Assembly (NCBI GenBank): GCA_019637695.1
Contig: JAHBVG010000006.1
Location: 29,227 to 93,226 of the forward strand
Length of the DNA stretch: 64,000 bases
Source: Caldilineaceae bacterium
GTDB lineage: Bacteria; Chloroflexota; Anaerolineae; Caldilineales; Caldilineaceae
Reading direction: 5' to 3'
How positions within the stretch are numbered: the first letter of the stretch is position 1; each line of letters begins with the position of its first letter. The position numbers and the translations under genes were made by a program. A model generated the notes under the pieces. That model had not been told where the DNA came from and made no database searches. It saw only the letters and a list, made by a program, of their open reading frames with translations. This document shows, piece after piece, positions 1 to 64,000 of this stretch.

Positions 1-27
1 TACTCGATCTGTGTCATTCTAGGCAGG

Positions 28-300
28 TTAAAACGCATGGACGGGTTTATCCTGTTCAACGGCAATCAGCCATGAACAGGTTAGCACGCCCATGAGCGAA
101 TCTCCAGAGCCGGTGACCGCAAAGGTAGGGACGATTCGGGTTGCGCGACGAACAGTAAACCCGGCCTCTTCGATCTGCCGCTTTTGGGACTCTCCCACTT
201 CTGAGACGCGTAGAATCAGATCGTAAGAGGCATGTGGCGCTCTTTCTAACGCTTTGCGCAAGGTGTCAGGACACTTGTCGAATGCTTGCTTTGTGATCAT
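28..300 (-). CDS. small hypothetical protein, possibly peptidase-inhibitor I9 (subtilase propeptide)-like
   Basis: ORF 28..339 (-). The ATG at 300 (MITKQAF...) is preferred over the upstream TTG. The C-terminal '...LIAVEQDKPVHAF' resembles the end of I9 propeptide domains; similarity judged by eye only. Confidence 0.35.
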   Translation of the reverse strand: MITKQAFDKCPDTLRKALERAPHASYDLILRVSEVGESQKRQIEEAGFTVRRATRIVPTFAVTGSGDSLMGVLTCSWLIAVEQDKPVHAF

Positions 301-477
301 AGACTCATTATAGCATCCGCCAGAAGGCGCTGCAAGCAAATTTTACTAAAGCGAGTATAGTTCAAACCCGGAGCGCCCCTAAACTGAAGGGAGCAAGGAT
401 GCTCTACGCCGGTCCGCGACCGGCTCCGGTCGGGTCACGGACCCAACCGGAGCGCCTCCGCAAAAGGGCGTTGTGCG

Positions 478-507
478 TTGACATTCCTCTTGACTCTAGT
501 GTATAGT
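478..507 (+). promoter_or_regulatory. candidate sigma-70-type promoter for the bmp operon
   Basis: TTGACA (478-483), 18-nt spacer, TATAGT (502-507), in the divergent intergenic region. It would give a leader of about 340 nt before ATG 847. Confidence 0.3.
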
Positions 508-846
508 CCTCTGAAATCGTTCCTAATTGGTGATGCATCCCTACTGGAATGGCAGTTGTGACTGACCTCTTGAACGTTTTCAACGCTTTACAACCTCGTC
601 AATTTGCAGAAGCAATTGCTGTTCCCAATCGTTCCATTCCGCGTCACTATCCGTTTCAACAGCAAAAAGAAAGGAACGATGGAGCGTCTCTCGGTTGAAC
701 CACTCTCTGTTTACCACAGCAGCGCCATCATTGTGGATGCAGGGTCGGCACGAAGATCGACCCTCTGCTGTTTATGCAGGACATAAGTACCCATCTTTAT
801 CCGATCTGGACTGTGACAGATCCATAACCTAGTAAGGAGCGATTCA

Positions 847-3054
847 ATGCAGAGAAAGCGTATTTGGACCTTTTTGAGCTTGTTGCTAGTTGCTTTATTG
901 GTGCTGAGCGCCTGTGGCGGCGCCGAGGAACCGGCTGCTCAGCCCCCTGCAGCCGCCCCCGAGACTGCGCCCGCTGAAGCTGAGCAACCGCTGCGCGTCG
1001 CCTTTGTTTACGTCGCCCCTATCGGCGACCTGGGGTGGACATGGGCCCACGATCAAGGACGTCTCTATCTTGAACAGCAGTTGAATGTAGAGACGGCGTT
1101 CATCGAGAATGTCCCCGAAGGGCCGGACGCCGAACGTGTGATCCGCGACTTTGCCCAGCGCGGCTACGATCTCATTATTACCACCAGTTTCGGCTATATG
1201 GACCCAACGCTGACCGTGGCCGAGGAATTCCCCGACACCCACTTTGTCCACGTTTCTGGGTACATGACGGCGCCCAACATGAGTACGGCCTTTGGCCGCA
1301 TGCACCAACCCCGCTACCTGAGCGGCCTTGTCGCCGGCAGTATGACCGAAAGCAACATCATCGGCTATGTAGCGGCTTTCCCCATCCCCGAAGTGATCGT
1401 GGGCATCAACTCGTTTACGTTGGGGGTGCGCGAAGTCAACCCGGATGCGCAAGTACGCGTTGTATGGACAAGCACCTGGTTTGATCCGCCGCTGGAGCGG
1501 GAAGCCGCCGAAGCGCTGCTCGATCAGGGCGCAGACGTAATTGCTCAACACCAGGATACCACTGAGCCCCAGCGAGCCGCCGCCGACCGCGGCGCATACA
1601 GCATCAGCTATAACAGCCCTATGTTGGAATTTGTGGGCGACTCTGTCCTCACTGGCCCGGTCTGGGATTGGGGTCCTGTCTACCAGATGTTTGCCGAACA
1701 GGTGATCAACGACAACTGGCAGACCCAGCAATTCTATGGCGGTCTGGATACGGGTGTGGTCGATCTGGCGCCCTATAGCCCACTCGTTTCTCAAGAAGTC
1801 ATTGAGATGGTTGAAGCGCGTAAGGCTGCGATCACGGCAGGGGAGACCGATGTCTTCTGCGGTCCGCTGGTTGGGCAGAACGGCGTGCCCTTCCTGCCCG
1901 AAGGTCAATGCATGACCGATGAGCAGGTACTCAATATGGATTGGTTCGTGGAAGGGGTCGTCGGCGAGGCGCCGGCGCAGGCAGCGCCGATTGAAGGACA
2001 GCCTGCTCCGCAACCGGCTGCCGCCCCCACGCTTGCTCCTGCTGCTGAAGCTGTCGAAACCGAACTGCCCCGCGTGGCCTTTGTCTATGTTGGCCCTGTG
2101 GGCGATCTCGGTTGGAGCTATGCCCACGATCAAGGACGCCTGGCGCTGGAGGAAATGGGCGTCGAGACGGCGTACAGCGAACTGGTCGCCGAAGGGCCAG
2201 ATGCGGCCCGCATCCTACGCACCTATGCCAGCCAGGGCTATGATCTGATCTTCGCCACCAGCTTCGGCTATATGGACAGCGTACTTGAGGTGGCCGCTGA
2301 CTTCCCCGATGTCAAATTCGAGCATGCCACCGGCTACATGACCGCCGACAACGTGGGCATCTACGATGGTCGCGGCTATCAGGGCTGGTATCTGGCCGGC
2401 ATCGTCGCCGGCGAGATGACCGAGTCCAATGTGCTGGGGTACATTGCCCCCTATCCCATCGCCGAGGTTGTGCGCAATCTCAACGCCTTTGCGTTGGGCG
2501 CGCAGTCGGTCAACCCAGATGTGGTAGTGCGCCCGATCTGGCTCTTCTCATGGTATGATCCGCCTCGCGAACGGGAAGCGGCGCTGGCCTTGATCGACGC
2601 TGGCGCGGATGTGGTTGCGCGCGAAAGCGATAGCGTAGAACCCGACAAAGCCGCCGAGGAAGCGGGCGTCTATGCCATTGGTTACAACGCCATCAGCGCG
2701 GATGTGGCGCCCAACGCCGTCCTCACCGCCCCGATCTGGGATTGGCGCGTGATCTACGAGCGGAAGGTCAATGATGTCGCCGCCGGTACGTGGACCAATG
2801 AACCGATCTGGTGGGGTATGGCCGAAGGCGTCCTTGACCTGGCGCCCATCGCCGACTTCGTCCCCGCGGAAGTCGCGCAGGCCGTTGAAGCGCAGAAAGC
2901 CGCCATCATCGCTGGCGAATTTGAGATCTTCTGTGGATCTATCGCCGACAATACCGGCGAAGAACGCGTCGCCGAAGGCCAATGCATGACCGATGAAGAA
3001 TTGCTCGGCTTCAACTGGCTCGTTGAAGGGGTGACGGGTGAGATTCCGCAGTAG
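847..3054 (+). CDS. BMP-family (PnrA/Med-like) ABC substrate-binding lipoprotein, internally duplicated (two complete BMP domains)
   Basis: RBS taaggag lies before the ATG. Lipobox '...LVLSACGG'. 'LRVAFVYVAPIGDLGWTWAHDQGRLYLE' (from aa 49) recurs as 'PRVAFVYVGPVGDLGWSYAHDQGRLALE' (from aa 408). Both halves end '...EGQCMTDE(Q/E)(V/L)L..(D/N)W(F/L)VEGV'. Each half is preceded by an Ala/Pro/Glu-rich linker. Confidence 0.9.
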   Translation: MQRKRIWTFLSLLLVALLVLSACGGAEEPAAQPPAAAPETAPAEAEQPLRVAFVYVAPIGDLGWTWAHDQGRLYLEQQLNVETAFIENVPEGPDAERVIRDFAQRGYDLIITTSFGYMDPTLTVAEEFPDTHFVHVSGYMTAPNMSTAFGRMHQPRYLSGLVAGSMTESNIIGYVAAFPIPEVIVGINSFTLGVREVNPDAQVRVVWTSTWFDPPLEREAAEALLDQGADVIAQHQDTTEPQRAAADRGAYSISYNSPMLEFVGDSVLTGPVWDWGPVYQMFAEQVINDNWQTQQFYGGLDTGVVDLAPYSPLVSQEVIEMVEARKAAITAGETDVFCGPLVGQNGVPFLPEGQCMTDEQVLNMDWFVEGVVGEAPAQAAPIEGQPAPQPAAAPTLAPAAEAVETELPRVAFVYVGPVGDLGWSYAHDQGRLALEEMGVETAYSELVAEGPDAARILRTYASQGYDLIFATSFGYMDSVLEVAADFPDVKFEHATGYMTADNVGIYDGRGYQGWYLAGIVAGEMTESNVLGYIAPYPIAEVVRNLNAFALGAQSVNPDVVVRPIWLFSWYDPPREREAALALIDAGADVVARESDSVEPDKAAEEAGVYAIGYNAISADVAPNAVLTAPIWDWRVIYERKVNDVAAGTWTNEPIWWGMAEGVLDLAPIADFVPAEVAQAVEAQKAAIIAGEFEIFCGSIADNTGEERVAEGQCMTDEELLGFNWLVEGVTGEIPQ

Positions 3055-3084
3055 TGATTGGTGATGAATGACTGGGGATTAGGC

Positions 3085-3146
3085 GATTGAGCGATTCAGG
3101 GATTGGGGATCATCGACATGATCTGAAATCTCTGAATCGCTCAATC
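3085..3146. repeat. 15-bp perfect inverted repeat (GATTGAGCGATTCAG / CTGAATCGCTCAATC) with a 32-nt loop, between the bmp and ATPase genes
   Basis: Arms at 3085-3099 and 3132-3146, read directly. Flanked by GATT-rich word repeats. Confidence 0.7.
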
Positions 3147-3181
3147 GCTCAATCTCTTCTTTGCCAGAGGAGATCTGCCAC

Positions 3182-4699
3182 GTGACCACAGCCTCTACCC
3201 CGCCCGCCGTCGAGATGATCAACATTACCAAACGCTTCCCCGGTGTCATCGCCAATCGGGGTGCAACCCTGATCGTCCACAAAGGCGAGATCCACGCGCT
3301 GCTGGGTGAAAACGGCGCGGGCAAGTCGACGCTCATGAACGTACTCGCCGGTCTCTATGTCCCCGACGCTGGGGAAATGCGGATTCACGGCGAACCGGTC
3401 GTCATCCGCTCCCCGCGCGATGGCTTTGATCTAGGCATCGCCATGGTCCATCAGCACTTCAAATTGGTGATGAATCAGACGGTGGCCGAAAATGTGATCC
3501 TCGGGCTGCGCGAGCCGCGCTTCCATCTTGACATGGCTCAAGTCAAGAAACAGATCGAGGCTGTTGGTCGCCAATACGACATTCACGTGGACGCCGATGC
3601 GTACATCTGGCAGTTGAGCGTGGGCGAACAGCAGCGCATTGAGATCCTCAAGGCGCTCTATCGCGGGGCGGACATCCTGATTTTGGACGAGCCCACCGCC
3701 GTCCTCACCCCGCAGGAGGCCGACGCGCTGGGGCAGATTTTGAAAAGAATCGTGGGCGAAGGCAAGACGATCATCTTCATCAGCCATAAATTGGATGAAG
3801 TGATCCGCTTTGCCGATGAGGTCACCGTGCTGCGCAAGGGTGAAGTGGTGGCTACAGAGCGGGTGACGCCGGAGACCAGCACCAGCCACCTGGCCGAATT
3901 GATGGTGGGTCGTTCGATAGTTTTTCGCATCCATAAGGAACCGGTAACCATCGGCGGGGTCTGCCTTGACGTAAAGGAGCTTTCAGCGCTGGGCGAAAAA
4001 CGGCTGCCCGCCTTGCGCCAGATCTCATTCCAGATCCACAGTGGTGAAATTTTCGGAATCGCGGGCGTAGCGGGCAACGGTCAAAAGGAGCTAGCCGACG
4101 TCATCACCGGGTTGCGTCGCGCCACGGGTGGTGCGATCCGCCTCAAAGGCAAGGATCTGACCAACGCGCACCCCAAAACCATCATCGACGCCGGGATCGC
4201 CCACATCCCCGAAAGCCGCATCCACACAGGATCGGTGGGCGCGATGAGCGTGTCAGACAATATCGCGCTCAAGCATTATCGCGCCGCATCCGGTCCTTTC
4301 CTCGACCGCAGCCGCTTGCGCCGCATGAGCCGCGAGTTGGTGGAAGCGTTCAACGTCTCAACGCCGGGGATCGATACCCGCGCTGGCACCCTCTCTGGCG
4401 GCAATCTGCAAAAACTGATCCTGGCGCGCGAGTTGACGACTAACCCGACGTTGATCATTGCCGCCCATCCCACCCAGGGGTTGGATGTAGGCGCGTCGGA
4501 GGCCGTGCGCAATCGTCTGCTCGAACAGCAGCAGCAGGGGGTGGCCGTCCTCTTGATTAGCGAAGATCTGGACGAACTCTTCAGCCTCTCCGACCGCATC
4601 GGCGTGATTTACGAGGGCCGCCTGATGGGGATCGTCGATGCCCGGCAGGCCACGCGTGAAGAGATCGGCCTGATGATGACGGGGATGGTAGCTCCCTAA
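3182..4699 (+). CDS. ABC transporter ATP-binding protein with two fused ATPase domains (sugar/nucleoside type, partner of BMP binding proteins)
   Basis: Walker A 'GENGAGKST', signature 'LSVGEQQRIEI', Walker B 'ILILDEPT'. The second domain has 'GVAGNGQKEL', 'LSGGNLQKL' and 'LLISEDLDE'. The GTG at 3182 follows a gaggag RBS; the ORF opens at 3161. Confidence 0.9.
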   Translation: MTTASTPPAVEMINITKRFPGVIANRGATLIVHKGEIHALLGENGAGKSTLMNVLAGLYVPDAGEMRIHGEPVVIRSPRDGFDLGIAMVHQHFKLVMNQTVAENVILGLREPRFHLDMAQVKKQIEAVGRQYDIHVDADAYIWQLSVGEQQRIEILKALYRGADILILDEPTAVLTPQEADALGQILKRIVGEGKTIIFISHKLDEVIRFADEVTVLRKGEVVATERVTPETSTSHLAELMVGRSIVFRIHKEPVTIGGVCLDVKELSALGEKRLPALRQISFQIHSGEIFGIAGVAGNGQKELADVITGLRRATGGAIRLKGKDLTNAHPKTIIDAGIAHIPESRIHTGSVGAMSVSDNIALKHYRAASGPFLDRSRLRRMSRELVEAFNVSTPGIDTRAGTLSGGNLQKLILARELTTNPTLIIAAHPTQGLDVGASEAVRNRLLEQQQQGVAVLLISEDLDELFSLSDRIGVIYEGRLMGIVDARQATREEIGLMMTGMVAP

Positions 4700-4702
4700 A
4701 AT

Positions 4703-5245
4703 ATGTTACCACCCGCACATATTTCGTATACCTGGGCTGCGCTCTCCCTGGTTCAGACGCGATTGAACATATTTCCCGATGCAGACTACCGGCTGGCAGC
4801 GTTGGCCGCCACCGCCCCGGATCTGATCGACAAGCCTCTGGCCTGGGCTTACTTTTACAAACGCTACAAATCGGCTGTCCTCTTTGCGCATACCCTGTGG
4901 AGTTTCCTGGCTGTACTGTTGCTGCTCTGGCGCAAGTTTCCTCAATGGCGGATCTATGGGTTGGCCTTTGTGGGCCATGCCATCCTCGACCGGCTCTGGT
5001 TCTTTCCCGACACCTTCTATTGGCCCCTGCGCGGCTGGCGTTTCCACGTGTGGGGCAAGCGCGGCTCCGAGCAAAGCGAAATCGGCAATGCCTATTGGAT
5101 CGCCTTCACGCGCCGCCCCGAATTGTGGATCTGGGAGCTAGGCGGGATGCTGGCGCTGGGCTGGTTCGTGTGGCGACACCAGCTCTACCGGTTGTCAAAT
5201 TTGATGGATTTTGTGCGGATGGGGAAGGTACGGTTGGATGAATAA
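4703..5245 (+). CDS. membrane-bound metal-dependent hydrolase-like protein (YdjM/DUF457-like)
   Basis: 180-aa polytopic protein with His/Asp motifs ('APDLIDKPL', 'FAHTLWS', 'GHAILDR') typical of DUF457. Judged by eye. Confidence 0.45.
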   Translation: MLPPAHISYTWAALSLVQTRLNIFPDADYRLAALAATAPDLIDKPLAWAYFYKRYKSAVLFAHTLWSFLAVLLLLWRKFPQWRIYGLAFVGHAILDRLWFFPDTFYWPLRGWRFHVWGKRGSEQSEIGNAYWIAFTRRPELWIWELGGMLALGWFVWRHQLYRLSNLMDFVRMGKVRLDE

Positions 5246-5256
5246 CAATAACAGGC

Positions 5257-6831
5257 ATGTTACCCCCTGATGGATCCTTTATGAATCTGCATGCAGGATC
5301 ACCCGAACATTCGAATACAGGCGACAACGATCCTCGGCCTACCCGCTCAACTGGTCGGCGAGTGCTGATCAATACGGGAGCGCTAGCTGGCTCCAGTTTG
5401 TGGCGGATTGGTCTGAGTTTTGTGTTGCAACTACTGATCGCCAACCGATTGGGAATAGAAGGACTGGGCCAATATGCTACGGCTCTCGCCTATTTAAATG
5501 TATCTCAGGTGCTGAGTGAATTAGGGTTACCTCAACTGCTAATACGAGATTTGGCCCAATCTCCAGTTCAGCGACGGTCTCTTTTCTGGCAGTCATTGCT
5601 GATGCAATTTGCGGCGGGCATATTGATCTGGCTGGGGATCTGGGCGCTCACCAGCTTTTCCTTCTTTACAGAAACGACTCGACTGGTCCTGATCATTGTA
5701 ACGGCATCTCTCCCCTTCTTTGCCCTCTCATCCATCTGTATTACGCTCTTCCAGGCAGATGAGCGAATGGAGGTAGTAATGGGCGTGGAGATGCTAATCA
5801 ACGGTCTGATCTTGGTAGGGAGCGTCGCCCTATTGTGGATGAACGCCACCATTATTCATCTCGCCTTCCTACTGGTCTTGACCCAAATTATTTCTGGTCT
5901 ACTCTACCTCATTCTGCTCAAACGCGGTCAGATCCTTGACATTCCCCAAGTTGAAGAGGCAGGGAATATAGCAGCTACACCTGACTCGCAATTCTTCACG
6001 CGTAATTCTATTCTCACGCTGTGGCAGAGATCTCGTCCTTTTTATGGGCTGGCGATTGCCAATGTATTACTGCATCGGTTGGATCTACTGCTGCTGAGTG
6101 CAGTGGCCGGGGAGTTGATTACCGGCATTTATAGCGCGGCCTATCTAGTGGTACGGGTCTTTTTGATCCTTGGCCAGACCTATTGGCAGTCTCTCTATCC
6201 CACACTTAGTCGCCTGCGCTTACAATCGGTGGACGGCTATCATCGATTGGCGGAAATGGCAATTCGTTACGGACTGTTGGCTTTGCTACCGGCATCTGCA
6301 CTGATCTGCGGTCTTGCAGATCCCCTGTTGCGCCTGATCTTTCCAGAAGAGAGCTATGCTGCTTCGGTACCTGTGTTGCGCCTATTGATCTGGGCTGCTC
6401 CGCTCTTCCTCTTAACTACTTACTGCATCAATTTACTGTTGATCGAACGTCATCCTCGGCTTGGCATGGCGGTAGCAAGCGTTCAGATTCTGGTAACTCT
6501 GGCGATTTTGCCGCCGCTTTCCAGACTGTGGCAGGCGCCGGGTAGTGGCATGGCTATTCTATCCGCCGTCACTGTGAGCAGCGTATGGGGACTTTGGCTG
6601 CTACGTCGCCAGGGTATCCCTGCTGGGCTGGGAAGAGGATTATCAATATTGCTTGGCGTCACTGCTGGGATTGGCACGGGGCTCTACCTCCTGGCCGAAA
6701 ATGGTCCACCCCAGTTTTGGCCTATCTATGGTCTGGGGGCAGTTTGTCTTTACTTTATTATCCTTTTGCGCACTGGCCTACTCTCCACTGCGGATCTTTC
6801 TATCTTTCGTCATGCTATCATACGTTCGTGA
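5257..6831 (+). CDS. polysaccharide/oligosaccharide flippase, MOP superfamily (Wzx-like)
   Basis: About 12-14 hydrophobic segments. The N-terminal 'NTGALAGSSLWRIGLSFVLQLLIANRLGIEGLGQY' is typical of Wzx/RfbX-type proteins. The start may be the internal ATG (MNLH..., 5281). Confidence 0.7.
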   Translation: MLPPDGSFMNLHAGSPEHSNTGDNDPRPTRSTGRRVLINTGALAGSSLWRIGLSFVLQLLIANRLGIEGLGQYATALAYLNVSQVLSELGLPQLLIRDLAQSPVQRRSLFWQSLLMQFAAGILIWLGIWALTSFSFFTETTRLVLIIVTASLPFFALSSICITLFQADERMEVVMGVEMLINGLILVGSVALLWMNATIIHLAFLLVLTQIISGLLYLILLKRGQILDIPQVEEAGNIAATPDSQFFTRNSILTLWQRSRPFYGLAIANVLLHRLDLLLLSAVAGELITGIYSAAYLVVRVFLILGQTYWQSLYPTLSRLRLQSVDGYHRLAEMAIRYGLLALLPASALICGLADPLLRLIFPEESYAASVPVLRLLIWAAPLFLLTTYCINLLLIERHPRLGMAVASVQILVTLAILPPLSRLWQAPGSGMAILSAVTVSSVWGLWLLRRQGIPAGLGRGLSILLGVTAGIGTGLYLLAENGPPQFWPIYGLGAVCLYFIILLRTGLLSTADLSIFRHAIIRS

Positions 6832-7117
6832 GTCAGGTTTAACTACCTGCACCTTACGGGTTTTTAACGCAGGGTAGGGAAATAGTCATGTAGAACGTAG
6901 AGTTTTGGGAATGTAGATTCCTTTTCTGTGTATTAGAATGGCGCTGCGTCTATGAACGAGGATGACTATAGAAGTACATGAATCCAGGCAAGAAATTTAT
7001 GTTCTTTGCAATCAACTTTTGGGCTTTCGGTAGCAAAGCTATAGAATGCATAAAAATATCCGGATGTGGATCTGTGCCTTCTGAAATGTATGCCCCCCGA
7101 AAAGAGAATGAAAACCT

Positions 7118-8695
7118 ATGCCCTTAGATAATGAGCATCCGCCGAAATTCCATACGCGCGGTCGATATTTATTTGGATTCTTACTCTGTCTGGCGATAAC
7201 TTTGATCCTAAGTGGGGATTACCTGTTTAAGTCAACAACGGCCCAAGCCTATGAAGCAACAAAAAATTCAAGTATCCTAGTCTACTCCCAAGAGGCGTCG
7301 AATTTTTTTCTACCCTGGGTCAGTAGTGAACGCGCCAGTAATGCAAATCCGCTCTTATGCCGCTTTGGGGTCAACGCGCCAAGCGGCGTGGGCAACTATC
7401 CGGTTGGCGAGTTACGGGTGGGGTGGTATCAAAATTACGCTACGAGTACAAACCCAGATCGTCCGCAAGGCATGGAATTCGCACAAACCATCCGCCTTTC
7501 TCAGACAAGCGCCAATACGTACAGCTATCGTCCTTCGGCCAGTATACTTACGCAAGCAGCGATTCTGAACCCTGGGGCAATCTGGTATATAGGCAATGAA
7601 CCGGATCGAAAGTTTTACCAGGACAGCATGGAGCCGCATCTTTATGCCAGAGCCTATTATGATCTCTACCATCTAATCAAAGAAACGGATCCTACGGCGC
7701 GTATTTTCGCTGGGTCAATCGTGCAGCCTACACTTATTCGTCTGCTCTACCTGGACAAAGTGCTGGACGCCTACCGCCAGACATATGGTTACGCGATGCC
7801 AGTAGATGGCTGGAGCATTCACAACTTCATTTTGAATGAAGCAAGTTGTGATGTCTTCCCTGGTGATTGTTGGGGTGCAGATATTCCCCCAGGCGTCAAT
7901 AGATCTGAGGGACTCCGAGTAGATGCTCAGGACAATGACAATTTTGGGATTTTTGTGGAGCAGATCCAGCGCTTCCGTCAGTGGATGTGGAACCGAGGTT
8001 ATCAAAATACTCCCCTTTTTCTGTCCGAATATGGAGTGTTGATGCCTCAGGGCCGCGGATTCAAGCCGGATTTTACCCCTGAGCGCGTGAACCTGTTTAT
8101 GGAGAAGACCTTCGATTATCTGTTGACAGCAACTGACAGCCAGTACGGCTACCCACCCGACGGAAATAGACTGGTGCAGCGCCTCTCCTGGTTTAGTACA
8201 GATTACCCAGAATTTAACGGACAGCTATTCGATTCTCAGAGCCGAGATTTTACTGAAATTGGACGCTTCTACAAGAACTATACCCAATCAATTCAAGAGA
8301 CAGTTGATTTTTATCCTATTAAAATTAGCACAGAACCGGCCTCGCTGATTTCTACGGGTGAGCCAATCACAGTTACGTTAATCGTTCAGATCGCTAACAG
8401 TGGGAACGGTCTGGCCGCCCAACGGGTACAGGTACGCTTTTACGACAAGGACCCAAGCCAGGGCGGCGCTCAAATTGGGGAGACTCAGAGTGTGATGCTC
8501 TCTGGCTGTGGTGATGTGGATCATGCATCGGTGCAGTGGACATCTCTTTCACAAGGTGTCCATACCGCCTATGTCATCGTATCCGGAGATCCAAATAGCC
8601 TGATGGAGGAAGGGAATGCTCTTGCCAATAACCAACTGCATCAGGATATCATGATTGGGACAGATCAACTCTTTCTACCCAAAGTCAACAGATAG
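7118..8695 (+). CDS. secreted/anchored glycoside-hydrolase-like protein (TIM-barrel 'GNEPD' type) with a C-terminal CARDB-like beta-sandwich
   Basis: N-terminal signal anchor. 'IWYIGNEPD' and 'FLSEYGV' are candidate acid/base and nucleophile strands of clan GH-A-like enzymes. The C-terminal 'ITVTLIVQIANSGNG...VQVRFYD' is CARDB-like. Confidence 0.55.
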   Translation: MPLDNEHPPKFHTRGRYLFGFLLCLAITLILSGDYLFKSTTAQAYEATKNSSILVYSQEASNFFLPWVSSERASNANPLLCRFGVNAPSGVGNYPVGELRVGWYQNYATSTNPDRPQGMEFAQTIRLSQTSANTYSYRPSASILTQAAILNPGAIWYIGNEPDRKFYQDSMEPHLYARAYYDLYHLIKETDPTARIFAGSIVQPTLIRLLYLDKVLDAYRQTYGYAMPVDGWSIHNFILNEASCDVFPGDCWGADIPPGVNRSEGLRVDAQDNDNFGIFVEQIQRFRQWMWNRGYQNTPLFLSEYGVLMPQGRGFKPDFTPERVNLFMEKTFDYLLTATDSQYGYPPDGNRLVQRLSWFSTDYPEFNGQLFDSQSRDFTEIGRFYKNYTQSIQETVDFYPIKISTEPASLISTGEPITVTLIVQIANSGNGLAAQRVQVRFYDKDPSQGGAQIGETQSVMLSGCGDVDHASVQWTSLSQGVHTAYVIVSGDPNSLMEEGNALANNQLHQDIMIGTDQLFLPKVNR

Positions 8696-8728
8696 TACCG
8701 TCGCTACAGTCTAAAGGGGGGAATTTTT

Positions 8729-10021
8729 ATGGGCCATACTGACGGTAATCCTATTCAGCAATCAGAACATATTGATGCTTCACGATTGCGTATTCTGATG
8801 ATCGCCCCCACCAGTTTCTTTTCCGATTATGGATGCCATGTGCGTATTTTTGAAGAAGCACGCGCGCTCCAACGGCTTGGACATCGGGTGACGATTGTTA
8901 CATATCGAAATGGACGAGATCTACCGGATCTGGATATACGCCGCACCTTGCCCATCCCATGGCGGCAGCATTATGAGGTCGGCTCAAGCCGGCATAAAGT
9001 TGCCTTCGATGCGCTGCTCGGTTTGAAAACAGTTCAGATACTCCTACATGAGCGATTTGATGTTATCCACGGACATCTGCATGAAGGAGCGTTAATTGGC
9101 CTGATCTTAGGGGGGATGTTTGGGTTGCCAGTGGTCTTCGACTTCCAGGGAAGCCTTACGGAGGAGATGATCGACCATCGGTTTTTGCGGCGCGGCGGGC
9201 GCGTCCATAATTGGTTGCGCAGGCTAGAGCAATGGATCGATCATACGGTACAAATAACGCTAACGAGTTCGGCTAACGCAGAAAGAATCCTGGTTGAAGA
9301 CTTTGGATCTGATGCAGCACGTATTCACATCCTCCCAGATTGTGTAGACGTTACCACATTCACACCGCTGACCGAACAGGGAATTACCAACCGCAATGCT
9401 GATCGTGCAAAGCTTGGTATCCCACAGGATGCCACAGTAATCTCGTATCTAGGATTGTTAGCAGAATATCAGGGAACCGATCTGCTTTTGCAAGCAATGC
9501 AGTATATCCGCGCACAACAACCGTCCACCTATTTGTTGTTGATGGGATTCCCAGGAGTAGATTTTTATCAGAGTGTAGCGCAACAACTTGGCGTTGCGGA
9601 TCGTGTCATTTTTACAGGGAGAATTCCTTACGAAGAAGCTCCTGCCTATCTGAAACTTGGTGATGTGGCCGTAGCCCCCAAGTTGAGTCTGACTGAAGGC
9701 GCTGGGAAGTTGCTGAATTATATGGCGCTAGGGTTGCCCACTGTTACATTTGATACCCCGGTTGCTCGTGAATACCTTGGATCCTGGGGAATCTATGCCG
9801 AACGTGGTAATCCCAAGAGCCTAGCGACAAAGTTAATCGATTTGATCAATGATCAAGAGACCCAAAAACAGATCGGTCATCAACTGCGTCAGCGCACGAT
9901 CAGGCAATATGACTGGAATCAAGCAGCCATTAAAATTGTTGATACATATCTAGAAGCACTCGGAAAATCTCTCCCACACGCAACACCCCGCCGTCAGATC
10001 TCGTCCGTGGATCCTTCCTAG
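8729..10021 (+). CDS. glycosyltransferase family 4 (GT-B)
   Basis: 'LRILMIAPTSFFSDYGCHVRI' N-terminal strand and a C-terminal EX7E-like region '...KLSLTEGAGKLLNYMALGLPTV'. Confidence 0.85.
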   Translation: MGHTDGNPIQQSEHIDASRLRILMIAPTSFFSDYGCHVRIFEEARALQRLGHRVTIVTYRNGRDLPDLDIRRTLPIPWRQHYEVGSSRHKVAFDALLGLKTVQILLHERFDVIHGHLHEGALIGLILGGMFGLPVVFDFQGSLTEEMIDHRFLRRGGRVHNWLRRLEQWIDHTVQITLTSSANAERILVEDFGSDAARIHILPDCVDVTTFTPLTEQGITNRNADRAKLGIPQDATVISYLGLLAEYQGTDLLLQAMQYIRAQQPSTYLLLMGFPGVDFYQSVAQQLGVADRVIFTGRIPYEEAPAYLKLGDVAVAPKLSLTEGAGKLLNYMALGLPTVTFDTPVAREYLGSWGIYAERGNPKSLATKLIDLINDQETQKQIGHQLRQRTIRQYDWNQAAIKIVDTYLEALGKSLPHATPRRQISSVDPS

Positions 10022-10031
10022 AGGGAGAGCT

Positions 10032-10904
10032 ATGCATAGTCAATTTCTGCACTTGCCAGTCGAATCCACAAGTTTCAAGGAATCGATCCCCTATATGGGG
10101 AAACGGGCAAAACTTCTCTTGCATTATCGATTCTTGATCTACAATCTGGTAATGCGAGATCTCAAGGCGCGCTATCGAAATAGCGTCTTGGGGTTCCTGT
10201 GGAGTTTGCTGAACCCGCTTGGGATGATGGTGGTTTTCACAGTTGTAGCAACGGTACTTTTCCGAGATCAGACAATTGAGAATTATCCAATTTTCCTGTT
10301 AGCGGGGATCTTGCCGTGGAACTTTTTCACGGCAAGCGTCATGACGGGTACAAATAGTGTGGTCTCAAATGGTCACCTAATTAAAAAAATCTATTTTCCG
10401 ACTGAAGTTCTGCCCATATCGGCAATTTTGGCAAATCTCGTCAATTTTTTGTTGGCGCTAACCGTCCTCTTTGCTGCGATTATAGTGTTGCGTGTTCCTT
10501 TCAGCCCCTGGCTTTGGCTGCTTCCCGTTGTGATCCTCATTCACACGCTCTTTGCACTGGGTGTTGTTTTCTTCTTGAGTACATTGCAGGTTTATTATCA
10601 TGACACCCTTATTGTGATGGACGTTGTCCTGTTGGCCTGGTTTTTCCTGACGCCGGTTTTTTATTCAGCCAGTATGTTACCAGTCTCTTACACTGTTTGG
10701 GGCATCACGCTTGATGTACGGCGTCTTTTCTATATTCTTAACCCAATGGCTTCACTGATTAATATGTATCGGGATCTGCTCTACGGTGGAACTCGAACGG
10801 ATCTTGACTTTTTTCTGAGAACTGCGGTCACCGCGGTGATTGTATTCCTTGCGGGGTACTGGTTCTTCATTCGATACAGCGGCAATTTTAGCGAAGAGGT
10901 ATGA
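10032..10904 (+). CDS. wzm: ABC-2 type polysaccharide export permease (Wzm/TagG-like)
   Basis: 'LIYNLVMRDLKARYRNSVLGFLWSLLNPL' is the hallmark ABC-2 N-terminal motif. Six hydrophobic segments. The start could instead be the ATG at 10095. Confidence 0.85.
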   Translation: MHSQFLHLPVESTSFKESIPYMGKRAKLLLHYRFLIYNLVMRDLKARYRNSVLGFLWSLLNPLGMMVVFTVVATVLFRDQTIENYPIFLLAGILPWNFFTASVMTGTNSVVSNGHLIKKIYFPTEVLPISAILANLVNFLLALTVLFAAIIVLRVPFSPWLWLLPVVILIHTLFALGVVFFLSTLQVYYHDTLIVMDVVLLAWFFLTPVFYSASMLPVSYTVWGITLDVRRLFYILNPMASLINMYRDLLYGGTRTDLDFFLRTAVTAVIVFLAGYWFFIRYSGNFSEEV

Positions 10905-10971
10905 TGCCACGCTCTATTGCCGCATTGATTGCCAATCCTGGCAATGTACTGATTTCAGAGAGGATAGCTCC

Positions 10972-12105
10972 ATGCTCAAACAAATCGCAGTGATTATCTT
11001 CGCGGTATTTGCAGGGTTGATTTTTCACGGCCAGTCTATCGCAACTCAAGGCCCGATGGCGGAATTGCAAATTGAGACTGAGTCAAAAGTAACCGAATCA
11101 AGCTCACCTTTCTTTGTGCAATACGGAATTGCAGGCAAACCCAGCAGCCTGGCTGTGGAGAAACCACACCGGGTCTGGGTGACGTTGCCCGATATCGATG
11201 CAATTGGCGTCATCTCTGTTACGCAGATAGAGCAGACGACAACATCATATGAAGTCACCACCTACTTCCTGGAGGGGGGTAGCAAGCCCTACGATTTAGC
11301 CATCCAGGGAGATACAATCTGGTTTACCGCTTATGGCACAAACAAGATTGGTCGCCTAAATTCCACGACAAATACGCTGCAAACATATACTCTCACAGAT
11401 AGTGACAGCGGCCCCACGGGGATTCACGTCGCTACCAATGGCATTGTGTGGTTTGCCCAGCAAAAAGCCAATAAGTTAGGGAGGTTGGATCCGTCGTCGG
11501 GGGCGCAGCAATCCTATGCCTATCCAATCGCGGACGGTGGTCTCGATAGGGTCGCTACTTTCGGCGCAGATTCCGTTTGGTTCACGGCGCCCAAAGTAGA
11601 CAGGGTAGTCTATTTTGATGAATCTAAACCACCCCAGGAGCAATTCATTAACATTCCCACTTTCAGCAATCACCTTTTCCCCTATACCCGGCCTACGGGC
11701 ATTGCGTTGGAATCCGCCCAGATAGCTTGGGTCAGCGTGGCTGGTGGGAATAGTATCGGACGTTACGATCCTGGCACTTTGGCTTTGTGGAGATGGGATC
11801 AACTCCCTTCACAGGGCGAAGAAGAAACCGGGTCCATACACATCGCCCTGACTGGGGGTAATGGAGCCAGAAATTTGTTTTATGCAAATGAAATGACAAA
11901 GCGTATTGGCCGCGTCCATATCGGCACGAATACCGCCGTTGGCCGAATTCAGGAAATATCTGCCCCCGGATCCAATTGTACACCTCTGGGTATCAAGGCA
12001 GATAGTGATGGTAACGCCTGGTTCACATGTGGAGCAGCCAATACAGTCGTGTATTGGAAATCTCCATTTTTGCTGGACATTTACGCCCCGCTCATTTCAA
12101 AGTAA
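10972..12105 (+). CDS. secreted beta-propeller protein with Vgb (virginiamycin B lyase, COG4257)-like repeats
   Basis: The ATG at 10972 follows a gagagga RBS and begins a signal peptide (MLKQIAVIIFAVFAGLIF). Repeated blades of the form 'P.GI....G.VWF.....NK(I/L)GRL(N/D)' occur. Confidence 0.6.
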   Translation: MLKQIAVIIFAVFAGLIFHGQSIATQGPMAELQIETESKVTESSSPFFVQYGIAGKPSSLAVEKPHRVWVTLPDIDAIGVISVTQIEQTTTSYEVTTYFLEGGSKPYDLAIQGDTIWFTAYGTNKIGRLNSTTNTLQTYTLTDSDSGPTGIHVATNGIVWFAQQKANKLGRLDPSSGAQQSYAYPIADGGLDRVATFGADSVWFTAPKVDRVVYFDESKPPQEQFINIPTFSNHLFPYTRPTGIALESAQIAWVSVAGGNSIGRYDPGTLALWRWDQLPSQGEEETGSIHIALTGGNGARNLFYANEMTKRIGRVHIGTNTAVGRIQEISAPGSNCTPLGIKADSDGNAWFTCGAANTVVYWKSPFLLDIYAPLISK

Positions 12106-12261
12106 GGGAAAGTCGACTATCTATTTGAAGACGCATTTGCAGAGGAAGCCCCAATCAATCCCTCAACATCCTGTTTCATAGCTAGTCGAGTGGATATGTT
12201 GTCTGGATGTCGAAGATGAAACCTTCTGTACCTGATCCTATGGATCAAGGAGTGAACCCCT

Positions 12262-13760
12262 GTGGGAAAAAACTATACACATATCATAAACCGGACCAAG
12301 TATCTTGTCCTTTCCCTGATGCTGATAGTAGCAATCGTAGGGTCAGTTACGATCCACCCATCGATTGCCCTGATGCAGGAACCAACCTCGGCGGATCCCG
12401 TTGTTAGCCCAGCCGAACAGACAGCAACACACAAACTCTGGTTGCCTACGATTCATACAAATTCTTGCAGTGGCTTTCGCAACACTACAAAAAACCATTT
12501 CGGAATTCAGGTATATGGCTATATGGGTCCTCAAAGCCCCTATTATTGTGAACTCGTTGCCAGTGGCGCAACCTGGGTGCGGAATGAAGCTAGTTGGCGC
12601 AGCACAGAACCAACAAATGTTTCTCCACCTGAATACCGATGGCAAACGATTGACCGAGTGGTTGAGACGGCTACTCAAGGCGGATTCAACCTAATCCTTA
12701 CCATTAACTACAATCCATCTTGGGCAGCTACCTATTATCAAGGGCCAATTGACAAGGTGCCAGTGAAAAGATTTGCTGACTTTGTAGCTGCACTAGTGGA
12801 AAGATATGATGGAGACGGCATTAACGATGCCCCAGGTTCACCTGTGGTCGAGCATTTTGAGTTGTACAATGAACCCGATGCCTGGATTGCTCGCCCCAAT
12901 GATATTCGCTGGGGCAACAGCGGCAAGCAATAATATGCCGGAAATGCTAGCGGCGGTATATCCAAGCCGCCAAAGCTGCGAACCCCAATGCAAAGATACT
13001 GCTTGGCGGCATTGCCTACGATTGGTTCATTGAACATAATGGACCTTTTGTGCGCACCTTCCTTGATGCGGTATTGCAGAATGGAGGCGGCGCTCACTTC
13101 GACATCATGAGCTTCCACCAGTATCCCCCGTTTGCCGCAAACTGGGGAGCGCCAAATGGTCCCGGTTTGGTTGAGAAGACAAATGCCATCCGGCAAAAGC
13201 TTGCAGAGTATAATCTTCAGAAACCGATTATGATCACAGAAGCTGGGATGCACAGCAACTCCCCAGAGAGCCCGGAAAATCAGGCCCGCTATGTTACCAT
13301 GCTCTATACCCAGGCATTGGTGACCAATGTGGAGACACTGATCTGGTTTATGCTCTATGATCCGGGCGAGAGCTACCCATTTCGAAATGGTCTCGTAACA
13401 AACGTCAGCAGTGCCAATCCGCGGCCACAACGCAAACCAGCATTCGTTGCATACCAAACCGCCGCATCAAAGTTAGCCGGGGCTCGGTTTGAGCGTACTT
13501 TTAGCTCAGAAGAAACCAAAGATAAGGAGATGGTTGTTTACAAGTTCATTGATAAAAACAACAAACAACTGTTTGTAGCCTGGCTTGGTCCAATTTCGCG
13601 GAATGATAGCAAGTCACTCAACTTGCCCGGTACATCGGCCATTGTAAGCGACATCTATGGGACGACGCGGACTGTTAACGATGGTGATGATGGTAAAGTA
13701 GACGGAAACATTACACTGTCTGTTGGCGCGCAGCCGGTGTATGTGCATATTCATCCCTAG
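12262..13760 (+). pseudogene. glycoside-hydrolase-like gene (GH-A clan, 'YNEPD' type) disrupted by two closely spaced frameshifts
   Basis: ORF 12262..12933 ends at TAA 12931. The homologous reading continues 'EMLAAVY' in a second frame and '[23 protein letters not shown]...' in the third. The third frame opens after TAG 12948-12950 and is the frame of ORF 13050..13760. Catalytic-type motifs 'FELYNEPD' and 'IMITEAG' lie on opposite sides of the break. Confidence 0.6.
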
Positions 13761-13767
13761 AATGATA

Positions 13768-13839
13768 GGCTGTAGAAACCTGGTTTTTGATACTGCGTTT
13801 GAACTTCAGCTAGCAGTCAGACACCGGGTTTCTACAGCC
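13768..13839. repeat. 13-bp perfect inverted repeat (GGCTGTAGAAACC / GGTTTCTACAGCC) with a 46-nt loop
   Basis: Arms at 13768-13780 and 13827-13839. Sits between the GH pseudogene stop and the next start codon. Confidence 0.65.
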
Positions 13840-13864
13840 AAGAGCTAGTTCTGAGACTTGTAAA

Positions 13865-15484
13865 ATGCTGCCGCGAAGCCACTCAAAAGCGATCTTGCCG
13901 ACCCCAACCAAGATCTACTCATTCCCTTCTCGTTTGGTTGCAGCTCTCCTTATCGTTTTTATCTTTCTATCTACAGCGATAGGATTAATACTGCTTGTCG
14001 AACGGCAATCGCTCATCGGTGATTCTATTGGATATCTATATGCCGCCCAGAGTATTGCCTCAGGCATTGGCCCTGTTTACAACGATCCTAATAACTCATT
14101 AGCAGGCCCTTATTTTTCTCTATATGCTTTTCAGATCCGTCATCCGGATTCAGATCTGGCTTACCTCGGCTTCCCGCCTGGTTTGCCGCTGCTCTTATCC
14201 ATTCCACTGCTGTTCAACGTAGAATCCTCTCTTGTACTCTGGGTCGTTCCCTTCACCGTTCTACTTTGTATCATCTTCTGCGGTATACTTGCATGGGCGT
14301 TGACAAAAAGCATATGGTCTGTGTTCTGGGCTACTTTACTACTATCGGTCACGCCTGACTTATGGTACTTTGGCACGGCGATATGGTCTGAATTTCCCAG
14401 CACAGCGGTAATGAGCGCAGCGTTGGCATTCTATCTGCTTACTCAAATTTATCCTGTCCGTCGGCGAACAGAAACTGCACTGATGGGGTTGATAGGAATA
14501 TTGCTTGTCTTCAATGTATTTATTCGCTATACCAACCTGGTTGTTTTGCTTGTTTTTCTGGCAGTTGATACCCTCCGCCTTTTGAAAGATCGAAGTAAAT
14601 TGTCATCACACTGGCCGCTTTGGGGTCTTTCTGCTCTCGTAATCGTTGCAGTTCCACTGTTCAACTATTTTTATTATGGAGGCTGGAACATAACCAGCTA
14701 TAGCCCTGCACATGGTTGGTATCCCTGGCCGGCCTTTTCACTAGATTATGCTTTGGGACCCTCTTTTGTAGACGGCTATAGTTTGCTGGCTGGGATAACA
14801 ACTCTATGGCAGAATTTTGGCATCTTCCTGCCGCTTGCAGTTATGGGGTGGATTCTTTTAGGGCGCACAGGGGGATTTTTCGCAGGGATCTCACTGGCTA
14901 TCTTTGGAATACATGCAATCTATGCGTTTGCCCCCACCGGAATTAACGCGCGGTTCTTGATTCCTCTATTCCCATTGTTAGCCATTGGCGCAGCAATGGC
15001 AATTGTTACGATGCTTCGCCGGATTCCGCAACTCCCTAAAGTGGCGATCGCGTTTCTCCTTGTGGCGCTGGCTATATGGCAGATACCAGACACGTTAGAA
15101 TCTCCTGCAAATAGAAATCAGACAAATACACAACACATTGCGCTAATTCAGTCGATAACAGCTAGAACAGAATCCAATGCGGTATTCATGTCATACGCAT
15201 GGAACGATCTAATTGCCATTTACGGAGATCGCTCAGTATTCAACTACCGACGCGTTCCCGTTTCAGATCCTGTTCAAGGGCGATATCATATCGTTGAGGC
15301 AATACCGGTGATTATGGATGTCATAACAGCCTTATTGAAACAGCATATACCTGTATACTTTGTGGCAGGCCATAACAACTTTATCAACGATCTCCCCGAA
15401 ACCCTAACGTCGCACTTTTCGGTTGAATTAATTAACATCAACGACGTAACGCTTTATAAACTGGCTTTACCCGCAAATCCATGA
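13865..15484 (+). CDS. polytopic membrane protein, GT-C fold glycosyltransferase-like (ArnT/PMT_2-like)
   Basis: 539 aa with more than 10 hydrophobic segments. An early extracytoplasmic loop with acidic residues ('LIGDSIGYLYAAQS') resembles GT39/GT83-type enzymes. A soluble C-terminal domain of about 120 aa follows. Confidence 0.55.
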   Translation: MLPRSHSKAILPTPTKIYSFPSRLVAALLIVFIFLSTAIGLILLVERQSLIGDSIGYLYAAQSIASGIGPVYNDPNNSLAGPYFSLYAFQIRHPDSDLAYLGFPPGLPLLLSIPLLFNVESSLVLWVVPFTVLLCIIFCGILAWALTKSIWSVFWATLLLSVTPDLWYFGTAIWSEFPSTAVMSAALAFYLLTQIYPVRRRTETALMGLIGILLVFNVFIRYTNLVVLLVFLAVDTLRLLKDRSKLSSHWPLWGLSALVIVAVPLFNYFYYGGWNITSYSPAHGWYPWPAFSLDYALGPSFVDGYSLLAGITTLWQNFGIFLPLAVMGWILLGRTGGFFAGISLAIFGIHAIYAFAPTGINARFLIPLFPLLAIGAAMAIVTMLRRIPQLPKVAIAFLLVALAIWQIPDTLESPANRNQTNTQHIALIQSITARTESNAVFMSYAWNDLIAIYGDRSVFNYRRVPVSDPVQGRYHIVEAIPVIMDVITALLKQHIPVYFVAGHNNFINDLPETLTSHFSVELININDVTLYKLALPANP

Positions 15485-15631
15485 TGATATCTGAACAATG
15501 AATGCAAAGATAATCAATGGAGTATCTGAAGGAAGCCCGTAAAACAGGAAGTTGACATCTATGCATAAATGTATGCGTCAGTGTTTACCTATGTACCGGG
15601 CAATTATCTGAATAAAGGCAATATCTGTAGT

Positions 15632-16966
15632 ATGAGTACAACCACTCAACTTCACTCTGGCGACTGTTATAATCCATTGATCGATGTGATCGATGTATCA
15701 AAACGATTCCGGCTTCAGCGTGAGCGGCGGCGTTCGATCCAGGATACGTTCATTCACTTATGGAAACGACAGTGGGCGCACGGTGAATATTTCTGGCCGC
15801 TGCGGAATATATCACTACGTATTTGTCCTGGCGATAGTGTAGGCATTTTAGGACAAAATGGATCTGGAAAGAGTACCCTGCTCAAGGTAATTACAGGTGT
15901 ATTGCCCCCCACCACAGGACAGGTCCGCATCAATGGGCGAATTGCATCTCTGCTCGAACTTGGTGCAGGCTTTCATCCTGACCTGACCGGGCGCGAAAAC
16001 GTATTCCTGAATGGTTCAATCTATGGCATGAGTAAGGAGACCATTCAGAATAGATTGGATCAGATCATTGACTTCGCCGAAATCGGTGACTTTATCGACA
16101 CACCGGTAAAAAATTATTCCTCAGGCATGTATGTGCGGCTTGGATTTTCGGTCGCGGTCCATACATCACCGGAAATCTTGATCATTGATGAGGTACTCAC
16201 GGTTGGCGATCAGATCTTCCAACAGAAGTGTATGCAGCGTATCTTGGAAATGAAAGCGGCTGGCATTGCTATCCTTCTGGTTTCACATAACGCAGAGGAT
16301 ATTCGCCGACTCTGTGATAGAGCCATATGGCTGCACAACAGTGAAGTCCGTGCGGATGGCCCCGCCTTTGACACCGTCGATGAGTATCTTACTTATACTA
16401 ACGATCTCTATTACGCAAGACGTCGTGCTGAACAGACGCCTGCATCTGAACAGACGACAACTGCAGAGGATACACAACCCATACCCCAACTGGAAACTCG
16501 ACGTTGGGGAACATTTCAAGCTGAAATTGTGCGCGTCGAACTACGCAATGAAGACGGTGTGGAAGTAGACCAATTTCGCCCAGGTTCCATGTTGCGGATT
16601 TACATCTACTATAAGACCCACATGCGCATCGATCGTCCAACCTTTGGACTGGCTATCTACCGACAAGATGGATCTCACATCAATGGACCAAATTCAGTCG
16701 ATGAAGGATATCATCTGGATGCCATTGATGGGACAGGGGTTATGGAATATCGAATTGATGAATTGCCACTCAATCCTGGTCACTATGAACTGACGGTCGC
16801 TATCTATAACCAAAACTCTACAGTGGCATACGATCATCATCACCGCATGTATCCTTTTGAAGTAAGGTCGCTGCGCGGCAAAGGTGAGGAAGGTGTCGTG
16901 CATATTCCAGCCACGTGGCGCCACGTAACGGCTGAGGCAATCAACCTTCACACTAAGACCACATGA
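15632..16966 (+). CDS. wzt: polysaccharide ABC exporter ATP-binding protein (Wzt/TagH-like) with a C-terminal Wzt_C-like beta-sandwich extension
   Basis: Walker A '[10 protein letters not shown]', signature '[11 protein letters not shown]', Walker B 'ILIIDEVL'. A further 150 aa or so ('[18 protein letters not shown]...[11 protein letters not shown]') resembles the glycan-cap-binding domain of Wzt. The ATG at 15632 is preferred; the ORF opens at 15569. Confidence 0.85.
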
Positions 16967-19620
16967 ATCTAGTTCAATCGTCGCCAGGAGAGATTGTTTT
17001 TTTCTCCGCTGTTATGCTTCTGTTTTGCGGAGCAATGCTGTTGTTCGTTGCTCCTCGATGGTTGCACAGCGGTCGACCGGACTGGGCGCTTGCGCTGTTT
17101 GTCTCAGTAGTAGGTACGCTGCTGATGCTTGGATGGGTCGCCGTTGTTTTGGCTTTGGTTGGACAATATTCATTAGGACTATTGACGGTCGTGTTGGTTG
17201 GCATCGGCGCAGTACTTGTGGTCACGGCAGGTAGGTTTGGGAGCGGTTTGCAGGCATTCGAACGAGGAAGTTGGCACGAACTTGGCCTTGTTGTGCTGCT
17301 AGTCACCGGCGCGCTGCTCTACTTTCAGCCGCATGAATACGTATTAGGCGGCAGCGATGCGGGCAGCTATATCAATACGGCTGCTACCACCGCGCGTACA
17401 GGATCGTATCTACAGACCAGCGAATGGAATCGTTTTTTGGCCGAGAACGCTGATGTTGCCTTGCGTTCGCAGCCACCTCCTTTCCGTACTCGTCATCTGC
17501 AATTTGTGGGCTGGTATTTTGACGATAGTGACCCGTCACTGGTGCGCCCACAGTTTTTCCCATTTCATCCAGTTCTATTGAGCGTGGCAATGAGCCTGGG
17601 CGGGGTGGCGGCTGGCTTCCTGGTGACGCCGCTAGCTGCTGTGCTTAGTATTGCGGCGCTCTATTTTCTGGCGCGTCAGCTGTTTGGGAAGACTGTAGCG
17701 CTGCTGTCAGCGCTGTTCCTGACTATAACCAGTACGCAAATTTTTTTCGGGCGTTACCCAACTACCGAACCATTGACGTTGCTCTTGCTGTTTTCGGGAT
17801 TTCTTTCCTTCCAGATTTTGTGGGATGAAACCGATGCTGCGCCAGCCTGGGGAGTCTTTGGCGGCGCTGCACTTGGTGCAGCATTGTTGACGCGAATCGA
17901 TCTCCCGCTGGTGGTGACAGTGATCATTGCGACACTGCTGCTGCGACTTTGGCTTCGGCGTTGGAGTCGCGCCTGGAGCGCTTTCGCAGCGACTTTTCTC
18001 TTGTTCGTGCTACAGTTGGTGATCGTTGGCTGGCTGTTTGTTTGGCCCTATGTATGGAACACCTATTCCTCAGTGTTCATGTTATTATCGCGGTCGATCT
18101 GGCTTGCCAGTGCAGCAGCCATTACTGTACTGGCTGTATCGGTTGCAGCCATTTTGCTTGGATCTGAGCGTCTCAGGGCGCAAATGCAGAGGCAGGAGAT
18201 ATCCAAAGCAGTACGTTGGTCACTGGCGATTTTGCTGATTGCACTCAGCCTGTATGCCTATTTCTTGCGCCCAGTGCTAGAACCGCTGCGTATGGCGACA
18301 TCGTGGCCGGGCGACACGCAGTTTCCAATTCTCAATGGGCAGAACTGGGTCCGTCTCGGGTGGTACCTGACGCCGCTTGGCATTGGTCTCGCAACTGCAG
18401 GGATTGCTATGATGGTGGTGCGCGAGCGGCTGACACGACTGGTAGTCGTCATCGGCATTGGTGTGTTCACGATATTCCAATATGTCTACAATATCATGAA
18501 TACGCCTTATCATATCTATGCCATGCGTCGCTATGTCCCGATTGTCATTCCCATGCTTTGGATCTTTGCAGCATACGCTATTACGTCACTGCCGCGGTTC
18601 TCTAGGCCATGGATGACATACACATTGCGCGGGGTGTTCGTGCTGGCGCTGGTTGGCGGCCTCGTTTATCAGGATCGGTATGTCACACCCGCGCGCGACT
18701 TTGCCGGTTCGCTTCGCCAGGTGAACGAGTTGCAGCAGCGGTTGCGTCCGGACGCAATCGTACTGATTGCAGAACCATCGGAGGCGCTCTTCGCCGATGC
18801 GTTTGGCGCACCCTTGCAGGCATTCTTCGATCATCCGATCGCTACAGTCCGTATTGGAAGAGAACTTGATGAAAACAGCGACTCTGCCGAGGCACGGCAA
18901 TCGGCAGCGCAGACAGTCGAGTTCTTAGATAAGTTAAAGAGCTTCGCGGTGGGTCAGGAACGGCCGATTCAGTTGCTGGCTGTGGAACCGATTCCGTCAA
19001 TTGTCCGCAATCATCTTGCTTTGCAGCCGGTGAACGATTACAGATTCACCACCCAAATGCTGATGAACACATACGATGATTTCCCGTCAGTCACGCAGAT
19101 CGTTCACTATGGAATTGAGATCTATGACGTCATGACGAACGAGGACGAGCAGACTGGTTCCGATGCAGTCGAGGTAGACATCGGTTCGATCGATGCTGCT
19201 TATCTTGACAGTGGTTTCTACGCAAAAGAATATATCCCAGGCGCTCCGACGATGCGCTGGACTGAGGAGAGCGCTAAGTTGACTGTGCCGATGCCGCAGT
19301 CAGGTATGGCTGATGGAAGCCAGCACTGGGATCTGCAAGTGCGGGCGATGATCTATCGGCCCGAGGGCATTGAGCCGGCGCAAGTGGTTGTCAACGTCAA
19401 CAACCAGGAGGTTGGCAGTTTTATTCCCACTGAAGCTTGGACAACATTTGTTTTTCCAGTGTCGGAGGCTATAATCTCAACAACACATTCTGTGCAGATT
19501 CAATTCGCCACCGATGCATTTGTGCCAGCTACGGTTGGCGTCAACAATGACCAGCGCAGTCTTGGCTTCCTGATAGACTGGATCCGGCTTGCACCAGCGT
19601 CACTGCAGCCAGAGCGCTGA
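16963..19620 (+). CDS. large polytopic membrane protein, GT-C-like, with a C-terminal extracytoplasmic domain of about 300 aa
   Basis: 885 aa. The ATG overlaps the wzt stop (ATGA at 16963-16966). About 14 hydrophobic segments are followed by a soluble domain. Similarity to ArnT/PMT-type proteins judged by eye. Confidence 0.55.
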
Positions 19621-19646
19621 ATAAAGCGCTATAGAGGGTATCGTAC

Positions 19647-20357
19647 ATGTTCCAGAGTATTCGCAGAATCTTCAGGGGCGTCAAAGCACCGTCTGCCTCC
19701 CAAAACCAAATGATTCGGAGCCAGCAGGCCAACCTTGTTCCCTTTGACGTGACGGCGTTTGCCGGTGAGTTTGAGCTGGGCTGGCTGGAGCCGGTCAAGA
19801 GCGCTCCAGTCTGGATGTCGCGCTCTGAACGTTTGATGATGTTCAGCCTAGCTTTTTGTTTACGCCCTCAGCGTTATCTGGAGATCGGCACATTTCAAGG
19901 TGGTTCCGCTCTTGTGGTCGGCAGTGCGTTGGATGCGCTGAAGAGCAATGGGCAAATGTACCTGGTTGACCCGACACCCAAAATCGCACAAGAAGATTGG
20001 TTGAAGATCGCCCATCGCGCTGAGTTGTTCAAAGGGTATTCGCCGGACATCTTGCGCAAGGTGGCTGCCAAAGCTGTGCAGCCGTTCGACCTGGTGCTGA
20101 TCGACGGCGATCACACTTACGCAGGGGCGAAACGTGATGCTGAAGGTGTGCTTGCATACGTAGGGCCGGGTAGCTACATTGTATTTCATGATAGCTTCTT
20201 CCCAGAGGTTCGTCGGGCGATCGACGAGTTCGTCGACGCGCATTCCGGGCGCATTGTTGACTTTGGGTTGATGACGCGCGAGGTAACCGTCGACAAAAGC
20301 GAAGATGGGGGCAGAGTTGAGTGGGGCGGTCTGCGGATATTGTATATTCCGGCCTGA
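19647..20357 (+). CDS. class I SAM-dependent methyltransferase (Methyltransf_24 / O-methyltransferase family 3-like)
   Basis: 'YLEIGTFQGGSALVVGSAL' (motif I), 'FDLVLIDGDHTYAGAKRDAE', 'GSYIVFHD'. Confidence 0.8.
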   Translation: MFQSIRRIFRGVKAPSASQNQMIRSQQANLVPFDVTAFAGEFELGWLEPVKSAPVWMSRSERLMMFSLAFCLRPQRYLEIGTFQGGSALVVGSALDALKSNGQMYLVDPTPKIAQEDWLKIAHRAELFKGYSPDILRKVAAKAVQPFDLVLIDGDHTYAGAKRDAEGVLAYVGPGSYIVFHDSFFPEVRRAIDEFVDAHSGRIVDFGLMTREVTVDKSEDGGRVEWGGLRILYIPA

Positions 20358-20437
20358 AATCCACTTTGTCGCTTGAGCAGATCATCGCGCCGATGCTGCA
20401 CTTTCCGTCCGCACACCAGATCAAGCCTGTCGAATCG

Positions 20438-20900
20438 ATGACGAACACAGTGTACTCACCAACAGATCACATACACATAGAAAGACGCTTCTCAGCGGTG
20501 TATGCGTTCGTGGCGGTGATCGTCAGCGCACTGCTCGCAGTTTTTCCGACGACCAGACTCTCGATCACCGCTGACCTGCGCATGATGCTGCAGCCCTGGT
20601 TGCTCAACCAGAGCTTTGTTCCCTATCTTCAGATTGCAGATGAGCGCAGTCCACTGCATCTCTAATTGCTGGTATGGCTCCAACGAATCGTCGGGTATGA
20701 TGGCATCCTGGCGCTGCGAATCGCTCACGCGACAGTGTTGTCCTCCTATTTGTCTTGCTCAACGGCTGAGTTTGGCGGCTTTACGGGCCGTAGGCGGCGA
20801 TTGTGGGGTTTGCGTTTATCTGAGCTTTTGCCGTCCGTTTCGGCTTGACCACGTTTTGGTTCAATTCGGTTCTCCTTTCCTGCTTTATTTTGCTAAATGA
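20438..20900 (+). pseudogene. decayed N-terminal fragment of a GT-C-like membrane protein
   Basis: MTNTVYS...AVYAFVAVIVSALLAVFP...IADERSPLHL is followed by an in-frame TAA (20663). The same frame then continues 'LLVWLQRIVGYDGILALRIAHATVLSS' and afterwards shifts frame. No full-length ORF exists. Confidence 0.3.
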
Positions 20901-21020
20901 TTTCTCGAGTCACAAGCCGACAACACGAGTCATCGGAGGCGGGTTGCTGCTTGACATTGGCGTTTTCTTGAAATTTGAAACCAACAAAAATACTAAAATT
21001 TTGGTACATTAGGAGAAGTT

Positions 21021-21872
21021 ATGGGACTGTTTCATACACTCAGCAACGTATTCAAGAGAAGGACTATCTGGCGTCAACATGAACCGTGGCAAAGCATTTC
21101 GCCAGAGCCTGAGATCGAGCCGTCGAATCCACCTGATAGAGAGTCCTTGATTGCGCTGGTCAACTCATTTCCGTACTGGTATCAGCGCATATACCTGGGC
21201 CAGGGCGTCTACACCCTGCCCGTAGTGCAACTTCACAACTACGTCTGGCAGACGATTAAAACAATGCTGCCAGACGGCTTCAAGGGTGCCTCGATTCTTG
21301 ATGTCGGAACAAATGCAGGATACTTTTGCATCCAGGCCAAACTAAATGGTGCGGCCCAGGTGGTCGGTGTCGATTTTGAGGACAGGTATCTGAAGCAGGC
21401 CGAAACCTGTCGATCCATCTGGAAGCTCGATATTGATTATCGACAGACCGACATAGACCAGCTTCAACTCCATACGATGGGACAACGCTTCGATCTCGTG
21501 ATCTTCACAGGCATTTTATACCATTTGAAGAATCCGCTCGGGGTGTTGGAGCAGATGGCTAGCCTGTGCAATGACGCCATAGTTGTCGAGACTGAAGTGA
21601 TTTCACCTAGACACAGAAACGTCCTCCATGTGCGACAGGGGCCTCTTGGACGCTCAGTTGTCACGCCAAGCCACACAGGCTTCATGAAATTTATCGAAAA
21701 ATATGAGCTGAACGGCGATGGCTCGAACTGGTGGGTTCCAGATGAAGAATGCGTGCTGGGCATGTTGCGTACAGCAGGTTTCAAATATTTCTCACAACCT
21801 CACTACTTCGGAGAGACACGTATGCTGGTGGTGGCCACTCAGCAACCGCAATCCATCCTTCAAATTGCGTGA
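21021..21872 (+). CDS. class I SAM-dependent methyltransferase (DUF1698 / CmoB-like subfamily)
   Basis: 'YWYQRIYLGQGVYT', 'ILDVGTNAGYFCIQAKLNGAAQVVGVD', 'FDLVIFTGILYHLKNP', 'GSNWWVP'. Confidence 0.8.
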   Translation: MGLFHTLSNVFKRRTIWRQHEPWQSISPEPEIEPSNPPDRESLIALVNSFPYWYQRIYLGQGVYTLPVVQLHNYVWQTIKTMLPDGFKGASILDVGTNAGYFCIQAKLNGAAQVVGVDFEDRYLKQAETCRSIWKLDIDYRQTDIDQLQLHTMGQRFDLVIFTGILYHLKNPLGVLEQMASLCNDAIVVETEVISPRHRNVLHVRQGPLGRSVVTPSHTGFMKFIEKYELNGDGSNWWVPDEECVLGMLRTAGFKYFSQPHYFGETRMLVVATQQPQSILQIA

Positions 21873-22093
21873 TGCAGGTTTTCTTCCTATCGCGGAGATA
21901 CTTGCGTGCAGCAAGATCGCTGTCGCCAGGCATCTGCCGCACCTGAGCGGCAAGCAGCTTGATAATTTGCATGATGTGCGCGACAGCGGCTGAATCAAAC
22001 ACGGCAGAGCAGATCGCGTTCATCGGGGAGCGATGCGCCTTGGCAACAAGCTGACAATTTGGATGAATACTCCCTCAGTTTTCAAGAGGTGGA

Positions 22094-24832
22094 GTGGACG
22101 ATTACATGAAGTCTGAACATCCCTATGAACAGGATTCGGTTGACACACCTGAAGCGACTGAAGTTGTAGCGAAGCCAACAGATAGCAGCCGTTTACGTGT
22201 CGCAGGAGTAGGCGAGCATGTAGGGGTGTTCCTTTTATACGCCCTGCTCACAGTGTTTTACACGTGGCCGCTTGTCGCCCAGTTCACGTCTGCGATCATT
22301 GGCAGTGGCGACGCTCGTCACCATCTCTGGATTTTGTGGCACACACGTGAAGCTCTTTTAGGGCATGATGGGATGTTTTACACGAATCTGCTGTTTTTCC
22401 CCACAGGCATCTCTCTGTTGACGCATGCATTAGGTCCGGTGCTTGGATTCATCGCATTGCCGTTCTGGGGATTTGGACCAGAGGCAGCCAACAATGGAAC
22501 AGTCTTTGTTGCCTTCGCAATAACGGGCTATGCCATGTACCTTCTGGCGCGTTCACTTGGCTTCTCCATCTCGCTTTCCTTCTTTGCCGGTCTTGTCTTG
22601 CTGGTGGCACCGATTCATGTAGCAGCATTGTACGGCCACATGAACAAGGTATTTCTCGCATTGATTCCGCTGACGATGCTCACCGCACTGAAAGCGGTGG
22701 ACATGCGCAGAAACCGTTGGTGGGCGGTTCTGACTGGAGTGTTCATGCTCTTGACGCTGCTGCATTCAGCCGAGCAGTTTGTCTATGCAGGCTTTGGGAT
22801 AGGGATCATCCTGGCAGTCAATCTACTCCGTGTGAGTCCAGAGCAGAAAGCTCAGCAGTTAAAAGGAGCAGTGTGGGTTACTGCGTTCGTGCTATTGTTT
22901 TCCTTACCCCTATTGTTCGCGATTCAGTACGCATCGTCGAACAGCGGGATTAAAGTAGATCGAAATATTGAATCGCTTTTGCACCAACCTGACGTTTTGG
23001 CATTTATTATTCCTATAGACTTTGGCTTTGCTGCTAGTACTTTTTCGGCATTTTCACAAGAGTTTCATCGCTTTGAAGGTTATGTTTTTCTTACCTGGAC
23101 TGGAATTTTCCTTTTATTAGTTGCATTCCTGAAGAATAGGCGCAGCTCCCTGGCTTGGCTGGTGTTGTCTGTCAGTAGCATCGTTTTTGCACTTGGCCCC
23201 AGATTGAGTTTCGCAGGTACAACCAAATTCACTGAATATGAATTGCCTGTGATGCTCCCATATGCGTTGCTAACCGGCCTTCCCGGACTTGATTACATGC
23301 GCACCCCTGGTCGTTTCATGCTTATTGGCTACACTGCATTAGGAATTGTGATGGCCTATGGACTACAGGCACTGGTCCACAAAATGACTCGAACAGGGAG
23401 ATACGTTGTATCGGCTGCCATTATTACTGTATTGCTACTAGAGACTTGGCCACAAGCATCGCGTCCCATGGAAAGTCTGCCGTCTGTGTCCCCTTTCTTT
23501 GAACAACTTGCACAGGATGAAAACAGGTATGGCATACTTGATTTGCCAATTAGACCTGATTCACCATATGAATTCTCTAACTGGCATATCTATTTCTCCT
23601 CATATTATCAGGCGTTCCAGATGACTCATAAGAAGGGCATTGCAGCGGGCTACTTGTCACGGTATTACGATGTTCATCCGACACTGGGCTACCTCATTTC
23701 GGAAAACGCACCGATGGACACAGCACTGCAAACCGACATTACAATCGATGGTCAGCCGGGCAATCTATTTATCAATCTCGAATATGAGCTGGCGCGCCAT
23801 CTCTATCGCTATGTAGTGCTGCATAATTCGCAACCTGCGATTCCTGAGTTGAGCGAAGATTCGGCGGGAATAATAGCTGCTCAGTCTCTGATCAAGACAG
23901 TTTTCGGTGAACGTTCACCAATCTACGAGGATGATCTAGTCAAAGTTTATGCAGTCGAGCCACCGGAGGATCAGCAGCTTGTCCCCAATTTCCTGATGTT
24001 TGACCGCAGCGACGTTTCGGCGCTCGCTCCAAGCGGTAGGCGTTGGATCATAACGCCAGCGCGCTTTCTCGTAACATCGGAGGCGCCGCAACTGGCCGAA
24101 CTGGTAATCAATCCTGCGATTCTTCACAAGCCTGAGGAAGATGAGTATCACCAACAGGCACTGCTAACGGTGACTTCGGCTGGCAGTGCCTTGCAGATAT
24201 CGTTACCGATCAAGATTGATGAAGGAATCCGCGTCCCCGTGGCATTGGTGCAAGGTAGTCAATTTATCACGCTTACACTTACGTCTAATGAAGACTTAAC
24301 AAGAACAGTCAACATGGACACAAGCACCCTGAACCTCGACACACTCACCATCACAAGCCACGGGTGCGATGTCTTTACCGAATCTGTGCGACAGACCTGT
24401 GAGGGTAAAGAGCTTCCAGACACAGAAAAGGTAATTGTCGCCTACGTAAGCGGCTGGCAAGGCATAGAGAGCAATGGCGAGATAGAGTGGCGATGGGCTG
24501 CTTCGCCCAGTTCATTGTGGGTATACTCACCCTCAACCGGCCAACTGCGTTTCACGCTGACGCCAATCGCCCTACACGATCCTGGCTCCCCTGACGGCAA
24601 AGGCGCAAAGGGTGCGTTAAACATTACATCAAACGGAAGTGAAATGCAGCAACTGATTGTGGAAATCGGCATACAATCTGTGATAAACTTAAAGATAAGC
24701 AAAGGATGGAATGAGGTCAAACTGTCACTAGATGCAGGGAATTTTCGCCCTGCGGACTTTGACCCTTCCACAGGAGATTATCGACAATTGAGTTTTGCAT
24801 TGATGCCTATTGACGTGATGCTAACGCATTAA
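22094..24832 (+). CDS. large polytopic membrane protein (GT-C / YfhO-like) with a C-terminal extracytoplasmic domain of about 450 aa
   Basis: 912 aa. The N-terminal 'TVFYTWPLVAQFTSAIIGSGDARHHLWILWH' resembles membrane glycosyltransferase-like families. More than 10 hydrophobic segments. The start may be the ATG at 22106. Confidence 0.5.
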   Translation: MDDYMKSEHPYEQDSVDTPEATEVVAKPTDSSRLRVAGVGEHVGVFLLYALLTVFYTWPLVAQFTSAIIGSGDARHHLWILWHTREALLGHDGMFYTNLLFFPTGISLLTHALGPVLGFIALPFWGFGPEAANNGTVFVAFAITGYAMYLLARSLGFSISLSFFAGLVLLVAPIHVAALYGHMNKVFLALIPLTMLTALKAVDMRRNRWWAVLTGVFMLLTLLHSAEQFVYAGFGIGIILAVNLLRVSPEQKAQQLKGAVWVTAFVLLFSLPLLFAIQYASSNSGIKVDRNIESLLHQPDVLAFIIPIDFGFAASTFSAFSQEFHRFEGYVFLTWTGIFLLLVAFLKNRRSSLAWLVLSVSSIVFALGPRLSFAGTTKFTEYELPVMLPYALLTGLPGLDYMRTPGRFMLIGYTALGIVMAYGLQALVHKMTRTGRYVVSAAIITVLLLETWPQASRPMESLPSVSPFFEQLAQDENRYGILDLPIRPDSPYEFSNWHIYFSSYYQAFQMTHKKGIAAGYLSRYYDVHPTLGYLISENAPMDTALQTDITIDGQPGNLFINLEYELARHLYRYVVLHNSQPAIPELSEDSAGIIAAQSLIKTVFGERSPIYEDDLVKVYAVEPPEDQQLVPNFLMFDRSDVSALAPSGRRWIITPARFLVTSEAPQLAELVINPAILHKPEEDEYHQQALLTVTSAGSALQISLPIKIDEGIRVPVALVQGSQFITLTLTSNEDLTRTVNMDTSTLNLDTLTITSHGCDVFTESVRQTCEGKELPDTEKVIVAYVSGWQGIESNGEIEWRWAASPSSLWVYSPSTGQLRFTLTPIALHDPGSPDGKGAKGALNITSNGSEMQQLIVEIGIQSVINLKISKGWNEVKLSLDAGNFRPADFDPSTGDYRQLSFALMPIDVMLTH

Positions 24833-24865
24833 GCCGCGATGAGAGAATCGTCAGGTTCGTAATCT

Positions 24866-27040
24866 ATGGAGAGCAATATGAAAACCTACACTCATTGGAG
24901 TGTTGTGATACTGATGTGCAGCGTGTTGACTTGCATAGGGTTGATGGCTCATCCGCTGCGAGCTGAAACGCTTGGCAATCTGCGGTATGTAGATTCATTG
25001 ATCGGGAACGACAACGGCAACAACTGCCTCAATCCCGCCACACCTTGCCGCACCATCCAACGCGCAATCAACCAGGTGGTTAACGGCGATACGATCCTGG
25101 TTGCATCCGGCGTCTATACCTATGCCGGCACAGACAACCCTTGCGATCAATATCTGGGCGGACTCAAAGCCGTTGTGTGTATTGTCAACAAGCAAGTAGT
25201 TCTGCGGGGAGGCTATCCTTCTGGTAACTGGAATGTGGCTGATCCGGCCACTTACCCCACGATCATTGATGGCGAAGCCCGTGCGCGCGGCGTATATGTC
25301 CTGAGTTCAGATCCTCGCAAGCCGTCAGAAGCTGGCATCAAGATGGAAGGTTTCATTGTCCAGAATGGACTGATTCAGGGTGCTTCATCTGGCAATGACA
25401 CGCAAACATTCGCATTTGGCGGCGGAATGCTGACGGATTATGCGTCGGTTGAGCTACGCAACATGCGGTTTGAGAATAACCGGGCGATCGGCGGCGGCAG
25501 CCAGAATGTATACGGCGGAAGCGCCTCTGGCGGCGGTGTGGCAATCAGACGCACGCCCAAACGCGCAACCCTTGAGAATATTGTATTCAGTGAGAATCGC
25601 GCCGAGGGAGGATCTGGGCGAACACGAGGCGGTTACGGCATCGGTGGTGGACTCTATCTCCTATTGGCAGAAGCGGATGGGAGGAACCTCGAGTTCTACA
25701 ACAACAGGTCTTTGGGAGGCAGCACGCAAGGGAATGGGCAAACACCCGACTACCAGAAGGGGGATTCGTTTGGCGCTGGCGTCACGGTGATGGGATACGC
25801 AGACGTGAATTTATACAATGTTGTAGCACGTGACAATCAGGCAATCGGTGGCAACGCCGCAACCAACGCTGGCGGAGCGTTTGGCGGCGCAATCAAATCA
25901 GAAGGTATGCCAACCCTTGACCTCAATGGTGACGGTGTATATGAAACCGCAACACTGAGAATCTTCGGCTGCACATTGACCAACAATCTTGCTCAAGGTG
26001 GAGACGCCGCCATAGGTGGGATCTCCGCCGGTGGAGCACTAGAGACGATCCATAGTACGCTACTCGTCGAGCGCTGCAACATACAAAACAACAGATCACA
26101 AGGTGGAAATGGCAGCACAGCGCAGGGACCAGCGGGTGGCGGCGGTCTTTACTTACAGAACATCTTTTATCCCAACCCGACCGCTACAGTCAAAGATTCC
26201 CTCATTGCCCACAATAGTGTCAGGGCAGGCAACGGCCCAACAGTTGGCGGTGGTGGTGGTGGCATTTGGCTACAAGGGGTCGAGGCAAGGCTGGAACACA
26301 ACACCATTGTGGGTAATCGCACCCTCACCTCTCCCCTGCAAGGAGCAGCCATCCTGGTCATGAGCGACGGAACCCAGGGGCCTCGTCCAGCCTATATCCG
26401 CTACAACATCATTGCCAACCACACGGACAGCAATGCCTCCGCCCTTCATGTCAAACTGGCGAATACAGCCAATCTGTCTCATAACCTCTTCCACGGCAAT
26501 CATAGTCAGGTCAATCAATTCGAGGTTGGTACCATCACGGGGATGGACTCATCGGTAATGGCCGATCCTTACTTTGTGACCGAAGACCCGAATGTGGATG
26601 GCATCTCCTACCAGATTGCGGCCACGTCGCCGGCGGTAGACCAGGCAATAGGCAGCCAGGAGAGTATAGATATCCACAACCGACCTCGTACACGTGTGCC
26701 CGACATTGGCGCATACGAAGCCCAACCCTTCCAAGTGTGGGTCTTCCCCACATCATCAGGAGAGTTGACTGTGTACTGGGGAATCCACCCAGGGATCATG
26801 GAGTATCGGCTTACCATCAACTGTCCCAACATTCAGGCGAGGACTCGAAAACTCCAGTGTGGGGATCGGATCAGCTATTCTGGCGCAGTAAGTGGCGCGG
26901 TTCTGGATGGACTGGAGAATTACAAGATTTACGACATCGTAGTTGCTGCTATGGGACCGGATGGGGATGCTCTTCTGTCTACCAGCCGCCAGGCGATGCC
27001 GACTGATATCTTGTTGTTCATCCCAACAGTCTCTCGCTAG
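24866..27040 (+). CDS. secreted right-handed parallel beta-helix repeat protein with a C-terminal Fn3-like domain
   Basis: Signal peptide. Gly/Asn-rich repeated turns ('NNRAIGGG', 'ENRAEGGSG', 'NNRSLGGS', 'DNQAIGGNA', 'NNLAQGGDA', 'NNRSQGGNG') are typical of pectate-lyase-fold proteins. Confidence 0.7.
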   Translation: MESNMKTYTHWSVVILMCSVLTCIGLMAHPLRAETLGNLRYVDSLIGNDNGNNCLNPATPCRTIQRAINQVVNGDTILVASGVYTYAGTDNPCDQYLGGLKAVVCIVNKQVVLRGGYPSGNWNVADPATYPTIIDGEARARGVYVLSSDPRKPSEAGIKMEGFIVQNGLIQGASSGNDTQTFAFGGGMLTDYASVELRNMRFENNRAIGGGSQNVYGGSASGGGVAIRRTPKRATLENIVFSENRAEGGSGRTRGGYGIGGGLYLLLAEADGRNLEFYNNRSLGGSTQGNGQTPDYQKGDSFGAGVTVMGYADVNLYNVVARDNQAIGGNAATNAGGAFGGAIKSEGMPTLDLNGDGVYETATLRIFGCTLTNNLAQGGDAAIGGISAGGALETIHSTLLVERCNIQNNRSQGGNGSTAQGPAGGGGLYLQNIFYPNPTATVKDSLIAHNSVRAGNGPTVGGGGGGIWLQGVEARLEHNTIVGNRTLTSPLQGAAILVMSDGTQGPRPAYIRYNIIANHTDSNASALHVKLANTANLSHNLFHGNHSQVNQFEVGTITGMDSSVMADPYFVTEDPNVDGISYQIAATSPAVDQAIGSQESIDIHNRPRTRVPDIGAYEAQPFQVWVFPTSSGELTVYWGIHPGIMEYRLTINCPNIQARTRKLQCGDRISYSGAVSGAVLDGLENYKIYDIVVAAMGPDGDALLSTSRQAMPTDILLFIPTVSR

Positions 27041-27050
27041 TGTTTTTTGT

Positions 27051-28646
27051 ATGAATGCAACCGTCATCATCCCAGTTTGGAATGGAGCAGCAGTTATTCT
27101 TGACTGTTTGGCTTCGCTCTATGCCAACAGCGGTGATAAGCTTTATGAAGTGATCTGCATAGATAACGGTTCTGTCGATGAGTCTGCTGACCAGATTACC
27201 CATAGCTACCCTCAGGTTCGCCTTGTGCGTCAATTGGTGAATTTAGGCTTTGCTGGCGGGGTCAATGTTGGCCTCCAACAGACCCAAACGGATCTTGCTA
27301 TACTCCTTAACCAGGACTGCTTGGTGCAGCCTGGCTGGCTGGATCACATGATGGATGCGTTTCAACAGCATCCGGGATGGGGCATTGCTGGTTGCACCTT
27401 GCTGGACGAGGCGGGCGAGGTAGAGCATGTGGCCGCATACCTGGCCTACCCTGAGATCCAGGGTGTCCATGTGCGGGCGTTACTCAGCCAGGAGCCACAA
27501 GATCTGTCTGCGCCCAATGCGTTTGGGCAGGAGACCAGAAACGGGAAGCCGTACGTCACTGGCGCGCTGTTCGCCATTCGCCGTGCGGTGTGGGAAGAGA
27601 TCGGCCTATTGGACGAGAGGTTCTATCCCGCCTATTATGAAGAGACAGATTACTGTTTTCGGGCCAGATCTGCAGGATACAGCATTGGGAGCGTGCCCCT
27701 GGCCCAAGCGGTTCACACCCGCAGCAGCCGGGAATGGCTGCGAGACCCTCTGCTTCACTGGGTCAATCAGGAGCTTTCCCGTTACCGATTCATCTGCAAG
27801 CACCTCAGCCCAGAAGAGATTCAGGCATTTGCGGCCTACGAATTGCAGGAGATCTGGGAGTCGCCCTATTACGATAGCATCCTTTCCAAGGCTGTCGCCG
27901 CCCGCAGAACGCTGCGTGCCCTGTCCGCTCTCTTTGCCCAAGAATCGGCTGCAGGTGGAGAAGAGTACTCTACCCGCTATCGGCTTCTGCAACAGAATTT
28001 TCGCCAGATTATGCACCGGGCGATTGTGTCGGCCCAGCGAGTTTCGCTGGTAGATCTGTTCGAGCGGAACAAGGCATGGCACGAGCTTTATCAGGATGAA
28101 ACCCTCTCGCTGTCCAGCTTGTTGGCCCAATTGTCACCAGAATATGCCACACCTTCCACAGATCAAACGGGCGACGATGAGAACGATACCCCTCTGCAAC
28201 AGATTCACCACCTTTTGATGCAACGGACAGCCCGCTGGCAGGAACAGGAAGCAGCCCTGGAGAGGTTGGCTCAGATAGCTGCGGAAGAACGCGAGTTGCT
28301 GGAACGTAGTTGTTTTACAGACGTCGCACCGGAGCAAGAGAACCTGCTCCGCCGATTCTCTCGGTTGGCGTGTCGCGTGACGAGCATACTCTCTGGTCGA
28401 GAATTTGTTCTGCGCTCCCGATTGGACGTGTTACAGACTCAACGGCTAAACGCCCTACAACAATTCAACGTGATGAGGAGTCAGGAAGAATTTGTTGACC
28501 AGCACACGCTGGAACAGCTGATCGGCTGGCTGGCACAGGAACGCCAGTCCATGGCTGACGCGCGAAATCGCCATCTGGATATACTAATTCAATTGCATAG
28601 GCGGCTCCAATTGATCGAACTGCTGATGGACTATGATGAACGTTAA
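27051..28646 (+). CDS. GT2 glycosyltransferase (rhamnosyltransferase-like) with a predicted helical/coiled-coil C-terminal extension of about 270 aa
   Basis: 'ATVIIPVWNGAAVILDCLASL', 'ICIDNGSVDES', 'LLNQDCLVQPGW', 'YYEETDYCFRA'. The ATG at 27051 is preferred; the ORF opens at 26943 inside the previous gene. The C-terminal part is rich in Q/E/R/L heptad-like sequence. Confidence 0.8.
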   Translation: MNATVIIPVWNGAAVILDCLASLYANSGDKLYEVICIDNGSVDESADQITHSYPQVRLVRQLVNLGFAGGVNVGLQQTQTDLAILLNQDCLVQPGWLDHMMDAFQQHPGWGIAGCTLLDEAGEVEHVAAYLAYPEIQGVHVRALLSQEPQDLSAPNAFGQETRNGKPYVTGALFAIRRAVWEEIGLLDERFYPAYYEETDYCFRARSAGYSIGSVPLAQAVHTRSSREWLRDPLLHWVNQELSRYRFICKHLSPEEIQAFAAYELQEIWESPYYDSILSKAVAARRTLRALSALFAQESAAGGEEYSTRYRLLQQNFRQIMHRAIVSAQRVSLVDLFERNKAWHELYQDETLSLSSLLAQLSPEYATPSTDQTGDDENDTPLQQIHHLLMQRTARWQEQEAALERLAQIAAEERELLERSCFTDVAPEQENLLRRFSRLACRVTSILSGREFVLRSRLDVLQTQRLNALQQFNVMRSQEEFVDQHTLEQLIGWLAQERQSMADARNRHLDILIQLHRRLQLIELLMDYDER

Positions 28647-30957
28647 TGGGCATTCATCTCCTCTGACCTTTTCCATTGTGGTCAACACAACAGACCGCTC
28701 CCACTCCCTCTCCATCTTGCTCAGGAGCTTGGAGCAGCAGTCTTACCCTCATTTTGAAGTGGTTGTGGTGGTTGGCCCCACCAAAGATGATACGTTGGAG
28801 ATGTTGAGCCGCTACCAGGGCCGACTCCAGGTGTTGCGATGCGATGAAGCCAACCTGAGCAAATCCCGCAACATTGGTCTGCGCGCTGCCCACGGTGATG
28901 TGGTGGCTTTTATCGACGACGACGCCGTGCCCTGTCAGCGCTGGCTGGAGCAGTTGAACCAGATCTTTACCGATCCAGCCGTGGACGCTACCGGCGGCGT
29001 GGTCTATCTGATCCACCCCAATTCGCCCTCGATTCAACACCGGCTGGGCATCACCTCCTCCTTAATGGAGCAGTACTATGCCCGCAAATCGGGATTGGAG
29101 TACCTGGTTCCTCCAGGTCAGGGGCGCCAGTGGTTCACCCGCATGATGGGTACCAACATGGCCTTCCGTCGTCAGGCTATCCTGAATGTAGGGGGCTTTG
29201 ACGAATTCTACATCTGGGTGACTGATGAGACGGATCTGGTGATGCGTATGGTCAACGCTGGTCATCTCATTCACCCAGTTAAAGAGGCGGCTGTCTATCA
29301 TGTACCCGCCTCCAGCCGTAATCGAGTGGTCAGGACCAATATCGGCCGCTGGTGGGTACAGACCCAATCCGCCATCTATTATACCATCCGCAATAACCGG
29401 GATCGGCGCGAAAACGGCCGTGCTGCCGCCATGACAGCCCTTCATCTGATCAACGGCCACTGGCTATGGTACACCCAGATGTGGCGGAATGGGGAGATCT
29501 CTCTAAGACAGATGTTGTGGAAATCGGGGGAAGAAGTCTGGGCCGGCGCGGATGCCCTTACCCGCGCCACCTTCCACCCTCGTCGCCTGATCCCCACTGC
29601 TGAAATTCAAACGCTCCAAAACCGCCATGAACCCATTCTGCCCTTTCCCCGTGAGTATTCCCGCCGACAGGGCAGCGTGGACCCAATCCAGGGACGACAG
29701 CCTGTGATCACCATGCCTGAGCAGCCTTTGCGCCTCTGCCTTACCAGCGGCCTCTACCCACCGGAACGCTTCGACGGAATTGGCCGCCACACCAACGCAA
29801 TGGCTAAGGGCCTCTTTGAACTGGGCCACACTGTCCATGTCATCACCCGATCGGAGCGAGAAGAGGTCACCTTTTACGATGGCGCCTTTGTCCATAAAAT
29901 TCCCTATCGGTTAGATCGTTACCCTCTTTATAGCCACCTGCCGGATCTGCACCACTCCCTCAATTACAGCCATGCCCTGCACGAAAAGGTGAAGCAGCTG
30001 ATTTTGAACGATGGGATTCAGATAGTAGACTCTCCTCTGTGGCAGATGGAGGCCCTGGTCACCGCGGTGAGCGATCTGCTGCCCGTGGTGGTACGGTTGC
30101 AGACCAGTGTGCGTAAAGTCACCGATATCCAGCGGGATCAGGATGAGGGCAAGCGGCTCATCGGCGAGATGGAACGGGCGCTGCTGGAGCGGGCAGCCTA
30201 TCTTGTCCCTAATTCCCAGGCGGTCATCCAGATGGTGCGGCAACTCTACGTTGACACCCAGGACAAACCCTATCAGATCATTCCCCACGGCATTGAGCCA
30301 GTCGAAGAGGAATGGGTCTCGCCCTTCCCCCTGGAGCGGCCCCCCGCCCAGTTGAGCGTACTCTATGTAGGGCGATTGGAGCGGCGCAAGGGCATTCAGG
30401 CCCTCTTTCAAGCCATTCCCGCAGTTTTGGACAAAGCGCCCAATACCTTTTTCCTCATCGCCGGTCAGGACAACAGCCAACATGACGGCTTTCAGAGGCG
30501 TACGGGCTACACATACCCCGACTTCTTCGCGACCAGATATCCCCGCTTAAAGGATCGGGTGAAGTTTCTAGGAGAGGTGAGCGATAAGGAGAAGAACGAA
30601 CTCTACCGTACCTGCGATCTCTTTGTGGCCCCTTCTCTCTACGAATCTTTTGGGCTGATTTATCTGGAGGCCATGAATTACGCCAAACCTGTGATCGGTT
30701 GCCGGGCTGGCGGCATTCCAGAGGTGGTGGATGATGGGGTCAACGGCTTGCTAGTAGAGCCGGACGCAGCCCCGCCCCTGGCCGAAGCGATTGTGTCTCT
30801 GCTCAACGCGCCGATGCGGCTCCACGATATGGGTTTAGCAGGCCGACAACGTCTGTTGGAGCGCTTTACATATCTTCAAATGGCGAAAGGCTTTGAAGCT
30901 GTCTACCGGCAGGCGATTGTCCACCATCAAGCATCCGTACAAGTCCGTGCAAACTGA
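28633..30957 (+). CDS. bifunctional glycosyltransferase: N-terminal GT2 module fused to a C-terminal GT4 module
   Basis: GT2: 'FSIVVNTTDRSHSL', 'VAFIDDDAVPCQRWL'. GT4: 'LRLCLTSGLYPPERFDGIGRHT' ... 'APSLYESFGLIYLEAMNYAKPVIGCRAGGIPEVV'. Confidence 0.85.
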   Translation: MMNVNGHSSPLTFSIVVNTTDRSHSLSILLRSLEQQSYPHFEVVVVVGPTKDDTLEMLSRYQGRLQVLRCDEANLSKSRNIGLRAAHGDVVAFIDDDAVPCQRWLEQLNQIFTDPAVDATGGVVYLIHPNSPSIQHRLGITSSLMEQYYARKSGLEYLVPPGQGRQWFTRMMGTNMAFRRQAILNVGGFDEFYIWVTDETDLVMRMVNAGHLIHPVKEAAVYHVPASSRNRVVRTNIGRWWVQTQSAIYYTIRNNRDRRENGRAAAMTALHLINGHWLWYTQMWRNGEISLRQMLWKSGEEVWAGADALTRATFHPRRLIPTAEIQTLQNRHEPILPFPREYSRRQGSVDPIQGRQPVITMPEQPLRLCLTSGLYPPERFDGIGRHTNAMAKGLFELGHTVHVITRSEREEVTFYDGAFVHKIPYRLDRYPLYSHLPDLHHSLNYSHALHEKVKQLILNDGIQIVDSPLWQMEALVTAVSDLLPVVVRLQTSVRKVTDIQRDQDEGKRLIGEMERALLERAAYLVPNSQAVIQMVRQLYVDTQDKPYQIIPHGIEPVEEEWVSPFPLERPPAQLSVLYVGRLERRKGIQALFQAIPAVLDKAPNTFFLIAGQDNSQHDGFQRRTGYTYPDFFATRYPRLKDRVKFLGEVSDKEKNELYRTCDLFVAPSLYESFGLIYLEAMNYAKPVIGCRAGGIPEVVDDGVNGLLVEPDAAPPLAEAIVSLLNAPMRLHDMGLAGRQRLLERFTYLQMAKGFEAVYRQAIVHHQASVQVRAN

Positions 30958-30966
30958 GGTGTCAAA

Positions 30967-31701
30967 ATGAAGTCGAACATTGATCCCCAGGACATTCTCC
31001 GGGACATTGAGTTTGAACTGCTCCAGGGGGCTATTCGCCAGGATGAGTTGGGACAGAGTTTGCAGGCTGTGCGCAAATTCCACAGCAACCTGCGCACAGA
31101 ACTGCTGGCCGTGGCTGGTGATACGCTCCAGGGCAGGGAGATCATCACCCGCCAGACTCAATTCAATGATATGCTCTTGAGTCTACTGCAAGAGATGTCC
31201 AGCGATCTGTTGCGCCTGGAACAACAACAGCGTGACCTGGGCCTCTGGCTCCCCAACCACGCTGCGTTGGACTTGGAACCATGCGCCCAGAATGATAGGG
31301 AAGAGAGTCAACCTTCAACCTTGCCAAAGGACACAACAGACACCCTGCCTGAGGAATGGCTGGCCCTGGCGCGTTCCCCGTCCTCTGCTGCTGTGGGCAA
31401 TCCGCTTCTAATGCCTGCGGCAGACCAAAAGGAGGTGGAGCAGGCCATGCAGGCGGAGGCGCTGAGCGTACCAATCCACGTGCGCGGTGCCAACATTCCC
31501 GTCATTGGGGCCATCCTACACAAGATGCGCCGGACGCTGCACAATCTGGTCTATTACTACGTGAATCAGCTTGCCGGGCGGCAGGTACAGGTGAACCAAA
31601 CCTTCGGCGCTGCCCTGCTACGCCTGATGGCGCAGAACGCAGAGCAACAGCAAGAAATTGAGCGTTTGCGCAGCGAGCTAGCTAATAACGGGAAGCAATG
31701 A
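30967..31701 (+). CDS. hypothetical coiled-coil protein sharing a C-terminal motif with the GT2 at 38333
   Basis: 244 aa with no enzymatic motif. The C-terminus reads 'PVIGAILHKMRRTLHNLVYYYVNQLAGRQVQVNQTF...QQQEIERLRSELA'. Confidence 0.5.
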   Translation: MKSNIDPQDILRDIEFELLQGAIRQDELGQSLQAVRKFHSNLRTELLAVAGDTLQGREIITRQTQFNDMLLSLLQEMSSDLLRLEQQQRDLGLWLPNHAALDLEPCAQNDREESQPSTLPKDTTDTLPEEWLALARSPSSAAVGNPLLMPAADQKEVEQAMQAEALSVPIHVRGANIPVIGAILHKMRRTLHNLVYYYVNQLAGRQVQVNQTFGAALLRLMAQNAEQQQEIERLRSELANNGKQ

Positions 31702-31843
31702 TTTCCCCGTCTCCAAGATTTTGAAATGTCCACCATGAATTCCGATCTTTCAAGATCCTGCAAAGTTGAACAAACGATTGAACCAGTTCATTGAGGAAAA
31801 AGCAGAGCGCATGGTCCAGTTGTGCAATTGGCTGAGGTGGTAA

Positions 31844-33115
31844 GTGCGCATCCTCCACCTGATCCAGCGCTATTGGCCGGCGATTGGCGGCGCAGAGACC
31901 CATCTACACGAACTTTCCGCCCGTTTGGTTGAGGATGGACATGAGGTTACTGTCGCCACGACAGACGCGCTCGATTTTGAGATCTTCTGGGATCCGCGCC
32001 GCCGTCGTGTGGCGAAAGCGCAAGAGAGCCGTGACGGTGTGCAGATTATGCGCTTTCCTGTGCGCCATCTGCCCATTCCCCAACTAGGCTATCCAGCCTG
32101 GCGCCGATTGCTCTGGATACTTTCGCGCTTGCGGCCGATCCCTGTGGTGTGGATGGATTACCTGGCCCGGTATACCCCCTATGTGCCCGATCTCTGGCGC
32201 TGGCTCGACGAAACCAACGATCCCTTTGACCTTATCGCAGGGATGACGATCTGCTTTGAACCCTTCTCGACGGCAGGGCTGCGCCTGGCACGCCGTCGCC
32301 GCATCCCCTTTGTCGTCTATCCGCTCACCCATCTGGGCGCAGGTCGCGCGCCGGGCGAGGATGCGCTCAGCCGCTTCTACACCATGCGCCATCAAGTGGA
32401 GACAGTGGTGCAAAGCGATGGATTGGTGGCGCAAACAGAAACTGAGCGAGATTTCTACCTCACGCGTGGATTGTCCCCCGCACGCGCCGTGGTCGGCGGC
32501 CCCGGTCTGCATGTGGATCAACTCCTCGGCGGCGATGGCGAACGGTTCCGCGCACAGCATACGATTTTTGGGCCAATGGTCGCTGCGATTGGCTCGATGA
32601 GCGCAGACAAGGGTACCGTCCACACAGTGGAAGCGGTGCGTCATCTCTGGCAGCAAGGCCATGATGTTGCATTGGTTCTGGCGGGCGCAATCTTGTCCCC
32701 ATTTCGCGCCTATCTGAACCGACTGCCCAGGGCCGATCGCGAGCGCATCCATTTGCTGGGGCCAATCGAGGATAGCACCAAGCTCGATCTGCTGGCTGCC
32801 GCCGATCTCCTCGCTATGCCCTCGCGCACTGATTCTTTTGGGATTGCTTACCTGGAAGCATGGGTCTACAATAAGCCCGTGATTGGCGCACGCGCCTGGG
32901 GCATAGATCGGCTGATCGAGGATGGCGCCGATGGCCTGCTTGTGCCTTTTGGCGACATCGTTGCTCTCTCCGATGCCATCGCCCATCTTCTCAGCGATCC
33001 TGATCTGCGCCTGGCAATGGGCCGCGCAGGCAGAGCCAAAGTAGAACAGTGCCATACATGGTCGCACAAATATCAGATCACAGCCGAACTCTACGCGCAG
33101 TTAGTCGCCAGATGA
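31844..33115 (+). CDS. glycosyltransferase family 4
   Basis: GTG start after a gaggtgg RBS. 'RILHLIQRYWPAIGGAETH' ... 'MPSRTDSFGIAYLEAWVYNKPVIGARAWGIDRLIEDGADGLLV'. Confidence 0.85.
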   Translation: MRILHLIQRYWPAIGGAETHLHELSARLVEDGHEVTVATTDALDFEIFWDPRRRRVAKAQESRDGVQIMRFPVRHLPIPQLGYPAWRRLLWILSRLRPIPVVWMDYLARYTPYVPDLWRWLDETNDPFDLIAGMTICFEPFSTAGLRLARRRRIPFVVYPLTHLGAGRAPGEDALSRFYTMRHQVETVVQSDGLVAQTETERDFYLTRGLSPARAVVGGPGLHVDQLLGGDGERFRAQHTIFGPMVAAIGSMSADKGTVHTVEAVRHLWQQGHDVALVLAGAILSPFRAYLNRLPRADRERIHLLGPIEDSTKLDLLAAADLLAMPSRTDSFGIAYLEAWVYNKPVIGARAWGIDRLIEDGADGLLVPFGDIVALSDAIAHLLSDPDLRLAMGRAGRAKVEQCHTWSHKYQITAELYAQLVAR

Positions 33116-34386
33116 GCGACGATCCGCAACTGCGCGTTCTTCATCTTGTCCATCAATATCCGCCAGACTATCTGGGCGGCACAGAACTCTATACCCAAAC
33201 CGTGGCCAAAGCGCTCAGCGCACGCGATTATCCCGTCGCCGTCTTCACCCGGCGCAATGCGGATGGGGTCGGCAGCGAGGATCGTCTGGAGGCGGATGTA
33301 GCCGTCCACATGGCCTGGAATGGATCGCTCACCCCCACCCAACGCTTCCTTTCCACCTTTGGCAACGCCGATCTAGAGCAGGCATTCGGCGGCATCCTCG
33401 AACGCTTTCAGCCTGAATTGATCCATATTCAACATCTGATGGGGTTGCCGATCACCCTCCTCAAACAGATCCGGCGACGGCGCATCCCCTTTGTGGTGAC
33501 GCTCCACGATTTTTGGTGGGTGTGCGCCAACGCGCAGTTGATCACCAATTACAGCGGCGAAATCTGCGATGGCCCCAATTTGTGGATCAACTGCGCGCGA
33601 TGCGCTCTGGCGCGCAGTGGACGCAGCGCGCTCTGGCCGGCCATTCCTCTGCTGGCGGGGATGTTAGCTCGACGCGATACAGTACTCGGCGCCATTCTGC
33701 GAGAGGCCGCCCAATTGATCGCCCCTTCCCACTTTGTCAAAGATTGGTACACAAATCACGGCATCCCAGGTGACCGCATTCAAGTGCTGCCACATGGGAT
33801 CGATCTGCCTGCGCTGCCATCGCTGCGCGCCTCGCACGCCAGACCACGCCTTTTGTACGCGGGTGGTCTGGCCTGGCAAAAGGGTGTCCACGTGTTGATG
33901 GAAGCCTTAGCGGGGATGAATGGAAGCTGTGAACTCTGGATCGCAGGCGACGAAGCCTTTGATCCTGAGTATAGTCGCCGGTTGCGCGCCATTGCCCACG
34001 GATACCCCGACAGCCAGATCTCATTTTTGGGCAAGCTGTCGCGCCAGGATCTCTGGCAAACGTTGACCCGCGTGGACGCTGTCGTGGTCCCGGCGCTCTG
34101 GTACGAAACATTTTCGCTCATCATCCACGAAGCATTTGCCGCCGGGGTACCCGTGATCGCCTCCAATCTAGGCGCGCTGGCCGAAGCCGTCCATCACGAA
34201 GTGGATGGCCTCTTGGTGGAGGCTGGCTCAACCAGGGCATGGCGGCAGACACTCCAACGGCTGATCGATGACCCCACACTGCTAGGGAAGCTACGCCAAC
34301 AGGTGCGTCCACCGTTGGGGGTAGACGAACATATTGCGCGCCTGCAGCGCATCTACACCGAGGTTATCCGCTCGCATGGACAGTAA
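33112..34386 (+). CDS. glycosyltransferase family 4 with a 4-Cys insertion
   Basis: The ATG at 33112 overlaps the upstream stop (ATGA). 'LRVLHLVHQYPPDYLGGTELYT', 'WWVCANAQL...CDGPNLWINCARC', 'VVPALWYETFSLIIHEAFAAGVPVIAS'. Confidence 0.85.
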   Translation: MSDDPQLRVLHLVHQYPPDYLGGTELYTQTVAKALSARDYPVAVFTRRNADGVGSEDRLEADVAVHMAWNGSLTPTQRFLSTFGNADLEQAFGGILERFQPELIHIQHLMGLPITLLKQIRRRRIPFVVTLHDFWWVCANAQLITNYSGEICDGPNLWINCARCALARSGRSALWPAIPLLAGMLARRDTVLGAILREAAQLIAPSHFVKDWYTNHGIPGDRIQVLPHGIDLPALPSLRASHARPRLLYAGGLAWQKGVHVLMEALAGMNGSCELWIAGDEAFDPEYSRRLRAIAHGYPDSQISFLGKLSRQDLWQTLTRVDAVVVPALWYETFSLIIHEAFAAGVPVIASNLGALAEAVHHEVDGLLVEAGSTRAWRQTLQRLIDDPTLLGKLRQQVRPPLGVDEHIARLQRIYTEVIRSHGQ

Positions 34387-37291
34387 CCCCATGTCCGGCA
34401 AACCACCTTCCCCGGCGCTATCTGCCCCCAAAGCTGCGATAGCAGCGTTGCGCGCCGCCCTGCCTCGTTGGAGCCATCTTGAGCGCCCTGTTTTGTTGAT
34501 CATCGGCGATCCTCAGCGTCCAGAGGTCCAGATCCTCGGGCAATCGCTCAGCGCGGACGCCACCGTGATCACGGCGGGTCCTCGTAATCTGCCCGACGAT
34601 CCCACATGGGATCTATGCCTCTGCCTGGATCTACCCGAAGAGGCGCATAGGGGTGAATTCATTGAGAAGTTGGCGCAGCGTTGCGAGCGTCTTCTCTTTG
34701 CGCCACCCTGCCTCATGGCCGACCCGATCCGTCAGGCGGCAGAGTTGCGCGATTGGCTGGGTCTCCTCGCCGAAGCGGGCCTGATCTACGACATTGACGG
34801 CGAGGCATTGCTCTCGCCGAGCGAGGGATTTCTCTTGCGGCGCGCTCAACTCCCTGCGACTGAGGCGTTGGGCTACCTCACCCTGGCGCTACACGAACAG
34901 ACAGCGCGGCTCGACCGCCAGCGCAACATCTCCCTTGCCCAGGACGATCAACTGATCGCGCTGACCCGGCTCAGCCTTGCGCTGGACAAGCAGATCGCGC
35001 AGGCCATGCAACAGCGTGCGCGCCTTGACCAGGCATGGGATGAAGTGAGCGGCAATTGGTCACAATTGGAACAAAGCCCGGGTTATATCCTCTTGAAACG
35101 AGTTCAGCTCGCCCGCGCCAGGGTTGCGCCCCCAGGCAGCCGGCGCGAACAGTTGCTTGAGATGGGCATCGGCTGGGCGCGCATCCTCAACCGACGCGGC
35201 CTGCGCGGACTCGTCAACCACCTGCACGGGGAAATCGGCTGGCGCACCCATTCGTTCACCGCTCGCTTTGATCGTCGCCGTCACTACCATATTGAAACAG
35301 TTGAAATTCCACTCGTCCAACCTCGGCCTGAGATCAACGCCCATCAGTCGCCCGTCGATATTGTGATCTGCGTCCACAACGCGCTGGCGGATCTCCAGCG
35401 CTGTCTGGCTTCTGTCATCGAGCAGACCGCACAACCCTACGCGCTGATCCTGGTGGACGATGGCAGTGACGATCCCACCCGCGCTTATCTGGCCGAATTC
35501 GCCCGTAGCCATCCCGCTGCAACACTTCTCCGCAACGAAACGGCCATCGGTTACACGCGCGCCGCCAACCAGGGGATGCGTCACAGTCGCGCTGATTTTG
35601 TGCTGTTGCTCAACAGCGACACGCGGGTTACGCCGGGCTGGCTGGATCGGTTGGTCGCCTGCGCTGAATCCGATCCTGAGATCGGGATCGTGGGGCCGCT
35701 TTCCAATACAGCTTCCTGGCAGTCGATACCCGACATCGCCCTGGGGGCGGATTGGGCTGAGAATCCACTGCCCACCGGTATGGATCTGAATGGATGGGCT
35801 ACCCAATTGGCGGCAGGATCAGCGCGGCTCTACCCGTCCATGCCGCTGCTCAACGGCTTCTGTCTGCTGATCCGCCGGGCGTTGATCGACGAGATCGGCT
35901 TCTTTGATGAGCAGATCTTCGGCGCAGGCTACGGTGAGGAGAACGATTACGCGCTGCGCGCCCGCGCCGCCAGTTGGAAGTTGGCGCTGGCCGACGATAC
36001 CTATATCTACCATGCTCAGTCGCGCAGTTACTCGCATGAACGACGCAAACAGTTGAGCGTTCAGGCCGCGACAGCGTTGACGGCCAAACATGGGACAACG
36101 GTGATCGAAACGAGCGTTGATATCTGTCGCGAAGCCCCGATTCTGGAGGGGATCCGCGCTCGCGCGGCGGCTCTGCCAGATCGCGCACGGACGCTCGCCC
36201 AGGGGCGCAATCGTTTCGCAGGGCGGCGCGTACTCTTCCTCCTTCCCGTGGACAGCCCTGGCGGCGGGGCCAACGTTGTAATTGCCGAAAGCCGGGCCAT
36301 GCAAGCCATGGGGGTAGAGGTCGCCGTTTTCAATCAGAGAGAAAAACAGCCGGATTTCGAGAAGAGCTACCCCACTCTGGGGATTCCTGTGTACTATGGC
36401 GAACCAACCGATCTGGCTGCGCTGGCCGCCGGATACGACGCGGTGATCGCCACATGGTATACAACCGTCGCATGGATGCAGCCTCTCTCGGCGCGGCGGT
36501 CGCCCCCTGTGTTGGGCTATTATATTCAGGATTTCGAGCCTTACTTCTTTGCGCCCGAAAGCGTCGAGCGCCAGTTGGCGTTGCAAAGTTATACGGCCAT
36601 CCCTCATCTGCGTCTGTTCACCAAAACGACGTGGAACCAACAAGAAGTCTCAAGTCAGGTCGGCGTACAACCTGCGCTGGTTGGCCCTTCTGTCGAAATC
36701 GACCGCTTCCGTCCCCGGCGGCTCGATCCACTCTCCTATGTTGAACGCCCGCTCCGGGTAACGGCGATGGTGCGCCCCAGTTCACCCCATCGCGCGCCAG
36801 ATTTAACAATGCGCCTCTTGCGTCGCCTTTCGCATCGCTACGGTGACGATGTCGAGATCACAGTTTTTGGGGTAAAACCCAACGACCCTGCCCTGGCAAC
36901 CCTGCCCCAAGATTTTCACTGGCAGTTGGCGGGCATCCTTGAACCGGATCGGGTGGCGACCTTGTTGGCGCAGGCCGACATCTTCGCTGATTTTTCCACT
37001 TATCAGGCCATGGGGCTGACAGCCTTAGAGGCGATGGCATCGGGCGCGGCGGTGATTGTTCCACAAAAGGGAGGCGCTATCTCTTTTGTCCGCCCGGATA
37101 CAAACGCGCTGATGGCAGATACCGCCTCCGAGGCGGCCTGCTGGGCCGCGCTGGTGCGCCTGATGGAAGATGATGATCTACGCCGCTGGCTGCGCCAACG
37201 AGCCATCTACGACGCCTGCCGATTTCACCCAGAGCGCGCCGCCTATCAACTCTTAAACATACTCTTTCCTGCACCCGGAGAGCAACGATGA
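34376..37291 (+). CDS. multidomain protein: N-terminal methyltransferase-like (degenerate) domain, coiled coil, GT2 module, GT4-like GT-B module
   Basis: ATG at 34376 (MDSNP...). 'LLIIGDPQ...WDLCLCLDLPEEAHRGEFIEKLAQRCERLLFAPP' resembles class I MTase motifs but lacks GxGxG. A Q/R/L-rich helical stretch runs about aa 165-235. GT2: 'VDIVICVHNALADLQRCL...LILVDDGSDD...LLLNSDTRV'. GT-B: 'RVLFLLPVDSPGGGANVV...'. Confidence 0.8.
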   Translation: MDSNPMSGKPPSPALSAPKAAIAALRAALPRWSHLERPVLLIIGDPQRPEVQILGQSLSADATVITAGPRNLPDDPTWDLCLCLDLPEEAHRGEFIEKLAQRCERLLFAPPCLMADPIRQAAELRDWLGLLAEAGLIYDIDGEALLSPSEGFLLRRAQLPATEALGYLTLALHEQTARLDRQRNISLAQDDQLIALTRLSLALDKQIAQAMQQRARLDQAWDEVSGNWSQLEQSPGYILLKRVQLARARVAPPGSRREQLLEMGIGWARILNRRGLRGLVNHLHGEIGWRTHSFTARFDRRRHYHIETVEIPLVQPRPEINAHQSPVDIVICVHNALADLQRCLASVIEQTAQPYALILVDDGSDDPTRAYLAEFARSHPAATLLRNETAIGYTRAANQGMRHSRADFVLLLNSDTRVTPGWLDRLVACAESDPEIGIVGPLSNTASWQSIPDIALGADWAENPLPTGMDLNGWATQLAAGSARLYPSMPLLNGFCLLIRRALIDEIGFFDEQIFGAGYGEENDYALRARAASWKLALADDTYIYHAQSRSYSHERRKQLSVQAATALTAKHGTTVIETSVDICREAPILEGIRARAAALPDRARTLAQGRNRFAGRRVLFLLPVDSPGGGANVVIAESRAMQAMGVEVAVFNQREKQPDFEKSYPTLGIPVYYGEPTDLAALAAGYDAVIATWYTTVAWMQPLSARRSPPVLGYYIQDFEPYFFAPESVERQLALQSYTAIPHLRLFTKTTWNQQEVSSQVGVQPALVGPSVEIDRFRPRRLDPLSYVERPLRVTAMVRPSSPHRAPDLTMRLLRRLSHRYGDDVEITVFGVKPNDPALATLPQDFHWQLAGILEPDRVATLLAQADIFADFSTYQAMGLTALEAMASGAAVIVPQKGGAISFVRPDTNALMADTASEAACWAALVRLMEDDDLRRWLRQRAIYDACRFHPERAAYQLLNILFPAPGEQR

Positions 37292-38340
37292 AGCGCCGCG
37301 TCCTGCTTCTCTACGAATACAGTGTCGTTGGGCTACCTCATAGCAGCGCCTACCTGCGCCTGCTACGTCCATTTACCCACCCCGCCCTTCGAGAACGATA
37401 CGATACCACGCCCTCGCCGCTTTACAGAGGAGAACAGACTGAGATCGTCATTGTGGATCGCACCTGGCGCCCCGATGTCAGCGGCGATCTGGCGCTGGAG
37501 TTGACGGAATCCGTCGCGCAGAGTGGAGCAAAGCTGCTCTATCAACTCGACGATGATCTCCTCAGCCTGCCCATTACGGCATCCTATACCGCAGCCCAGC
37601 GTGAGGCGGTACATGTCTTTGCTCGTAAAGCCGATGCGCTGCTGGTTTCGACACCGCTCCTGGCCGAACGCATGGCCCCGCTGAATCAGCACATTTCAAT
37701 TGTCCCCAACGCATTGGATGAACGTCTGCTCGTCGCGCCACGGTGCCGCCATGCGCTCCCCTTCCCCGCGGATGGGATCACCATCGGCTATATGGGAACG
37801 CGCACCCACGACGCCGATCTACGCATGATTTTGCCCGCATTGCATCAGTTTGGGCGTCTCTCTCCTCACCCGGTGGAACTGCAAATTGTCGGTGTTGCCC
37901 TGGAATCCGAAACCTGGGCCATGCTTGCATCGTTGCCCTTTCCGGCGCGGCGGATTGACCCGCCGACAACCGAATATCCACAGTTTCTCACCTGGTTCAC
38001 TGGCGCCCTCCACTGGGATATTGCACTGGCTCCATTGGTGGATACGCCTTTCAACCGCGCCAAATCTGATGTCAAGTTCTTGGATTACAGCGCGCTGGGC
38101 GCGGCGGGGATCTACAGCCGCGAACCCGTCTACGGAAGGTCAGTGGAGCATGGCGTGACCGGCTGGCTGGCCGACGCTACCACCGAAAGCTGGACCGAAG
38201 CGCTGGTGACGCTGGCGATACAGCCCGATCTACGCCGGGAACTCGCCGCCAATGCCCACCGCCATTTGAACGAGGCGCGCATCTTGGCCCATCGCCATCC
38301 CGATTGGATCGCTGCACTGGAGGCGGCCTACTATGGCTGA
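37288..38340 (+). CDS. putative GT-B fold glycosyltransferase (divergent)
   Basis: The ATG overlaps the upstream stop. 'RVLLLYEYSVVGLPHSSAYLR', 'ITIGYMGTRTHDADLRMILPAL', 'KFLDYSALGAAGIYS'. No canonical EX7E motif, so the assignment is tentative. Confidence 0.45.
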   Translation: MKRRVLLLYEYSVVGLPHSSAYLRLLRPFTHPALRERYDTTPSPLYRGEQTEIVIVDRTWRPDVSGDLALELTESVAQSGAKLLYQLDDDLLSLPITASYTAAQREAVHVFARKADALLVSTPLLAERMAPLNQHISIVPNALDERLLVAPRCRHALPFPADGITIGYMGTRTHDADLRMILPALHQFGRLSPHPVELQIVGVALESETWAMLASLPFPARRIDPPTTEYPQFLTWFTGALHWDIALAPLVDTPFNRAKSDVKFLDYSALGAAGIYSREPVYGRSVEHGVTGWLADATTESWTEALVTLAIQPDLRRELAANAHRHLNEARILAHRHPDWIAALEAAYYG

Positions 38341-39550
38341 TCCCCAGATTTCCGTCATCATCCCACTTTGGAATGGTCGCTCTTACATTGACGCCTGTCT
38401 GGGGGCGCTCTTCGCCGCCGTTGAGCGCTGTGAAGGACCGGTTGAGATTCTCGTGGTGGACAATGGATCGACCGACGATTCGGCGCTACGGGCGGAGGCG
38501 CACTTCCCCACTGTTTGTGTGATCCACAATGGCTGCAACCTGGGGTTTGCTGCGGGCTGCAATGTAGGGATGCGTGCGGCTCACGGCGAGACGCTGGTGC
38601 TGCTCAATCAGGATACTGAGGTAAGCCCAGCCTGGCTTTCCACCCTGGCCGCGACTGTGGACGAAAGGAGCGTTGTCGGTTCACTGGCTTTTTTGGCCGA
38701 CGGGCAGACGATCCAACATGCCGGCGGGCGCGTCGAATGGCCGCTGGGCATCGCTCATCACCTGGGTTATGGCGAGCCGCTGACAGAAAAATGGCAACGA
38801 CCCGCCGAGGTGGACTTTGTCACAGCGGCAGCGATGGCCTTCCCACGCCGGCTTTTGGACGACATCGGTCTTTTCGATGAACGCTTCTGGCCAGGGTACT
38901 ATGAGGACACAGATTTTTGTTACCGGGCCAGGGAGGTTGGCTACAGCATCCGTTACCAACCTGACGCGATACTGATTCACCAAGAACATTCTTCCTTTCG
39001 GAATCGTTTGTTTACTCAGTGGGCGCGGTTGCGTGGACGGTTGCGCTTTTGCTTGAAGCATCAGACGCCCGCTTTTTTTCTCGATCATTTTTTGCCCACC
39101 GAAGAAATCCACTTAGAGTCTGTCCTGAGTGGGGATGTAGGCGCGACGGTGGCTGTGGCTTACCTGGAGGCGATCCCCATGCTGGTGGATCTCTGGCAAA
39201 CGCGTGCAACTCCTGAACAGATCCGGCAAGCCGCATTGCAACTTGAACAGTTTTACGCGCCGCAACCTTTCTATGTGCCTGTGGATAAGTCTGGGGATAA
39301 CCCAATCTCAGGTGGTGATAACCTTAAGCCTACTCAACTGCCTGATCCTATCCTGACGCCCTCTCCCATAGAGCGGTTGCCTATTCTAGGACCGGTGTGG
39401 AGACGCTTGCGGCAGAGCTTACATCAACTGGTGATCTTCTACGTTGCACAGCGCCAAAACCAGCAAGAAGGGATGCGGCAACAGCAAGCAGAAGAGATTG
39501 AACGATTGAAAGCCGAGCTGGCGCAGTTTAAAGAACGATCTTCCGAGTAA
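38333..39550 (+). CDS. GT2 glycosyltransferase (rhamnosyltransferase-like) with a C-terminal coiled-coil tail
   Basis: 'ISVIIPLWNGRSYIDACL', 'ILVVDNGSTDDS', 'LLNQDTEVSPAWL', 'YYEDTDFCYRA'. Tail: 'LPILGPVWRRLRQSLHQLVIFYVAQRQNQQ...AEEIERLKAELAQFK'. Confidence 0.8.
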   Translation: MADPQISVIIPLWNGRSYIDACLGALFAAVERCEGPVEILVVDNGSTDDSALRAEAHFPTVCVIHNGCNLGFAAGCNVGMRAAHGETLVLLNQDTEVSPAWLSTLAATVDERSVVGSLAFLADGQTIQHAGGRVEWPLGIAHHLGYGEPLTEKWQRPAEVDFVTAAAMAFPRRLLDDIGLFDERFWPGYYEDTDFCYRAREVGYSIRYQPDAILIHQEHSSFRNRLFTQWARLRGRLRFCLKHQTPAFFLDHFLPTEEIHLESVLSGDVGATVAVAYLEAIPMLVDLWQTRATPEQIRQAALQLEQFYAPQPFYVPVDKSGDNPISGGDNLKPTQLPDPILTPSPIERLPILGPVWRRLRQSLHQLVIFYVAQRQNQQEGMRQQQAEEIERLKAELAQFKERSSE

Positions 39551-39584
39551 AGATCTTGTACAATTATCAATTGAGTCCGAATCT

Positions 39585-40958
39585 ATGCGAATTCTATTCG
39601 TTATCCCTGCTTACACTCCCTTTGTGGGCGGCGCTCAGACATTTGTGCGCGCCATGGCCTGTCGCCTCATTGAGGATGGTCATACAGTGACAGTGCTTAC
39701 CACAACCGCTCAATGCGCGGACGACTACTGGCGTCCGTCATGCAGGGAACCATTGCCATTACACGAGCGGATCGACGGTGTAGATCTGGTGCGGTTACCC
39801 ATCCGCTATCCCTGGCCTGCGCCCTATCACTTTGGTCTGTTGCGGCGGGCCGGGCACTGGTTACAGCGTAGCGCCCTGCCCGATCCAATCCAGCAGCCAC
39901 TCTTAGGCTATTTCGCTCGTTCTATGCCGCCTTTGATCGATCTACAATCGACAACAGAGCGTCTTGTGGCTGAAGCCGATCTGGTACACGCCATCGACGC
40001 CACCTGGGATGGTCCTTTCACGGCGGCGAGTGGGGCGGCGCACAGCGCAGGGAAACCCTTTGTGGCGATGCCGCTTATCCACACGGGCAGCGCTCACATC
40101 CTGGCCCATGCCACCATGTCTCACCAGCGGACGGTCTACTACCAGGCGGAGGCTGTGATTGCGTTGACCGCTCGTGAAAAAGATCTGTTAGCAGAGCAGG
40201 GCGTTGCCAGGGATCAGATCCACGTCCTCTCGATGGGGGTCGAGCGAGAAGATGGCGGAGAGATCCCAACGCTCTCGGCCCGGTGGCGGCAACAAACCGG
40301 GGTGCGCGATCCGTTTGTCCTCTTTTTGGGGGCGGCGACCTATGACAAAGGAGCCTTCACGCTGGCGCGTACAGTGGTGGATCTACACCATCGGGGGATC
40401 GAGATTGGGGTGGTCTGCGCCGGTCCCCAACAGCAGCAATTGCAGCGCTTCATCGACACACAACCCGATCCCGACCGGCGACTGCTCACGGAACGGGTCC
40501 GCCTGCTGGGGATTGTGGATAAGCTGACCAAACGTTCGCTCCTTTCCGCATGTGTAGCCCTGGCGCTGCCCAGCCGCGTCGATTCCTTTGGGATCGTTTT
40601 ATTGGAAGCGTGGACGCATGGCAAGCCGGTTGTGGCCGCGGCTGAAGGTGGATTAAGTGAGATCGTCGCGCAGGATGAGACAGGTCTGCTTGTCCCTTTC
40701 GACGATGTGTCATCCCTGAGCGCTGCCATCACCTGCCTGCTCCAAAATCCGGTGCTGGCAAAGCGGTTGGGCGAAGAGGGACGTGACCGTGTGCGCTCTC
40801 GCTATACCTGGGATCATACTTATGCAGCCTTATCACATCTTTACACACAAATCGACCGTCCAGGATTCATCCACGCTGTCGAATCTTCAACCGCCAACGG
40901 CCTATCACCCGCCACGGCTCCCCTCAGCGGATGGAAAAGAGACGGTCGTCGTGGATAG
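39585..40958 (+). CDS. glycosyltransferase family 4
   Basis: 'MRILFVIPAYTPFVGGAQTF' ... 'LPSRVDSFGIVLLEAWTHGKPVVAAAEGGLSEIV'. Confidence 0.85.
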   Translation: MRILFVIPAYTPFVGGAQTFVRAMACRLIEDGHTVTVLTTTAQCADDYWRPSCREPLPLHERIDGVDLVRLPIRYPWPAPYHFGLLRRAGHWLQRSALPDPIQQPLLGYFARSMPPLIDLQSTTERLVAEADLVHAIDATWDGPFTAASGAAHSAGKPFVAMPLIHTGSAHILAHATMSHQRTVYYQAEAVIALTAREKDLLAEQGVARDQIHVLSMGVEREDGGEIPTLSARWRQQTGVRDPFVLFLGAATYDKGAFTLARTVVDLHHRGIEIGVVCAGPQQQQLQRFIDTQPDPDRRLLTERVRLLGIVDKLTKRSLLSACVALALPSRVDSFGIVLLEAWTHGKPVVAAAEGGLSEIVAQDETGLLVPFDDVSSLSAAITCLLQNPVLAKRLGEEGRDRVRSRYTWDHTYAALSHLYTQIDRPGFIHAVESSTANGLSPATAPLSGWKRDGRRG

Positions 40959-42309
40959 AAACGGCTATAACCTTGCCCCCAATCGGCGCGCCTTTGCGGA
41001 TAGATCCCACCCTCGGCGGATAGCGCCTGCGCCACAAACGCTCAGGCGGATCGCCTTTGTTGTGCATAAATTTCCGCCCGAAAGTCTAGGCGGTACGGAA
41101 CTCTACTGCTGGAGTCTGGCGCGCACATTGGCCCAGGCCGGACACGAGATCCACATTTTCTACCCCACGCCCCAACTGCTCCCCGGTGAGGAAAAGGTCG
41201 AGCGCGAAGGGGTTCATCTCTGGCGTGTGCCCTTGCCCGATAGCCGCCTTTACGAGAATCCGGTCAGCCAGTATTGGCATACCTTCCGCGATCTGAGCAT
41301 GGAGGCTGCGTTCCAACGCTTTTTGGCCGAAGTGGATCCGCAACTTGTCCATTTTCAGCATGTGCAAGGCGTTTCGGCGCGGTTGATCGAACTGGCTGCC
41401 CCGCGCACGCACATTGTGACCTTGCACGATTATTGGTTTTTTTGCGCCAACAGCCAGTTGATCCGCCCGGATCACCGCCCCTGTGATGGACCTTCGGCGG
41501 GCTGCCGCAATTGTGTAGACTGCGCGACTGAGCGCGCCGATCTCCAGTGGATGAAATCATTACGGCCTTTGGTCGCGCTCCCCTTTGCATATCGAAATCA
41601 TTATCTGCGCAAGTTGGCCGACGAAGTGGATCTCTTTATTGCCCCCAGTGATTTTCTGCGCGACCAATACATCCGCCACGGCTTCCCAGCGGATCGCATT
41701 GTCGTCATCGAAAATGGGTTGGATGAGAGCAAACTTACCCTTTCGGCGTTGCCGCCATTGCCCGAACCATCGGCGCGTCCTCATTTTGGATTTTTAGGAT
41801 CGCTGGCCTGGCAAAAAGGCGTCCACATTTTGATCGAAGCCTTCAATCAGGTAGACGAAGATGCTTCTCTGACCATCTATGGCAGTGAGCGGCTCTTCCC
41901 CGATTATGTGGCGCAACTCAAGGCGCTGGCGCGGCATCCGCATATTCGTTTTGCCGGTCTCTTGCCGCCGCAACAGGTGGGGGCAGCGCTCCGCCAGATG
42001 GACTGTCTGGTGGTCCCCTCGCTCTGGTACGAAAATTCTCCCCTCGTCATCCAGGAAGCCTACGGCGTCGGCGTGCCTGTGGTAGCCAGCCGTCTGGGCG
42101 CCATGCCCGAAAAGGTGCAGGATGGCCGCGCCGGTCGCCTCTTTGAGGCGGGGAACGTAGCCGATTTGACCGGCGTTCTGCGCGATCTCGTGGCCCATCC
42201 TCACGCCCTGGCCCAAATGGCTGAACAGATTGTTCCTGCGCCCGGTATGGCCGAACACGCGGATCACCTGCTTTCAATCTATGAAGGGCTGATCGAGGGC
42301 AGAAAGTAA
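40951..42309 (+). CDS. glycosyltransferase family 4 with a 4-Cys insertion (paralogue of 33112..34386)
   Basis: 'IAFVVHKFPPESLGGTELYC', 'YWFFCANSQL...CDGPSAGCRNCVDC', 'VVPSLWYENSPLVIQEAYGVGVPVVAS'. The start is uncertain. The GTG at 40951 overlaps the upstream stop; the ORF opens at 40783 inside the previous gene. Confidence 0.8.
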   Translation: MDRNGYNLAPNRRAFADRSHPRRIAPAPQTLRRIAFVVHKFPPESLGGTELYCWSLARTLAQAGHEIHIFYPTPQLLPGEEKVEREGVHLWRVPLPDSRLYENPVSQYWHTFRDLSMEAAFQRFLAEVDPQLVHFQHVQGVSARLIELAAPRTHIVTLHDYWFFCANSQLIRPDHRPCDGPSAGCRNCVDCATERADLQWMKSLRPLVALPFAYRNHYLRKLADEVDLFIAPSDFLRDQYIRHGFPADRIVVIENGLDESKLTLSALPPLPEPSARPHFGFLGSLAWQKGVHILIEAFNQVDEDASLTIYGSERLFPDYVAQLKALARHPHIRFAGLLPPQQVGAALRQMDCLVVPSLWYENSPLVIQEAYGVGVPVVASRLGAMPEKVQDGRAGRLFEAGNVADLTGVLRDLVAHPHALAQMAEQIVPAPGMAEHADHLLSIYEGLIEGRK

Positions 42310-42499
42310 AGGCAAAAGTGGTGGGGGAGTTGCAGGTTTGTAAGTGGCAACCTACGCTTGTTCACGCGCTATGCACTACTCATTACGAATCCCGCACGCA
42401 CTACAACTCGCCCCTCGCAACTCGCAACTCGCTCCCCCTGTTTTGCGCTTTCCCCCTTCCTTGATATGATAGGGCAGTTTGCGCTGCCTGAAATGAGCC

Positions 42500-42898
42500 T
42501 TGACTTCCAGTGAGAGGAAGGATTCATTGCCAGATATTTTAGTAACGATCGGTACCGTTCTCTTGCTGATCATCGGCATCATCTACCCATTGATTGCGAT
42601 GGTCGCCATGGTGCGACGGATGAACCATCCGACGCTGCCGCGGCTGGGTTCGACAGCGATCATGGTGCGACTTTTCCTGATTGCGACAGTGCCGCTGGCG
42701 GGCATCCTTGGTGGTTTTGCCGGACTGCTGCCCGCCGTCTGGGAGAGTTTTGTGCTGCGCATGTTGATCATAGTAACGGCGGTGGCCTCACTGGCAGGCT
42801 TTATCGTCCTCGCCTTCCTCGCCCGCCAGGAGCGCCGGAGGCCGTCCACAGGCTCGGCGCCCCAGACCGACGAGACCAGGAAGGCCAATCAATTGTAA
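42500..42898 (+). CDS. small hypothetical membrane protein
   Basis: Four hydrophobic segments and a basic C-terminal tail. Non-ATG start: TTG at 42500, or TTG at 42527 after a gagaggaagga RBS-like run. Confidence 0.4.
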   Translation: MTSSERKDSLPDILVTIGTVLLLIIGIIYPLIAMVAMVRRMNHPTLPRLGSTAIMVRLFLIATVPLAGILGGFAGLLPAVWESFVLRMLIIVTAVASLAGFIVLAFLARQERRRPSTGSAPQTDETRKANQL

Positions 42899-42967
42899 AT
42901 GCGTGGTGGTCTAGAATCAGGATGCGTTGCACACTCGATAGTTGCTGGATAGTTCCTGAGGAAATCG

Positions 42968-43396
42968 ATGATGAGATCTGAGCAACACCTTTATGTTGCC
43001 CGCCGCGCTTACACCGTGTTCACATTCGTGGGGCTGTCGATCACATTGCTCCTTGTGTGGACGCTGATTCAGGCATTCGACTGGGTCACGCTCATCTTCC
43101 TCTCGTTTGCGGCCTTATTTGCCATGATCAACCTGCGATGGATGTTTACACGAGCCGAGTTGACACCTTCTGGCCTCACACTTTACGAACCGCTGATCCC
43201 ACCAACGCACGTTGATTTCCGCCAGATGGTCGTCGTCTACGAAGCCGGGCGCGCCATCGCTGGGATCAGCCTGGTCTACTATCCATTGGCCGGGAATGGG
43301 CTTGTCAACATGGATGATCCGCGCACGCTCTATTTGCCAGCCATGCAAAATCAAGAAGAACTACTATCCATTCTGGATCGCGAAATTCCTGAGTAA
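42968..43396 (+). CDS. small hypothetical membrane protein (two TM segments plus a soluble domain of about 70 aa)
   Basis: ORF with an ATG start and two clear hydrophobic helices. No recognisable motif. Confidence 0.4.
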   Translation: MMRSEQHLYVARRAYTVFTFVGLSITLLLVWTLIQAFDWVTLIFLSFAALFAMINLRWMFTRAELTPSGLTLYEPLIPPTHVDFRQMVVVYEAGRAIAGISLVYYPLAGNGLVNMDDPRTLYLPAMQNQEELLSILDREIPE

Positions 43397-43406
43397 TGGT
43401 ATAGAA

Positions 43407-44342
43407 ATGCGAATCAATGCTATGGTCAAGGATCAGCTTGTCGTCCGCAGGGTCTACGCATCTGAAAGCCGACAGATGGTGGAACTGTTGCACCCCTGGC
43501 TGGCGCGCGCGCCCTACAGCAGCGCAATGGACAACATTGAAGTACTTGATCAATGTTTTCAGCCAGCGCCAACGTCGATCTATGAAACGCGCTGGCTCCA
43601 ACACGATATCCTCGGCGCGTGGGATGGCGAAACCTTGCTGGGTTTCATCGACGTGGGGACGGGCTATGATCAGGCTTCCCTACATTTAGATGGCGAACGC
43701 CCCCTCGGATTATTGCGCTTCCTGGCCGTGCCAGAAGAGTATTTCGTCGCCAATCGGGTGGCAAAGACACTGCTGGCCGCCGCTGATACCTTCTGGGCAG
43801 AGGCGAATGTACGCCGAATCCGCGCTTTTACGCCCACCACGGGCTATCCTGCCTTTCAATCTGGGTGTGGGATCTTACCAGGCGTGTGGGAAGAACAGCT
43901 AAGCTGGCTTTCAGAAGCGGGTTACCGATTGGTGGAACGTTACTATTGTCTGCATTATCCGCTACAACGGCTGGTGGCCGAGACATTGCCCGAAGGAATC
44001 TATACATTTCGCCCGCAGGGATTGGATACAGAAAGCACCTATCAACTCTTTGTTGAGGATACACGGGTAGCCATGGCGCGCCTGTTCAAACGCCAGGTCA
44101 TCCACCCCGCTGGCGTGAACCCTATCGCCTATCTGAGCCACTTCGAGGTTTCACCCAAATGGCGGCGCAAGGGACTCGGAAGCTGGCTGATTCGTCGTCT
44201 CCTCAACGACGCCTACCTGACAGGCTGCTGCCAACTGGTGGTCCACGTCAACCACTCTGCCCACACTGCTATCTCTCTCTTCTCGCATGTTGGCTTCGAG
44301 GATATTAACTACCGCGGTTATATGCTTGAGAAACGTCTCTAA
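43407..44342 (+). CDS. GNAT-family N-acetyltransferase
   Basis: ATG at 43407; the ORF opens at 43212 inside the previous gene. The acetyl-CoA binding motif is 'FEVSPKWRRKGLGSWLIRRLL', followed by '...AISLFSHVGFE'. Confidence 0.65.
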   Translation: MRINAMVKDQLVVRRVYASESRQMVELLHPWLARAPYSSAMDNIEVLDQCFQPAPTSIYETRWLQHDILGAWDGETLLGFIDVGTGYDQASLHLDGERPLGLLRFLAVPEEYFVANRVAKTLLAAADTFWAEANVRRIRAFTPTTGYPAFQSGCGILPGVWEEQLSWLSEAGYRLVERYYCLHYPLQRLVAETLPEGIYTFRPQGLDTESTYQLFVEDTRVAMARLFKRQVIHPAGVNPIAYLSHFEVSPKWRRKGLGSWLIRRLLNDAYLTGCCQLVVHVNHSAHTAISLFSHVGFEDINYRGYMLEKRL

Positions 44343-45562
44343 TGCACATCCTTTTCGTCACCGGGGAATATCCACCCATGCGCGGCGGCGTGGGCGCATA
44401 TACAGCCGAATTAGGACGCGCCTTGCTGCCTCTGGGTGTCAAGGTCTCTGTTATTACCGCCCTGGGGATGAATCCCACCCTGGGGATGAATCCCCAGGCT
44501 ACGATAAATCCCGCCCTGGGGATGAATCCCCAGGCTAAAGCAGATTCATCAATTTATCCCCAAAGTTATCCCCAGATTCGCCATTGGGGATGGTCAACTG
44601 TGGGGGAAATTGCCCGGTTTGCCCGTCAACAGGGAGCGGATTGGCTCCATGTCCAATACCAGACGGCGGCGTTTCAGATGCACCCGGCCATTAATTTTGC
44701 GCCCTACCTCTGGCGACGATGGGGATTGCACACAGCATGGACCTATCACGATCTGCTTGTTCCGTATCTCTTCCCGAAGGCCGGGCGTTTTCTGCGCCGC
44801 TGGATCACAGAACGGCCGGCCTTTGACGCCACCTTTACCACGGTGACCAATGAAGCCGATTTCCGGCAACTGGCCGGTCGCGTGGATCGTCTCTTCAAAA
44901 TCCCCATTGGCAGCAACATTGAAGGGCGGACGCTTTCCTCCGATCAACGGCAGAAGCGGCGACGACAAAGAGGATATACGGATGACTCGTTGGTCATCGG
45001 CTATTTTGGATTCCTCAACCGCAGCAAAGGCGGCCTGACCCTGGTGAATACGCTGGATCTGCTTGTGCGCGCCGGGCGCAACGCTTATCTGCTTATGATC
45101 GGGGAACGGGTCGGGGCCAGCGATCCAACCAACTATGGTTATTTACAAGAGGTGGAAGGGCGCATCGCCGCTTTGGGGTTGGCAGATCGCGTCCAATGGA
45201 CCGGCCACCAATCGGACGCCGAGATTGGGGTGGATCTCAATGCGGCCGACATCCTTTTTATGCCTTATGTGGATGGGGTGAGCCTGCGCCGCGGCACGCT
45301 AATGGCCGGGTTGGTCAACGGCTGTGCAATTGTCACCACTGCGCCTCGAGATCCACTGCCAGAGTTGGTGGATGGCCGAGAGCTGCTCACTGTACCGCCC
45401 GAAGACGCCACGGCTGGCGCGGCTGCCATCCTGCGCATTGCCGACGACCCGGCGTTGGCGCAACGGTTACGCAGCAACGCTCGCCACGCCAGTGGACAAT
45501 TCGCCTGGTCTACAATTGCCGCCCAGCACCAGCATCTTTATACGCGCTTCGCCGATATCTAA
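44342..45562 (+). CDS. glycosyltransferase family 4 carrying an in-frame repeat insertion
   Basis: 'MHILFVTGEYPPMRGGVGAYT' ... 'GTLMAGLVNGCAIVTT'. About 40 aa of low-complexity 'ALGMNPTLGMNPQATINPALGMNPQAKADSSIYPQSYPQ' sit in the N-terminal domain. Confidence 0.8.
   Translation: MHILFVTGEYPPMRGGVGAYTAELGRALLPLGVKVSVITALGMNPTLGMNPQATINPALGMNPQAKADSSIYPQSYPQIRHWGWSTVGEIARFARQQGADWLHVQYQTAAFQMHPAINFAPYLWRRWGLHTAWTYHDLLVPYLFPKAGRFLRRWITERPAFDATFTTVTNEADFRQLAGRVDRLFKIPIGSNIEGRTLSSDQRQKRRRQRGYTDDSLVIGYFGFLNRSKGGLTLVNTLDLLVRAGRNAYLLMIGERVGASDPTNYGYLQEVEGRIAALGLADRVQWTGHQSDAEIGVDLNAADILFMPYVDGVSLRRGTLMAGLVNGCAIVTTAPRDPLPELVDGRELLTVPPEDATAGAAAILRIADDPALAQRLRSNARHASGQFAWSTIAAQHQHLYTRFADI
44460..44536 (+). 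repeat. three copies of CCCTGGGGATGAATCCC within a CDS (two extend to a 23-mer, CCCTGGGGATGAATCCCCAGGCT)
   Basis: Copies at 44460-44476, 44478-44500 and 44514-44536, read directly. Confidence 0.85.
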
Positions 45563-45574
45563 ATACACTTACCC

Positions 45575-45609
45575 ATGCTCTAGCCAGGTCACGGACCCGC
45601 CTAGAGCAT
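45575..45609. terminator. hairpin between convergent genes (ATGCTCTAG / CTAGAGCAT, 17-nt loop)
   Basis: 9-bp perfect arms at 45575-45583 and 45601-45609. The loop contains GGTCACGGACCC. There is no clear U-tract, so terminator function is inferred from position only. Confidence 0.45.
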
Positions 45610-45641
45610 AGGGCTTGGTAGTTACTCGCGTTAGCAAAAGT

Positions 45642-47096
45642 TCAAAACCTGTCATCGTTGTAATAGTTATCAAGCTTATCCTTTATTTGATTCTTGCTTC
45701 CTCGATATCCAGGCAAATCCAAAATCTCCTTTCTGCAACGCTGTTTATCATTTATTCTTGAGGATAGCCACGGCTCTAGCTTATGTTCAGGAATTTTGGA
45801 TGTGATTACAGTTGGCAATGAACATTCAAAGCGGTAATTAAGCAATTGGAAAAGTTTCTCTCTCGCCCATGGTGTAGCGCTTTCCATACCAAGATCGTCT
45901 AAAACCAAGAAAGGAATATTCTTAATTTCTTCAAAACGCATATCGTACGCGACAGGTGACGAAGGATTGAACGTAGACTTGAGATAATCTAAAAATTCAG
46001 CTACCCCAACAAAAAGCACATCTGAGGAGCTTTCCTCTGCCCAATGATTAGCAATGGCAGCGGCCAGGTGTGTTTTGCCAACTCCTTCAATTCCCAACAT
46101 GACAAACCACCCTAAAGGTTTTTCTGCATACTGCATAGCACTCCGCTTTACACGTCTGAGCGTACTCAATTCATCAGCTTTCAGATTCTGCAGTTTGTCT
46201 CGGAAATTATCGAATGTCTTGTCAGTCAGAATCCTCAGCATGCTGAGATCAATTTCTGATGGAGTAGAGCCATAACGATAATCAGGTAATCGCAATTCAA
46301 TCTTCTTTACCAATTTCATATCCATGAGACGACTGCGAAGCCTTTGATCAATATCTTCGAGCCGCTGATTACTTGTAACTACTGTGGGTAGTTGAGAATT
46401 GTATCGGGCGTTAAAGAGTTGAAAAAGCTTTTCCTGCGCCCACGCAGTCGAACTTTGCGTACCCAAATCATCTACAATTAACAATTCAGTAGTACGCAAA
46501 TGTTGGAAAACATTATCATAGGACACAGACATTTCGGGGTTGAACGCTGAACGAAGATGATCCAAAAGATCAGGAGCCACTATAAAAGTTGCAGGCTTCC
46601 CACTCGCAAAACGCTTATTTGCTATTGCTGCGGCTAAATGCGTTTTCCCAACACCATAGCTGCCAAGAATTAGAAGCCACCCCTCTGGATTGTTCGCAAA
46701 ATTCTGACATGTTGATAACGCCTTGGATAATTTTTCACGTTTTTCGAGAGACATATCTGGTATATCTACAACGAAACTTTCGAAGGTGTAACCTGCAATA
46801 TCTTGAACACCGTTCATATTTCTCAACTGGTATAGTTTTTTCAGCCGCATTTCCTCTTTTTTACAGTCACAGGGAAGCGCCTTCCCAAATTGAGGGTGAC
46901 CTAAAGGAACATCAAGCATGACATAACCCGTACCCTTACATTTAGGACATTCTCTGGGCTCCCCAAACTCTGACGATGAATAACTCGTTTGAGAATCCTT
47001 ATGAATATTTTGATGTTCTCTGATATTCCAATACTTACTCTGCGGAGAAGAATTCTCTACGCCGCTTCTCCTCAGAATACTGTCCAGATCCTCCAT
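45642..47096 (-). CDS. DnaC/DnaI-type helicase-loader-like protein with an N-terminal 4-Cys ribbon and two tandem AAA+ modules
   Basis: '[10 protein letters not shown]...LPCDC'. Module 1: 'YTFESF', '[16 protein letters not shown]', 'LLIVDDLG', 'TVVTSN', 'RLRSRL'. Module 2, exactly 190 aa later: 'KTFDNF', '[16 protein letters not shown]', 'FLVLDDLG', 'TVITSK', 'WLSSRI'. Confidence 0.8.
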
Positions 47097-47763
47097 AGTC
47101 TTCGTCCTTTCCTTCCGTCTCCCACCGTTTCAGCACAGCCTGAATATAGCGCAGGGCGCGTTTGTTGTTGCTGACAGCAATCTCGAACGCTTCTTGAATC
47201 CAATCGGGCGGGTAATTCTTTTCCATGTCGCGCAGTTGTTCGGCGATCAACTCGGTCATCAGGCCAATGTTCTGCTCGTAGAGGATAAAAACATTGGGCC
47301 GATCCACAGTGAGCCGCGCCTCGTCAGGGATGATCTTTTGGAGTTCGGCCAGCCGTCCCTGGCGGATCATCGCCACCGCCTGCCGTCCTTTGGCGGTGTT
47401 GAGGAAGTACCAATCCTCGCTGATCGCCGCCGCGCCCTCGCCGGTTTCCACTTCCATGCGCAGGAGGGTATGGCGGGCGACGGCCCGTTCCAATGCATCC
47501 TCCAGGGTGGAAAGCGGCGTGCGCAGGTCGCTTTCCAAATTCAGGCTGCGCAGCAGCGTTTCATCCTTGCGCAGATCATCCCCGCGCAGATAGCGCAGAT
47601 CCCCGCTCTGTTCATTCAACAGCCAGAAGATATAGATCGTCAACTTTAACTCGGCCAGATCGTCGATCTGCGGCAGAAGATCGGTGAAAAAGAGATCGGG
47701 GACGATCACCTGTTTCATCTTTTTGTCGGGAAAGCCGATGAAGCCTGGAAGTGATTTGGGCAT
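47035..47763 (-). CDS. DnaD-domain replication/primosome protein (DnaD / B. subtilis DnaB-like)
   Basis: The C-terminal '[62 protein letters not shown]' matches the DnaD/DnaB_2 domain pattern. The 3' end overlaps the next gene by 62 nt. Confidence 0.75.
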
Positions 47764-47905
47764 GGCAGAAAAAGAGAATGAATCAAGAATGATGAATGGG
47801 TGATTAGAGATTTGAGATTAAGCGATTTCCGATTGCAGCAATCGGTGTGATTAGGCGATTGGATGCTGTGTCACCTGCAAATCTGCTACCTGCAAACCTG
47901 CAACT

Positions 47906-50557
47906 TTAATACTCCAACTCCTCGCGCTGAATTTCCAGATCGCGGAACTGGGTGAGTTCTTTGCGGAAGAAGAGGCTGACCGAGCCGGTGGAACCGTGAC
48001 GATGTTTGGCGATCAGAATATCGGCGATATTCTGGCGATCCGTGTCCTCGACGTAATAGTCCTCGCGATAGACGAAGAGGACGACGTCCGCGTCTTGCTC
48101 AATGGAATTATGGACAATCATGTTGGCGGCCACAAAATTGTGTAACCCAGGCACAGTTAGATCGTAAACATCGATGACGCCGTCCTCTTCTATTGAGACA
48201 ATTTCATCCCAATAGACATCACTCTGGGCTAGGCGGTTGATCTCGGTTGACGAAACAGCCGCGCCAAGACGCATAGCCCGTTCACGGCTGATATTCTGCT
48301 TGTAAAGTTGCGTTCCACAATATTCATTCCCTAGCGCTGATTGCATTTGACGCGTTGTCATTCCAATCTTTTGCATGGATGGCACAACATACATCCGCCA
48401 AATTTGGTTAGGAATGATGTCGCGATTGGTATTGGCAGGTCGAGAAGATATATGGGTTAGGATTAACTCCTGTTGTGTACACTTGGCGATCCCGACTGTT
48501 CCGATAATCGAGGAAAATAGTTCTATGTCTCCACGGCCACTGACAATTACATGAAACTGGTCGCGTCCCTTTTCACCTTGGAATTGCACTTTCAGCCGAG
48601 CATTGATCCCCAGCCGCAACAAGAGAGATTGCACATCTACCGCCAGTTGTGGGCTGCTAGTCGCGTAATAAACTGCTGGTCTCGGTGATTGACCGCCTAC
48701 CATCCGTACGCAGCCATCTGTTGCCCAAAGATGGCGCAGGAAATGCGCGATCTTTGGCGCTGGCTGGCAAAAGACCGAATGCGGGACATACTTTTCGTAC
48801 GAACGAAGTCCAAAGGCGCCTAGATTATTAAGCCAGGCTGCAATGGGATTTCGTACGCCATGCGTTAAATGGTCTGTAGAGGATAGATAGACCTGATGCC
48901 ATTGCCGTTCCTGTCGGATGCGCGGCGTCACTTTTTTACCAAAAATATCTACTGCAAGTTGAGCGACGAGACGGGCAAGATCAATTTCTCGGCTCGTATA
49001 CTGGATCACATGGCGGGGCAGTGTACAGCCATCCCCGATAAGATGCCCCAGCAAAGCAAGCTCTGCGTCACTCATCGTGGCCGTGGTTGGACCTGTCAAA
49101 CATCTTGGTAACGCTAGACGTTCTCCAATAGACAATTCGTCCAGTCTCTTCCAGCCCTGAAATGTGAGGAATTTGTGGTTAGCCGTCGCCCGGATCGAGC
49201 GTCCGAGGCGCGTTGTCAATCGATAGACCGACTTTTCACCTGTATAGAAAGCATGGCTAACTGGCCGCGTCTCCATTTTCCACGTTTCTGGGTTCAGCGC
49301 AGAGATCGAGAATCCCTGCTGCCCCACCAAATTACGGATAGGAACGTAGCGCCCTTCTAACGGCAAATAGATAGGTGTATCCCCGGCCAGACAACCACTC
49401 TCTCTCAAATCCGACAACATTGGACGCTTATCCGCACGGCTTTCAACGGCGCGGCTGAGTTGGCTGAGCGCAATGACGGGCACGTTGAGTTCGCGCGCCA
49501 GTTCTTTGAGCGAACGGCTGATAAAGCTGATCTCTTGCTGGCGGTTCTCGCCGCCTTTGGAATTTTTGCCGCCGGTCATCAACTGCATATAATCGATGAC
49601 GATCAAATCGATGCCGTGTTCAGCGTAGAGACGCCGCGCTTTGGTGCGGATGTCCATCACCGAGGCGCCGGGCGTATCGTCGATAAAAATATGGGTCGCC
49701 GAAAGCGTATTGGCCGCTTCCATGAGGATGGGCCACTCGTCCTCATAGATCTGGCCTAGCCGCAGCCGATGGCTGTCGATGGCCGATTCCACCGAAAGCA
49801 GACGCTGGACCATCTGCTCATTGCTCATCTCTAAACTGAAGACGGCGACGCGGGCGCTGTAGCGCTTGGCCGCGTTCTGGGCAATGCTCAGCCCCAGGCT
49901 CGACTTCCCCATACCGGGTCGCCCGGCCAGGATGATCAGATCGCTCTTTTGGAAGCCGCCCAGCATCTTGTCGAGCATGGTGAAACCGCTGGGCACACCC
50001 ATCAACGTGTTCTGGTTGCGGGCGAGGAAGTCGATCTGATCCACCACAGTCTGCATGATGCTGCTAATGGGCATCAATTCGCGGTGGATGCGGCTCTCGC
50101 TGACGCCGAAGATGATCTGCTCGGCCCGATCCACCACTTCATCGACATCGTTACTTTCGTCGTAGGCCAGTTCGGCGATCTTGCCCGCTGCCCCGATCAA
50201 CCGGCGTAGGATGGCGGTGCGTTCGACAATACGGGCGTAATAATCGACGTAAATGGCGGTGGGCGTGCTGTTGATCAACTCAGTGATGTAGGCGGGCCCG
50301 CCCACTTCTTCCAACTGCTCTTGCCGCTCTAATTCATCGACCAGCGTCACAAAGTCGGCGGGTTCGCGGCGTTCATGCAGGGCGATGAGTGCGCTGTAGA
50401 TCCACTGGTGGCGCTCGCGATAGAAGTCCTCGGCGCGCAAAAAGCTGGCTACCTTGACAATCGCATCAGGATCGATAAGCAACGAGCCGAGGACGGCGCG
50501 TTCCGCTTCCATATTCGCCGGGATCGATTTCACCAAGGCATCTGTAGATTCTGTCAT
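47906..50557 (-). CDS. dnaB: replicative DNA helicase DnaB, interrupted by an intein
   Basis: '[12 protein letters not shown]', Walker A 'GRPGMGKSS', 'IVIDYMQLM', '[10 protein letters not shown]', 'SDLRESG' / 'SIEQDADVV'. The exteins sum to 454 aa. Confidence 0.95.
48107..49393 (-). mobile_element. 429-aa DnaB intein with a LAGLIDADG homing-endonuclease domain
   Basis: Starts at Cys389 ('[10 protein letters not shown]', TGT at 49393-49391) and ends 'VHN' (AAT at 48109-48107), followed by Ser. Endonuclease motifs are '[10 protein letters not shown]' and '[11 protein letters not shown]'. It is AT-richer than the exteins. Confidence 0.9.
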
Positions 50558-50656
50558 GCGTTATTCACCGGTCTGGCAATGATGGTCATGGGCAACCTGG
50601 CACTGGGGACAGTTGTGGGTAAAGGTTGGGGATAGGCTGTGGAAAAGCCCCAGGGT

Positions 50657-50693
50657 AGAAAAACGGCGGGACATGTTGCCGTCCTCGCCGTTT
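50657..50693 (-). terminator. intrinsic terminator candidate downstream of the DUF151 gene
   Basis: Minus-strand RNA reads CGGCGAGGAC-GGCAACAT-GTCCCGCCG followed by UUUUUCU. This is a 9-bp GC-rich stem with one bulge. Confidence 0.55.
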
Positions 50694-50783
50694 CGTACAT
50701 AGGTCCATAGCCGCAACCCCGTCGTTGCCGCCCCAATTCGGTTTGCCTACCCAAAGAGATCCAATCAGTCAGGAGAACTCCGT

Positions 50784-51308
50784 TCAGTTATCGATGTCAA
50801 GCCCTTCGATGAAGTCGCGGAAGACGTCGAGATCCTCTTCGTCTTCATCGTAGTCACCGACGCTCTCACGGCGTCCTCGACCCTCACTATCCGCCAGGCT
50901 TAACTCTTCCTCCGGCTCCATCGCCGCACGGTCCATCACATCTTCGTCCACATAGATGGGGGCATCGACTCGCACGGCCAGGGCGACAGCATCGCTGGGC
51001 CGGCTATCGACTTCGAGGGTATCGCCATTGATATTGAGGACAATCTTGGCGTAGAACGTATCATTTTGGAGGTCACTGATGATAACATGGGTTACTTCGC
51101 CATCCAGCGTTTCGATCAACTGTTTGAGGAGATCGTGCGTCATGGGCCGCGCCACTTCGATCCCTTGTAGTTGAATGGTGATGGCGTCAGCCTCAAATGG
51201 ACCGATCCAAATGGGCAAATAGCGTTCACCATTTTCTTCGCGCAGCACAACAATACGATGTTGGGACATCAAACTGACCCGAACACTGTCTATGGTCACT
51301 TCAATCAT
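50784..51308 (-). CDS. bifunctional nuclease family protein (DUF151/BFN)
   Basis: '[24 protein letters not shown]...RPMTHDLL...[12 protein letters not shown]...[13 protein letters not shown]' matches the BFN pattern. An acidic C-terminal tail follows. Confidence 0.8.
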
Positions 51309-51508
51309 AATTGGGGCTCCCGACTACAACTTATATCCGCACCCATCCCAGGGTTTGCAGAGTCGCTAAGTTCTTTAGAAAATTATAGCATAGCTGATTT
51401 AGGCCGCAAAGTGATACTTTGAGGATTGGAGGTTGGACTGGAAGCCTCTTGCTCAACGAATCCAATCGCCCAGTCCCTTAATCTCCAATCTCTAATACCG
51501 AATTGACC

Positions 51509-52636
51509 ATGGATACGACACAAGATCGCTACATCATTTGGCTGCTTTCGCCCTACCACACGGGCAGTCACCGCGCCTGGGCCGAAGGCTATCAGCGCCA
51601 CAGCCGCCATCGCGTGGATCTGCTTACCATGACCGGCCGCTTTTGGAAGTGGCGAATGCAGGGCGGCGCTGTGGAACTGGCCGAACAGGCGCGCAAACGG
51701 CTGGAAATAGATCCCCCTCCCGATGCAATCCTGACGACGGATATGCTCAATCTGCCCACGTGGTTGGGGCTTCTGCGCCGGTCGCTGCCTTCATCGATCC
51801 CAATTTTACTCTACATGCACGAGAATCAGCTCACCTATCCCTGGCGACCTGGCGAAGCGCCGGATCTCACCTATGGCATGATCAACTGGCTAAGCCAATT
51901 AGCGGCGGACCGCATCCTGTTTAACAGTCGCTTTCATCAGGAAAGCTGGTTCGACGAAGCGCCGCGCTTGCTCAAACACTTCCCAGATTACAATCATTTA
52001 GCGCAGATCAGCAAAGTGGCCGCCCGATCTACGGTCCTGCCCGTCGGGATCGAATCGATCCCACGGGGAGACGGTGAAAGAACCACTCGTTCTCAAACAC
52101 CACTGATTCTTTGGAATCAACGCTGGGAATACGACAAACGGCCAGATCGTTTCTTTGCCTTGCTCTACCGACTTGAAGAAGACGGATATGACTTTCGGCT
52201 GGCTGTCGCTGGTGAGAACTTCCGCAACTCGCCGCAGGAATTTGAGGAAGCTCGCCAGCGTCTGGCCCGGCGTATCGTCCATTGGGGGTTTCTGCCCCAC
52301 AAGGACGATTATATTCGGCTTTTGAGCGAGGCCGATCTGGTGATCAGCACAACGGATCATGAGTTCTTCGGCATTAGCATTTTGGAAGCGGTGGCGGCTG
52401 GCGCTTTTCCGCTGCTGCCGAACCGTTTGAGCTACCCCGAACTGATCCCGAAGGAACTGCACCCGGCCTGTATTTATACCGATGAAGCGGATCTCTACGC
52501 CAAAGCAGCCCAGCGTCTTCGTATGAACCGCCCGGCGCCCCCTTCGCTGCGCGATTATGTGACCGCTCACTATGGTTGGCCGCAAGTAGCGGAACAATAC
52601 GACGCGATGGTTGAGGGCGTGATTCGTGAAACGTAA
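51509..52636 (+). CDS. DUF3524-domain glycosyltransferase (GT4-like; tRNA-queuosine mannosyltransferase-related family)
   Basis: '[19 protein letters not shown]', '[12 protein letters not shown]', 'FNSRFH', '[18 protein letters not shown]'. The ATG at 51509 lies two codons after the TTG that opens the ORF. Confidence 0.7.
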
Positions 52637-52657
52637 AATGTGTTGCGGGGGTAATTG

Positions 52658-52717
52658 TCACTCGCCACTTGCAATCTGGTCAGTGTCATGAATTGCAGGT
52701 TTGCAAGTGGCAGGTGA
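52658..52717. terminator. hairpin between convergent genes (TCACTCGCCACTTGCAA / TTGCAAGTGGCAGGTGA)
   Basis: Arms at 52658-52674 and 52701-52717. 11 bp are perfect, plus 4 bp after a 2-nt internal mismatch. The loop is 26 nt. Confidence 0.5.
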
Positions 52718-52750
52718 GATCGCCCACGCATCACACCCAGTCCCCAATCT

Positions 52751-54568
52751 TTACTGATAAATGATCATATTCGGCGTGATCTCCATATAGCCGATATTCG
52801 GATAGGGTTCTTCGCCCAGGGCCTGACGCTCGTTGAGCAACGGCTCATCCCAACGGTAGAAGAGCTTGAACGAAATGAAGGGCGTATTTTCGTTGACCAG
52901 TGAGTTGTATTTGCTGATCTTGCCCCATGGACCGCCCCATCCATCCACCGAGAGGGTGAGGGCGACCCGGTCATAGCTGCTGTCGATCTGATCCTTATTT
53001 TGGATCATACTATCCTGGAATTGGTGAACGAGCAGGATCACTGGGCCGGGGATGTCGTTCTCTTCCATGTATTGCTGGATTACGGCCTGGGTCTCGTTGA
53101 CCTGTTCAGCGGTGACAAAGCCAATCGGGTTGCCTGGCACGGCCTGCCCTGGGCGGATCATGGCGAACTCAGGGTCAATAGCCAGGTGGACATTGCCATA
53201 ATGGAGATAGCGCAGGGCCGGGGTAATCGACTGGGCAGGGGTCAGCGCGCCGATCTGCACATCGAGGATCACCCCATAGTCGAGTTCGAGCGCCTTGGAG
53301 ATATAAGTCATCACCGCTCCATCGGTCATAAAGCCGAGATAGCTGCCATCACCAGGCGCGCGCGTCGCCATCCCATAGACAAGGTGGAAGGCAGGCTTCA
53401 CCCCCAAATAAGGGCCGTTGGCCTCATCATAGGCGTCCGCCTGTTCCTGGAGACGCACGGTCAACTCATCTACATCAAACTCGCCCAGGATGCCCATGAT
53501 TGGCACATTGGGCCTGCCATAATAAGTGAGCCAGGTTTGGCCGTAAAAAGGCGAATCTTCGCTCATCTGGCGAGCGTTGATGGTCATCCGCTCTGTAATA
53601 GTACCCCGCGCCTGGATGGGGGCGCCCGGCGGCGTTGGCGCGCCGGCAACGGCAAAGATCGGGCTAGCCCCGTCGGGGACCGATCCATCCTCATTGGGGA
53701 TTACCAGCGTCCAGCCGATGGCGAGAAGGTTGGGGTTATCGAGGCTATTGGCCGCTTGCAAGCTTTCTACATCAACGCCATATTGGATGGCGATCTGTCC
53801 CAATGTGTCGCCGGGCTGCACCACATGGGTGCGCACCTCAACTTCATCTGCGTCGGTCTCAGTTTCAGCACTCTCCTCGTCCACGGCTTCATCCTCAGCG
53901 ATGGTGACTTCGTCAACTTCAACGTCTTCAGCGCTCTCAGCGGCTTTGGCCGCGGCGCTGAGGATCTGTTCCAGAAAACTCGCGATGGCGTTACGCTCCG
54001 AGGCCGCTGTCCTTGCGGGCGTTTCTGAAACTGTCGGCGTGGGCGAAGCGACGGCTGTTGGTAGACTTGTCTCGGTAGGCGTCGCCGTTGGACTGGGCAT
54101 GACCGTAGGCGATGGCGTCGGGCTAGGCATGGCCGTCGGTGATGGCGTTGGAGATACGGTATCCGCGTTCTGCACAGCATAGCGCCCGGCGTCCTCAGGC
54201 CAGCGCAGGGTGATCACCTGGCGGGGTTGGCCCAGCGTCCCCAGGAAGCGCCCATCCGCGGTGACTTCCACACCGCCGGCGTTGCCGATGAGCAAGATAA
54301 TCGACGCGCCGGTCCAACTCTCCTGAGCGCCGGCGTTCATCATCCCGTAGTAACGGCGCTGACCGTCTACCGTGGCTTCGATCCAACTGGTTTGGAGAGC
54401 GTTGACAGAGAGTGTGTGCGTATCCTCTTGGAACCGGGGCGCAGCGACGGCCTGGCCCAGAGCGCCAAAGAGGAACGCGCAGAGCAGCGCAGTGACAACC
54501 ACCGGACTGATGAAGATGAGCGGTCGCCGTACAGGATGGGTAGATCCTAGGGAATGAGGGAAGGACAT
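52751..54568 (-). CDS. secreted/anchored protein: RodZ-C (DUF4115)-like domain, Pro/Thr linker, acidic region, LysM domain, uncharacterised C-terminal domain of about 290 aa
   Basis: Signal anchor. 'SWIEATVDGQ...GNAGGVEVTADG' is DUF4115-like. 'SPTPSPTAMPSPTPSPTVMPSPTATPT' is the linker. 'HVVQPGDTLGQIAIQYGVDVESLQAANSL...IGWTLVIP' is LysM. Confidence 0.7.
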   Translation of the reverse strand: MSFPHSLGSTHPVRRPLIFISPVVVTALLCAFLFGALGQAVAAPRFQEDTHTLSVNALQTSWIEATVDGQRRYYGMMNAGAQESWTGASIILLIGNAGGVEVTADGRFLGTLGQPRQVITLRWPEDAGRYAVQNADTVSPTPSPTAMPSPTPSPTVMPSPTATPTETSLPTAVASPTPTVSETPARTAASERNAIASFLEQILSAAAKAAESAEDVEVDEVTIAEDEAVDEESAETETDADEVEVRTHVVQPGDTLGQIAIQYGVDVESLQAANSLDNPNLLAIGWTLVIPNEDGSVPDGASPIFAVAGAPTPPGAPIQARGTITERMTINARQMSEDSPFYGQTWLTYYGRPNVPIMGILGEFDVDELTVRLQEQADAYDEANGPYLGVKPAFHLVYGMATRAPGDGSYLGFMTDGAVMTYISKALELDYGVILDVQIGALTPAQSITPALRYLHYGNVHLAIDPEFAMIRPGQAVPGNPIGFVTAEQVNETQAVIQQYMEENDIPGPVILLVHQFQDSMIQNKDQIDSSYDRVALTLSVDGWGGPWGKISKYNSLVNENTPFISFKLFYRWDEPLLNERQALGEEPYPNIGYMEITPNMIIYQ

Positions 54569-54613
54569 CTGATTCTTTACTCCTTTGATGAATTGAGAGG
54601 ATCACAGATCTTT

Positions 54614-55210
54614 CTAAGGTAGTTGCTGCAAATCGAGAGATTTGGAATCACATACCTGCGCTTTCAGCACGCGCGCCATGAGATCGAGCGCTTGCTGGTT
54701 GTAGTCATCGCTTTCGGAGGCAACACAATCACAGGGGACGATCAGATTGTAGCTGCGCATGTAGGCGTCATTCGCTGTGAAGAGTACGCAGAAATCCCCG
54801 GCGAAGCCGGTGAGGATCAACGTTTTGGCGTCGAGATGGGTGAGCAGAATATCGAGCGCCGTCTGATAGAATCCTGAATGTTTGGGTTTGAGGATAAAGT
54901 AATCGTCGGCATCGGGCAGCAGCAGGCGCACAATCGGCTCACCGCAGATCTCCTCTTGAAGGCAATGCTCGATTAATTCATAAAAGTTGGACCGCCAGCG
55001 GCCAAAGTTATCGTTAACGTAGATCACGGGGATCTTTAGCGCCCTGGCTCGTTGTTTGAGCGCTGCAATCGAGCGGGCAGCAGGCAACGCCCGTTGGAAG
55101 AGCGCTTCACCCCCCTCAAACTCAAAATCATTGATCACATCGATCAAAAGGAGCGCGACGGGCGCGCTGTCCGGCGCATTGCCGTGTAGCGTTGTATCTC
55201 CTGTGGGCAT
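54614..55210 (-). CDS. isochorismatase-family cysteine hydrolase
   Basis: 'ALLLIDVINDF', 'VIYVND', 'LILTGFAGDFCVLFTANDA' (catalytic Cys). The ATG at 55210 is preferred over the TTG at 55222. Confidence 0.85.
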   Translation of the reverse strand: MPTGDTTLHGNAPDSAPVALLLIDVINDFEFEGGEALFQRALPAARSIAALKQRARALKIPVIYVNDNFGRWRSNFYELIEHCLQEEICGEPIVRLLLPDADDYFILKPKHSGFYQTALDILLTHLDAKTLILTGFAGDFCVLFTANDAYMRSYNLIVPCDCVASESDDYNQQALDLMARVLKAQVCDSKSLDLQQLP

Positions 55211-55428
55211 CTTTGCTCTCAATCTTTAGGGATGGCGGACTTTTGCTCAGAGTATAGTCATTTCCATATCTGGCTGCAAGCAACTGTCCAGCTTTTATAG
55301 GTGAAATGTATCTTATCTTATATCTGAAGAGGATATGGGACTTTGGTTATTTTTACAAAGTTAGGTATGATTGTCCACACCCCCTTTATCCTCTCTGTGC
55401 GTAGGTGCAGCCACAGGAGCAACGCTAG

Positions 55429-56025
55429 ATGCCAGTTCTGCTTAAGTTTGTCCAAATTGTCGATGCTATTTCCGAGCGTCTAGGATCACTGATCACGCTG
55501 ACTGTCGTCGCTACGGTTGCGGTTGGCTTCTACAACGTGGTCGCCCGCTATTTAGGACGCTTCATCGGTATGCAGCTTTCCAGCAATACCTTTATTGAAC
55601 TGCAATGGTACATGTATTCGGTGGTTTTTCTGCTGGGTTTTGCTTACATTCTTAAACGCGGCATCAATGTGCGCGTGGACTTCCTCTACAGCAAGTGGCC
55701 GAAAGAGCGTAAGGCAAAGATCGACTTTTGGGGTCACCTCCTCTTTCTCGTTCCTTTTTGCATGATCGGCATTTGGGTGTCGATCAACCCGATCCTCGCT
55801 TCGTGGGGACGGCTGGCAAACGGCACTTGGGGACCGTGGGAGATGTCGCCCGATGCGGGTGGACTACCCCGCGCGCCACTAAAAAGTATGATCATCGTGG
55901 GCTTTGCGCTGTTGGCGCTGCAAGCGTTGGCCGAGCTTATGAAACTTTATTTGATCATGCGCGGCCGTGATCATCTCCTCAACATCGCCAAAACGGATAC
56001 CGAACAACCCCTGCGCATCGAATAA
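55429..56025 (+). CDS. TRAP transporter small permease subunit (DctQ-like)
   Basis: 198 aa with four hydrophobic segments, immediately upstream of the large permease. Confidence 0.8.
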   Translation: MPVLLKFVQIVDAISERLGSLITLTVVATVAVGFYNVVARYLGRFIGMQLSSNTFIELQWYMYSVVFLLGFAYILKRGINVRVDFLYSKWPKERKAKIDFWGHLLFLVPFCMIGIWVSINPILASWGRLANGTWGPWEMSPDAGGLPRAPLKSMIIVGFALLALQALAELMKLYLIMRGRDHLLNIAKTDTEQPLRIE

Positions 56026-56079
56026 AGCGCGTCTTTGTTATCCCTTGCAATCGTATACTTCATCCTGTGGAGAGACACG

Positions 56080-57426
56080 ATGGGCTATGAGTGGCTTGCG
56101 ATTCTGATGTTTGTCTTCTTTTTTGTGCTGATCCTCTACGGATACCCGGTGGCCTTCTCATTCGCAGGGACGGCGATTGTCTTCATGTTGATCGGCATGG
56201 CTGTCGGCGCTTTTGATGGACGCTTGCTGCGCATCTTGCCCAGCCGTTGGTTCCAGACCATGTCGGACTTTACGTTGTTGGCGATCATCTTTTTTGTCTT
56301 TATGGGCGCGGTCTTTGAAAAATCGGGATTGGCGGAAAATCTGCTGGAGACGGTGGGCGTACTCATGGGTCCGCTGCGCGGGGGGCTGGCGCTGGCGGTT
56401 GTCTTGGTGGGGACGCTACTGGCGGCGGCCACCGGTGTGGTAGCGGCCACAGTGATCGTGATGGGTTTACTCTCGCTGCCGGTGATGCTCCGCTATGGCT
56501 ATAACCATCAACTGGCGACAGGGGTGATCACGGCCTCAGGGACGATGGCGCAGTTGCTGCCGCCGAGTTTGGTGCTGGTGGTGTTGAGCGATCAGTTGGG
56601 CGTCAAGCTTAATGAACTCTTTTTGGGGGCGTTGATCCCTGGGCTGATCCTTTCGGGGCTTTATGCCCTGTACGTGGTCGTGATCGCCTTCTTCCGGCCA
56701 GAATTTGCGCCTGCTCTCCCACCCGAAGCGCGTACAATGAAGGGGGGCGCTCTCTTCAAACGCACGATCCTGACGGTGGTGCCGCCGCTGTTGTTAATCT
56801 TCGCCGTGTTGGGCAGCATCTTCTTTGGGATCGCCTCCCCCACCGAAGCCGGGGCAGTGGGCGCAGCAGGGGCCTGTCTGCTCACTCTTTTCAACCGCCG
56901 CCTGAATTGGAAGTTGCTACTCGAAGCCGGGCGCGCCACCGCTAACATCACCGCGCTGGTGATTATGATCCTCTTTGCATCGACCTACTTTAGTCTTGTG
57001 TTCGATGGATTGGGTGGCCAGAACTATGTGAAAGGGCTGCTCACCAGTCTGCCTGGCGGCTTTTGGGGATTTATCATTGTGGCCAACATTATTATCTTCC
57101 TGCTTGGCATCAATTTAGAATTCATCGAGATCAGTTTTATCGCCATGCCGTTGCTTGTCCCCGCAGCCATGGCGCTGGGCGTGGATCTCGTCTGGTTCGG
57201 CGTAATGATGGCCGTTAACCTCAACATGGCTTTTATTTCGCCGCCGGTGGGATTTTCGCTTTTTTATCTCCAGAGTGTGGCCCCACCCGAAGTCAAGACC
57301 ATTGATATCCACAAGGGTGCGCTGCCTTTTATGGGATTGCAAGCCATTGCCCTGATTGTGGTAATCGCCTTCCCGCAGACGGTGCGCTGGCTGATTGAAA
57401 TTGCCAACGCCGCGGCCATCCGTTAG
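56080..57426 (+). CDS. TRAP transporter large permease subunit (DctM-like)
   Basis: About 12 hydrophobic segments and DctM-type sequence. The ATG at 56080 ([11 protein letters not shown]) is preferred over the TTG at 56035. Confidence 0.9.
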
Positions 57427-57468
57427 TTGAGAACTACGTAGATCGGTACCTGTGTGGATGAACGTAAT

Positions 57469-57551
57469 GAGTAATGAGTAAAGAGTAATGAGTAAAGAGT
57501 AATGAGTATGAGTAGGCGAGGTATGTCTCGGCTACTCTTTACTCTTTACTC
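57469..57551. repeat. heptanucleotide tandem tract (GAGTAAW x7, 57469-57515) facing its inverted complement (CTACTC TTTACTC TTTACTC, 57532-57551)
   Basis: Read directly. Lies between convergent gene ends (57426 and 57572) and can fold into an imperfect long hairpin. Confidence 0.75.
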
Positions 57552-57571
57552 GTTCACCATGCGGTTAATCT

Positions 57572-57952
57572 TTACATTTTTGGGGAACTGCTGACCAATC
57601 CATCGATTGTGTCCATCACCTGCTCAACATTTCCCTTATTAATAAAAGCAGACGCGCCTCGCTCTAGGGCAAGTTTTTGGAAATACGTTTCTGCGTGGGA
57701 AGAGAGCATTAGAACCTGTACGGGGGACGCCGTTGTCCGCAGTCGTTGCAGCACTTCCCAACCATTCATTTTTGGCATTTCAATATCCAGGAAGAGCGCA
57801 TCAGGCTGTAGTTTTTGGATCAATGCCAACGCCTCTACCCCATCCTGGGCCGCCGCCGCCACTTCAATATCAGGCACCGTACTGAGAAATTTACAGAGAG
57901 CGGTGCGATAGGTAGCGCTGTCATCGGCTACGACAACGCGTACGGGAACCAT
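57572..57952 (-). CDS. single-domain response regulator (CheY-like receiver)
   Basis: 'VRVVVADD', phospho-acceptor 'ALFLDIEMPKMNG', 'VLMLSS', 'FINKG'. No output domain and no adjacent histidine kinase. Confidence 0.85.
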   Translation of the reverse strand: MVPVRVVVADDSATYRTALCKFLSTVPDIEVAAAAQDGVEALALIQKLQPDALFLDIEMPKMNGWEVLQRLRTTASPVQVLMLSSHAETYFQKLALERGASAFINKGNVEQVMDTIDGLVSSSPKM

Positions 57953-57998
57953 AGATCACCTCCTCATCCCCAGGAAAACGCCGATACTAACGCCTGGA

Positions 57999-58021
57999 TC
58001 AAAAACCCCGCTAGCCGGGGG
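57999..58021 (-). terminator. short GC hairpin plus U-tract about 47 nt upstream of the response-regulator start
   Basis: Minus-strand RNA reads CCCCG-GCUAG-CGGGG followed by UUUUUGA. The stem is only 5 bp. Confidence 0.35.
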
Positions 58022-58313
58022 GAAGGACTAACGGGGATATCAAAGGTTTTTGTATTGAACACCCCGTTTGTCGAAAATACCAACGGTGGGGAGAACGCAA
58101 ACAGCCAAAGTGTCGTCCATGCGAGTACGTTCGCTGTTCCAAAGGGTCGCTCTTAGCGTGCCGTTCAGTCATTCTCTCTCGTGTTCTGCTGGCTCTATCT
58201 TAGTACAGAGTGTTCTAGCCCTCAATGGGGGATGACATTCATCCGAGGGTAGGGGCATCCCTATCGAAGTTAGGGGTTTCCCCGTAACCAGCTATGAATA
58301 ACAGTCGGTTCCC

Positions 58314-59354
58314 TTAGTTTTGTACCTGTATACTCCTTATCGCCTGAATGACGACATCGGGGCGATCTATCAGGACGTTGTGGGTGCTATCTTCAGCGAC
58401 AATGAACTCGCCGTGGGTAGACTGGGCGGCTATTAAGGACATTCGTTCATGGCGGGCTGCTTGCATAGAGTCGGCCATGTTGCCGCCAACTTCAAGCGTG
58501 TCAGATGCAATAATAATCAACGGAATATTGGGAATTTGTCCCTGTGCGCGCACGAGGGTGAGATTGGCATCGTTAAGGCGGCTCTCGAATTCTTGTACCG
58601 AGGTATCCCACCATTGTGGATTTGCAACAAAGGTGTAATAGACCTTCGGATCGGCTGCCGCAGTCGCAATAAAGGGGGCATAGCCAGCCATTCCCTCTGG
58701 ACCGAGCAACCGGATCAGACCGAGTCTGGCCAACAGTCCAAAACTCTTGAAGAGACCCACTGCTCCTCGTTGCTGCTGAAGCATCTCTGCGCCTAAAATT
58801 TCATTGTCATACTCTGTTGCAGGATCAACCAAGATTAACCCAGCCATTTCATCCGCATGTTGGGCAGCAAAGAGGCGGTTAGCCAGCCCAGCATGAGAGA
58901 AGCCAACCAGTAAATAGGGTGATTCGATCTGGGCAACCGTCAACAATCCCGCTAGATCATCCGCAGCTTGTTGAGGTGTACGTTCATCATCGGCTGATCC
59001 GCTCCAGCCATACCCGGCCCGGTCATAGGCACAGACTCGGCTGTGCTGGCTCAATTCAGGCATAATGGCTGCCCAATCACTAGACCAGCCACCCTGTCCA
59101 GCATCCAGGATGACTGTAGGAGTGCCATTCCCCACACAATGGATATGCATTGGACGTCCATCCACCGTCATAATCTGTCCAGGAGCAGGAAATTGAGCCT
59201 TGACCGTCGCCTCTGCCCATGCTTCGTAGATCAGTCCGACAATTCCAATAATAACCAGGAAAATCACAAAGCCGATTAGGATTCTTAGCCCGATCCCTAT
59301 ACAACCAAGCCGTTCCGTTTGGGAATTCGTCACGGATGTTGTCATGCTTTGCAC
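58314..59354 (-). CDS. alpha/beta-fold hydrolase with an N-terminal membrane anchor
   Basis: TM helix, then 'PTVILDAGQGGWSSDW' and the nucleophile elbow 'LVGFSHAG'. Confidence 0.8.
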   Translation of the reverse strand: MQSMTTSVTNSQTERLGCIGIGLRILIGFVIFLVIIGIVGLIYEAWAEATVKAQFPAPGQIMTVDGRPMHIHCVGNGTPTVILDAGQGGWSSDWAAIMPELSQHSRVCAYDRAGYGWSGSADDERTPQQAADDLAGLLTVAQIESPYLLVGFSHAGLANRLFAAQHADEMAGLILVDPATEYDNEILGAEMLQQQRGAVGLFKSFGLLARLGLIRLLGPEGMAGYAPFIATAAADPKVYYTFVANPQWWDTSVQEFESRLNDANLTLVRAQGQIPNIPLIIIASDTLEVGGNMADSMQAARHERMSLIAAQSTHGEFIVAEDSTHNVLIDRPDVVIQAIRSIQVQN

Positions 59355-59461
59355 CTGTCTCTTCTGAAATTTATAGTGAGAGGTCGTCCCATAATTCAGG
59401 CGATTGGGCGTACGCCCAATCGCCTGATCTCTAAATCTAAGGGTGAAGGGAGTGGGTCTAC

Positions 59462-60589
59462 CTACTGATTTTGTGCATAGACAAAGCCAGCAAAGGCGAA
59501 TTCATTGAACTGGTGCCAGCTATAGACCTGGTTGCGGAACTGGAGCCACGGATCGTAGATGGATTTGAAATCGGCGTCCTGCTGAGAAAGCTCGTCATAG
59601 ATGGCGAAGGTAGCTTCCTGGGCGGCCGTCAGGATCTCATCGCTGTAGCGGCGAAGTTGGGTGCCGCCGTCCACTAGCCTCTGGAGTGCAGAGCCGTTGC
59701 GCATATCATAATCCGCCAGCATCGAGACATTGGCTTCCGCCGCCGCCGCCTTAATCGCCTCTTGGTACTCAGCCGGTAGCTTGTTCCACTCGTCCAGATT
59801 GATCTCCAATTCCAGGGTCGAGCCGGGTTCCCACCAGGCTGGCGCGTAGTAGAATTGGGCGGCGTCGTTCAACCCCAGGATCTCATCATCGTAGGGACCC
59901 ACCCACTCAGCCGCGTCAATCGCACCCGTTTGCAGCGCCTGGAAGATCTCGCCGGCGGGCAGCACCTGCACGGTGACGCCAAGACGGTTCATCACCTGGC
60001 CGCCCAACCCAGGGATGCGCATCTTCAACCCCTGAAGATCGGCGACGGTTTCGATCTCCTTGCGGAACCAGCCGCCCATCTGTGTTCCTGTGTTGCCCGC
60101 AGGGAATTGGATGACGTTGAAGCGTTCGGCGTAGATCGACTGAAGCATCTCCAATCCACCGCCGTGGTAGAGCCAGGCGTTCTGCTGGCTGGCAGTCAAC
60201 CCAAAGGGAACAGTGGTGCCAAAAGCGATGGCAGTGGATTTGCCGATGTAGTAATACGAGGCTGTGTGTCCGCACTGTACGGCGCCATCCGCCACCACAT
60301 CGAGGACCTGTGTGGCCGGGGCAAGTTCCCCTGCGGCGCGTGGGATAATTGTAAATTTGCCATTGGTGATGGCAGACACCCGATTCGTAAATGCCGTCGC
60401 TCCGCCGAAGATGGTGTCGAGCGAAACCGGCCAGCTTGTTGCCATCTGCCATTCAATCGTGGGCAACGAAGGATTCTCACTGACGGCCTGTTGTACTTGC
60501 CCAACGGGGACAGCGCAACCGGCGACGCTCAAAGCTGCGGCCCCGACAGCGCCTTTGGTTGCCAACCCCAAAAACTCCCTACGCTTCAT
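59462..60589 (-). CDS. TRAP transporter substrate-binding protein (DctP family, COG4663-like) with a Tat-type signal
   Basis: ATG at 60589: '[25 protein letters not shown]'. The body is typical of TRAP extracytoplasmic solute receptors. Confidence 0.85.
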
Positions 60590-60874
60590 AACATGCTCCT
60601 TTACGAGAGTGATTTGATCTGTTCCAATGCGAAATAGAAAGGAATGCACAGCAGGTACCATCGCTGACAGCGAATCGAACGTCTATTTGAAAGTGGAATC
60701 GAGACTGCCGACGATGAATGCATAAAGAGGGGGAACTGAGAAATATTGTATTCTGATCCATCGCGTTGTCAAATGCACCCCTCCGCGACCATAGTTGCCC
60801 TCCGCGCCAAAATCGCGTACCATACCGGTTAGGACAGTAGCTCCACCCTACCATCAAATAGAAAGTAGATCCCC

Positions 60875-61672
60875 ATGGCGAAGCCCGATCCTAAGTACAG
60901 TGATATTGATCTTCCCCGCGCCGCGATCAGCCTGCCCATCGACGGCGGACCCGTTCAACGTCCTGATCCTGATTTGGTGAAACAGCTAGAGCAGGTGAGC
61001 AGCGCCACGGCCAGCGCCATGATGCACCGGCTTGGTGTGCGCCAGACCTTTATCCAGGGTCCACTGCCGCGTACATTAGGGCGGAAGGTGGTCGGCCCGG
61101 CGGTAACGCTCTCCTTCATGCCCCAGCGCGAGGATGTCTTCTCAGGCAAGGCGCAGGAAGGAGCCGAGAAACGCAGCGCGCTGTGGGCTGTCTTCGACAC
61201 GGTAGAGCCAGGCGACATCCTCTGTGTGCAGGCGTTCGGCAGCCGTTATACCGGTTGTCTGGGCGAGATGCTCGCCACCTACTTCCGAGGTCGCGGCGGC
61301 AAAGGTATCGTCGTCGATGGCTGTGTGCGCGATTGGCCCAACATTCAAAAGATCGACGTGGCCCTGTGGACAGTCGGTTTCACGCCCAACTACGCCTCGC
61401 AGGCGGAACTTGCGCCCTGGGCCTACAATGTCCCCGTCACCCTGAGCAACGTCCTCGTCCTCCCTGGCGATGTGATCATCGCCGACGACGACGGCGCAGT
61501 GGTGGTCCCCCAGCAGATGATTCCACTCGTCCTCGAACACACACTGGAACATGAAGAGTGGGAAGTCTTCAGCCGGATCAAACTGGCCGAAGGCGGCGCG
61601 CTGAGCAAATACTATCCACTCAACGATGAAGGCTGGGCGGAGTATGAAGCGTGGAAGAAAAGAAATGAATAA
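60875..61672 (+). CDS. RraA-family protein (4-hydroxy-4-methyl-2-oxoglutarate aldolase / oxaloacetate decarboxylase-like)
   Basis: 'SSATASAMMHRLGV', 'GDILCVQAFGSRYTGCLGEMLATYFRGRGGKGIVVDGCVRD', 'GDVIIADDDGAVVVP'. Confidence 0.8.
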   Translation: MAKPDPKYSDIDLPRAAISLPIDGGPVQRPDPDLVKQLEQVSSATASAMMHRLGVRQTFIQGPLPRTLGRKVVGPAVTLSFMPQREDVFSGKAQEGAEKRSALWAVFDTVEPGDILCVQAFGSRYTGCLGEMLATYFRGRGGKGIVVDGCVRDWPNIQKIDVALWTVGFTPNYASQAELAPWAYNVPVTLSNVLVLPGDVIIADDDGAVVVPQQMIPLVLEHTLEHEEWEVFSRIKLAEGGALSKYYPLNDEGWAEYEAWKKRNE

Positions 61673-61673
61673 A

Positions 61674-61752
61674 GAATAAAGATTGGGCAAAGGCTCTCTT
61701 ATCACAGCAAGGTACTTGCCGCGGCGGGACAATCTCTGCCCAATCTTTATTC
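61674..61752. repeat. 16-bp perfect inverted repeat (GAATAAAGATTGGGCA / TGCCCAATCTTTATTC) with a 47-nt loop
   Basis: Arms at 61674-61689 and 61737-61752, between two co-directional genes. Confidence 0.7.
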
Positions 61753-61799
61753 ATCATTCTTCATTTATCCAACCATGATCCTAACCCGAGGAGATATTC

Positions 61800-62615
61800 A
61801 TGTTTCTCACCCGACACCAAACTTACACCGGTCCCCGCTGGGCCGTGGATGGAAAGTTGTTGCCGCAGGGGATCACGCTGGCCTCTTTGCTGGCGATGCC
61901 CCGCCAATCTATGACTGCTTTGTTGGAATCGCTCCCCGCTGGATCGAGCGCCGATGGCGATCTGCTGCCGCCGATTGAAGCCAATCAAGAGGTCTGGGCC
62001 TGCGGCGTCACCTATCTGCGCAGCCGCGACGCCCGCAAAGAAGAGTCCCAATCCGCGGCGGACGCCTATGACAAGGTCTACGACGCTGAGCGCCCGGAGA
62101 TCTTCTTCAAGTCCGCGGGATGGCGGGCTGTGGGCCACGGCGCGCCCATCCGCATTCGCAAGGATTCGGGCTGGAACGTGCCAGAGCCAGAACTGACATT
62201 GGTGGTCAACGCCGAGGGTGAAATCGTCGGCTACACCGCGGGCAACGACGTCTCCTCGCGGGATATTGAAGGCGAAAACCCGCTCTATCTGCCCCAGGCC
62301 AAGAGCTATACCGGTTCCTGCGCTGTGGGGCCGGGCATCCAACTCACCGGCGTGGAGAGCATGACCGATCTGCCCATCCATCTCGTCATCGAACGGAGCG
62401 GAGAGACCATCTTCGACGACACCGCCGCTACCAGCCAGATGAAGCGCACGCCCACGGAGTTGGTCTCGTATCTTTTCCGTGAGTTGAGCTTTCCCCACGG
62501 CGCGCTGCTGATGACGGGAACTTGCCTTGTCCCCGGCGGCGATTTCACCCTCAAGAGCGGCGATCTCGTGCGGATTTCTGTGGGCGAAGTCACGTTGGAG
62601 AATGGGGTGGCATAG
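61800..62615 (+). CDS. fumarylacetoacetate hydrolase (FAH) family protein, KdaD (2-dehydro-3-deoxy-D-arabinonate dehydratase)-like
   Basis: 'QEVWACGVTYLRSRDAR', 'PEPELTLVVNAEGEIVGYTAGNDVSSRDIEGENPLYLPQAK', 'LMTGT'. Confidence 0.8.
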   Translation: MFLTRHQTYTGPRWAVDGKLLPQGITLASLLAMPRQSMTALLESLPAGSSADGDLLPPIEANQEVWACGVTYLRSRDARKEESQSAADAYDKVYDAERPEIFFKSAGWRAVGHGAPIRIRKDSGWNVPEPELTLVVNAEGEIVGYTAGNDVSSRDIEGENPLYLPQAKSYTGSCAVGPGIQLTGVESMTDLPIHLVIERSGETIFDDTAATSQMKRTPTELVSYLFRELSFPHGALLMTGTCLVPGGDFTLKSGDLVRISVGEVTLENGVA

Positions 62616-62647
62616 TTCGGGGTCCGGCGGTTAGAAAGGAGCGTCAC

Positions 62648-63280
62648 ATGCTCTATCCGGTGCTTGAAGAGAAGGCTTCATACACGTTTTCAGATTATTT
62701 CAATATGGGCATACACGTAGAGGATATGCTCAAGCATTTTGGGTACACCTTTGAGATTCGTGATATGGAGCTGCCTTCGGTTGGGATAAGGTCGGACGGT
62801 GTACTCACCCTTCAGACAAAGTTGAATAAGCATTTGCCGTCGATAGATCTCTCTAGCGAAATTTCTCGCCGCGAGTTTTTGATTGCGCCAGTACTCCTGG
62901 AGTTGATTGATTTGATTCAGGTAAAAATCCGGTCAGAATACCCCATTCGGTATAATGACCAGTTGAAGGGAACGCTAGACTACCTGTTGCAAGCACAGAA
63001 AGTGCTGCTGATTATTGAAGCGAAGCGAGATGATTTAGTCCAGGGATTTACACAACTGGCTGCTGAGTTGATCGCATACGACGGGTGGACCGATAGCAAA
63101 GAGCCAATTCTGTATGGGGCTATCTCCACGGGCGAGATCTGGCGCTTTGGCAGACTGGATCGTACTATTAAGCACGTCACCCAGGATCTCTCGCTTTACC
63201 GGGTCCCTGCGGATCTGCACGAATTAATGAGCATCCTGGTCGGCATCCTGACGGGCGCTGAACCGGATAGTGATCAGTGA
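62648..63280 (+). CDS. hypothetical PD-(D/E)xK-fold protein (HsdR N-terminal-domain-like)
   Basis: ATG at 62648. 'SEISRREFLIAPVLLELI', then 'GTLDYLLQAQKVLLIIEAKRDDLVQGFTQLAAELIAY' gives a D...E-x-K arrangement. It is AT-richer than its neighbours. Confidence 0.5.
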   Translation: MLYPVLEEKASYTFSDYFNMGIHVEDMLKHFGYTFEIRDMELPSVGIRSDGVLTLQTKLNKHLPSIDLSSEISRREFLIAPVLLELIDLIQVKIRSEYPIRYNDQLKGTLDYLLQAQKVLLIIEAKRDDLVQGFTQLAAELIAYDGWTDSKEPILYGAISTGEIWRFGRLDRTIKHVTQDLSLYRVPADLHELMSILVGILTGAEPDSDQ

Positions 63281-63352
63281 TTCCATTGATCAGTCATCAG
63301 AGGGTAGTCGCTGATCACTGAACGACATTGAGCCAAGCTAAAGGAGACTCTA

Positions 63353-64000
63353 ATGCAACAGTACAAGAACCTTATCGACGGCCAGTGGGTCGATTCGTCG
63401 AGCGGTGAAACCTTCGAGAACCGCAACCCCGCCAACTATGACGAGGTGCTGGGGACCTTCCCCTCGGCCACGGCGGGGGATGTGGAACGGGCCATTGAGG
63501 CCGCCCACGCCGCCAAACGAGCCTGGGCCGATATGCCGCCGCCATCGCGCGGCGCCATCCTCGACAAGGCCAGCCGCATCATCGAAGATCGCATGGACGA
63601 GTTCGCCGAAGCCCTCACCCGCGAGGAGGGCAAGACGCTGGCCGAGGCCAAGGGCGAAGTGACCCGCGCCCGCGACATCTTCCGCTATTACGGGGGCGAA
63701 GGCTGGCGCGTCGGCGGGCAGACCCTGCCCAGCAATACAGGGGGCGAACTGCTCTACACCCGCCGCGAACCGTTGGGTGTCATCGCCCTGGTCACGCCGT
63801 GGAACTTCCCCATCGCCATCCCCGCCTGGAAGATGGCCCCGGCGCTGATCTACGGCAACACGGTGGTCTTCAAACCGGCTTCGCTGTCGCCTCACATCGG
63901 CCTGCTGCTGGTAGAAGCGCTGGTGCAGGCGGGCATCCCCAAAGGCGTGGTCAACTACGTCACCGGTGCAGGTCGCGCTGTGGGGGATACGCTGGTAAGC
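63353..64000 (+). CDS. NAD(P)-dependent aldehyde dehydrogenase, 3'-truncated by the window edge
   Basis: RBS aaggag, then ATG 63353. 'YKNLIDGQWVDSSSGETFENRNPA', 'GVIALVTPWNFPIAIPAWKMAPALIYGNTVVFKPA'. The frame stays open to position 64000. It is absent from the ORF track because no stop lies in the window. Confidence 0.85.
   Translation, partial: MQQYKNLIDGQWVDSSSGETFENRNPANYDEVLGTFPSATAGDVERAIEAAHAAKRAWADMPPPSRGAILDKASRIIEDRMDEFAEALTREEGKTLAEAKGEVTRARDIFRYYGGEGWRVGGQTLPSNTGGELLYTRREPLGVIALVTPWNFPIAIPAWKMAPALIYGNTVVFKPASLSPHIGLLLVEALVQAGIPKGVVNYVTGAGRAVGDTLVS

What the first reader, a model, noticed from the sequence alone, without database searches (positions are those of the whole stretch)
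7304..27037. Shared 10-12-residue extreme C-terminal tail on three unrelated secreted proteins: a possible unrecognised sorting or attachment tag
Seen: the GH-like/CARDB protein ends '...GTDQLFLPKVNR*' (8669-8692). The Vgb-like beta-propeller ends '...LLDIYAPLISK*' (12079-12102). The beta-helix/Fn3 protein ends '...PTDILLFIPTVSR*' (27011-27037). The consensus is [TL]-D-x-h(1-2)-[FYL]-[LIA]-P-x-[VI]-[NS]-[RK]-stop.
The three catalytic folds are different, and all three proteins have N-terminal signal sequences.
Related 'hhLPxh' strings sit about 25-30 aa after the signal anchors of the two GH-like proteins: 'NFFLPWVSS' (7304-7327) and 'KLWLPTIHT' (12436-12459).
Known C-terminal sorting signals are LPXTG, PEP-CTERM, GlyGly-CTERM and the T9SS CTD. 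All differ from this tail in length or in having a following TM helix. Here the motif is the very end of the protein, and no sortase or exosortase gene is present in the window.
Inference: this could be a tag for covalent or non-covalent attachment to the glycan made by this locus, or a recognition signal for processing.
Basis: partly seen in the sequence, partly recalled or inferred. Interest (0 to 1): 0.7.

Follow-up and report, generated by a model that had tools for sequence, protein, structure and literature searches.

The report
YLP-box tail on Chloroflexota exported proteins
Three unrelated exported enzymes in this Caldilineaceae genome end in the same eight-residue tail, which is a diverged form of the 'YLP-box', a short putative surface-sorting tag that NCBI's protein-family library already lists but whose mechanism is unknown.

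Summary
All three tails sit at the stated coordinates.

Evidence:
- Their homologues keep the tail down to about 35% identity in all three families. The core is hydrophobic-[Y/F]-L-P-x-[V/I]-x-[R/K], followed by the stop codon or by 1-6 more residues.
- In an ORF census, 23 of 317 Chloroflexota genes end this way, against 1 of 383 genes from other phyla. For shadow ORFs the counts are 1 of 662 and 0 of 852.
- Carriers are enriched for N-terminal hydrophobic export segments (p = 1e-8).
- A metagenome scan found the tail on about 15 unrelated types of secreted protein, in unrelated gene contexts.
- AlphaFold2 places it outside the folded domains.
- Codons vary synonymously, so selection acts on the peptide, not the DNA.
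- A related box also recurs in the linker after the signal peptide of the GH/CARDB family.

The tag is not unrecognised. NCBIfam holds two models, NF050076 and NF053834, both named 'YLP-box putative sorting motif'. They hit canonical tails but miss the three diverged tails in this window.

The tag is not specific to this glycan locus. No partner enzyme was found and no publication describes it.

Best reading: an orphan ultrashort signal for sorting or retention at the cell surface. The mechanism is inferred, not shown.

The parts
8669..8692 (+). C-terminal YLP-box variant LFLPKVNR, last 8 codons of the GH-A/CARDB protein; the stop codon is at 8693-8695
   Evidence: Translation. Scoring matrix gives 9.4 bits against a control maximum of 3.6. 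All six homologues in the genome loci, and nearly all of 120 database homologues, keep the box at or near the end. AlphaFold2 shows the last strand at residues 506-514 and a coil tail at 515-525, with pLDDT falling from 78 to 47.
12079..12102 (+). C-terminal YLP-box variant IYAPLISK (Ala replaces Leu before Pro), last 8 codons of the Vgb-lyase-like beta-propeller
   Evidence: Translation. Scoring matrix gives 15.8 bits. Of the 67 single-domain relatives (460 aa or shorter), 50 carry a box in their last 30 residues, typically as ...EW(R)PPYFxxx[YF]LPx[VI]x[RK] plus a few residues.
27014..27037 (+). C-terminal YLP-box variant LFIPTVSR (Ile replaces Leu before Pro), last 8 codons of the beta-helix/Fn3 protein
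   Evidence: Translation. Scoring matrix gives 15.6 bits. 104 of 120 homologues carry the box in their last 30 residues, and 87 of these end exactly at the [RK]. Box-bearing homologues go down to 34% identity, and versions lacking Fn3 keep the box. AlphaFold2 shows the last strand at residues 702-710 and a coil tail at 711-724, with pLDDT falling from 71 to 33.
7304..7327 (+). N-proximal YLP-like box FFLPWVSS in the disordered linker between the signal segment and the catalytic domain of the GH-A/CARDB protein
   Evidence: It lies in the AlphaFold2 low-confidence segment, residues 37-74. Alone it is weak at 4.4 bits. Across the family, 17 of 110 linkers carry a box against 0.9 expected. Three of the four homologues that show no C-terminal box at all (P0295, P0309, P0387) carry an N-proximal copy; the fourth (P0291) has neither.
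12436..12459 (+). N-proximal YLP-like box LWLPTIHT after the signal segment of the second GH-like gene
   Evidence: The hexamer LWLPTI scores 11.4 bits; a fraction of 5.5e-5 of control hexamers score as high. The orthologue L005:161-1747 has VMLPYL before its catalytic domain, not aligned residue for residue.
7118..8695 (+). Carrier 1: exported clan GH-A glycoside-hydrolase-like TIM barrel plus CARDB domain (525 aa)
   Evidence: Weak CARDB match in Pfam. Homologues carry PF11790 and PF07705. Foldseek best matches are GH128, GH39, GH158 and CARDB structures. Identical to NCBI KF893_02750, annotated 'hypothetical protein'.
10972..12105 (+). Carrier 2: exported Vgb-lyase-like beta-propeller (377 aa from the ATG at 10972; the mechanical ORF starts at 10840)
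   Evidence: Pfam Vgb_lyase at E = 1e-30. The signal-like start MLKQIAVIIFAVFAGLIF is visible.
24866..27040 (+). Carrier 3: exported right-handed beta-helix plus Fn3 protein (724 aa; the NCBI record starts 4 codons later)
   Evidence: Weak choice_anch_Q and NosD matches. Homologues carry PF13229 and PF00041. AlphaFold2 gives a beta-helix plus a C-terminal beta-sandwich.
12262..13760 (+). Second GH-like gene, split into two ORFs (12262-12933 and 13050-13760) by a frameshift; it has the N-proximal box and no C-terminal box
   Evidence: Both halves align collinearly with the intact 528-aa and 494-aa orthologues L005:161-1747 and L007:4729-6213.
5257..45562 (+). Context: conserved envelope-polysaccharide gene cluster. 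It holds a Wzx-like flippase, a Wzm/Wzt ABC exporter with a Wzt_C domain, a PMT_2-like GT-C membrane protein, two further large polytopic proteins, methyltransferases and many GT2/GT4 enzymes.
   Evidence: Pfam and NCBIfam results. The cluster is syntenic in Caldilinea, Anaerolineae and Ardenticatenaceae genome loci and there too encodes the box-bearing GH/CARDB and beta-helix enzymes.

Best explanation
The three tails are diverged copies of the Chloroflexota YLP-box. This is an ultrashort linear motif, hydrophobic-[Y/F]-L-P-x-[V/I]-x-[R/K]. It sits at or within a few residues of the C-terminus of Sec-exported proteins, or sometimes in the linker just after the signal peptide.

Shown:
- The peptide is under selection at the protein level.
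- It is portable between unrelated folds.
- It is confined to the ends of exported proteins.
- It lies outside the folded domains.
- In this sample, every box-bearing protein that has an organism name is from Chloroflexota.

Inferred: after export, the exposed peptide is recognised by a still unidentified envelope component that keeps or places the protein at the cell surface or sheath. It would thus play the role that LPXTG, PEP-CTERM or T9SS domains play in other phyla, but without a transmembrane segment.

Three observations favour docking of a linear peptide (non-covalent, or ligation with a very small leaving group) over a classical membrane-embedded sortase-type cleavage: the box works from either end, it tolerates 1-6 trailing residues, and it is once found in tandem.

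In this locus the tag would hold a glycoside hydrolase, a beta-propeller and a beta-helix enzyme next to the machinery that makes and exports an envelope polysaccharide.
For: - Tails confirmed at the stated coordinates.
- Conserved in homologues of all three families. Position statistics: Y/F 85-95%, L 61-76%, V/I 75-88%, R/K 61-88%, stop directly after in 87/102, 54/99 and 21/49.
- Genes ending in the box: 23/317 in Chloroflexota against 1/383 in other phyla; shadow ORFs 1/662 and 0/852. Internal occurrences are at background level.
- N-terminal hydrophobic segment in 20/23 tagged against 79/294 untagged genes, p = 1.3e-8.
- The metagenome scan found the tail on FG-GAP, RCC1, subtilase+cohesin, cohesin-only, DUF11/DNRLRE, NAGPA, LamG, MAM/choice-of-anchor J, CAP, Big_6, beta-helix, PMP-repeat and SdrD-B-like proteins, in unrelated contexts.
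- NCBIfam NF050076 and NF053834 ('YLP-box putative sorting motif') match the last 8-11 residues of these proteins, and of 10-12 of 148 homologue tails.
- Homologous domains elsewhere are choice-of-anchor or PEP-CTERM families.
- AlphaFold2 shows the tail as a coil beyond the last strand in two carriers.
- Synonymous codons and all three stop codons are used, and downstream DNA is not conserved.
- N-proximal copies are enriched: 17/110 against 0.9 expected.
Against: - The window's own tails are not detected by either NCBIfam model even at E <= 10. Their membership rests on orthology and on a home-made scoring matrix whose training set includes homologues of these proteins.
- No receptor, protease or transpeptidase was identified, and no recurrent neighbouring gene was found near tagged genes.
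- No experimental or published evidence exists for localisation, cleavage or attachment.
- Signal peptides were judged by a hydrophobicity heuristic, not by a dedicated predictor.
- The genome samples are biased, because they are loci centred on tagged genes. The per-genome frequency (about 4% of flanking genes) is therefore only rough.
Confidence: 0.6

Rival explanations
1. The box is a substrate motif for a sortase-like transpeptidase. It is read as L-P-x-[V/I]-[small], analogous to L-P-x-T-G. The enzyme cleaves after the beta-branched residue, releases the last two or more residues and links the protein covalently to peptidoglycan or another envelope polymer.
For: The positions parallel LPXTG: L at -1, P at 0, any residue at +1, a beta-branched V or I at +2 where LPXTG has T, and often a small A, S, G or T at +3. 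Variants with 1-6 extra residues would simply be longer leaving groups. From general knowledge, other transpeptidases accept very short leaving groups (butelase N-HV, penicillin-binding proteins D-Ala).
Against: The transmembrane segment and basic cluster that define sortase and exosortase signals are absent. With N-proximal copies, cleavage would attach the signal-side fragment rather than the enzyme. None of the cluster proteins scanned matched a sortase or exosortase family, and nothing in the rest of the window reads as one. The +3 residue is often large in the beta-helix family (L 21%, R 17%).
Confidence: 0.15
2. The tag is specific to the polysaccharide made by this conserved locus. It attaches or docks proteins to the Wzm/Wzt-exported glycan, possibly through one of the GT-C-like membrane proteins.
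For: Three tagged enzymes lie inside the cluster. The cluster, including its tagged GH/CARDB and beta-helix genes, is syntenic across the same Chloroflexota orders that use the box. L002 has four tagged genes in one such locus.
Against: Most tagged proteins found by the metagenome scan are of unrelated families and lie in unrelated neighbourhoods without these cluster genes. Hydrolases and lyases are common in polysaccharide loci for reasons unrelated to tagging. Nothing links the hydrophobic peptide to a carbohydrate. The glycan could still be the general anchor for all tagged proteins; that broader version is not excluded.
Confidence: 0.15
3. The tail is a recognition element for envelope quality control or processing, not for localisation. 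Examples would be a PDZ-type or C-terminal-processing protease, a chaperone, or a degron for unexported precursor.
For: Short exposed hydrophobic C-terminal peptides are classic ligands of PDZ-domain proteases (general knowledge). The tail is unstructured and accessible.
Against: Typical PDZ ligands end in a hydrophobic residue, whereas this tail ends in R/K. The box also works from the N-proximal linker and with trailing residues. Its carriers are the classes of surface proteins that elsewhere bear anchoring signals.
Confidence: 0.08
4. The tail is not a tag. It is a chance resemblance, an intrinsic last beta-strand of each fold (for example propeller closure), or the translation of a conserved DNA element at gene ends.
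For: The motif was defined after the fact from three short, hydrophobic strings. Beta-propellers often close with a terminal strand.
Against: 0 of 1235 control C-termini reach the scores of the window tails. The census gives 23/317 against 1/383, and shadow ORFs 1/662. The box follows at least 15 different domain types and survives loss of the Fn3 domain. AlphaFold2 places it after the last strand. Codons, stop codons and downstream DNA vary freely.
Confidence: 0.02

Closest known systems
NCBIfam NF050076 'sort_motif_YLP' and NF053834 'ultrashort_CTERM' (YLP-box putative sorting motif-containing protein)
   Same: These 10-11-position models align to the very last residues (x-Y-L-P-x-V-x-R) of canonical tails in related proteins, and to homologues of two or more of the window families. 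They share the placement at the extreme C-terminus of exported proteins and the same putative role.
   Different: The window's three tails (F-L-P, Y-A-P, F-I-P) fall below detection by both models. The N-proximal copies, the variants with 5-residue extensions and the link to a conserved polysaccharide cluster are not evident from the model names. No paper or sorting enzyme is attached to the models as far as I could search.
LPXTG signal and sortase (Gram-positive cell-wall anchoring)
   Same: A C-terminal tag on Sec-exported surface proteins of a single-membrane bacterium, with an L-P-x-[beta-branched] core. Carrier families overlap (SdrD-B-like, DUF11, cohesin, subtilases).
   Different: The box has no hydrophobic membrane segment and no basic cluster after the motif. 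It has V/I instead of T and no conserved G. It can lie near the N-terminus. No sortase was found here.
PEP-CTERM and exosortase (EpsH), the sorting system associated with exopolysaccharide loci
   Same: A short C-terminal tag on many diverse exported proteins. Tagged genes are embedded in a polysaccharide biosynthesis locus. Relatives of the Vgb-like and beta-helix carriers bear PEP-CTERM in other phyla.
   Different: PEP-CTERM is tripartite: motif, transmembrane helix, Arg cluster (10.1101/2023.06.07.544157). Here the whole signal is about 8 residues. No exosortase-like family matched the membrane proteins of the locus.
Ultrashort terminal targeting peptides of eukaryotes (peroxisomal PTS1 -SKL, ER retrieval -KDEL)
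   Same: These work like the proposed mechanism: a few residues at the free C-terminus are read by a receptor, with no cleavage or membrane segment. This is an analogy from general knowledge.
   Different: There is no homology and the compartment and organisms differ. The YLP-box is longer, hydrophobic, and also functions away from the free end.

Membership tests
NCBIfam YLP-box putative sorting motif (NF050076 / NF053834) | Match to the curated HMMs (cut-offs 15 and 10 bits) | tested here: not met
   The three window proteins and their isolated 30-aa tails give no hit even at E <= 10. Canonical relatives do. L131 scores 15.4 and 14.6 bits, L134 15.3, L163 12.3, L146 12.1 and L090 12.3. Of 148 homologue tails, 12 match NF053834 and 10 match NF050076; these are, with choice-of-anchor Q, the families matched by most members. 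The window copies are therefore sub-threshold variants placed by orthology.
NCBIfam YLP-box putative sorting motif (NF050076 / NF053834) | Core residues [Y/F]-L-P-x-[V/I]-x-[R/K] | tested here: met
   F-L-P-K-V-N-R fits fully. Y-A-P-L-I-S-K and F-I-P-T-V-S-R each have one substitution at the Leu position; A and I occur there in 3-11% of homologues. Scoring-matrix values are 9.4-15.8 bits against a control maximum of 3.6.
NCBIfam YLP-box putative sorting motif (NF050076 / NF053834) | Location at the extreme C-terminus | tested here: met
   The stop codon follows the R/K directly in all three. The same holds in 87/102, 54/99 and 21/49 homologues.
NCBIfam YLP-box putative sorting motif (NF050076 / NF053834) | Carrier proteins are exported (N-terminal signal) and belong to many unrelated families within a lineage | tested here: met
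   N-terminal hydrophobic segment in 20/23 tagged against 79/294 untagged genes. About 15 Pfam architectures carry the tail. The export test is a heuristic, not SignalP.
LPXTG / sortase substrates | LPXTG pentapeptide followed by a hydrophobic membrane segment and a basic tail | tested here: not met
   Only 4 residues follow the Pro. T is replaced by V/I and there is no conserved G, no membrane segment and no basic cluster.
LPXTG / sortase substrates | Cognate sortase encoded in the genome | not testable with these tools
   None of the 17 window proteins scanned matched a sortase family, and the remaining translations do not read as one. The rest of the genome could not be read.
PEP-CTERM / exosortase | PEP motif, transmembrane helix and Arg cluster, with an EpsH-family exosortase, often in an EPS locus | tested here: not met
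   The tail lacks the tripartite design. The polytopic proteins of the locus match PMT_2 (GT-C) or nothing, not exosortase.
T9SS C-terminal domain | A folded beta-sandwich domain of 70-100 residues at the C-terminus | tested here: not met
   The shared element is about 8 residues long and is predicted as coil after the last strand. The preceding domains differ (CARDB, Fn3, propeller).

The most novel reading that the evidence does not exclude
The YLP-box is read by an entirely new, membrane-segment-independent sorting machinery of single-membrane filamentous Chloroflexota. This would be a receptor or ligase that recognises an 8-residue linear peptide at either end of a mature exoprotein and fixes it to the envelope. 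The target could be the phylum-conserved Wzm/Wzt-exported polysaccharide whose gene cluster carries tagged enzymes. That would be a new class of bacterial surface-anchoring system with a minimal, engineerable tag.
Probability: 0.25. Interest if true: 0.75.

Novelty: new member of a known kind. Interest (0 to 1): 0.45.

Why it matters
It is poorly understood how Chloroflexota, abundant filamentous bacteria of sludge, sediments and hot springs, keep enzymes on their surface.

An 8-residue tag with no membrane segment differs in design from every characterised bacterial sorting signal. It is catalogued only as 'putative', with no enzyme, no paper and no experiment behind it.

This analysis adds four things:
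- The current HMMs miss diverged copies, such as the three here, which NCBI annotates as 'hypothetical protein'.
- The same box recurs near the mature N-terminus.
- Tagged hydrolases are fixed components of a polysaccharide cluster conserved across orders.
- The tag is an exposed, unstructured peptide.

If the machinery were found, it would explain surface display in a major phylum and could provide a very small tag for protein display.

Tried and rejected
- NCBIfam and Pfam at E <= 0.1 on the window proteins showed nothing for the tails. The YLP-box models surfaced only at E <= 10, and only on canonical tails from other loci.
- A viral-contig scan served only as a control: 17 matches, 1 of them in an ORF of 100 aa or more.
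- About two thirds of the 120 metagenome pattern matches were chance hits in short out-of-frame ORFs. About 12 long-ORF hits were cytoplasmic proteins (ThiC, citrate synthase, ROK kinase and others) and were set aside.
- Full-text searches for YLPLV-type strings, 'YLP-box', Chloroflexi sorting signals and choice-of-anchor found no description of the motif.
- The search for a recurrent neighbouring gene around tagged genes found none.
- A YdjM-like membrane hydrolase at 4703-5245 was considered as a partner, but it has no counterpart in the syntenic loci.
- Tandem boxes, which might indicate avidity, were found only once, in L157.
- DNA-level explanations (repeat or terminator) were rejected from codon and downstream variation.

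Full report
**Observation.** The sequences are ...GTDQLFLPKVNR* (stop at 8693-8695)...LLDIYAPLISK* (stop at 12103-12105) and ...PTDILLFIPTVSR* (stop at 27038-27040). In a six-frame scan of the window, only these three real genes end in the full box. The few other ORFs that fit a looser P-x-h-x-[RK] ending are short or shadow ORFs, and internal matches are at background level.

The window is from a Caldilineaceae MAG. Carriers 1 and 3 are 100% identical to NCBI proteins KF893_02750 and KF893_02815, both annotated 'hypothetical protein'.

The carriers are unrelated:
- Carrier 1 is a clan GH-A TIM-barrel hydrolase-like domain plus CARDB. The best Foldseek matches are GH128, GH39 and GH158.
- Carrier 2 is a Vgb-lyase-like beta-propeller.
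- Carrier 3 is a beta-helix with a weak choice-of-anchor-Q match, followed by Fn3.
Each starts with a hydrophobic export segment.

**Conservation.** Of 120 homologues of the beta-helix protein, 104 carry the box in their last 30 residues, and box-bearing ones go down to 34% identity. They typically end in ...PTD-h-h-h-[YF]-[L]-P-x-[VI]-x-[RK]*. This includes 617-aa versions that lack Fn3, where the box follows the beta-helix directly. Among the 16 without a box, a group ending ...DIGADEATP (no organism names given) lacks it altogether.

All six GH/CARDB homologues in the genome loci, and nearly all of 120 database homologues, have the box at the end or followed by 2-6 residues. Of the 67 single-domain Vgb-like representatives (460 aa or shorter), 50 carry a box in their last 30 residues, typically as ...EW(R)PPYFxxx[YF]LPx[VI]x[RK] plus a few residues.

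Across families the shared core is: hydrophobic at -3, Y/F at -2 (85-95%), L at -1 (61-76%), P, any residue, V/I at +2 (75-88%), any residue, R/K at +4 (61-88%).

**More than chance.** The genome-collection scan gave 22 Chloroflexota loci and 36 loci from other phyla.
- Genes ending in the box number 23/317 in Chloroflexota against 1/383 elsewhere (Fisher p = 1e-7). Shadow ORFs give 1/662 and 0/852.
- Internal matches per residue do not differ between the groups.
- Tagged genes have an N-terminal hydrophobic segment in 20/23 cases against 79/294 for untagged genes (p = 1.3e-8). The three exceptions include a likely 5'-truncated ORF.
- A matrix trained on homologue tails scores the window tails at 9.4, 15.8 and 15.6 bits, whereas none of 1235 control C-termini exceeds 3.6 bits.
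- Codons at box positions vary synonymously, all three stop codons occur and downstream DNA is unrelated. Selection is therefore on the peptide.

**Breadth.** I ran a metagenome scan for Y-L(CTG)-P-x-V-x-R-TGA. A similar pattern in viral contigs gave 1 of 17 matches in a long ORF.

The carriers found were FG-GAP propellers, RCC1 repeats, a subtilase with cohesin, small cohesin-only proteins, DUF11/CBM96/DNRLRE, NAGPA, LamG, MAM/choice-of-anchor J, CAP, Big_6, beta-helix, PMP repeats and SdrD-B-like domains. Their neighbourhoods are unrelated to each other and to this locus. No gene family recurs next to them. Four further tagged genes turned up among about 100 flanking genes.

The tag is therefore general for exported proteins, not a feature of this gene cluster.

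**Already catalogued.** Scanning these canonical proteins against NCBIfam at E <= 10 revealed two curated models:
- NF050076.1 sort_motif_YLP (11 positions, cut-off 15 bits);
- NF053834.1 ultrashort_CTERM (10 positions, cut-off 10 bits).
Both are described as 'YLP-box putative sorting motif-containing protein'. They align to the last 8-11 residues, and several hits are above the cut-off.

Among 148 C-terminal fragments of homologues of the three window families, these two models and choice-of-anchor Q are the families matched by most members (12, 10 and 11 members). The window's own diverged tails are missed by both models, as they were in the first scan at E <= 0.1. I found no paper describing the motif. 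The catalogue of sorting signals in 10.1101/2023.06.07.544157 deals with tripartite signals and does not mention Chloroflexi.

**Anatomy.** AlphaFold2 models are confident overall (mean pLDDT 88 and 89).
- In the GH/CARDB protein the last strand ends at residue 514. Residues 515-525 are coil, with pLDDT falling to 47.
- In the beta-helix/Fn3 protein the last strand ends at residue 710. Residues 711-724 are coil, with pLDDT falling to 33.
The box is an exposed overhang, not part of a fold.

**N-proximal copies.** FFLPWV alone is not significant, but LWLPTI is unusual. In the GH/CARDB family a box lies in the disordered linker between the signal segment and the conserved PLCRFGVN start of the catalytic domain in 17 of 110 homologues. 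Shuffling predicts 0.9, with a maximum of 5 in 2000 shuffles.

Three of the four homologues that show no C-terminal box at all carry the N-proximal one (the fourth, P0291, has neither), and several homologues have both. Similar boxes directly follow the signal peptide in other proteins of the syntenic loci (L008, L010, L014).

**Context.** The region 5.2-45.5 kb is a polysaccharide cluster. It holds a flippase, a Wzm/Wzt ABC exporter with Wzt_C, a PMT_2-like GT-C protein, two further large polytopic proteins without family matches, methyltransferases and many GT2/GT4 enzymes. The cluster is syntenic across Caldilinea, Anaerolineae and Ardenticatenaceae genomes, together with its tagged GH/CARDB and beta-helix genes. 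None of the cluster proteins scanned matched a sortase, exosortase or rhombosortase family, and nothing else in the window reads as one.

**Interpretation.** What is shown is a short, exposed, protein-level motif. It is portable between folds, confined to the termini of exported proteins, and seen in this sample only in Chloroflexota wherever an organism name is available. What is inferred is its function.

The carriers are the protein classes that bear LPXTG, PEP-CTERM or T9SS signals in other phyla, and several belong to 'choice-of-anchor' families. The most likely role is therefore retention or placement at the cell surface.

The following argue against a classical sortase or exosortase mechanism and for recognition of a linear peptide by a soluble or surface-exposed partner:
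- there is no membrane segment;
- the box works from either end;
- it tolerates trailing residues.
A sortase-like reading (L-P-x-[beta-branched]-[small]) remains possible. A specific link to this locus's glycan is not supported, although the glycan could be a general anchor.

**Verdict.** This is a real and well-observed feature. It consists of diverged members of a motif that curators have already named but nobody has explained. The interest is moderate. The open question is the machinery, which these tools could not reach.

Noticed in passing
window 12262-13760: A GH-like gene is split into two ORFs (12262-12933 and 13050-13760) by a frameshift near 12930. Intact 528-aa and 494-aa orthologues exist at L005:161-1747 and L007:4729-6213. 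It is either a pseudogene or an assembly indel.
   Followed up: partly
window 16963-19620 and 22094-24832 (also 13865-15484): Three large polytopic membrane proteins lie in the polysaccharide cluster. The 885-aa one matches PMT_2 (GT-C) and its orthologues share a conserved C-terminal ...LGFLLDWV... motif. The 912-aa and 539-aa ones match no Pfam or NCBIfam family. They may act on the exported glycan from outside the membrane.
   Followed up: partly
L180:65-952 and L188:3-611: Two related metagenome proteins have an N-terminal P-loop (weak PHROG 'Zot-like toxin' match, E = 0.002), one membrane helix near the end and a short outside tail ending in a YLP-box (...YTIYLPLVAR, ...HTIYLPAVFR). This may be a filamentous-phage assembly protein using the host's tag.
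   Followed up: partly
L157:88-372: A 94-aa exported protein carries two YLP-boxes 13 residues apart (...PLAYLPYVSRGAEPEPQPQARRLYLPLVLR). It is the only tandem case seen among the proteins searched for one: 390 database proteins and the genes of 27 metagenome loci.
   Followed up: yes
window 47906-50557 (- strand): The replicative helicase DnaB (883 aa) appears to be interrupted by an intein-like insert (CLAGDT...VHNS) of roughly 400 residues.
   Followed up: no
window 847-3054: A lipoprotein-like protein (LSACGG lipobox) is made of two tandem copies of what reads like a BMP/PnrA-like substrate-binding domain. It sits next to an ABC ATPase gene (3161-4699). It is exported but carries no YLP-box.
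   Followed up: no
window 45642-47096 (- strand): A 484-aa protein carries two DnaC/IstB-like P-loop ATPase modules in tandem behind a Cys-rich N-terminus (CPKCKG...CDC). It lies next to a gene that reads DnaD-like and near DnaB, an unusual helicase-loader arrangement.
   Followed up: no
L132:3-1244: A tagged beta-helix-like protein begins with a CTLRAAI motif. From memory this resembles the 'CSLREA' N-terminal domain catalogued for Chloroflexota surface proteins. The same contig holds two more YLP-box genes (4766-5689 and 6169-7425).
   Followed up: no

Follow-up and report, generated by a model that had tools for sequence, protein, structure and literature searches.

A putative chain-extending enzyme of Chloroflexota with a degenerate methyltransferase-like domain, a coiled coil and two glycosyltransferase modules

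The terminator-ruler-polymerase strategy has been called widespread (PMC11231755). WbbB of Klebsiella pneumoniae O12 and Raoultella terrigena is an experimentally shown molecular ruler (summarised in PMC11231755), and orthologues of ORF6 from K. pneumoniae O7 are reported from cyanobacteria as well as from alpha- and gammaproteobacteria (PMC11231755). WsaE of Geobacillus stearothermophilus NRS 2004/3a, which serves an S-layer glycan, caps the chain with its O-methyltransferase (PMC2943079). In characterised systems, the carbohydrate-binding module (CBM) of Wzt reads the chain-terminating cap (PMC11231755, PMC2943079). The design has thus already been published outside Proteobacteria, namely in WsaE and in the cyanobacterial relatives of ORF6. 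Here, we describe a protein encoded in a 64,000-nucleotide stretch of DNA (the window) from a Caldilineae-like Chloroflexota bacterium. It comes from a family with the known terminator-ruler-polymerase design, and its own methyltransferase (MT), apparently dead, is kept by selection.

Domain architecture and the coiled coil

The reading frame is open from 34334 to 37291 on the forward strand. From the ORF list, translation and Pfam, the gene (34376..37291, +) encodes a pseudo-MT domain, a coiled coil, a conserved basic helical region, a GT2 module and a GT4 module. Translation from the ATG at 34376 gives 971 aa, and the alternative ATG at 34391 gives the 966-aa gene call of the protein collection (P0001), whose numbering is used here. 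The ATG at 34376 is the likely start because the opening residues 'DSNP..GKPP' also occur in an 83%-identical homologue (P0002). The N-terminal region belongs to this gene and is not an extension of the upstream one, since the latter stops at 34386 in a different reading frame. The initial annotation had proposed this ORF with MT-like, helical, GT2 and GT-B parts, and our analysis agrees on each; its term 'giant' is overstated for 971 aa, as other proteins of the same cluster have 774–912 aa. The full-length AlphaFold2 (AF2) model has a mean pLDDT of 89.5 and a pTM of 0.73. The order of a terminator-type domain, a coiled coil and two GT modules is real, and the architecture is homologous to that of terminator-ruler-polymerase fusions.

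The stretch of 70–80 aa rich in Q, R, L and A that was expected to be helical is a continuous 72-residue helix in the AF2 model (aa 156–227; 34856..35071, +). It contains 56% Q/R/L/A, no proline and two internal glycines, and its length is about 107 Å (an estimate assuming a rise of about 1.5 Å per residue, not a computed value). The hydrophobicity spectrum of the target has its maximum at exactly 3.5 residues (p = 0.027 for the target alone), and the profile of its clade has a power of 48 with a constant phase. The target, its clade and the family all show a hydrophobic period of 3.5 rather than 3.6. Across the family, the coiled coil ranges from 50 to 155 residues, mostly in steps of seven: the linker length is congruent to 1 modulo 7 in 60 of 90 proteins (50, 57, 64, 71, 78, 85, 92, 99, 106, 120 and 155 residues), and long members carry tandem repeats of 7 or 14 residues. 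In the degenerate clade, 13 of the 15 measured members have a linker of exactly 71 residues, as does the N-terminally partial P0008; the two exceptions have 62 and 67. The region after the helix stays at 99–101 residues while the helix varies in length, which argues against an intramolecular hairpin. The predicted coiled coil is therefore borne out by period, constant phase and heptad-quantised lengths, and the variation in heptad steps fits what is expected of a ruler-like coiled coil. The target has a heptad coiled coil, which may function as a ruler in an oligomeric enzyme.

The helix is followed by the motif 'W..LE.SPGY...APPGSRRE' and basic amphipathic helices (aa 228–300; 35072..35290, +), identified by conservation, a family HMM and the hydrophobic moment. 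R242, P247, S250 and R252 vary little or not at all, and the HMM of this region matches only Chloroflexota loci. The region has a hydrophobic moment of up to 0.49, a net charge of +5 and a lower pLDDT (60–73), and it may serve in membrane association or docking.

The GT2 module (GT-A fold; aa 320–560; 35348..36070, +) carries DDGSDD, NSD and GEENDY motifs and matches PF00535 (E = 4e-26) and PF13641 (E = 2e-16). The DDGSDD motif noted earlier lies at aa 356–361 (nt 35456–35473), and D356, D357, N408, S409, D410, E516, E517 and D519 are invariant columns. Foldseek matches ppGalNAc-transferases and heparosan synthase, and a sequence-profile search of the PDB finds chondroitin synthase. The GT-B module, likewise confirmed, is of GT4 type (aa 612–958; 36224..37264, +), with Pfam matches to PF00534 (Glycos_transf_1) and PF13692 (Glyco_trans_1_4) at E of about 1e-12 to 2e-11 and Foldseek matches to MshA, PimA, HepE and BshA (TM 0.7–0.76, normalised to the target). 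The dN/dS is 0.15–0.29 for the coiled coil and 0.07–0.16 for the GT modules.

The degenerate methyltransferase domain and its relatives

Among the best 120 relatives, approximately 58–63 have an intact MT, approximately 30 a degenerate one, and 22 lack the N-domain. The intact class I MT, present at the same position in about 60 of these 120 proteins (about 45–50% identity), matches WbdD structures over aa 37–175 (E = 6e-5 to 1e-4), indicating by sequence that it is related to this O-antigen terminator. All source-named matches in the best 120 are from Chloroflexota, except for one Sulfuricella protein with a different architecture. The suggestion that such a protein would be unusual outside Proteobacteria is not borne out by these relatives, by WsaE in a Firmicute or by the cyanobacterial orthologues (PMC11231755). 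A WsaF_C (PF22772) match is present in the family member P0055 and in a separate 1052-aa GT upstream in locus L088.

The N-terminal domain of the target (aa 1–155; 34391..34855, +) was characterised by homologue alignment, AF2, Foldseek and dN/dS. No Pfam family matches aa 1–325 even at E ≤ 10, yet the region can be aligned, column for column, with those N-domains of homologues in which Pfam does recognise an MT. The segment quoted in the initial annotation, WDLCLCLDLPEEAHRGEFIEKLAQRCERLLFAPP, corresponds to aa 73–106 (nt 34607–34708). Motif I of the intact homologues, VLDVGCAMGFLVEAL, is replaced by LLIIGDPQRPEVQIL in the target, where the position of the Gly-rich loop reads 'GDPQRP'. The acidic residue after β2 is lost, and approximately 18 residues corresponding to helix B and strand β3 are absent. 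The MT-like region of about 150 aa without a SAM loop is thus substantiated (about 155 aa), and alignment, motif loss and divergence make the guess of a degenerate MT correct. Its proposed role as the actual terminator is not supported. The domain appears to be a pseudoenzyme that has lost SAM binding; without a SAM site it could not itself terminate the chain, and the protein would amount to no more than a ruler-polymerase carrying a pseudo-terminator.

It is quite improbable that the domain is still an active MT or other transferase with an unconventional cofactor site, which would make the protein the complete cis terminator-ruler-polymerase first proposed. The AF2 model of the domain has six strands in a Rossmann-like fold, and the best Foldseek matches in the PDB are mostly SAM-MTs. 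Of motif I, a single glycine (G39) is kept, as is the 'DL.LC' strand, and the cluster encodes a Wzt with a cap-reading CBM. However, these structural matches are weak (best E = 2.6e-3, TM 0.35–0.5; none at E ≤ 1e-3), and the loop substitution, the missing acidic residue, the deletion and the absence of a Pfam MT match all speak against activity, as does a divergence far faster than that of intact domains. At 55–65% identity of the GT modules, the N-domains are 20% identical in the degenerate clade versus 58% in the intact clade, an approximately threefold faster divergence in the target's Caldilineae clade.

Despite this divergence, the dN/dS of the N-domain is 0.22–0.31 (about 0.25), indicating that the amino acid sequence of the dead domain is under purifying selection in this clade. 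This value bears on a second alternative, in which the coiled coil serves only for oligomerisation or as a scaffold, the dead domain is a leftover en route to deletion, and chain length is not measured here and is set elsewhere or not at all. We consider this possible, though unlikely. A sister group of 800–850 aa has kept the coiled coil in the absence of the N-domain, suggesting that the coil has a role independent of a cis-terminator, such as plain oligomerisation. These relatives are closer to the target than the intact-MT group (GT part 56–58% identical) and have a helix of 53–76 residues. The rapid evolution of the N-domain and several independent degenerations of the MT motifs within the family also fit a leftover. 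By contrast, indels should accumulate in a neutral remnant, whereas domain size and the 71-residue linker are constant in relatives down to approximately 50% identity; the predicted fold is confident (pLDDT 90.3), and selection still acts on the sequence.

Genomic context and a proposed pathway

The start of the next gene (37288..38340, +) overlaps the stop of the target gene, so that the two are translationally coupled. It encodes a 350-aa divergent GT-B partner (GT4-like), assigned by a profile and a Pfam scan of nine orthologues, and all loci examined (L001, L003–L006 and L087–L093) have an orthologue of it as the next gene after the family member. The window also encodes Wzm, the ABC-2 permease of a glycan exporter (10032..10904, +; ABC2_membrane, E = 2e-14), and a Wzt ATPase with a C-terminal CBM (15569..16966, +; ABC_tran, E = 2e-21; Wzt_C, E = 5e-29). 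Because Wzt lies 17 kb from the target gene and the cluster contains a Wzx-like flippase (5257–6831) and other large GTs, the glycan served by the target is not certain. The target could in principle act outside the Wzm/Wzt pathway, in a Wzx/Wzy-type or other route such as decoration of a different polymer, with its architecture an ancestral relic. The many unrelated genes between Wzt and the target would fit this, as would the lack of a Wzt within 10 kb of the relatives in L003, L005 and L090. We regard it as very improbable, since the closest relative (83% identity; L087) lies in a contiguous block of Wzt, GT4, GT4 and homologue, with Wzt and its Wzt_C two genes upstream, all genes from 5257 to 45562 in the window are on one strand, and the analysis of the window detected no Wzy-type polymerase.

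In three of the four examined MT-intact loci, the family protein directly follows a Wzt with Wzt_C (L001 and L006) or a tandem paralogue behind such a Wzt (L092, where Wzt precedes a tandem pair of family proteins). In the fourth, wzm/wzt are found approximately 8 kb upstream, and the Wzt has no Wzt_C.

Two stand-alone MTs in the window are candidate capping enzymes in trans. One (19647..20357, +) is Methyltransf_24/CmcI-like and resembles rhamnosyl O-MTs (PF13578, E = 7e-19; PF04989, E = 9e-8), with an intact glycine loop, 'YLEIGTFQGGS'. The other (21021..21872, +) is a class I SAM-MT (Methyltransf_23/9, by Pfam and sequence) with intact motif I ('ILDVGTNAGYF') and acidic loop ('VVGVDFE'), and is no close relative of the N-domain MT of the family. 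Stand-alone MTs occur within approximately 13 kb in five of six degenerate-domain loci, and the remaining locus has none within 10 kb; the association comes from very few loci, and these MTs are neither orthologous between loci nor related to the lost domain.

We propose, with moderate confidence, that the target is a chain-extending enzyme for an ABC-transporter-dependent cell-surface glycan, with a dead MT platform on a coiled coil and capping in trans. The repeat would be assembled on a lipid carrier, on the cytoplasmic side of the membrane, by the GT2 and GT4 modules, probably together with the coupled GT-B partner. In the ancestral family design, an N-terminal SAM-MT would have capped, and so terminated, the chain, with a parallel coiled coil fixing the spacing between this domain and the polymerase, as in WbdD/WbdA, WbbB, ORF6 and WsaE. 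In the target's clade, the MT appears to have lost SAM binding, and selection has retained the folded domain and the fixed-length 71-residue linker. In the likeliest working model, the coiled coil still oligomerises the enzyme and projects the dead domain, which would act as a platform without catalysis of its own, docking a separate capping enzyme or binding the end of the chain. As the terminator appears to be a pseudoenzyme, capping probably occurs in trans; one of the stand-alone MTs would add the cap, and the CBM of Wzt would then read it for export.

Comparison with described systems

ORF6, WsaE and a fusion of WbdD with WbdA are closer analogues of the target than WbbB (PMC11231755, PMC2943079). 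Like the target, ORF6 is one polypeptide with an N-terminal MT-type terminator region, a coiled coil and two C-terminal GTs and, as proposed for the target, it acts alongside a separate GT in a pathway that depends on an ABC transporter (PMC11231755). Judged by its published description, ORF6 differs in its size (1414 aa or more), its active MT, the kinase and CBM-like domain before the coil and its two GT2 modules (PMC11231755), whereas the target lacks a kinase and a CBM, combines GT2 with GT4 and carries a degenerate MT.

WsaE shares an N-terminal O-methyltransferase and two GT domains with the target family, and its gene directly follows wzm-wzt with overlapping codons, as in the intact-MT loci L001, L006 and L092 (PMC2943079). 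A separate partner GT (WsaF) follows, as in the target locus, and the host is non-proteobacterial, a Firmicute (PMC2943079). Unlike the target, WsaE has an active MT, and a coiled-coil ruler is not described in PMC2943079, the description on which this comparison is based.

In E. coli O8/O9a and K. pneumoniae O3/O5, WbdD is the terminator with a ruler and WbdA the polymerase. WbdD has an MT homologous to that of the intact family members, and shares with the target family a coiled coil after the catalytic domain and a cap read by the Wzt CBM. WbdD is separate from the polymerase, has a kinase in O9a and a membrane anchor on the C-terminal side of its coil, whereas the target continues from the coil into its fused polymerase modules and has an apparently dead MT.

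The target was initially called WbbB-like, which holds for the terminator-ruler-polymerase order, as WbbB is also one polypeptide with a terminator, a coiled coil and two polymerising GTs, but not for descent. The terminator of WbbB is a β-Kdo glycosyltransferase rather than an MT fold, and its relationship to the N-terminal part of the target is an analogy of design, not common descent.

Domain architecture and the lost SAM site

The target is encoded by a single open reading frame at 34334-37291 on the + strand, in which the ATG at 34376 gives a protein of 971 aa. This ATG is the likely start because the first residues (MDSNPMSGKPP) are common to the target and P0002, its 83%-identical relative. 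The public gene call of the identical protein (P0001) begins at the ATG at 34391 and has 966 aa; its residue numbers are used throughout. Because the GT4 gene upstream ends at 34386 and is read in another frame, the N-terminal region is not a continuation of it, a possibility that the initial annotation had named. The strings quoted there were located at aa 73-106 (WDLCLCLDLPEE...) and aa 356-361 (DDGSDD).

Pfam identified a GT2 domain at aa 327-559 (PF00535, E=4e-26) and GT4-type GT-B domains at about aa 628-945 (E about 1e-11 to 1e-12), both on the + strand. No Pfam match was found for aa 1-325 even at E≤10, and NCBIfam gave generic GT matches only, far below the cut-offs. The AlphaFold2 model, built with 85 homologues (mean pLDDT 89.5, pTM 0.73), consists of a β/α N-terminal domain (aa 34-151), a single unbroken helix of 72 residues (aa 156-227), two further helices (aa 230-245 and aa 251-293), and a GT-A domain and a GT-B domain C-terminal to them. 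A Foldseek search of the PDB confirms both catalytic folds in the model: the GT-B part resembles MshA, PimA, HepE, and BshA (target-normalised TM-scores of 0.7-0.76), and the GT-A part resembles ppGalNAc-transferases and heparosan synthase. Chondroitin synthase was also matched by the GT-A part in a sequence-profile search of the PDB. The GT2 and GT4 modules carry conserved catalytic-type motifs, and a conserved, coupled GT-B partner is encoded alongside.

The homologue search retrieved 1480 proteins at E≤1e-10. The closest homologues, from Caldilineae and other Chloroflexota MAGs (50-83% identity), share the architecture of the target and likewise lack a Pfam methyltransferase (MT) match. In the next tier (about 45-50% identical, 970-1050 aa), an N-terminal Pfam Methyltransf_23/25/11/12 domain precedes GT2 and GT4, and in a joint alignment the N-domain of the target (aa 1-155) aligns with these true MT domains. 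Class I SAM-dependent MTs have a seven-stranded, Rossmann-like fold with a Gly-rich motif I (E/DxGxGxG) after β1 and an acidic ribose-binding residue at the end of β2. Both parts of this signature are absent from the target. The Gly-rich motif I site reads LLIIGDPQRPEV versus VLDVGCAMGFLV in the intact relatives, motif I has changed from VLDVGCAMGFLVEAL in those relatives to LLIIGDPQRPEVQIL, and the 'AFGVDIS' loop, with the acidic residue at the end of β2, has no counterpart. The domain is also short by about 18 residues, corresponding to helix B and strand 3, and six strands are modelled instead of seven.

This six-stranded model is that of the N-domain alone (pLDDT 90.3). The best Foldseek matches of the domain were mostly class I SAM-MTs, but weak (best E=2.6e-3, TM-scores of 0.35-0.5), with nothing at E≤1e-3, and neither sequence nor structure searches with the lone domain gave a significant family assignment. 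The origin of the domain is thus clear only through alignment to its homologues. The intact domain of one of them, P0034, matches UbiG (E=9e-7) and WbdD (4uw0, 4azw, and 4azs; E=6e-5 to 1e-4 over aa 37-175). The alignment and the WbdD match together establish that the initial annotation was correct in proposing a degenerate methyltransferase fold, and these sequence comparisons indicate descent from a WbdD-like MT of the terminator type.

Of the best 120 homologues, the motifs are intact in roughly 58-63, the N-domain is degenerate in about 30, and it is missing altogether from 22. An active-type MT terminator, as judged by sequence, is absent in the target and present in at least 58 of these 120, roughly half of the family. 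Several lineages with a degenerate domain fall outside the clade of the target, which indicates that the MT domain decayed independently. An exhaustive search of representative sequences with aa 1-300 gave 13 matches at E≤1e-3, a number of little use as a measure of abundance, since clustering at 50% collapses the family.

Coiled coil and selection on the degenerate domain

The 72-residue helix contains no proline and two glycines, and Q, R, L, and A make up 56% of it. The hydrophobicity spectrum of this helix has its maximum at a period of exactly 3.5 rather than 3.6 residues (p=0.027 versus shuffles). The mean spectrum of 116 family linkers has its peak at the same period (28.4, versus 10.6 for shuffles and 11.2 at period 3.6), and the averaged profile of the target clade gives a sharper one (power 48). 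Since the 3.5-residue phase is constant over the whole helix, the register is a single unbroken heptad register. The linker was measured in 90 proteins from the end of the N-domain ('RFRR') to the conserved 'W..LE.SPGW/Y' motif. In 60 of them its length is 50, 57, 64, 71, 78, 85, 92, 99, 106, 120, or 155 residues, all congruent to 1 modulo 7; the kinship of these proteins makes a binomial p-value overstate the significance, although the pattern is clear over the distinct lengths, 11 of the 30 observed being 1-mod-7 values. Long family members contain tandem repeats of 7 or 14 residues, for example AEKEQALQALRAQA in four copies. Period, constant phase, and heptad-quantised lengths indicate that the helical stretch noticed in the initial annotation is a heptad coiled coil.

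The segment behind the helix is constant at 99-101 residues (70-74 in one subgroup) regardless of helix length. An intramolecular helical hairpin is therefore unlikely, since a helix varying from 50 to 155 residues could not simply pair with a constant segment. The natural reading of the sequences is that the helix forms an intermolecular, supercoiled coil. Natural variation in heptad steps is compatible with, but no proof of, a coil whose length sets the glycan chain length.

At matched GT divergence (55-65% identity), N-domain identity is 58% within the intact group versus 20% within the degenerate clade, from which we conclude at the sequence level that enzyme-type constraint on this domain is gone in the latter. 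Nei-Gojobori dN/dS values for the window gene and three relatives (from loci L087, L088, and L089) were 0.22-0.31 for the N-domain, 0.15-0.29 for the coiled coil, 0.12-0.14 for GT2, and 0.07-0.16 for GT4. The N-domain is thus about twofold relaxed, yet clearly under purifying selection. The main alternative, in which the coil does no more than oligomerise the protein and the dead domain is a relic being slowly lost, draws on the existence of a sister group that has no N-domain, but both the dN/dS values and the linker length, fixed at 71 residues in the clade of the target, argue against it. Purifying selection, the predicted fold, and the preserved size together point to a pseudoenzyme that still has a part in structure or binding rather than to a decaying remnant.

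Glycan gene clusters of the target and its relatives

The target belongs to a one-strand glycan cluster with many GTs at about 5.2 to 45.6 kb of the window, and the same cluster encodes a Wzm/Wzt ABC transporter. Wzm is encoded at 10032-10904 and Wzt at 15569-16966; the latter has a C-terminal carbohydrate-binding module (Pfam Wzt_C, E=5e-29, aa 310-445) that by sequence is of the cap-recognising type. Wzm-Wzt pairs are normally adjacent, and the separation of 4.6 kb with other genes in between is unusual. A Wzx-like, flippase-like protein (5257-6831, same strand) shares the cluster with the Wzm/Wzt exporter. An 885-aa PMT_2 GT-C-type membrane glycosyltransferase (16963-19620) overlaps the Wzt stop codon, and multi-pass membrane proteins of 539 aa (13865-15484) and 912 aa (22094-24832) have no Pfam match. 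From their sequences, these three membrane proteins could be glycan transferases or ligases acting outside the membrane, and they bear on the final location of the polymer in an organism that we take to lack LPS.

Two stand-alone MTs are encoded at 19647-20357 and 21021-21872. As fission products of the lost N-domain they were rejected, as were the stand-alone MTs of the related loci L004 and L006, because their BLASTP similarity did not go beyond that of class I MTs in general (E≥5e-4) and stand-alone MTs of different loci are not orthologues. A 443-aa ORF coupled upstream of P0017, a family member without the N-domain, is a multi-pass membrane protein and not a detached terminator. The family MT and 'mid' HMMs match no other ORF of the window that could be a second family copy with an intact MT; the 774-aa GT2+GT4 protein at 28633-30957 is a distant relative only (52 versus 1089 bits).

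Several other features of the window were observed. Beside the 774-aa protein are a 567-aa GT2 (26943-28646) whose C-terminal tail of about 270 aa is helical and coiled-coil-like, and a 244-aa helical, coiled-coil-like ORF without a Pfam match (30967-31701); a second coiled-coil assembly, perhaps a ruler or terminator, may exist around the 774-aa protein. The adjacent ORFs at 12262-12933 and 13050-13760 correspond to successive parts (aa 902-992 and 1047-1259) of one 1267-aa protein of L001, an intact-MT locus, and probably represent a glycoside-hydrolase-like gene that has been broken or frameshifted. A secreted 724-aa protein (24866-27040) has no Pfam match and carries glycine-containing repeats typical of a right-handed, pectate-lyase-like β-helix; the L001 cluster is likewise flanked by β-helix proteins. 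The GT4 ORFs at 39585-40958 and 40783-42309 overlap by 175 nt as listed, although the second probably begins at a later start codon; the same overlapping pair recurs in L003, L004, L088, and L090. On the - strand, 47906-50557, 47035-47763, and 45642-47096 encode a DnaB replicative helicase split by an intein that contains a homing endonuclease of the LAGLIDADG type, adjoining genes for DnaD-like (DnaB_2) and IstB/DnaC-like loader proteins.

Wzt is adjacent or near in the related loci L001, L006, L087, and L092. The family gene of the intact-MT loci L001 and L006 lies directly behind Wzt+Wzt_C, and the same place is taken by a tandem pair of family genes in L092, also an intact-MT locus. The locus of the closest relative, L087, has the order MT23, MT21, FG-GAP protein, Wzt, GT4, GT4, homologue, 350-aa protein, and GT2. 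A divergent GT-B protein of roughly 350 aa, which is GT4-like in a scan of nine orthologues, follows the family gene in every locus examined, its start overlapping the family-gene stop. A stand-alone MT occurs within about 13 kb in five of six degenerate-domain loci; among four intact loci, a stand-alone MT is present in one and an MT-carrying family paralogue in another. This association of a degenerate domain with a nearby stand-alone MT is suggestive, six and four loci being too few for a result.

The tandem MT/coil/GT2/GT4 paralogues after Wzm-Wzt in L092 (6857-12994) differ in their N-domains: the first has strong MT matches, and the second (P0047) has weak ones only and a motif I of 'DAACASG'. 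The pair could be a snapshot of terminator-domain decay following duplication. In L091 (148-9956), the intact-MT protein P0079 directly follows genes resembling the dTDP-rhamnose pathway (rmlC/B/A/D), and this order hints, by analogy with WsaE, that the product is a rhamnan. The Wzt encoded in L091 is 262 aa long and lacks the Wzt_C module.

In a scan of one genome per species, the GT2-GT4 core was found with varied N- and C-terminal additions in many phyla, including Chloroflexota, Cyanobacteria, Nitrosomonas, Pseudomonas, Polyangia, Acidobacteria, Planctomycetota, and Firmicutes, and the coil with the 'SPGY...APPGSRRE' region in Chloroflexota loci only. The best matches among the representative genomes, a set without the window's own genome, were Ca. 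Fredericiella danica (class Caldilineae, 58%) and a Caldilineaceae MAG (56%). The family documents a terminator/coil/polymerase design that is common in Chloroflexota.

Proposed mechanism and comparison with known systems

To our knowledge, coiled-coil rulers are the only well-understood means of length control for bacterial surface glycans exported by ABC transporters, and we know of no characterised envelope-glycan pathway or studied example in Chloroflexota. In the scheme that we propose, GT2, GT4, and the partner GT would build the repeat. The coil would be a parallel oligomer that keeps the N-domain at a distance of roughly 10 nm from the GT modules (estimated from a rise of ~1.5 Å per residue), and the basic amphipathic helices at aa 251-293 may touch the membrane or a partner. 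A stand-alone MT would add, in trans, the cap that Wzt_C reads; the pseudo-MT may dock this enzyme, unless it holds the chain end itself. We put forward tentatively, and with rather low confidence, that the dead MT is a functional pseudoenzyme on the coil tip, where it would sense the chain end without catalysis or offer a dock that recruits a stand-alone capping enzyme in a two-component ruler. If so, distance measurement and catalysis would be split between proteins, and the repeated independent MT decay in the family would be a path by which termination has moved from cis to trans more than once. The family is a natural experiment, with intact, degenerate-but-selected, and deleted terminators on the same coil-polymerase chassis and a coil that varies by heptads. 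These three terminator states and the stepwise coil lengths make the role of a terminator-less coil, and termination in trans, directly testable questions.

A terminator on the distal end of a coiled-coil protein is the hallmark of a known assembly strategy that is widespread in bacteria (PMC11231755). All of its parts are within one polypeptide in WbbB (O12), and ORF6 of K. pneumoniae O7, with orthologues in proteobacteria and cyanobacteria, combines an N-terminal MT (with a kinase and a CBM), a coiled coil, and two GT2 modules (PMC11231755). In WsaE of a Firmicute, a capping MT at the N-terminus is combined with two GT domains, and the wsaE gene comes right after wzm-wzt (PMC2943079). WsaE and the cyanobacterial orthologues show that the general design was already known outside Proteobacteria, and the suggestion of the initial annotation that it would be unusual there fails. 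The intact-MT loci L001, L006, and L092 mirror the Geobacillus wzm-wzt-wsaE order (PMC2943079).

The likeness to WbbB proposed for the target as a terminator-ruler-polymerase holds in part. The domain order, the extended coil, and the context of Wzm/Wzt with the Wzt_C carbohydrate-binding module agree with it, but an MT terminator with a SAM site is absent, the MT being dead. The N-domain of the target descends from a WbdD-type MT terminator, whereas the terminator of WbbB is a Kdo transferase. The characterised examples named in PMC11231755 and PMC2943079 all have an active terminator on the coil tip; the form found here, not described in either paper, is a pseudo-terminator variant in which a conserved pseudoenzyme is carried on a conserved coil.

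Follow-up and report, generated by a model that had tools for sequence, protein, structure and literature searches.

The gene examined here encodes a protein with two AAA+ modules of the DnaC/DnaI type in one chain, and this tandem architecture is the normal form of the loader across the class Anaerolineae. The explanation that we consider best overall, and hold with reasonable confidence, is that the protein is the resident helicase loader of its host, that its AAA+ module was duplicated once, that the first module (M1) is catalytic and the second (M2) degenerate, that both would lie side by side, and that the copy in the window (the whole 64-kb stretch of DNA that was analysed) is shifted towards AT. 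Bacterial loaders of the DnaC/DnaI type are seen as single-module proteins which assemble six-fold on DnaB, and it has long been debated how many of the six ATP sites need to bind or hydrolyse ATP and whether the loaders act as dimers. A covalent two-module loader was found neither described in the literature searched nor among the solved structures, and for this range the earlier note was right not to recognise the architecture as a described one. The tandem form of the DnaC/DnaI-type loader is apparently undescribed.

The tandem loader gene and its product

The following features of the operon, all encoded on the minus strand, are referred to in the text.

45642..47096 (-): tandem loader CDS, 484 aa plus stop (ORF call, Pfam matches)
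47067..47096 (-): extreme N-terminal motif [10 protein letters not shown], aa 1-10, inside the overlap with dnaD
46956..47066 (-): variable disordered spacer, aa 11-47 (pLDDT <50 for aa 8-43, AF2)
46863..46949 (-): 4-Cys ribbon C50-x2-C53 ... C76-x-C78, first knuckle of the CxxCxGxG form
46269..46796 (-): AAA+ module 1 (M1), aa 101-276, with Walker A, Walker B, sensor I, Box VII and sensor II
46227..46268 (-): inter-module linker, aa 277-290, with a conserved DLSxL motif (pLDDT <50 only for aa 277-281)
45699..46226 (-): AAA+ module 2 (M2), aa 291-466, sensor-I Asn replaced by K434
47035..47763 (-): DnaD-domain gene, 242 aa (Pfam DnaB_2, TIGR01446 DnaD_dom)
47906..50557 (-): replicative helicase dnaB, 883 aa, interrupted by an intein (Pfam DnaB, DnaB_C, Intein_splicing, LAGLIDADG_3)
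48107..49372 (-): intein with LAGLIDADG endonuclease in DnaB, aa ~396-817 (Pfam matches)

The reading frame of 484 aa is as the earlier note described it, and its position directly downstream of dnaB and the DnaD-domain gene on the same strand was confirmed; the DnaD-domain gene overlaps the start of the loader by 62 nt. An identical protein is held by NCBI under the name 'MAG: ATP-binding protein [Caldilineaceae bacterium]'. Beside dnaD and dnaB, the surroundings comprise glycosyltransferases, a GNAT and a bifunctional nuclease. Neither IstA, whose absence nearby had already been pointed out, nor another transposase occurs within ~6 kb on either side of the loader, and no second IstB-like gene was detected in the 64-kb window. 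An Rfam scan of the window gave no match, and a scan for terminators and promoters at the 3' end of the operon revealed none.

In the Pfam scan of the loader, IstB_IS21 and Bac_DnaA were each matched twice. The halves of the protein share 40% identical amino acids over 172 aa (E = 5e-44 in a half-versus-half alignment), which is a similarity far above chance, and the proposed presence of two tandem DnaC/DnaI-type modules in one chain is real. From the N to the C terminus, the chain consists of a short conserved motif, a disordered spacer, the 4-Cys ribbon (aa 50-78) and the two AAA+ modules. The N-terminal motif is kept in tandem and in single-module relatives (MEDLGEILRR, MDELNALLRR, MERLNNILGR, VESIDKVLKR); AF2 predicted, at low confidence, that aa 5-9 form a short helix, and a function of this motif as a contact to DnaB or DnaD is speculation. 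The length of the spacer varies strongly across the family; in some single-module relatives it is disordered and 200-430 aa long, with more than 400 aa in some of them.

The protein had been thought to start with the Cys ribbon, which is instead formed by C50, C53, C76 and C78 behind an N-terminal region of 49 aa. Counted in ungapped sequences only, these residues are conserved in 107/108 (C50), 109/109 (C53), 118/118 (C76) and 117/118 (C78) cases, and the ribbon was modelled by AF2 with a pLDDT of ~94. Comparison with DnaI-N, PDB chains and Pfam domains yielded no significant sequence match, and the Pfam model DnaJ_CXXCXGXG stayed below its cutoff (E = 0.024). In the linker between the modules, the residues L284, S285, L287 and H290 are almost invariant.

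With 110.3 bits against a cutoff of 24.1, reached in two separate stretches, the protein belongs to PF01695 (IstB_IS21). The scores remained below the cutoffs of the equivalog models for E. coli-type DnaC (NCBIfam NF005931, 125.7 versus 357 bits), DnaI (NCBIfam NF006505, 142.2 versus 228 bits; modules alone 74.4 and 71.4) and IstB (135.2 versus 200 bits). The cutoff of the unnamed DnaC-like model PRK08116 (NCBIfam) was passed by the whole protein (218.5 versus 189 bits) only because the scores of the two modules, which alone reach 122.5 and 100 bits, add up. Solved loader chains comprise 174-317 aa with one module each, and the two-module protein falls outside this canonical architecture.

The nearest solved structures are DnaC of E. 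coli and DnaI of B. subtilis and G. kaustophilus. DnaC from E. coli or Aquifex (PDB 6QEL, 6QEM, 3EC2) was the best match of each module in sequence (E = 1.4e-16) and in structure (TMt 0.64) and has the same layout as M1, with Walker A and B, sensor I, Box VII and sensor II, but its chain has a single module and lacks a zinc ribbon. DnaI (PDB 4M4W, 2W58, 2QGZ) is of the same AAA+ type (phmmer E = 3e-14 to 6e-13). As in the tandem loader, its ATPase is preceded by an N-terminal region which contains Cys residues, and it belongs to a system with a DnaD-domain protein; to our knowledge, E. coli has no DnaD partner. DnaI carries a single AAA+ module per chain, whereas the tandem loader carries two. 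The zinc ligands of DnaI are Cys and His residues, and the 4-Cys ribbon of the tandem loader (CxxCxGxG...CxC) shows no detectable sequence similarity to DnaI-N. IstB of IS21 (PDB 5BQ5, 8Q4D; TMt 0.53) is a member of the same Pfam family PF01695; unlike IstB, the tandem loader has no IstA partner and is encoded in a conserved chromosomal dnaB operon. The single-module relatives from Chloroflexota and viruses possess one AAA+ module only.

Distribution of the tandem form and its probable function as helicase loader

The locus sample consisted of the 80 best-matching species-representative loci across Anaerolineae. Both modules were matched in Caldilineales, Ardenticatenales, Promineifilaceae, Anaerolineales, Aggregatilineales and Thermoflexus, and across these 80 loci the conserved (rplI-)dnaB-dnaD-loader slot is filled by the tandem form. 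In 77/80 loci, the loader was parsed as one uninterrupted frame containing exactly two Walker A motifs; dnaD is located immediately upstream of the loader likewise in 77/80, and dnaB upstream of dnaD in most of them. No contig occurs twice in this sample, which includes three complete Caldilineaceae chromosomes. Among the listed protein clusters, 118/120 have a length of 416-535 aa and cover 84-97% of the query; one of the two remaining clusters covers 75% of the query, and the other is the four-module protein P0002 from DRR538840. The fused two-module frame recurs in independent assemblies from several sources. The architecture, which had been tied to one gene on an AT-rich segment, is standard throughout the Anaerolineae. 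Databases already contain many tandem proteins under the names 'DnaC' or 'ATP-binding protein'.

The nearest neighbour in another taxon was an M1 module for all M1 modules (73/73) and an M2 module for all M2 modules (73/73). Strict monophyly was not recovered in an NJ tree with viral outgroups (M2 in 5/100, M1 in 0/100 replicates); this criterion was abandoned because it is too harsh for short modules, and it was replaced by the nearest-neighbour test (146/146) and a margin test (145/146), both with an unambiguous outcome. Judged from the sequences, the duplication of the AAA+ module is a single and ancient event, which occurred in place and early in the Anaerolineae. The single-module relatives P0277, P0226, P0211 and the viral contig L082 show 45-61% identity to the M1 modules and share the N-terminal motif, the ribbon, the M1-type module and the dnaB-dnaD-loader operon. 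The order rplI-dnaB-dnaD-loader was found in the locus L165, and single-module relatives occupy the same slot; they are likely the ancestral form. Rare variants contain three (M1-M1-M2) or four modules (M1-M1-M1-M2), in which only M1 is amplified and M2 always stands last. Only single-module proteins, and no tandem loader, were seen in the best 15 of 862 matching INPHARED records of phages and in the best 80 of 466 IMG/VR matches of viruses.

The earlier interpretation of the gene as a helicase loader is supported by the (rplI-)dnaB-dnaD-loader operon conserved in the 80 loci and by the lack of IstA. In the window, linkage to the gene of the replicative helicase is given by the order dnaB-dnaD-loader. 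According to the supplement of Brezellec et al. 2016, Anaerolinea thermophila and Chloroflexus have one dna[CI] gene and no dciA (PMC5109545). The gene is probably the sole chromosomal helicase loader of its host. As the resident loader of the chromosomal replicative helicase of this Caldilineaceae bacterium, it would be co-transcribed with dnaB and the DnaD-like adaptor, and each chain would contribute one N-terminal motif, one zinc ribbon and, after the in-place duplication, two ATPase modules.

Alternatively, the protein could be a mobile-element helper, either IS21 IstB-like or a prophage replication protein, or the product of an assembly or frameshift artefact which fused two genes. The name of the Pfam domain (IstB_IS21) and the pairs of DnaD-like and DnaC-like genes carried by phages would agree with a helper. 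However, IstA or a transposase is not present, the score for the IstB equivalog model is below its cutoff, and in 77/80 species loci the gene keeps its place downstream of dnaB-dnaD. The strong purifying selection on both modules and the occurrence of the fused frame in independent assemblies from several sources also speak against this alternative. On the basis of the missing IstA, the fixed operon position and the independent assemblies, both explanations were rejected as highly improbable.

Asymmetry of the modules and their proposed arrangement on DnaB

The Walker A block [13 protein letters not shown] is located at aa 148 and aa 338 and is identical in both modules, as had been noticed before. 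DDLG occurs at aa 209/400, EKLFQL at aa 222/413, TFESF at aa 104 and TFDNF at aa 294; the sensor motif reads TVVTSN in M1 versus TVITSK in M2, and the downstream Arg motif RLRSRL versus WLSSRI. An offset of exactly 190 aa between the modules had been reported; this value applies at Walker A, but from Walker B onward the offset is 191 aa because of a one-residue indel.

In M1, all elements of an AAA+ module of the initiator/loader clade are present, namely Walker A GKT (K151/T152), Walker B (D209/D210), the sensor-I Asn (N243), the Box VII Arg (R256) and the sensor-II Arg (R274). In the family alignment, K151, T152, D209, D210, N243 and R256 are invariant (119/119) and R274 is conserved in 118/119 sequences; by these residues, M1 is to be regarded as a complete ATPase. 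M2 possesses Walker A (K341/T342), Walker B (D400/D401), Box VII (R447) and sensor II (R465), with K341, D400 and R447 invariant in 119/119 sequences, but it lacks the sensor-I Asn of this clade (K434). Across the family, the sensor-I position of M2 is occupied by Ser (96), Thr (11), Ala (6), Asn (2), Lys (1) or Cys (1), so that the Asn is found in 119/119 M1 modules versus 2/119 M2 modules; sensor II of M2 is missing in ~8% of the family members. The earlier note had counted two complete modules; the N/K difference in the sensor motif is not incidental, and with the Asn missing from M2 family-wide, the modules are not equivalent.

The conserved residues suggest that M2 can still bind ATP-Mg and donate its Box VII Arg to a neighbouring site. 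Having lost the sensor-I Asn, M2 probably hydrolyses ATP poorly; this loss is no proof of lost hydrolysis, as Ser or Thr at this position might substitute. In the three-module variant P0122, the sensor-I Asn is missing from every module, and either the sensor-I rule is not universal or this protein is defective. In comparison to L163, a second metagenomic relative, dN/dS is 0.087 for the loader, 0.093 for M1 and 0.046 for M2, the part of the protein under the tightest constraint. These ratios indicate that both modules are under strong purifying selection and have retained a function.

Most plausibly, the tandem protein works as a hard-wired loader dimer, a geometry which we infer. M1 and M2 would lie side by side and take up successive protomer positions in the spiral typical of loaders, and it is plausible that the fusion holds an inter-subunit ATP site inside one chain. 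Three chains would provide six AAA+ modules per DnaB hexamer, catalytic and non-catalytic ATP sites would alternate, and only three N-termini would dock to the helicase. The 'three loader dimers' known for DnaI on DnaB would in this way be hard-wired. DnaI forms three non-equivalent dimers on DnaB (PMC3791466), a pairing to which the side-by-side model would correspond by analogy. The conservation of both arginine fingers is also consistent with this model, and the M1-M1-M2 and M1-M1-M1-M2 chains would fit a filament more easily than stacked rings. On the other hand, a four-module chain would tile the hexamer unevenly, which counts against the side-by-side model. The complete picture of a covalent pseudo-dimer, in which three chains build a six-module spiral with strictly alternating M1/M2 sites and three DnaB-docking N-termini, is held tentatively, at somewhat less than an even chance. 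If it is true, the loader would show a three-fold, F1-ATPase-like division of labour, which would be new for any helicase loader, and the rare chains with three or four modules, in which M1 is amplified, would mark further stages on the way to a single-chain loader.

An analogy is offered by AAA+ and related ATPase rings in which active and degenerate sites alternate or modules are concatenated, such as p97/ClpB, Pex1/Pex6, clamp loaders and dynein. Such analogues share with the tandem loader two AAA+ modules per chain, one of them catalytically degenerate yet with an arginine finger, but they belong to a different AAA+ clade, the predicted geometry of the loader does not appear to be p97-like, and none of them belongs to the DnaC/DnaI-type helicase loaders. 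If the chains assembled in two tiers (type II AAA+), as ClpB and p97 do, six of them would sit on each DnaB hexamer, with a ring or spiral of M1 and a second one of M2 stacked on it. Such an assembly would leave one N-terminal docking element for each of the six sites of DnaB, and the own arginine finger and Walker motifs of each module would suit homotypic M1-M1 and M2-M2 interfaces just as well. In addition, the top Foldseek matches of the whole chain were tandem AAA+ chains of p97/Cdc48/VCP. These matches are, however, globally poor (TMq 0.23-0.40, rmsd 12-22 Å), so that the predicted inter-module geometry does not appear to be D1-D2-like, and the confident AF2 monomer model (pLDDT 86, pTM 0.68) does not seem to superpose on stacked p97-type tandems (TMq ≤0.40, rmsd 12-18 Å), which gives the side-by-side model some indirect support. 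Furthermore, the three- and four-module variants would require three or four stacked tiers, and AAA+ proteins of the loader/initiator clade form open spirals and not closed stacked rings. DnaI, moreover, already forms side-by-side pairs on DnaB (PMC3791466), and a two-tier assembly is regarded as rather improbable.

M2 could also be mainly a regulatory or adaptor pseudo-ATPase and not an equivalent protomer of the spiral, for example an intramolecular cap which limits or gates the oligomerisation of M1, or a docking module for DnaD, DnaA or ssDNA. The family-wide loss of sensor I, the loss of sensor II in ~8% of the members, the strong constraint on M2 (dN/dS 0.046) and its fixed place as the last module of variants in which M1 alone is amplified would all suit such a function. 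In contrast, the Walker A Lys, the Walker B Asp and the Box VII Arg of M2 are invariant in 119/119 sequences, and this pattern is expected of a nucleotide-binding module which completes the active site of its neighbour and is thereby a member of the oligomer. A mainly regulatory or adaptor function of M2 is considered unlikely.

Origin of the AT-rich copy and implications

The low GC content that the earlier note had observed for the loader relative to its flanks was confirmed (0.415 versus 0.55-0.61). Its GC3 of 0.379, versus 0.695 in dnaD and 0.72-0.74 in the dnaB exteins, is the lowest of the 39 ORFs of the window (z = -2.7), and the drop in GC starts immediately past the stop codon of dnaD; the intein has a GC3 of 0.495 versus the same values of the exteins. 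The GC content of the window is heterogeneous (0.45-0.62 per kb) with a likewise low polysaccharide cluster at 5-17 kb, and the loader is thus not a lone anomaly, a view which was rejected, yet it is still the extreme. A comparable GC deficit of the loader exists at no other species locus among the 80 (range -0.07 to +0.115). L163 shares the AT-rich loader, and the AT-shift is specific to the lineage of the window and L163.

Compared with the expectation from DnaB and DnaD, the divergence of the loader is greater by ~20 identity points, and its residual is the lowest of 58 taxa. Between the window and L163, dS is 0.69 for the loader versus 0.40 for dnaD and dN is 0.060 versus 0.032, with an omega of ~0.08 for both genes; since this split, the loader has evolved at ~2x the rate of dnaD. 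The nucleotide homology to L163 stops exactly at the stop codon of the loader. In the bootstrap NJ analysis, the loader grouped with Caldilineaceae in 151/200 replicates, 72 of these with the clade favoured by its own DnaB. The copy in the window would be functional and specific to its lineage, a tandem loader that is shifted towards AT and evolves fast.

From the change in composition, acquisition or replacement of the gene had been proposed. The abrupt AT-rich shift is real, but with the Caldilineaceae grouping and the occurrence in L163 such an event is one of two live explanations. A xenologous replacement in the ancestor of the window and L163, with the tandem loader of an unsampled low-GC relative in the Caldilineales or of its phage as the source, has in our estimation close to an even chance. 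It would explain the step in GC3 from ~0.70 in dnaD and dnaB to 0.38 right after the dnaD stop, the GC deficit that is absent from all other species loci, the divergence beyond the expectation from DnaB and DnaD, and the end of the homology to L163 exactly at the loader stop. Precedents would be the replacement of helicase loaders by viral genes documented for Vibrionaceae (PMC11087808) and the domestication of cellular dna[CI] genes from phages inferred by Brezellec et al. 2016 (PMC5109545). Against a replacement, a donor-like sequence was not present in 5.8 billion clusters, in which the best match outside the own lineage was 56% identical, and a tandem loader did not occur among the best 15/862 INPHARED and the best 80/466 IMG/VR matches. 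The loader also groups with Caldilineaceae (151/200 bootstraps), and even at a dS of ~0.7 the two descendant lineages have the same low GC3, so that no amelioration is visible. The ongoing rate of ~2x that of dnaD since the split points to an effect intrinsic to the gene.

Vertical descent with gene-specific, AT-biased and accelerated evolution is a serious possibility, which we nevertheless rate below even. It agrees with the placement of the loader among Caldilineaceae, with a rate excess that is ongoing at synonymous and non-synonymous sites at unchanged dN/dS, and with the stationary composition in the lineages of the window and L163. Against it, the GC content of the loader is flank-like in all 80 other lineages, and we know of no mechanism by which a single gene in an operon would lose 0.3 of its GC3 with the effect ending at the stop codon of the neighbour.

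In genome annotation, the tandem loaders have so far been labelled only 'ATP-binding protein' or 'DnaC'. The AT-shifted copy of the window offers a clean case of either the in-place replacement of an essential replication gene or a gene-specific drift in composition. The family records a stepwise path from a single module to the tandem form and on to three and four modules within one conserved chromosomal operon. A whole class would have fixed the loader dimer genetically, with one degenerate site per pair, which represents a natural experiment: the two sites may be mutated independently in one polypeptide, and the number of docking elements per helicase, three or six, would be directly measurable.

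Loader gene and its operon

The loader is encoded by an intact ORF, whose product was identical to the deposited 'MAG: ATP-binding protein [Caldilineaceae bacterium]' and contained all motifs quoted in the earlier note.

Features of the loader (aa positions) and of its operon in the window
45642..47096 (-), tandem loader ORF, intact, 484 aa
47035..47763 (-), DnaD-domain gene, upstream of the loader
47906..50557 (-), dnaB, upstream of the DnaD-domain gene, split by an intein
48107-49372 (-), intein in DnaB, ~422 aa, LAGLIDADG homing endonuclease
aa 50, 53, 76 and 78, ribbon Cys
aa 104 and aa 294, TFESF and TFDNF, respectively
aa 148 and aa 338, Walker A block, one per module
aa 209 and aa 400, DDLG, one per module
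aa 222 and aa 413, EKLFQL, one per module

That a single polypeptide carries two AAA+ modules was confirmed by self-alignment (halves 40% identical over 172 residues, E = 5e-44); Pfam IstB_IS21 and Bac_DnaA also matched the protein twice each. The proposed module offset of exactly 190 aa holds at Walker A and changes to 191 aa thereafter. The Cys ribbon, with a first knuckle of the CxxCxGxG form, is present, but the protein does not begin with it, because it comprises aa 50-78 and is preceded by 49 aa. This N-terminal region starts with a motif conserved in tandem and single-module relatives (MERLNNILGR, MEDLGEILRR, VESIDKVLKR). In the window it is encoded within the overlap with dnaD (47035-47096), since the DnaD-domain gene, up to its stop codon, covers the first 62 nt of the loader ORF. 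An RBS-like purine-rich stretch is located upstream of the ATG.

As previously noted, the loader lies directly downstream of dnaB and the DnaD-domain gene on the same strand, and no IstA is nearby: no transposase was detected among the neighbours on either side, which code for glycosyltransferases, GNAT, bifunctional nuclease and a QTMAN-like enzyme. A second loader-like gene was absent from the 64-kb window. In the glycosyltransferase at 44342-45562 (+), short peptide repeats of the GMNP type occur close to the N-terminus. Two further glycosyltransferase ORFs, 39585-40958 and 40783-42309 (+), share 176 nt as listed; therefore, the GTG start of the latter is probably located further downstream. 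A perfect 9-bp inverted repeat, ATGCTCTAG(n17)CTAGAGCAT, was found at ~45575-45610, where the loader and glycosyltransferase genes converge across a gap of 79 nt; it is not followed by a T-run, and a terminator scan gave no match there.

Family, function and divergence of the modules

Among the best 120 protein clusters (90% identity), 118 had lengths of 416-535 aa, query coverages of 84-97% and identities of 43-56%; of the other two, one reached 75% coverage and one was the four-module protein P0002. Many of these clusters carry the JGI name 'DNA replication protein DnaC'. In a locus survey with one genome per species, the 80 best loci matched by both modules belonged to Caldilineaceae, Ardenticatenales, Promineifilaceae, Anaerolineales, Aggregatilineales and Thermoflexus. 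One open reading frame carrying Walker A exactly twice was parsed in 77/80, and a DnaD-domain gene was located immediately upstream of the loader in 77/80, in most cases preceded by dnaB. The tandem architecture is a trait of the family, beyond the window gene. An Anaerolineae-type dnaB-dnaD-tandem-loader operon also occurred in MAGs labelled 'Cellvibrionaceae' (L063) and 'Deltaproteobacteria' (L065), whose contigs are probably mis-binned.

The loader belongs to Pfam PF01695; its scores stayed below the curated NCBIfam equivalogs for DnaC, DnaI and IstB alike. It passed the PRK08116 subfamily cutoff (189 bits) only because the scores of the two modules (122.5 and 100 bits alone) sum. Each module was closest to E. 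coli DnaC in sequence and fold; for the ribbon, comparison with DnaI-N and all Pfam domains yielded nothing significant. As a gene family it is already known from Chloroflexi under the term 'domesticated dna[CI]', with DnaC or ATP-binding protein as annotations. For both Anaerolinea thermophila and Chloroflexus, Brezellec et al. 2016 (PMC5109545) record a single dna[CI] without a dciA in their supplementary table; their main text describes one domestication event in Chloroflexi and does not mention a duplication. Due to the conserved dnaB-dnaD context and the homology, the proposed role as helicase loader is regarded as well supported. The missed IstB equivalog and the lack of a neighbouring transposase speak against an IS21-like or phage helper family.

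In an alignment of 119 sequences, K151/T152 of Walker A, D209/D210 of Walker B, N243 of sensor I and R256 of Box VII were invariant in the first module (M1), and sensor-II R274 was kept in 118. The second module (M2) was invariant in K341, D400 and R447, with sensor-II R465 in 109 sequences; the position of the sensor-I Asn holds Ser in 96 sequences, Thr in 11, Ala in 6, Asn in 2, Lys in 1 (the window protein) and Cys in 1. Sensor I helps to position the attacking water in AAA+ proteins. As its Asn is lost, M2 probably binds ATP, hydrolyses it poorly and still donates an arginine finger; a regulatory role of M2 is also possible. Across 73 taxa, the nearest neighbour in another taxon was an M1 for every M1 and an M2 for every M2, and 145/146 modules had a smaller mean distance to modules of their own class. 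This indicates that the duplication happened once, before the orders concerned diverged.

The AT-rich copy in the window

The AT-rich character of the gene and its abrupt edge were borne out. With a GC of 0.415 and a GC3 of 0.379, the loader had the lowest GC3 of the 39 window ORFs (z = -2.7; dnaD 0.695, dnaB exteins 0.72-0.74, downstream genes 0.60-0.63). The shift is bounded by the gene, starting directly past the dnaD stop codon. Residues with AT-rich codons are enriched (FYMINK fraction 0.278, family mean 0.188), and none of 80 other loci showed a comparable GC deficit (range -0.07 to +0.115). The DnaB intein is also lower in GC3 (0.495) than its exteins. Elsewhere in the window, a second region of low GC (5257-16966, +, GC3 0.45-0.52) is a polysaccharide synthesis/export cluster with a Polysacc_synt flippase-like protein, GT4, an ABC-2 permease, a Wzt-type ABC ATPase and a Vgb_lyase-like protein.

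The window loader has diverged by ~20 identity points beyond expectation and shows the lowest residual among 58 taxa. Compared with the locus L002, DnaB is 83%, DnaD 76% and the loader 50% identical; in other pairs with DnaB near 83%, loaders are at 68-78%. It grouped with Caldilineaceae loaders in 151/200 bootstraps, on a terminal branch 2.5x the median. The same locus, including the intein, occurs on the metagenomic contig L163 (DnaD 94.7%, loader 87.6% identical) with the same composition (GC3 loader 0.357, dnaD 0.691); nucleotide homology stops at the loader stop codon. Between the two, dN/dS was 0.087 for the loader (M1 0.093, M2 0.046) and 0.080 for dnaD, and loader dS and dN were each ~1.7-1.9x those of dnaD. 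Judged by this shared locus, composition and low dN/dS, the AT-rich copy is functional, predates the window/L163 split and is still fast-evolving. The acquisition or replacement suggested earlier is in line with the compositional shift, and the resident gene may have been replaced by a low-GC xenologue originating within the family, but no donor was found. A gene-specific AT-biased acceleration is also possible, although we know of no mechanism for it.

Expanded and single-module relatives and a model of the loader

Two of the top 150 representatives had more than two modules as assembled. P0002 (M1-M1-M1-M2, 827 aa, L081 6001-8484, M1 copies 51-63% identical to one another) follows dnaB(intein)-dnaD, as in the window, on a 64-kb contig. 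P0122 (M1-M1-M2, 792 aa) carries a repeated C-terminal extension, and none of its three modules has the sensor-I Asn. Single-module relatives share loader slot, N-terminal motif and ribbon with the tandem form, for example a 278-aa protein in an rplI-dnaB-dnaD-loader arrangement. In three of them, P0226 (L164 3340-4989, with intein domains in DnaB as on L081), P0248 and P0211, 200-430 aa of disordered P/Q-rich spacer separate the N-terminal motif from the zinc ribbon, and the dnaB-dnaD-loader operon is retained. Single-module genes only, and no tandem loader, were seen in the best 15 of 862 phage records matched and the best 80 of 466 IMG/VR matches. The best-matching viral gene (L082 694-1485, 263 aa), on a predicted viral contig of 59 kb, encodes the tandem family's ribbon and a single module of the M1 type, with up to 61% identity to cellular M1 modules. 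L082 may connect the loader family to a phage origin or be a misclassified chromosome fragment.

The tandem chain combines a single docking end with two ATPase modules; one ATP site is degenerate. Conservation extends to the two nucleotide-binding sites and the two arginine fingers, and each module is under strong purifying selection. In the usual loader spiral, M1 and M2 would occupy successive protomer positions, with three chains per DnaB hexamer and alternating catalytic and non-catalytic sites. This model is indirectly supported by the BstDnaB-BsuDnaI crystal structure, in which the loader forms 'three loader protein dimers' whose two monomers have different contacts (PMC3791466). A stacked arrangement of M1 and M2 is possible; however, three- and four-module chains fit a filament better than stacked rings, which lends the spiral indirect support, and the confident AF2 model (pLDDT 86, pTM 0.68) does not appear p97-like. 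Whole-chain fits to p97-type proteins were loose (TMq <=0.40; among the best, rmsd was 12-18 A).

As proteins, tandem loaders have been deposited as DnaC or ATP-binding protein. On the tandem architecture the earlier view held for the literature searched and for solved structures, neither of which describes it as a conserved form. Nor did they yield a description of the one-sided degeneration of M2 or of the three- and four-module variants. It is the tandem loader that concerns the replication-initiation field, and the AT-rich copy of the window is secondary to it.
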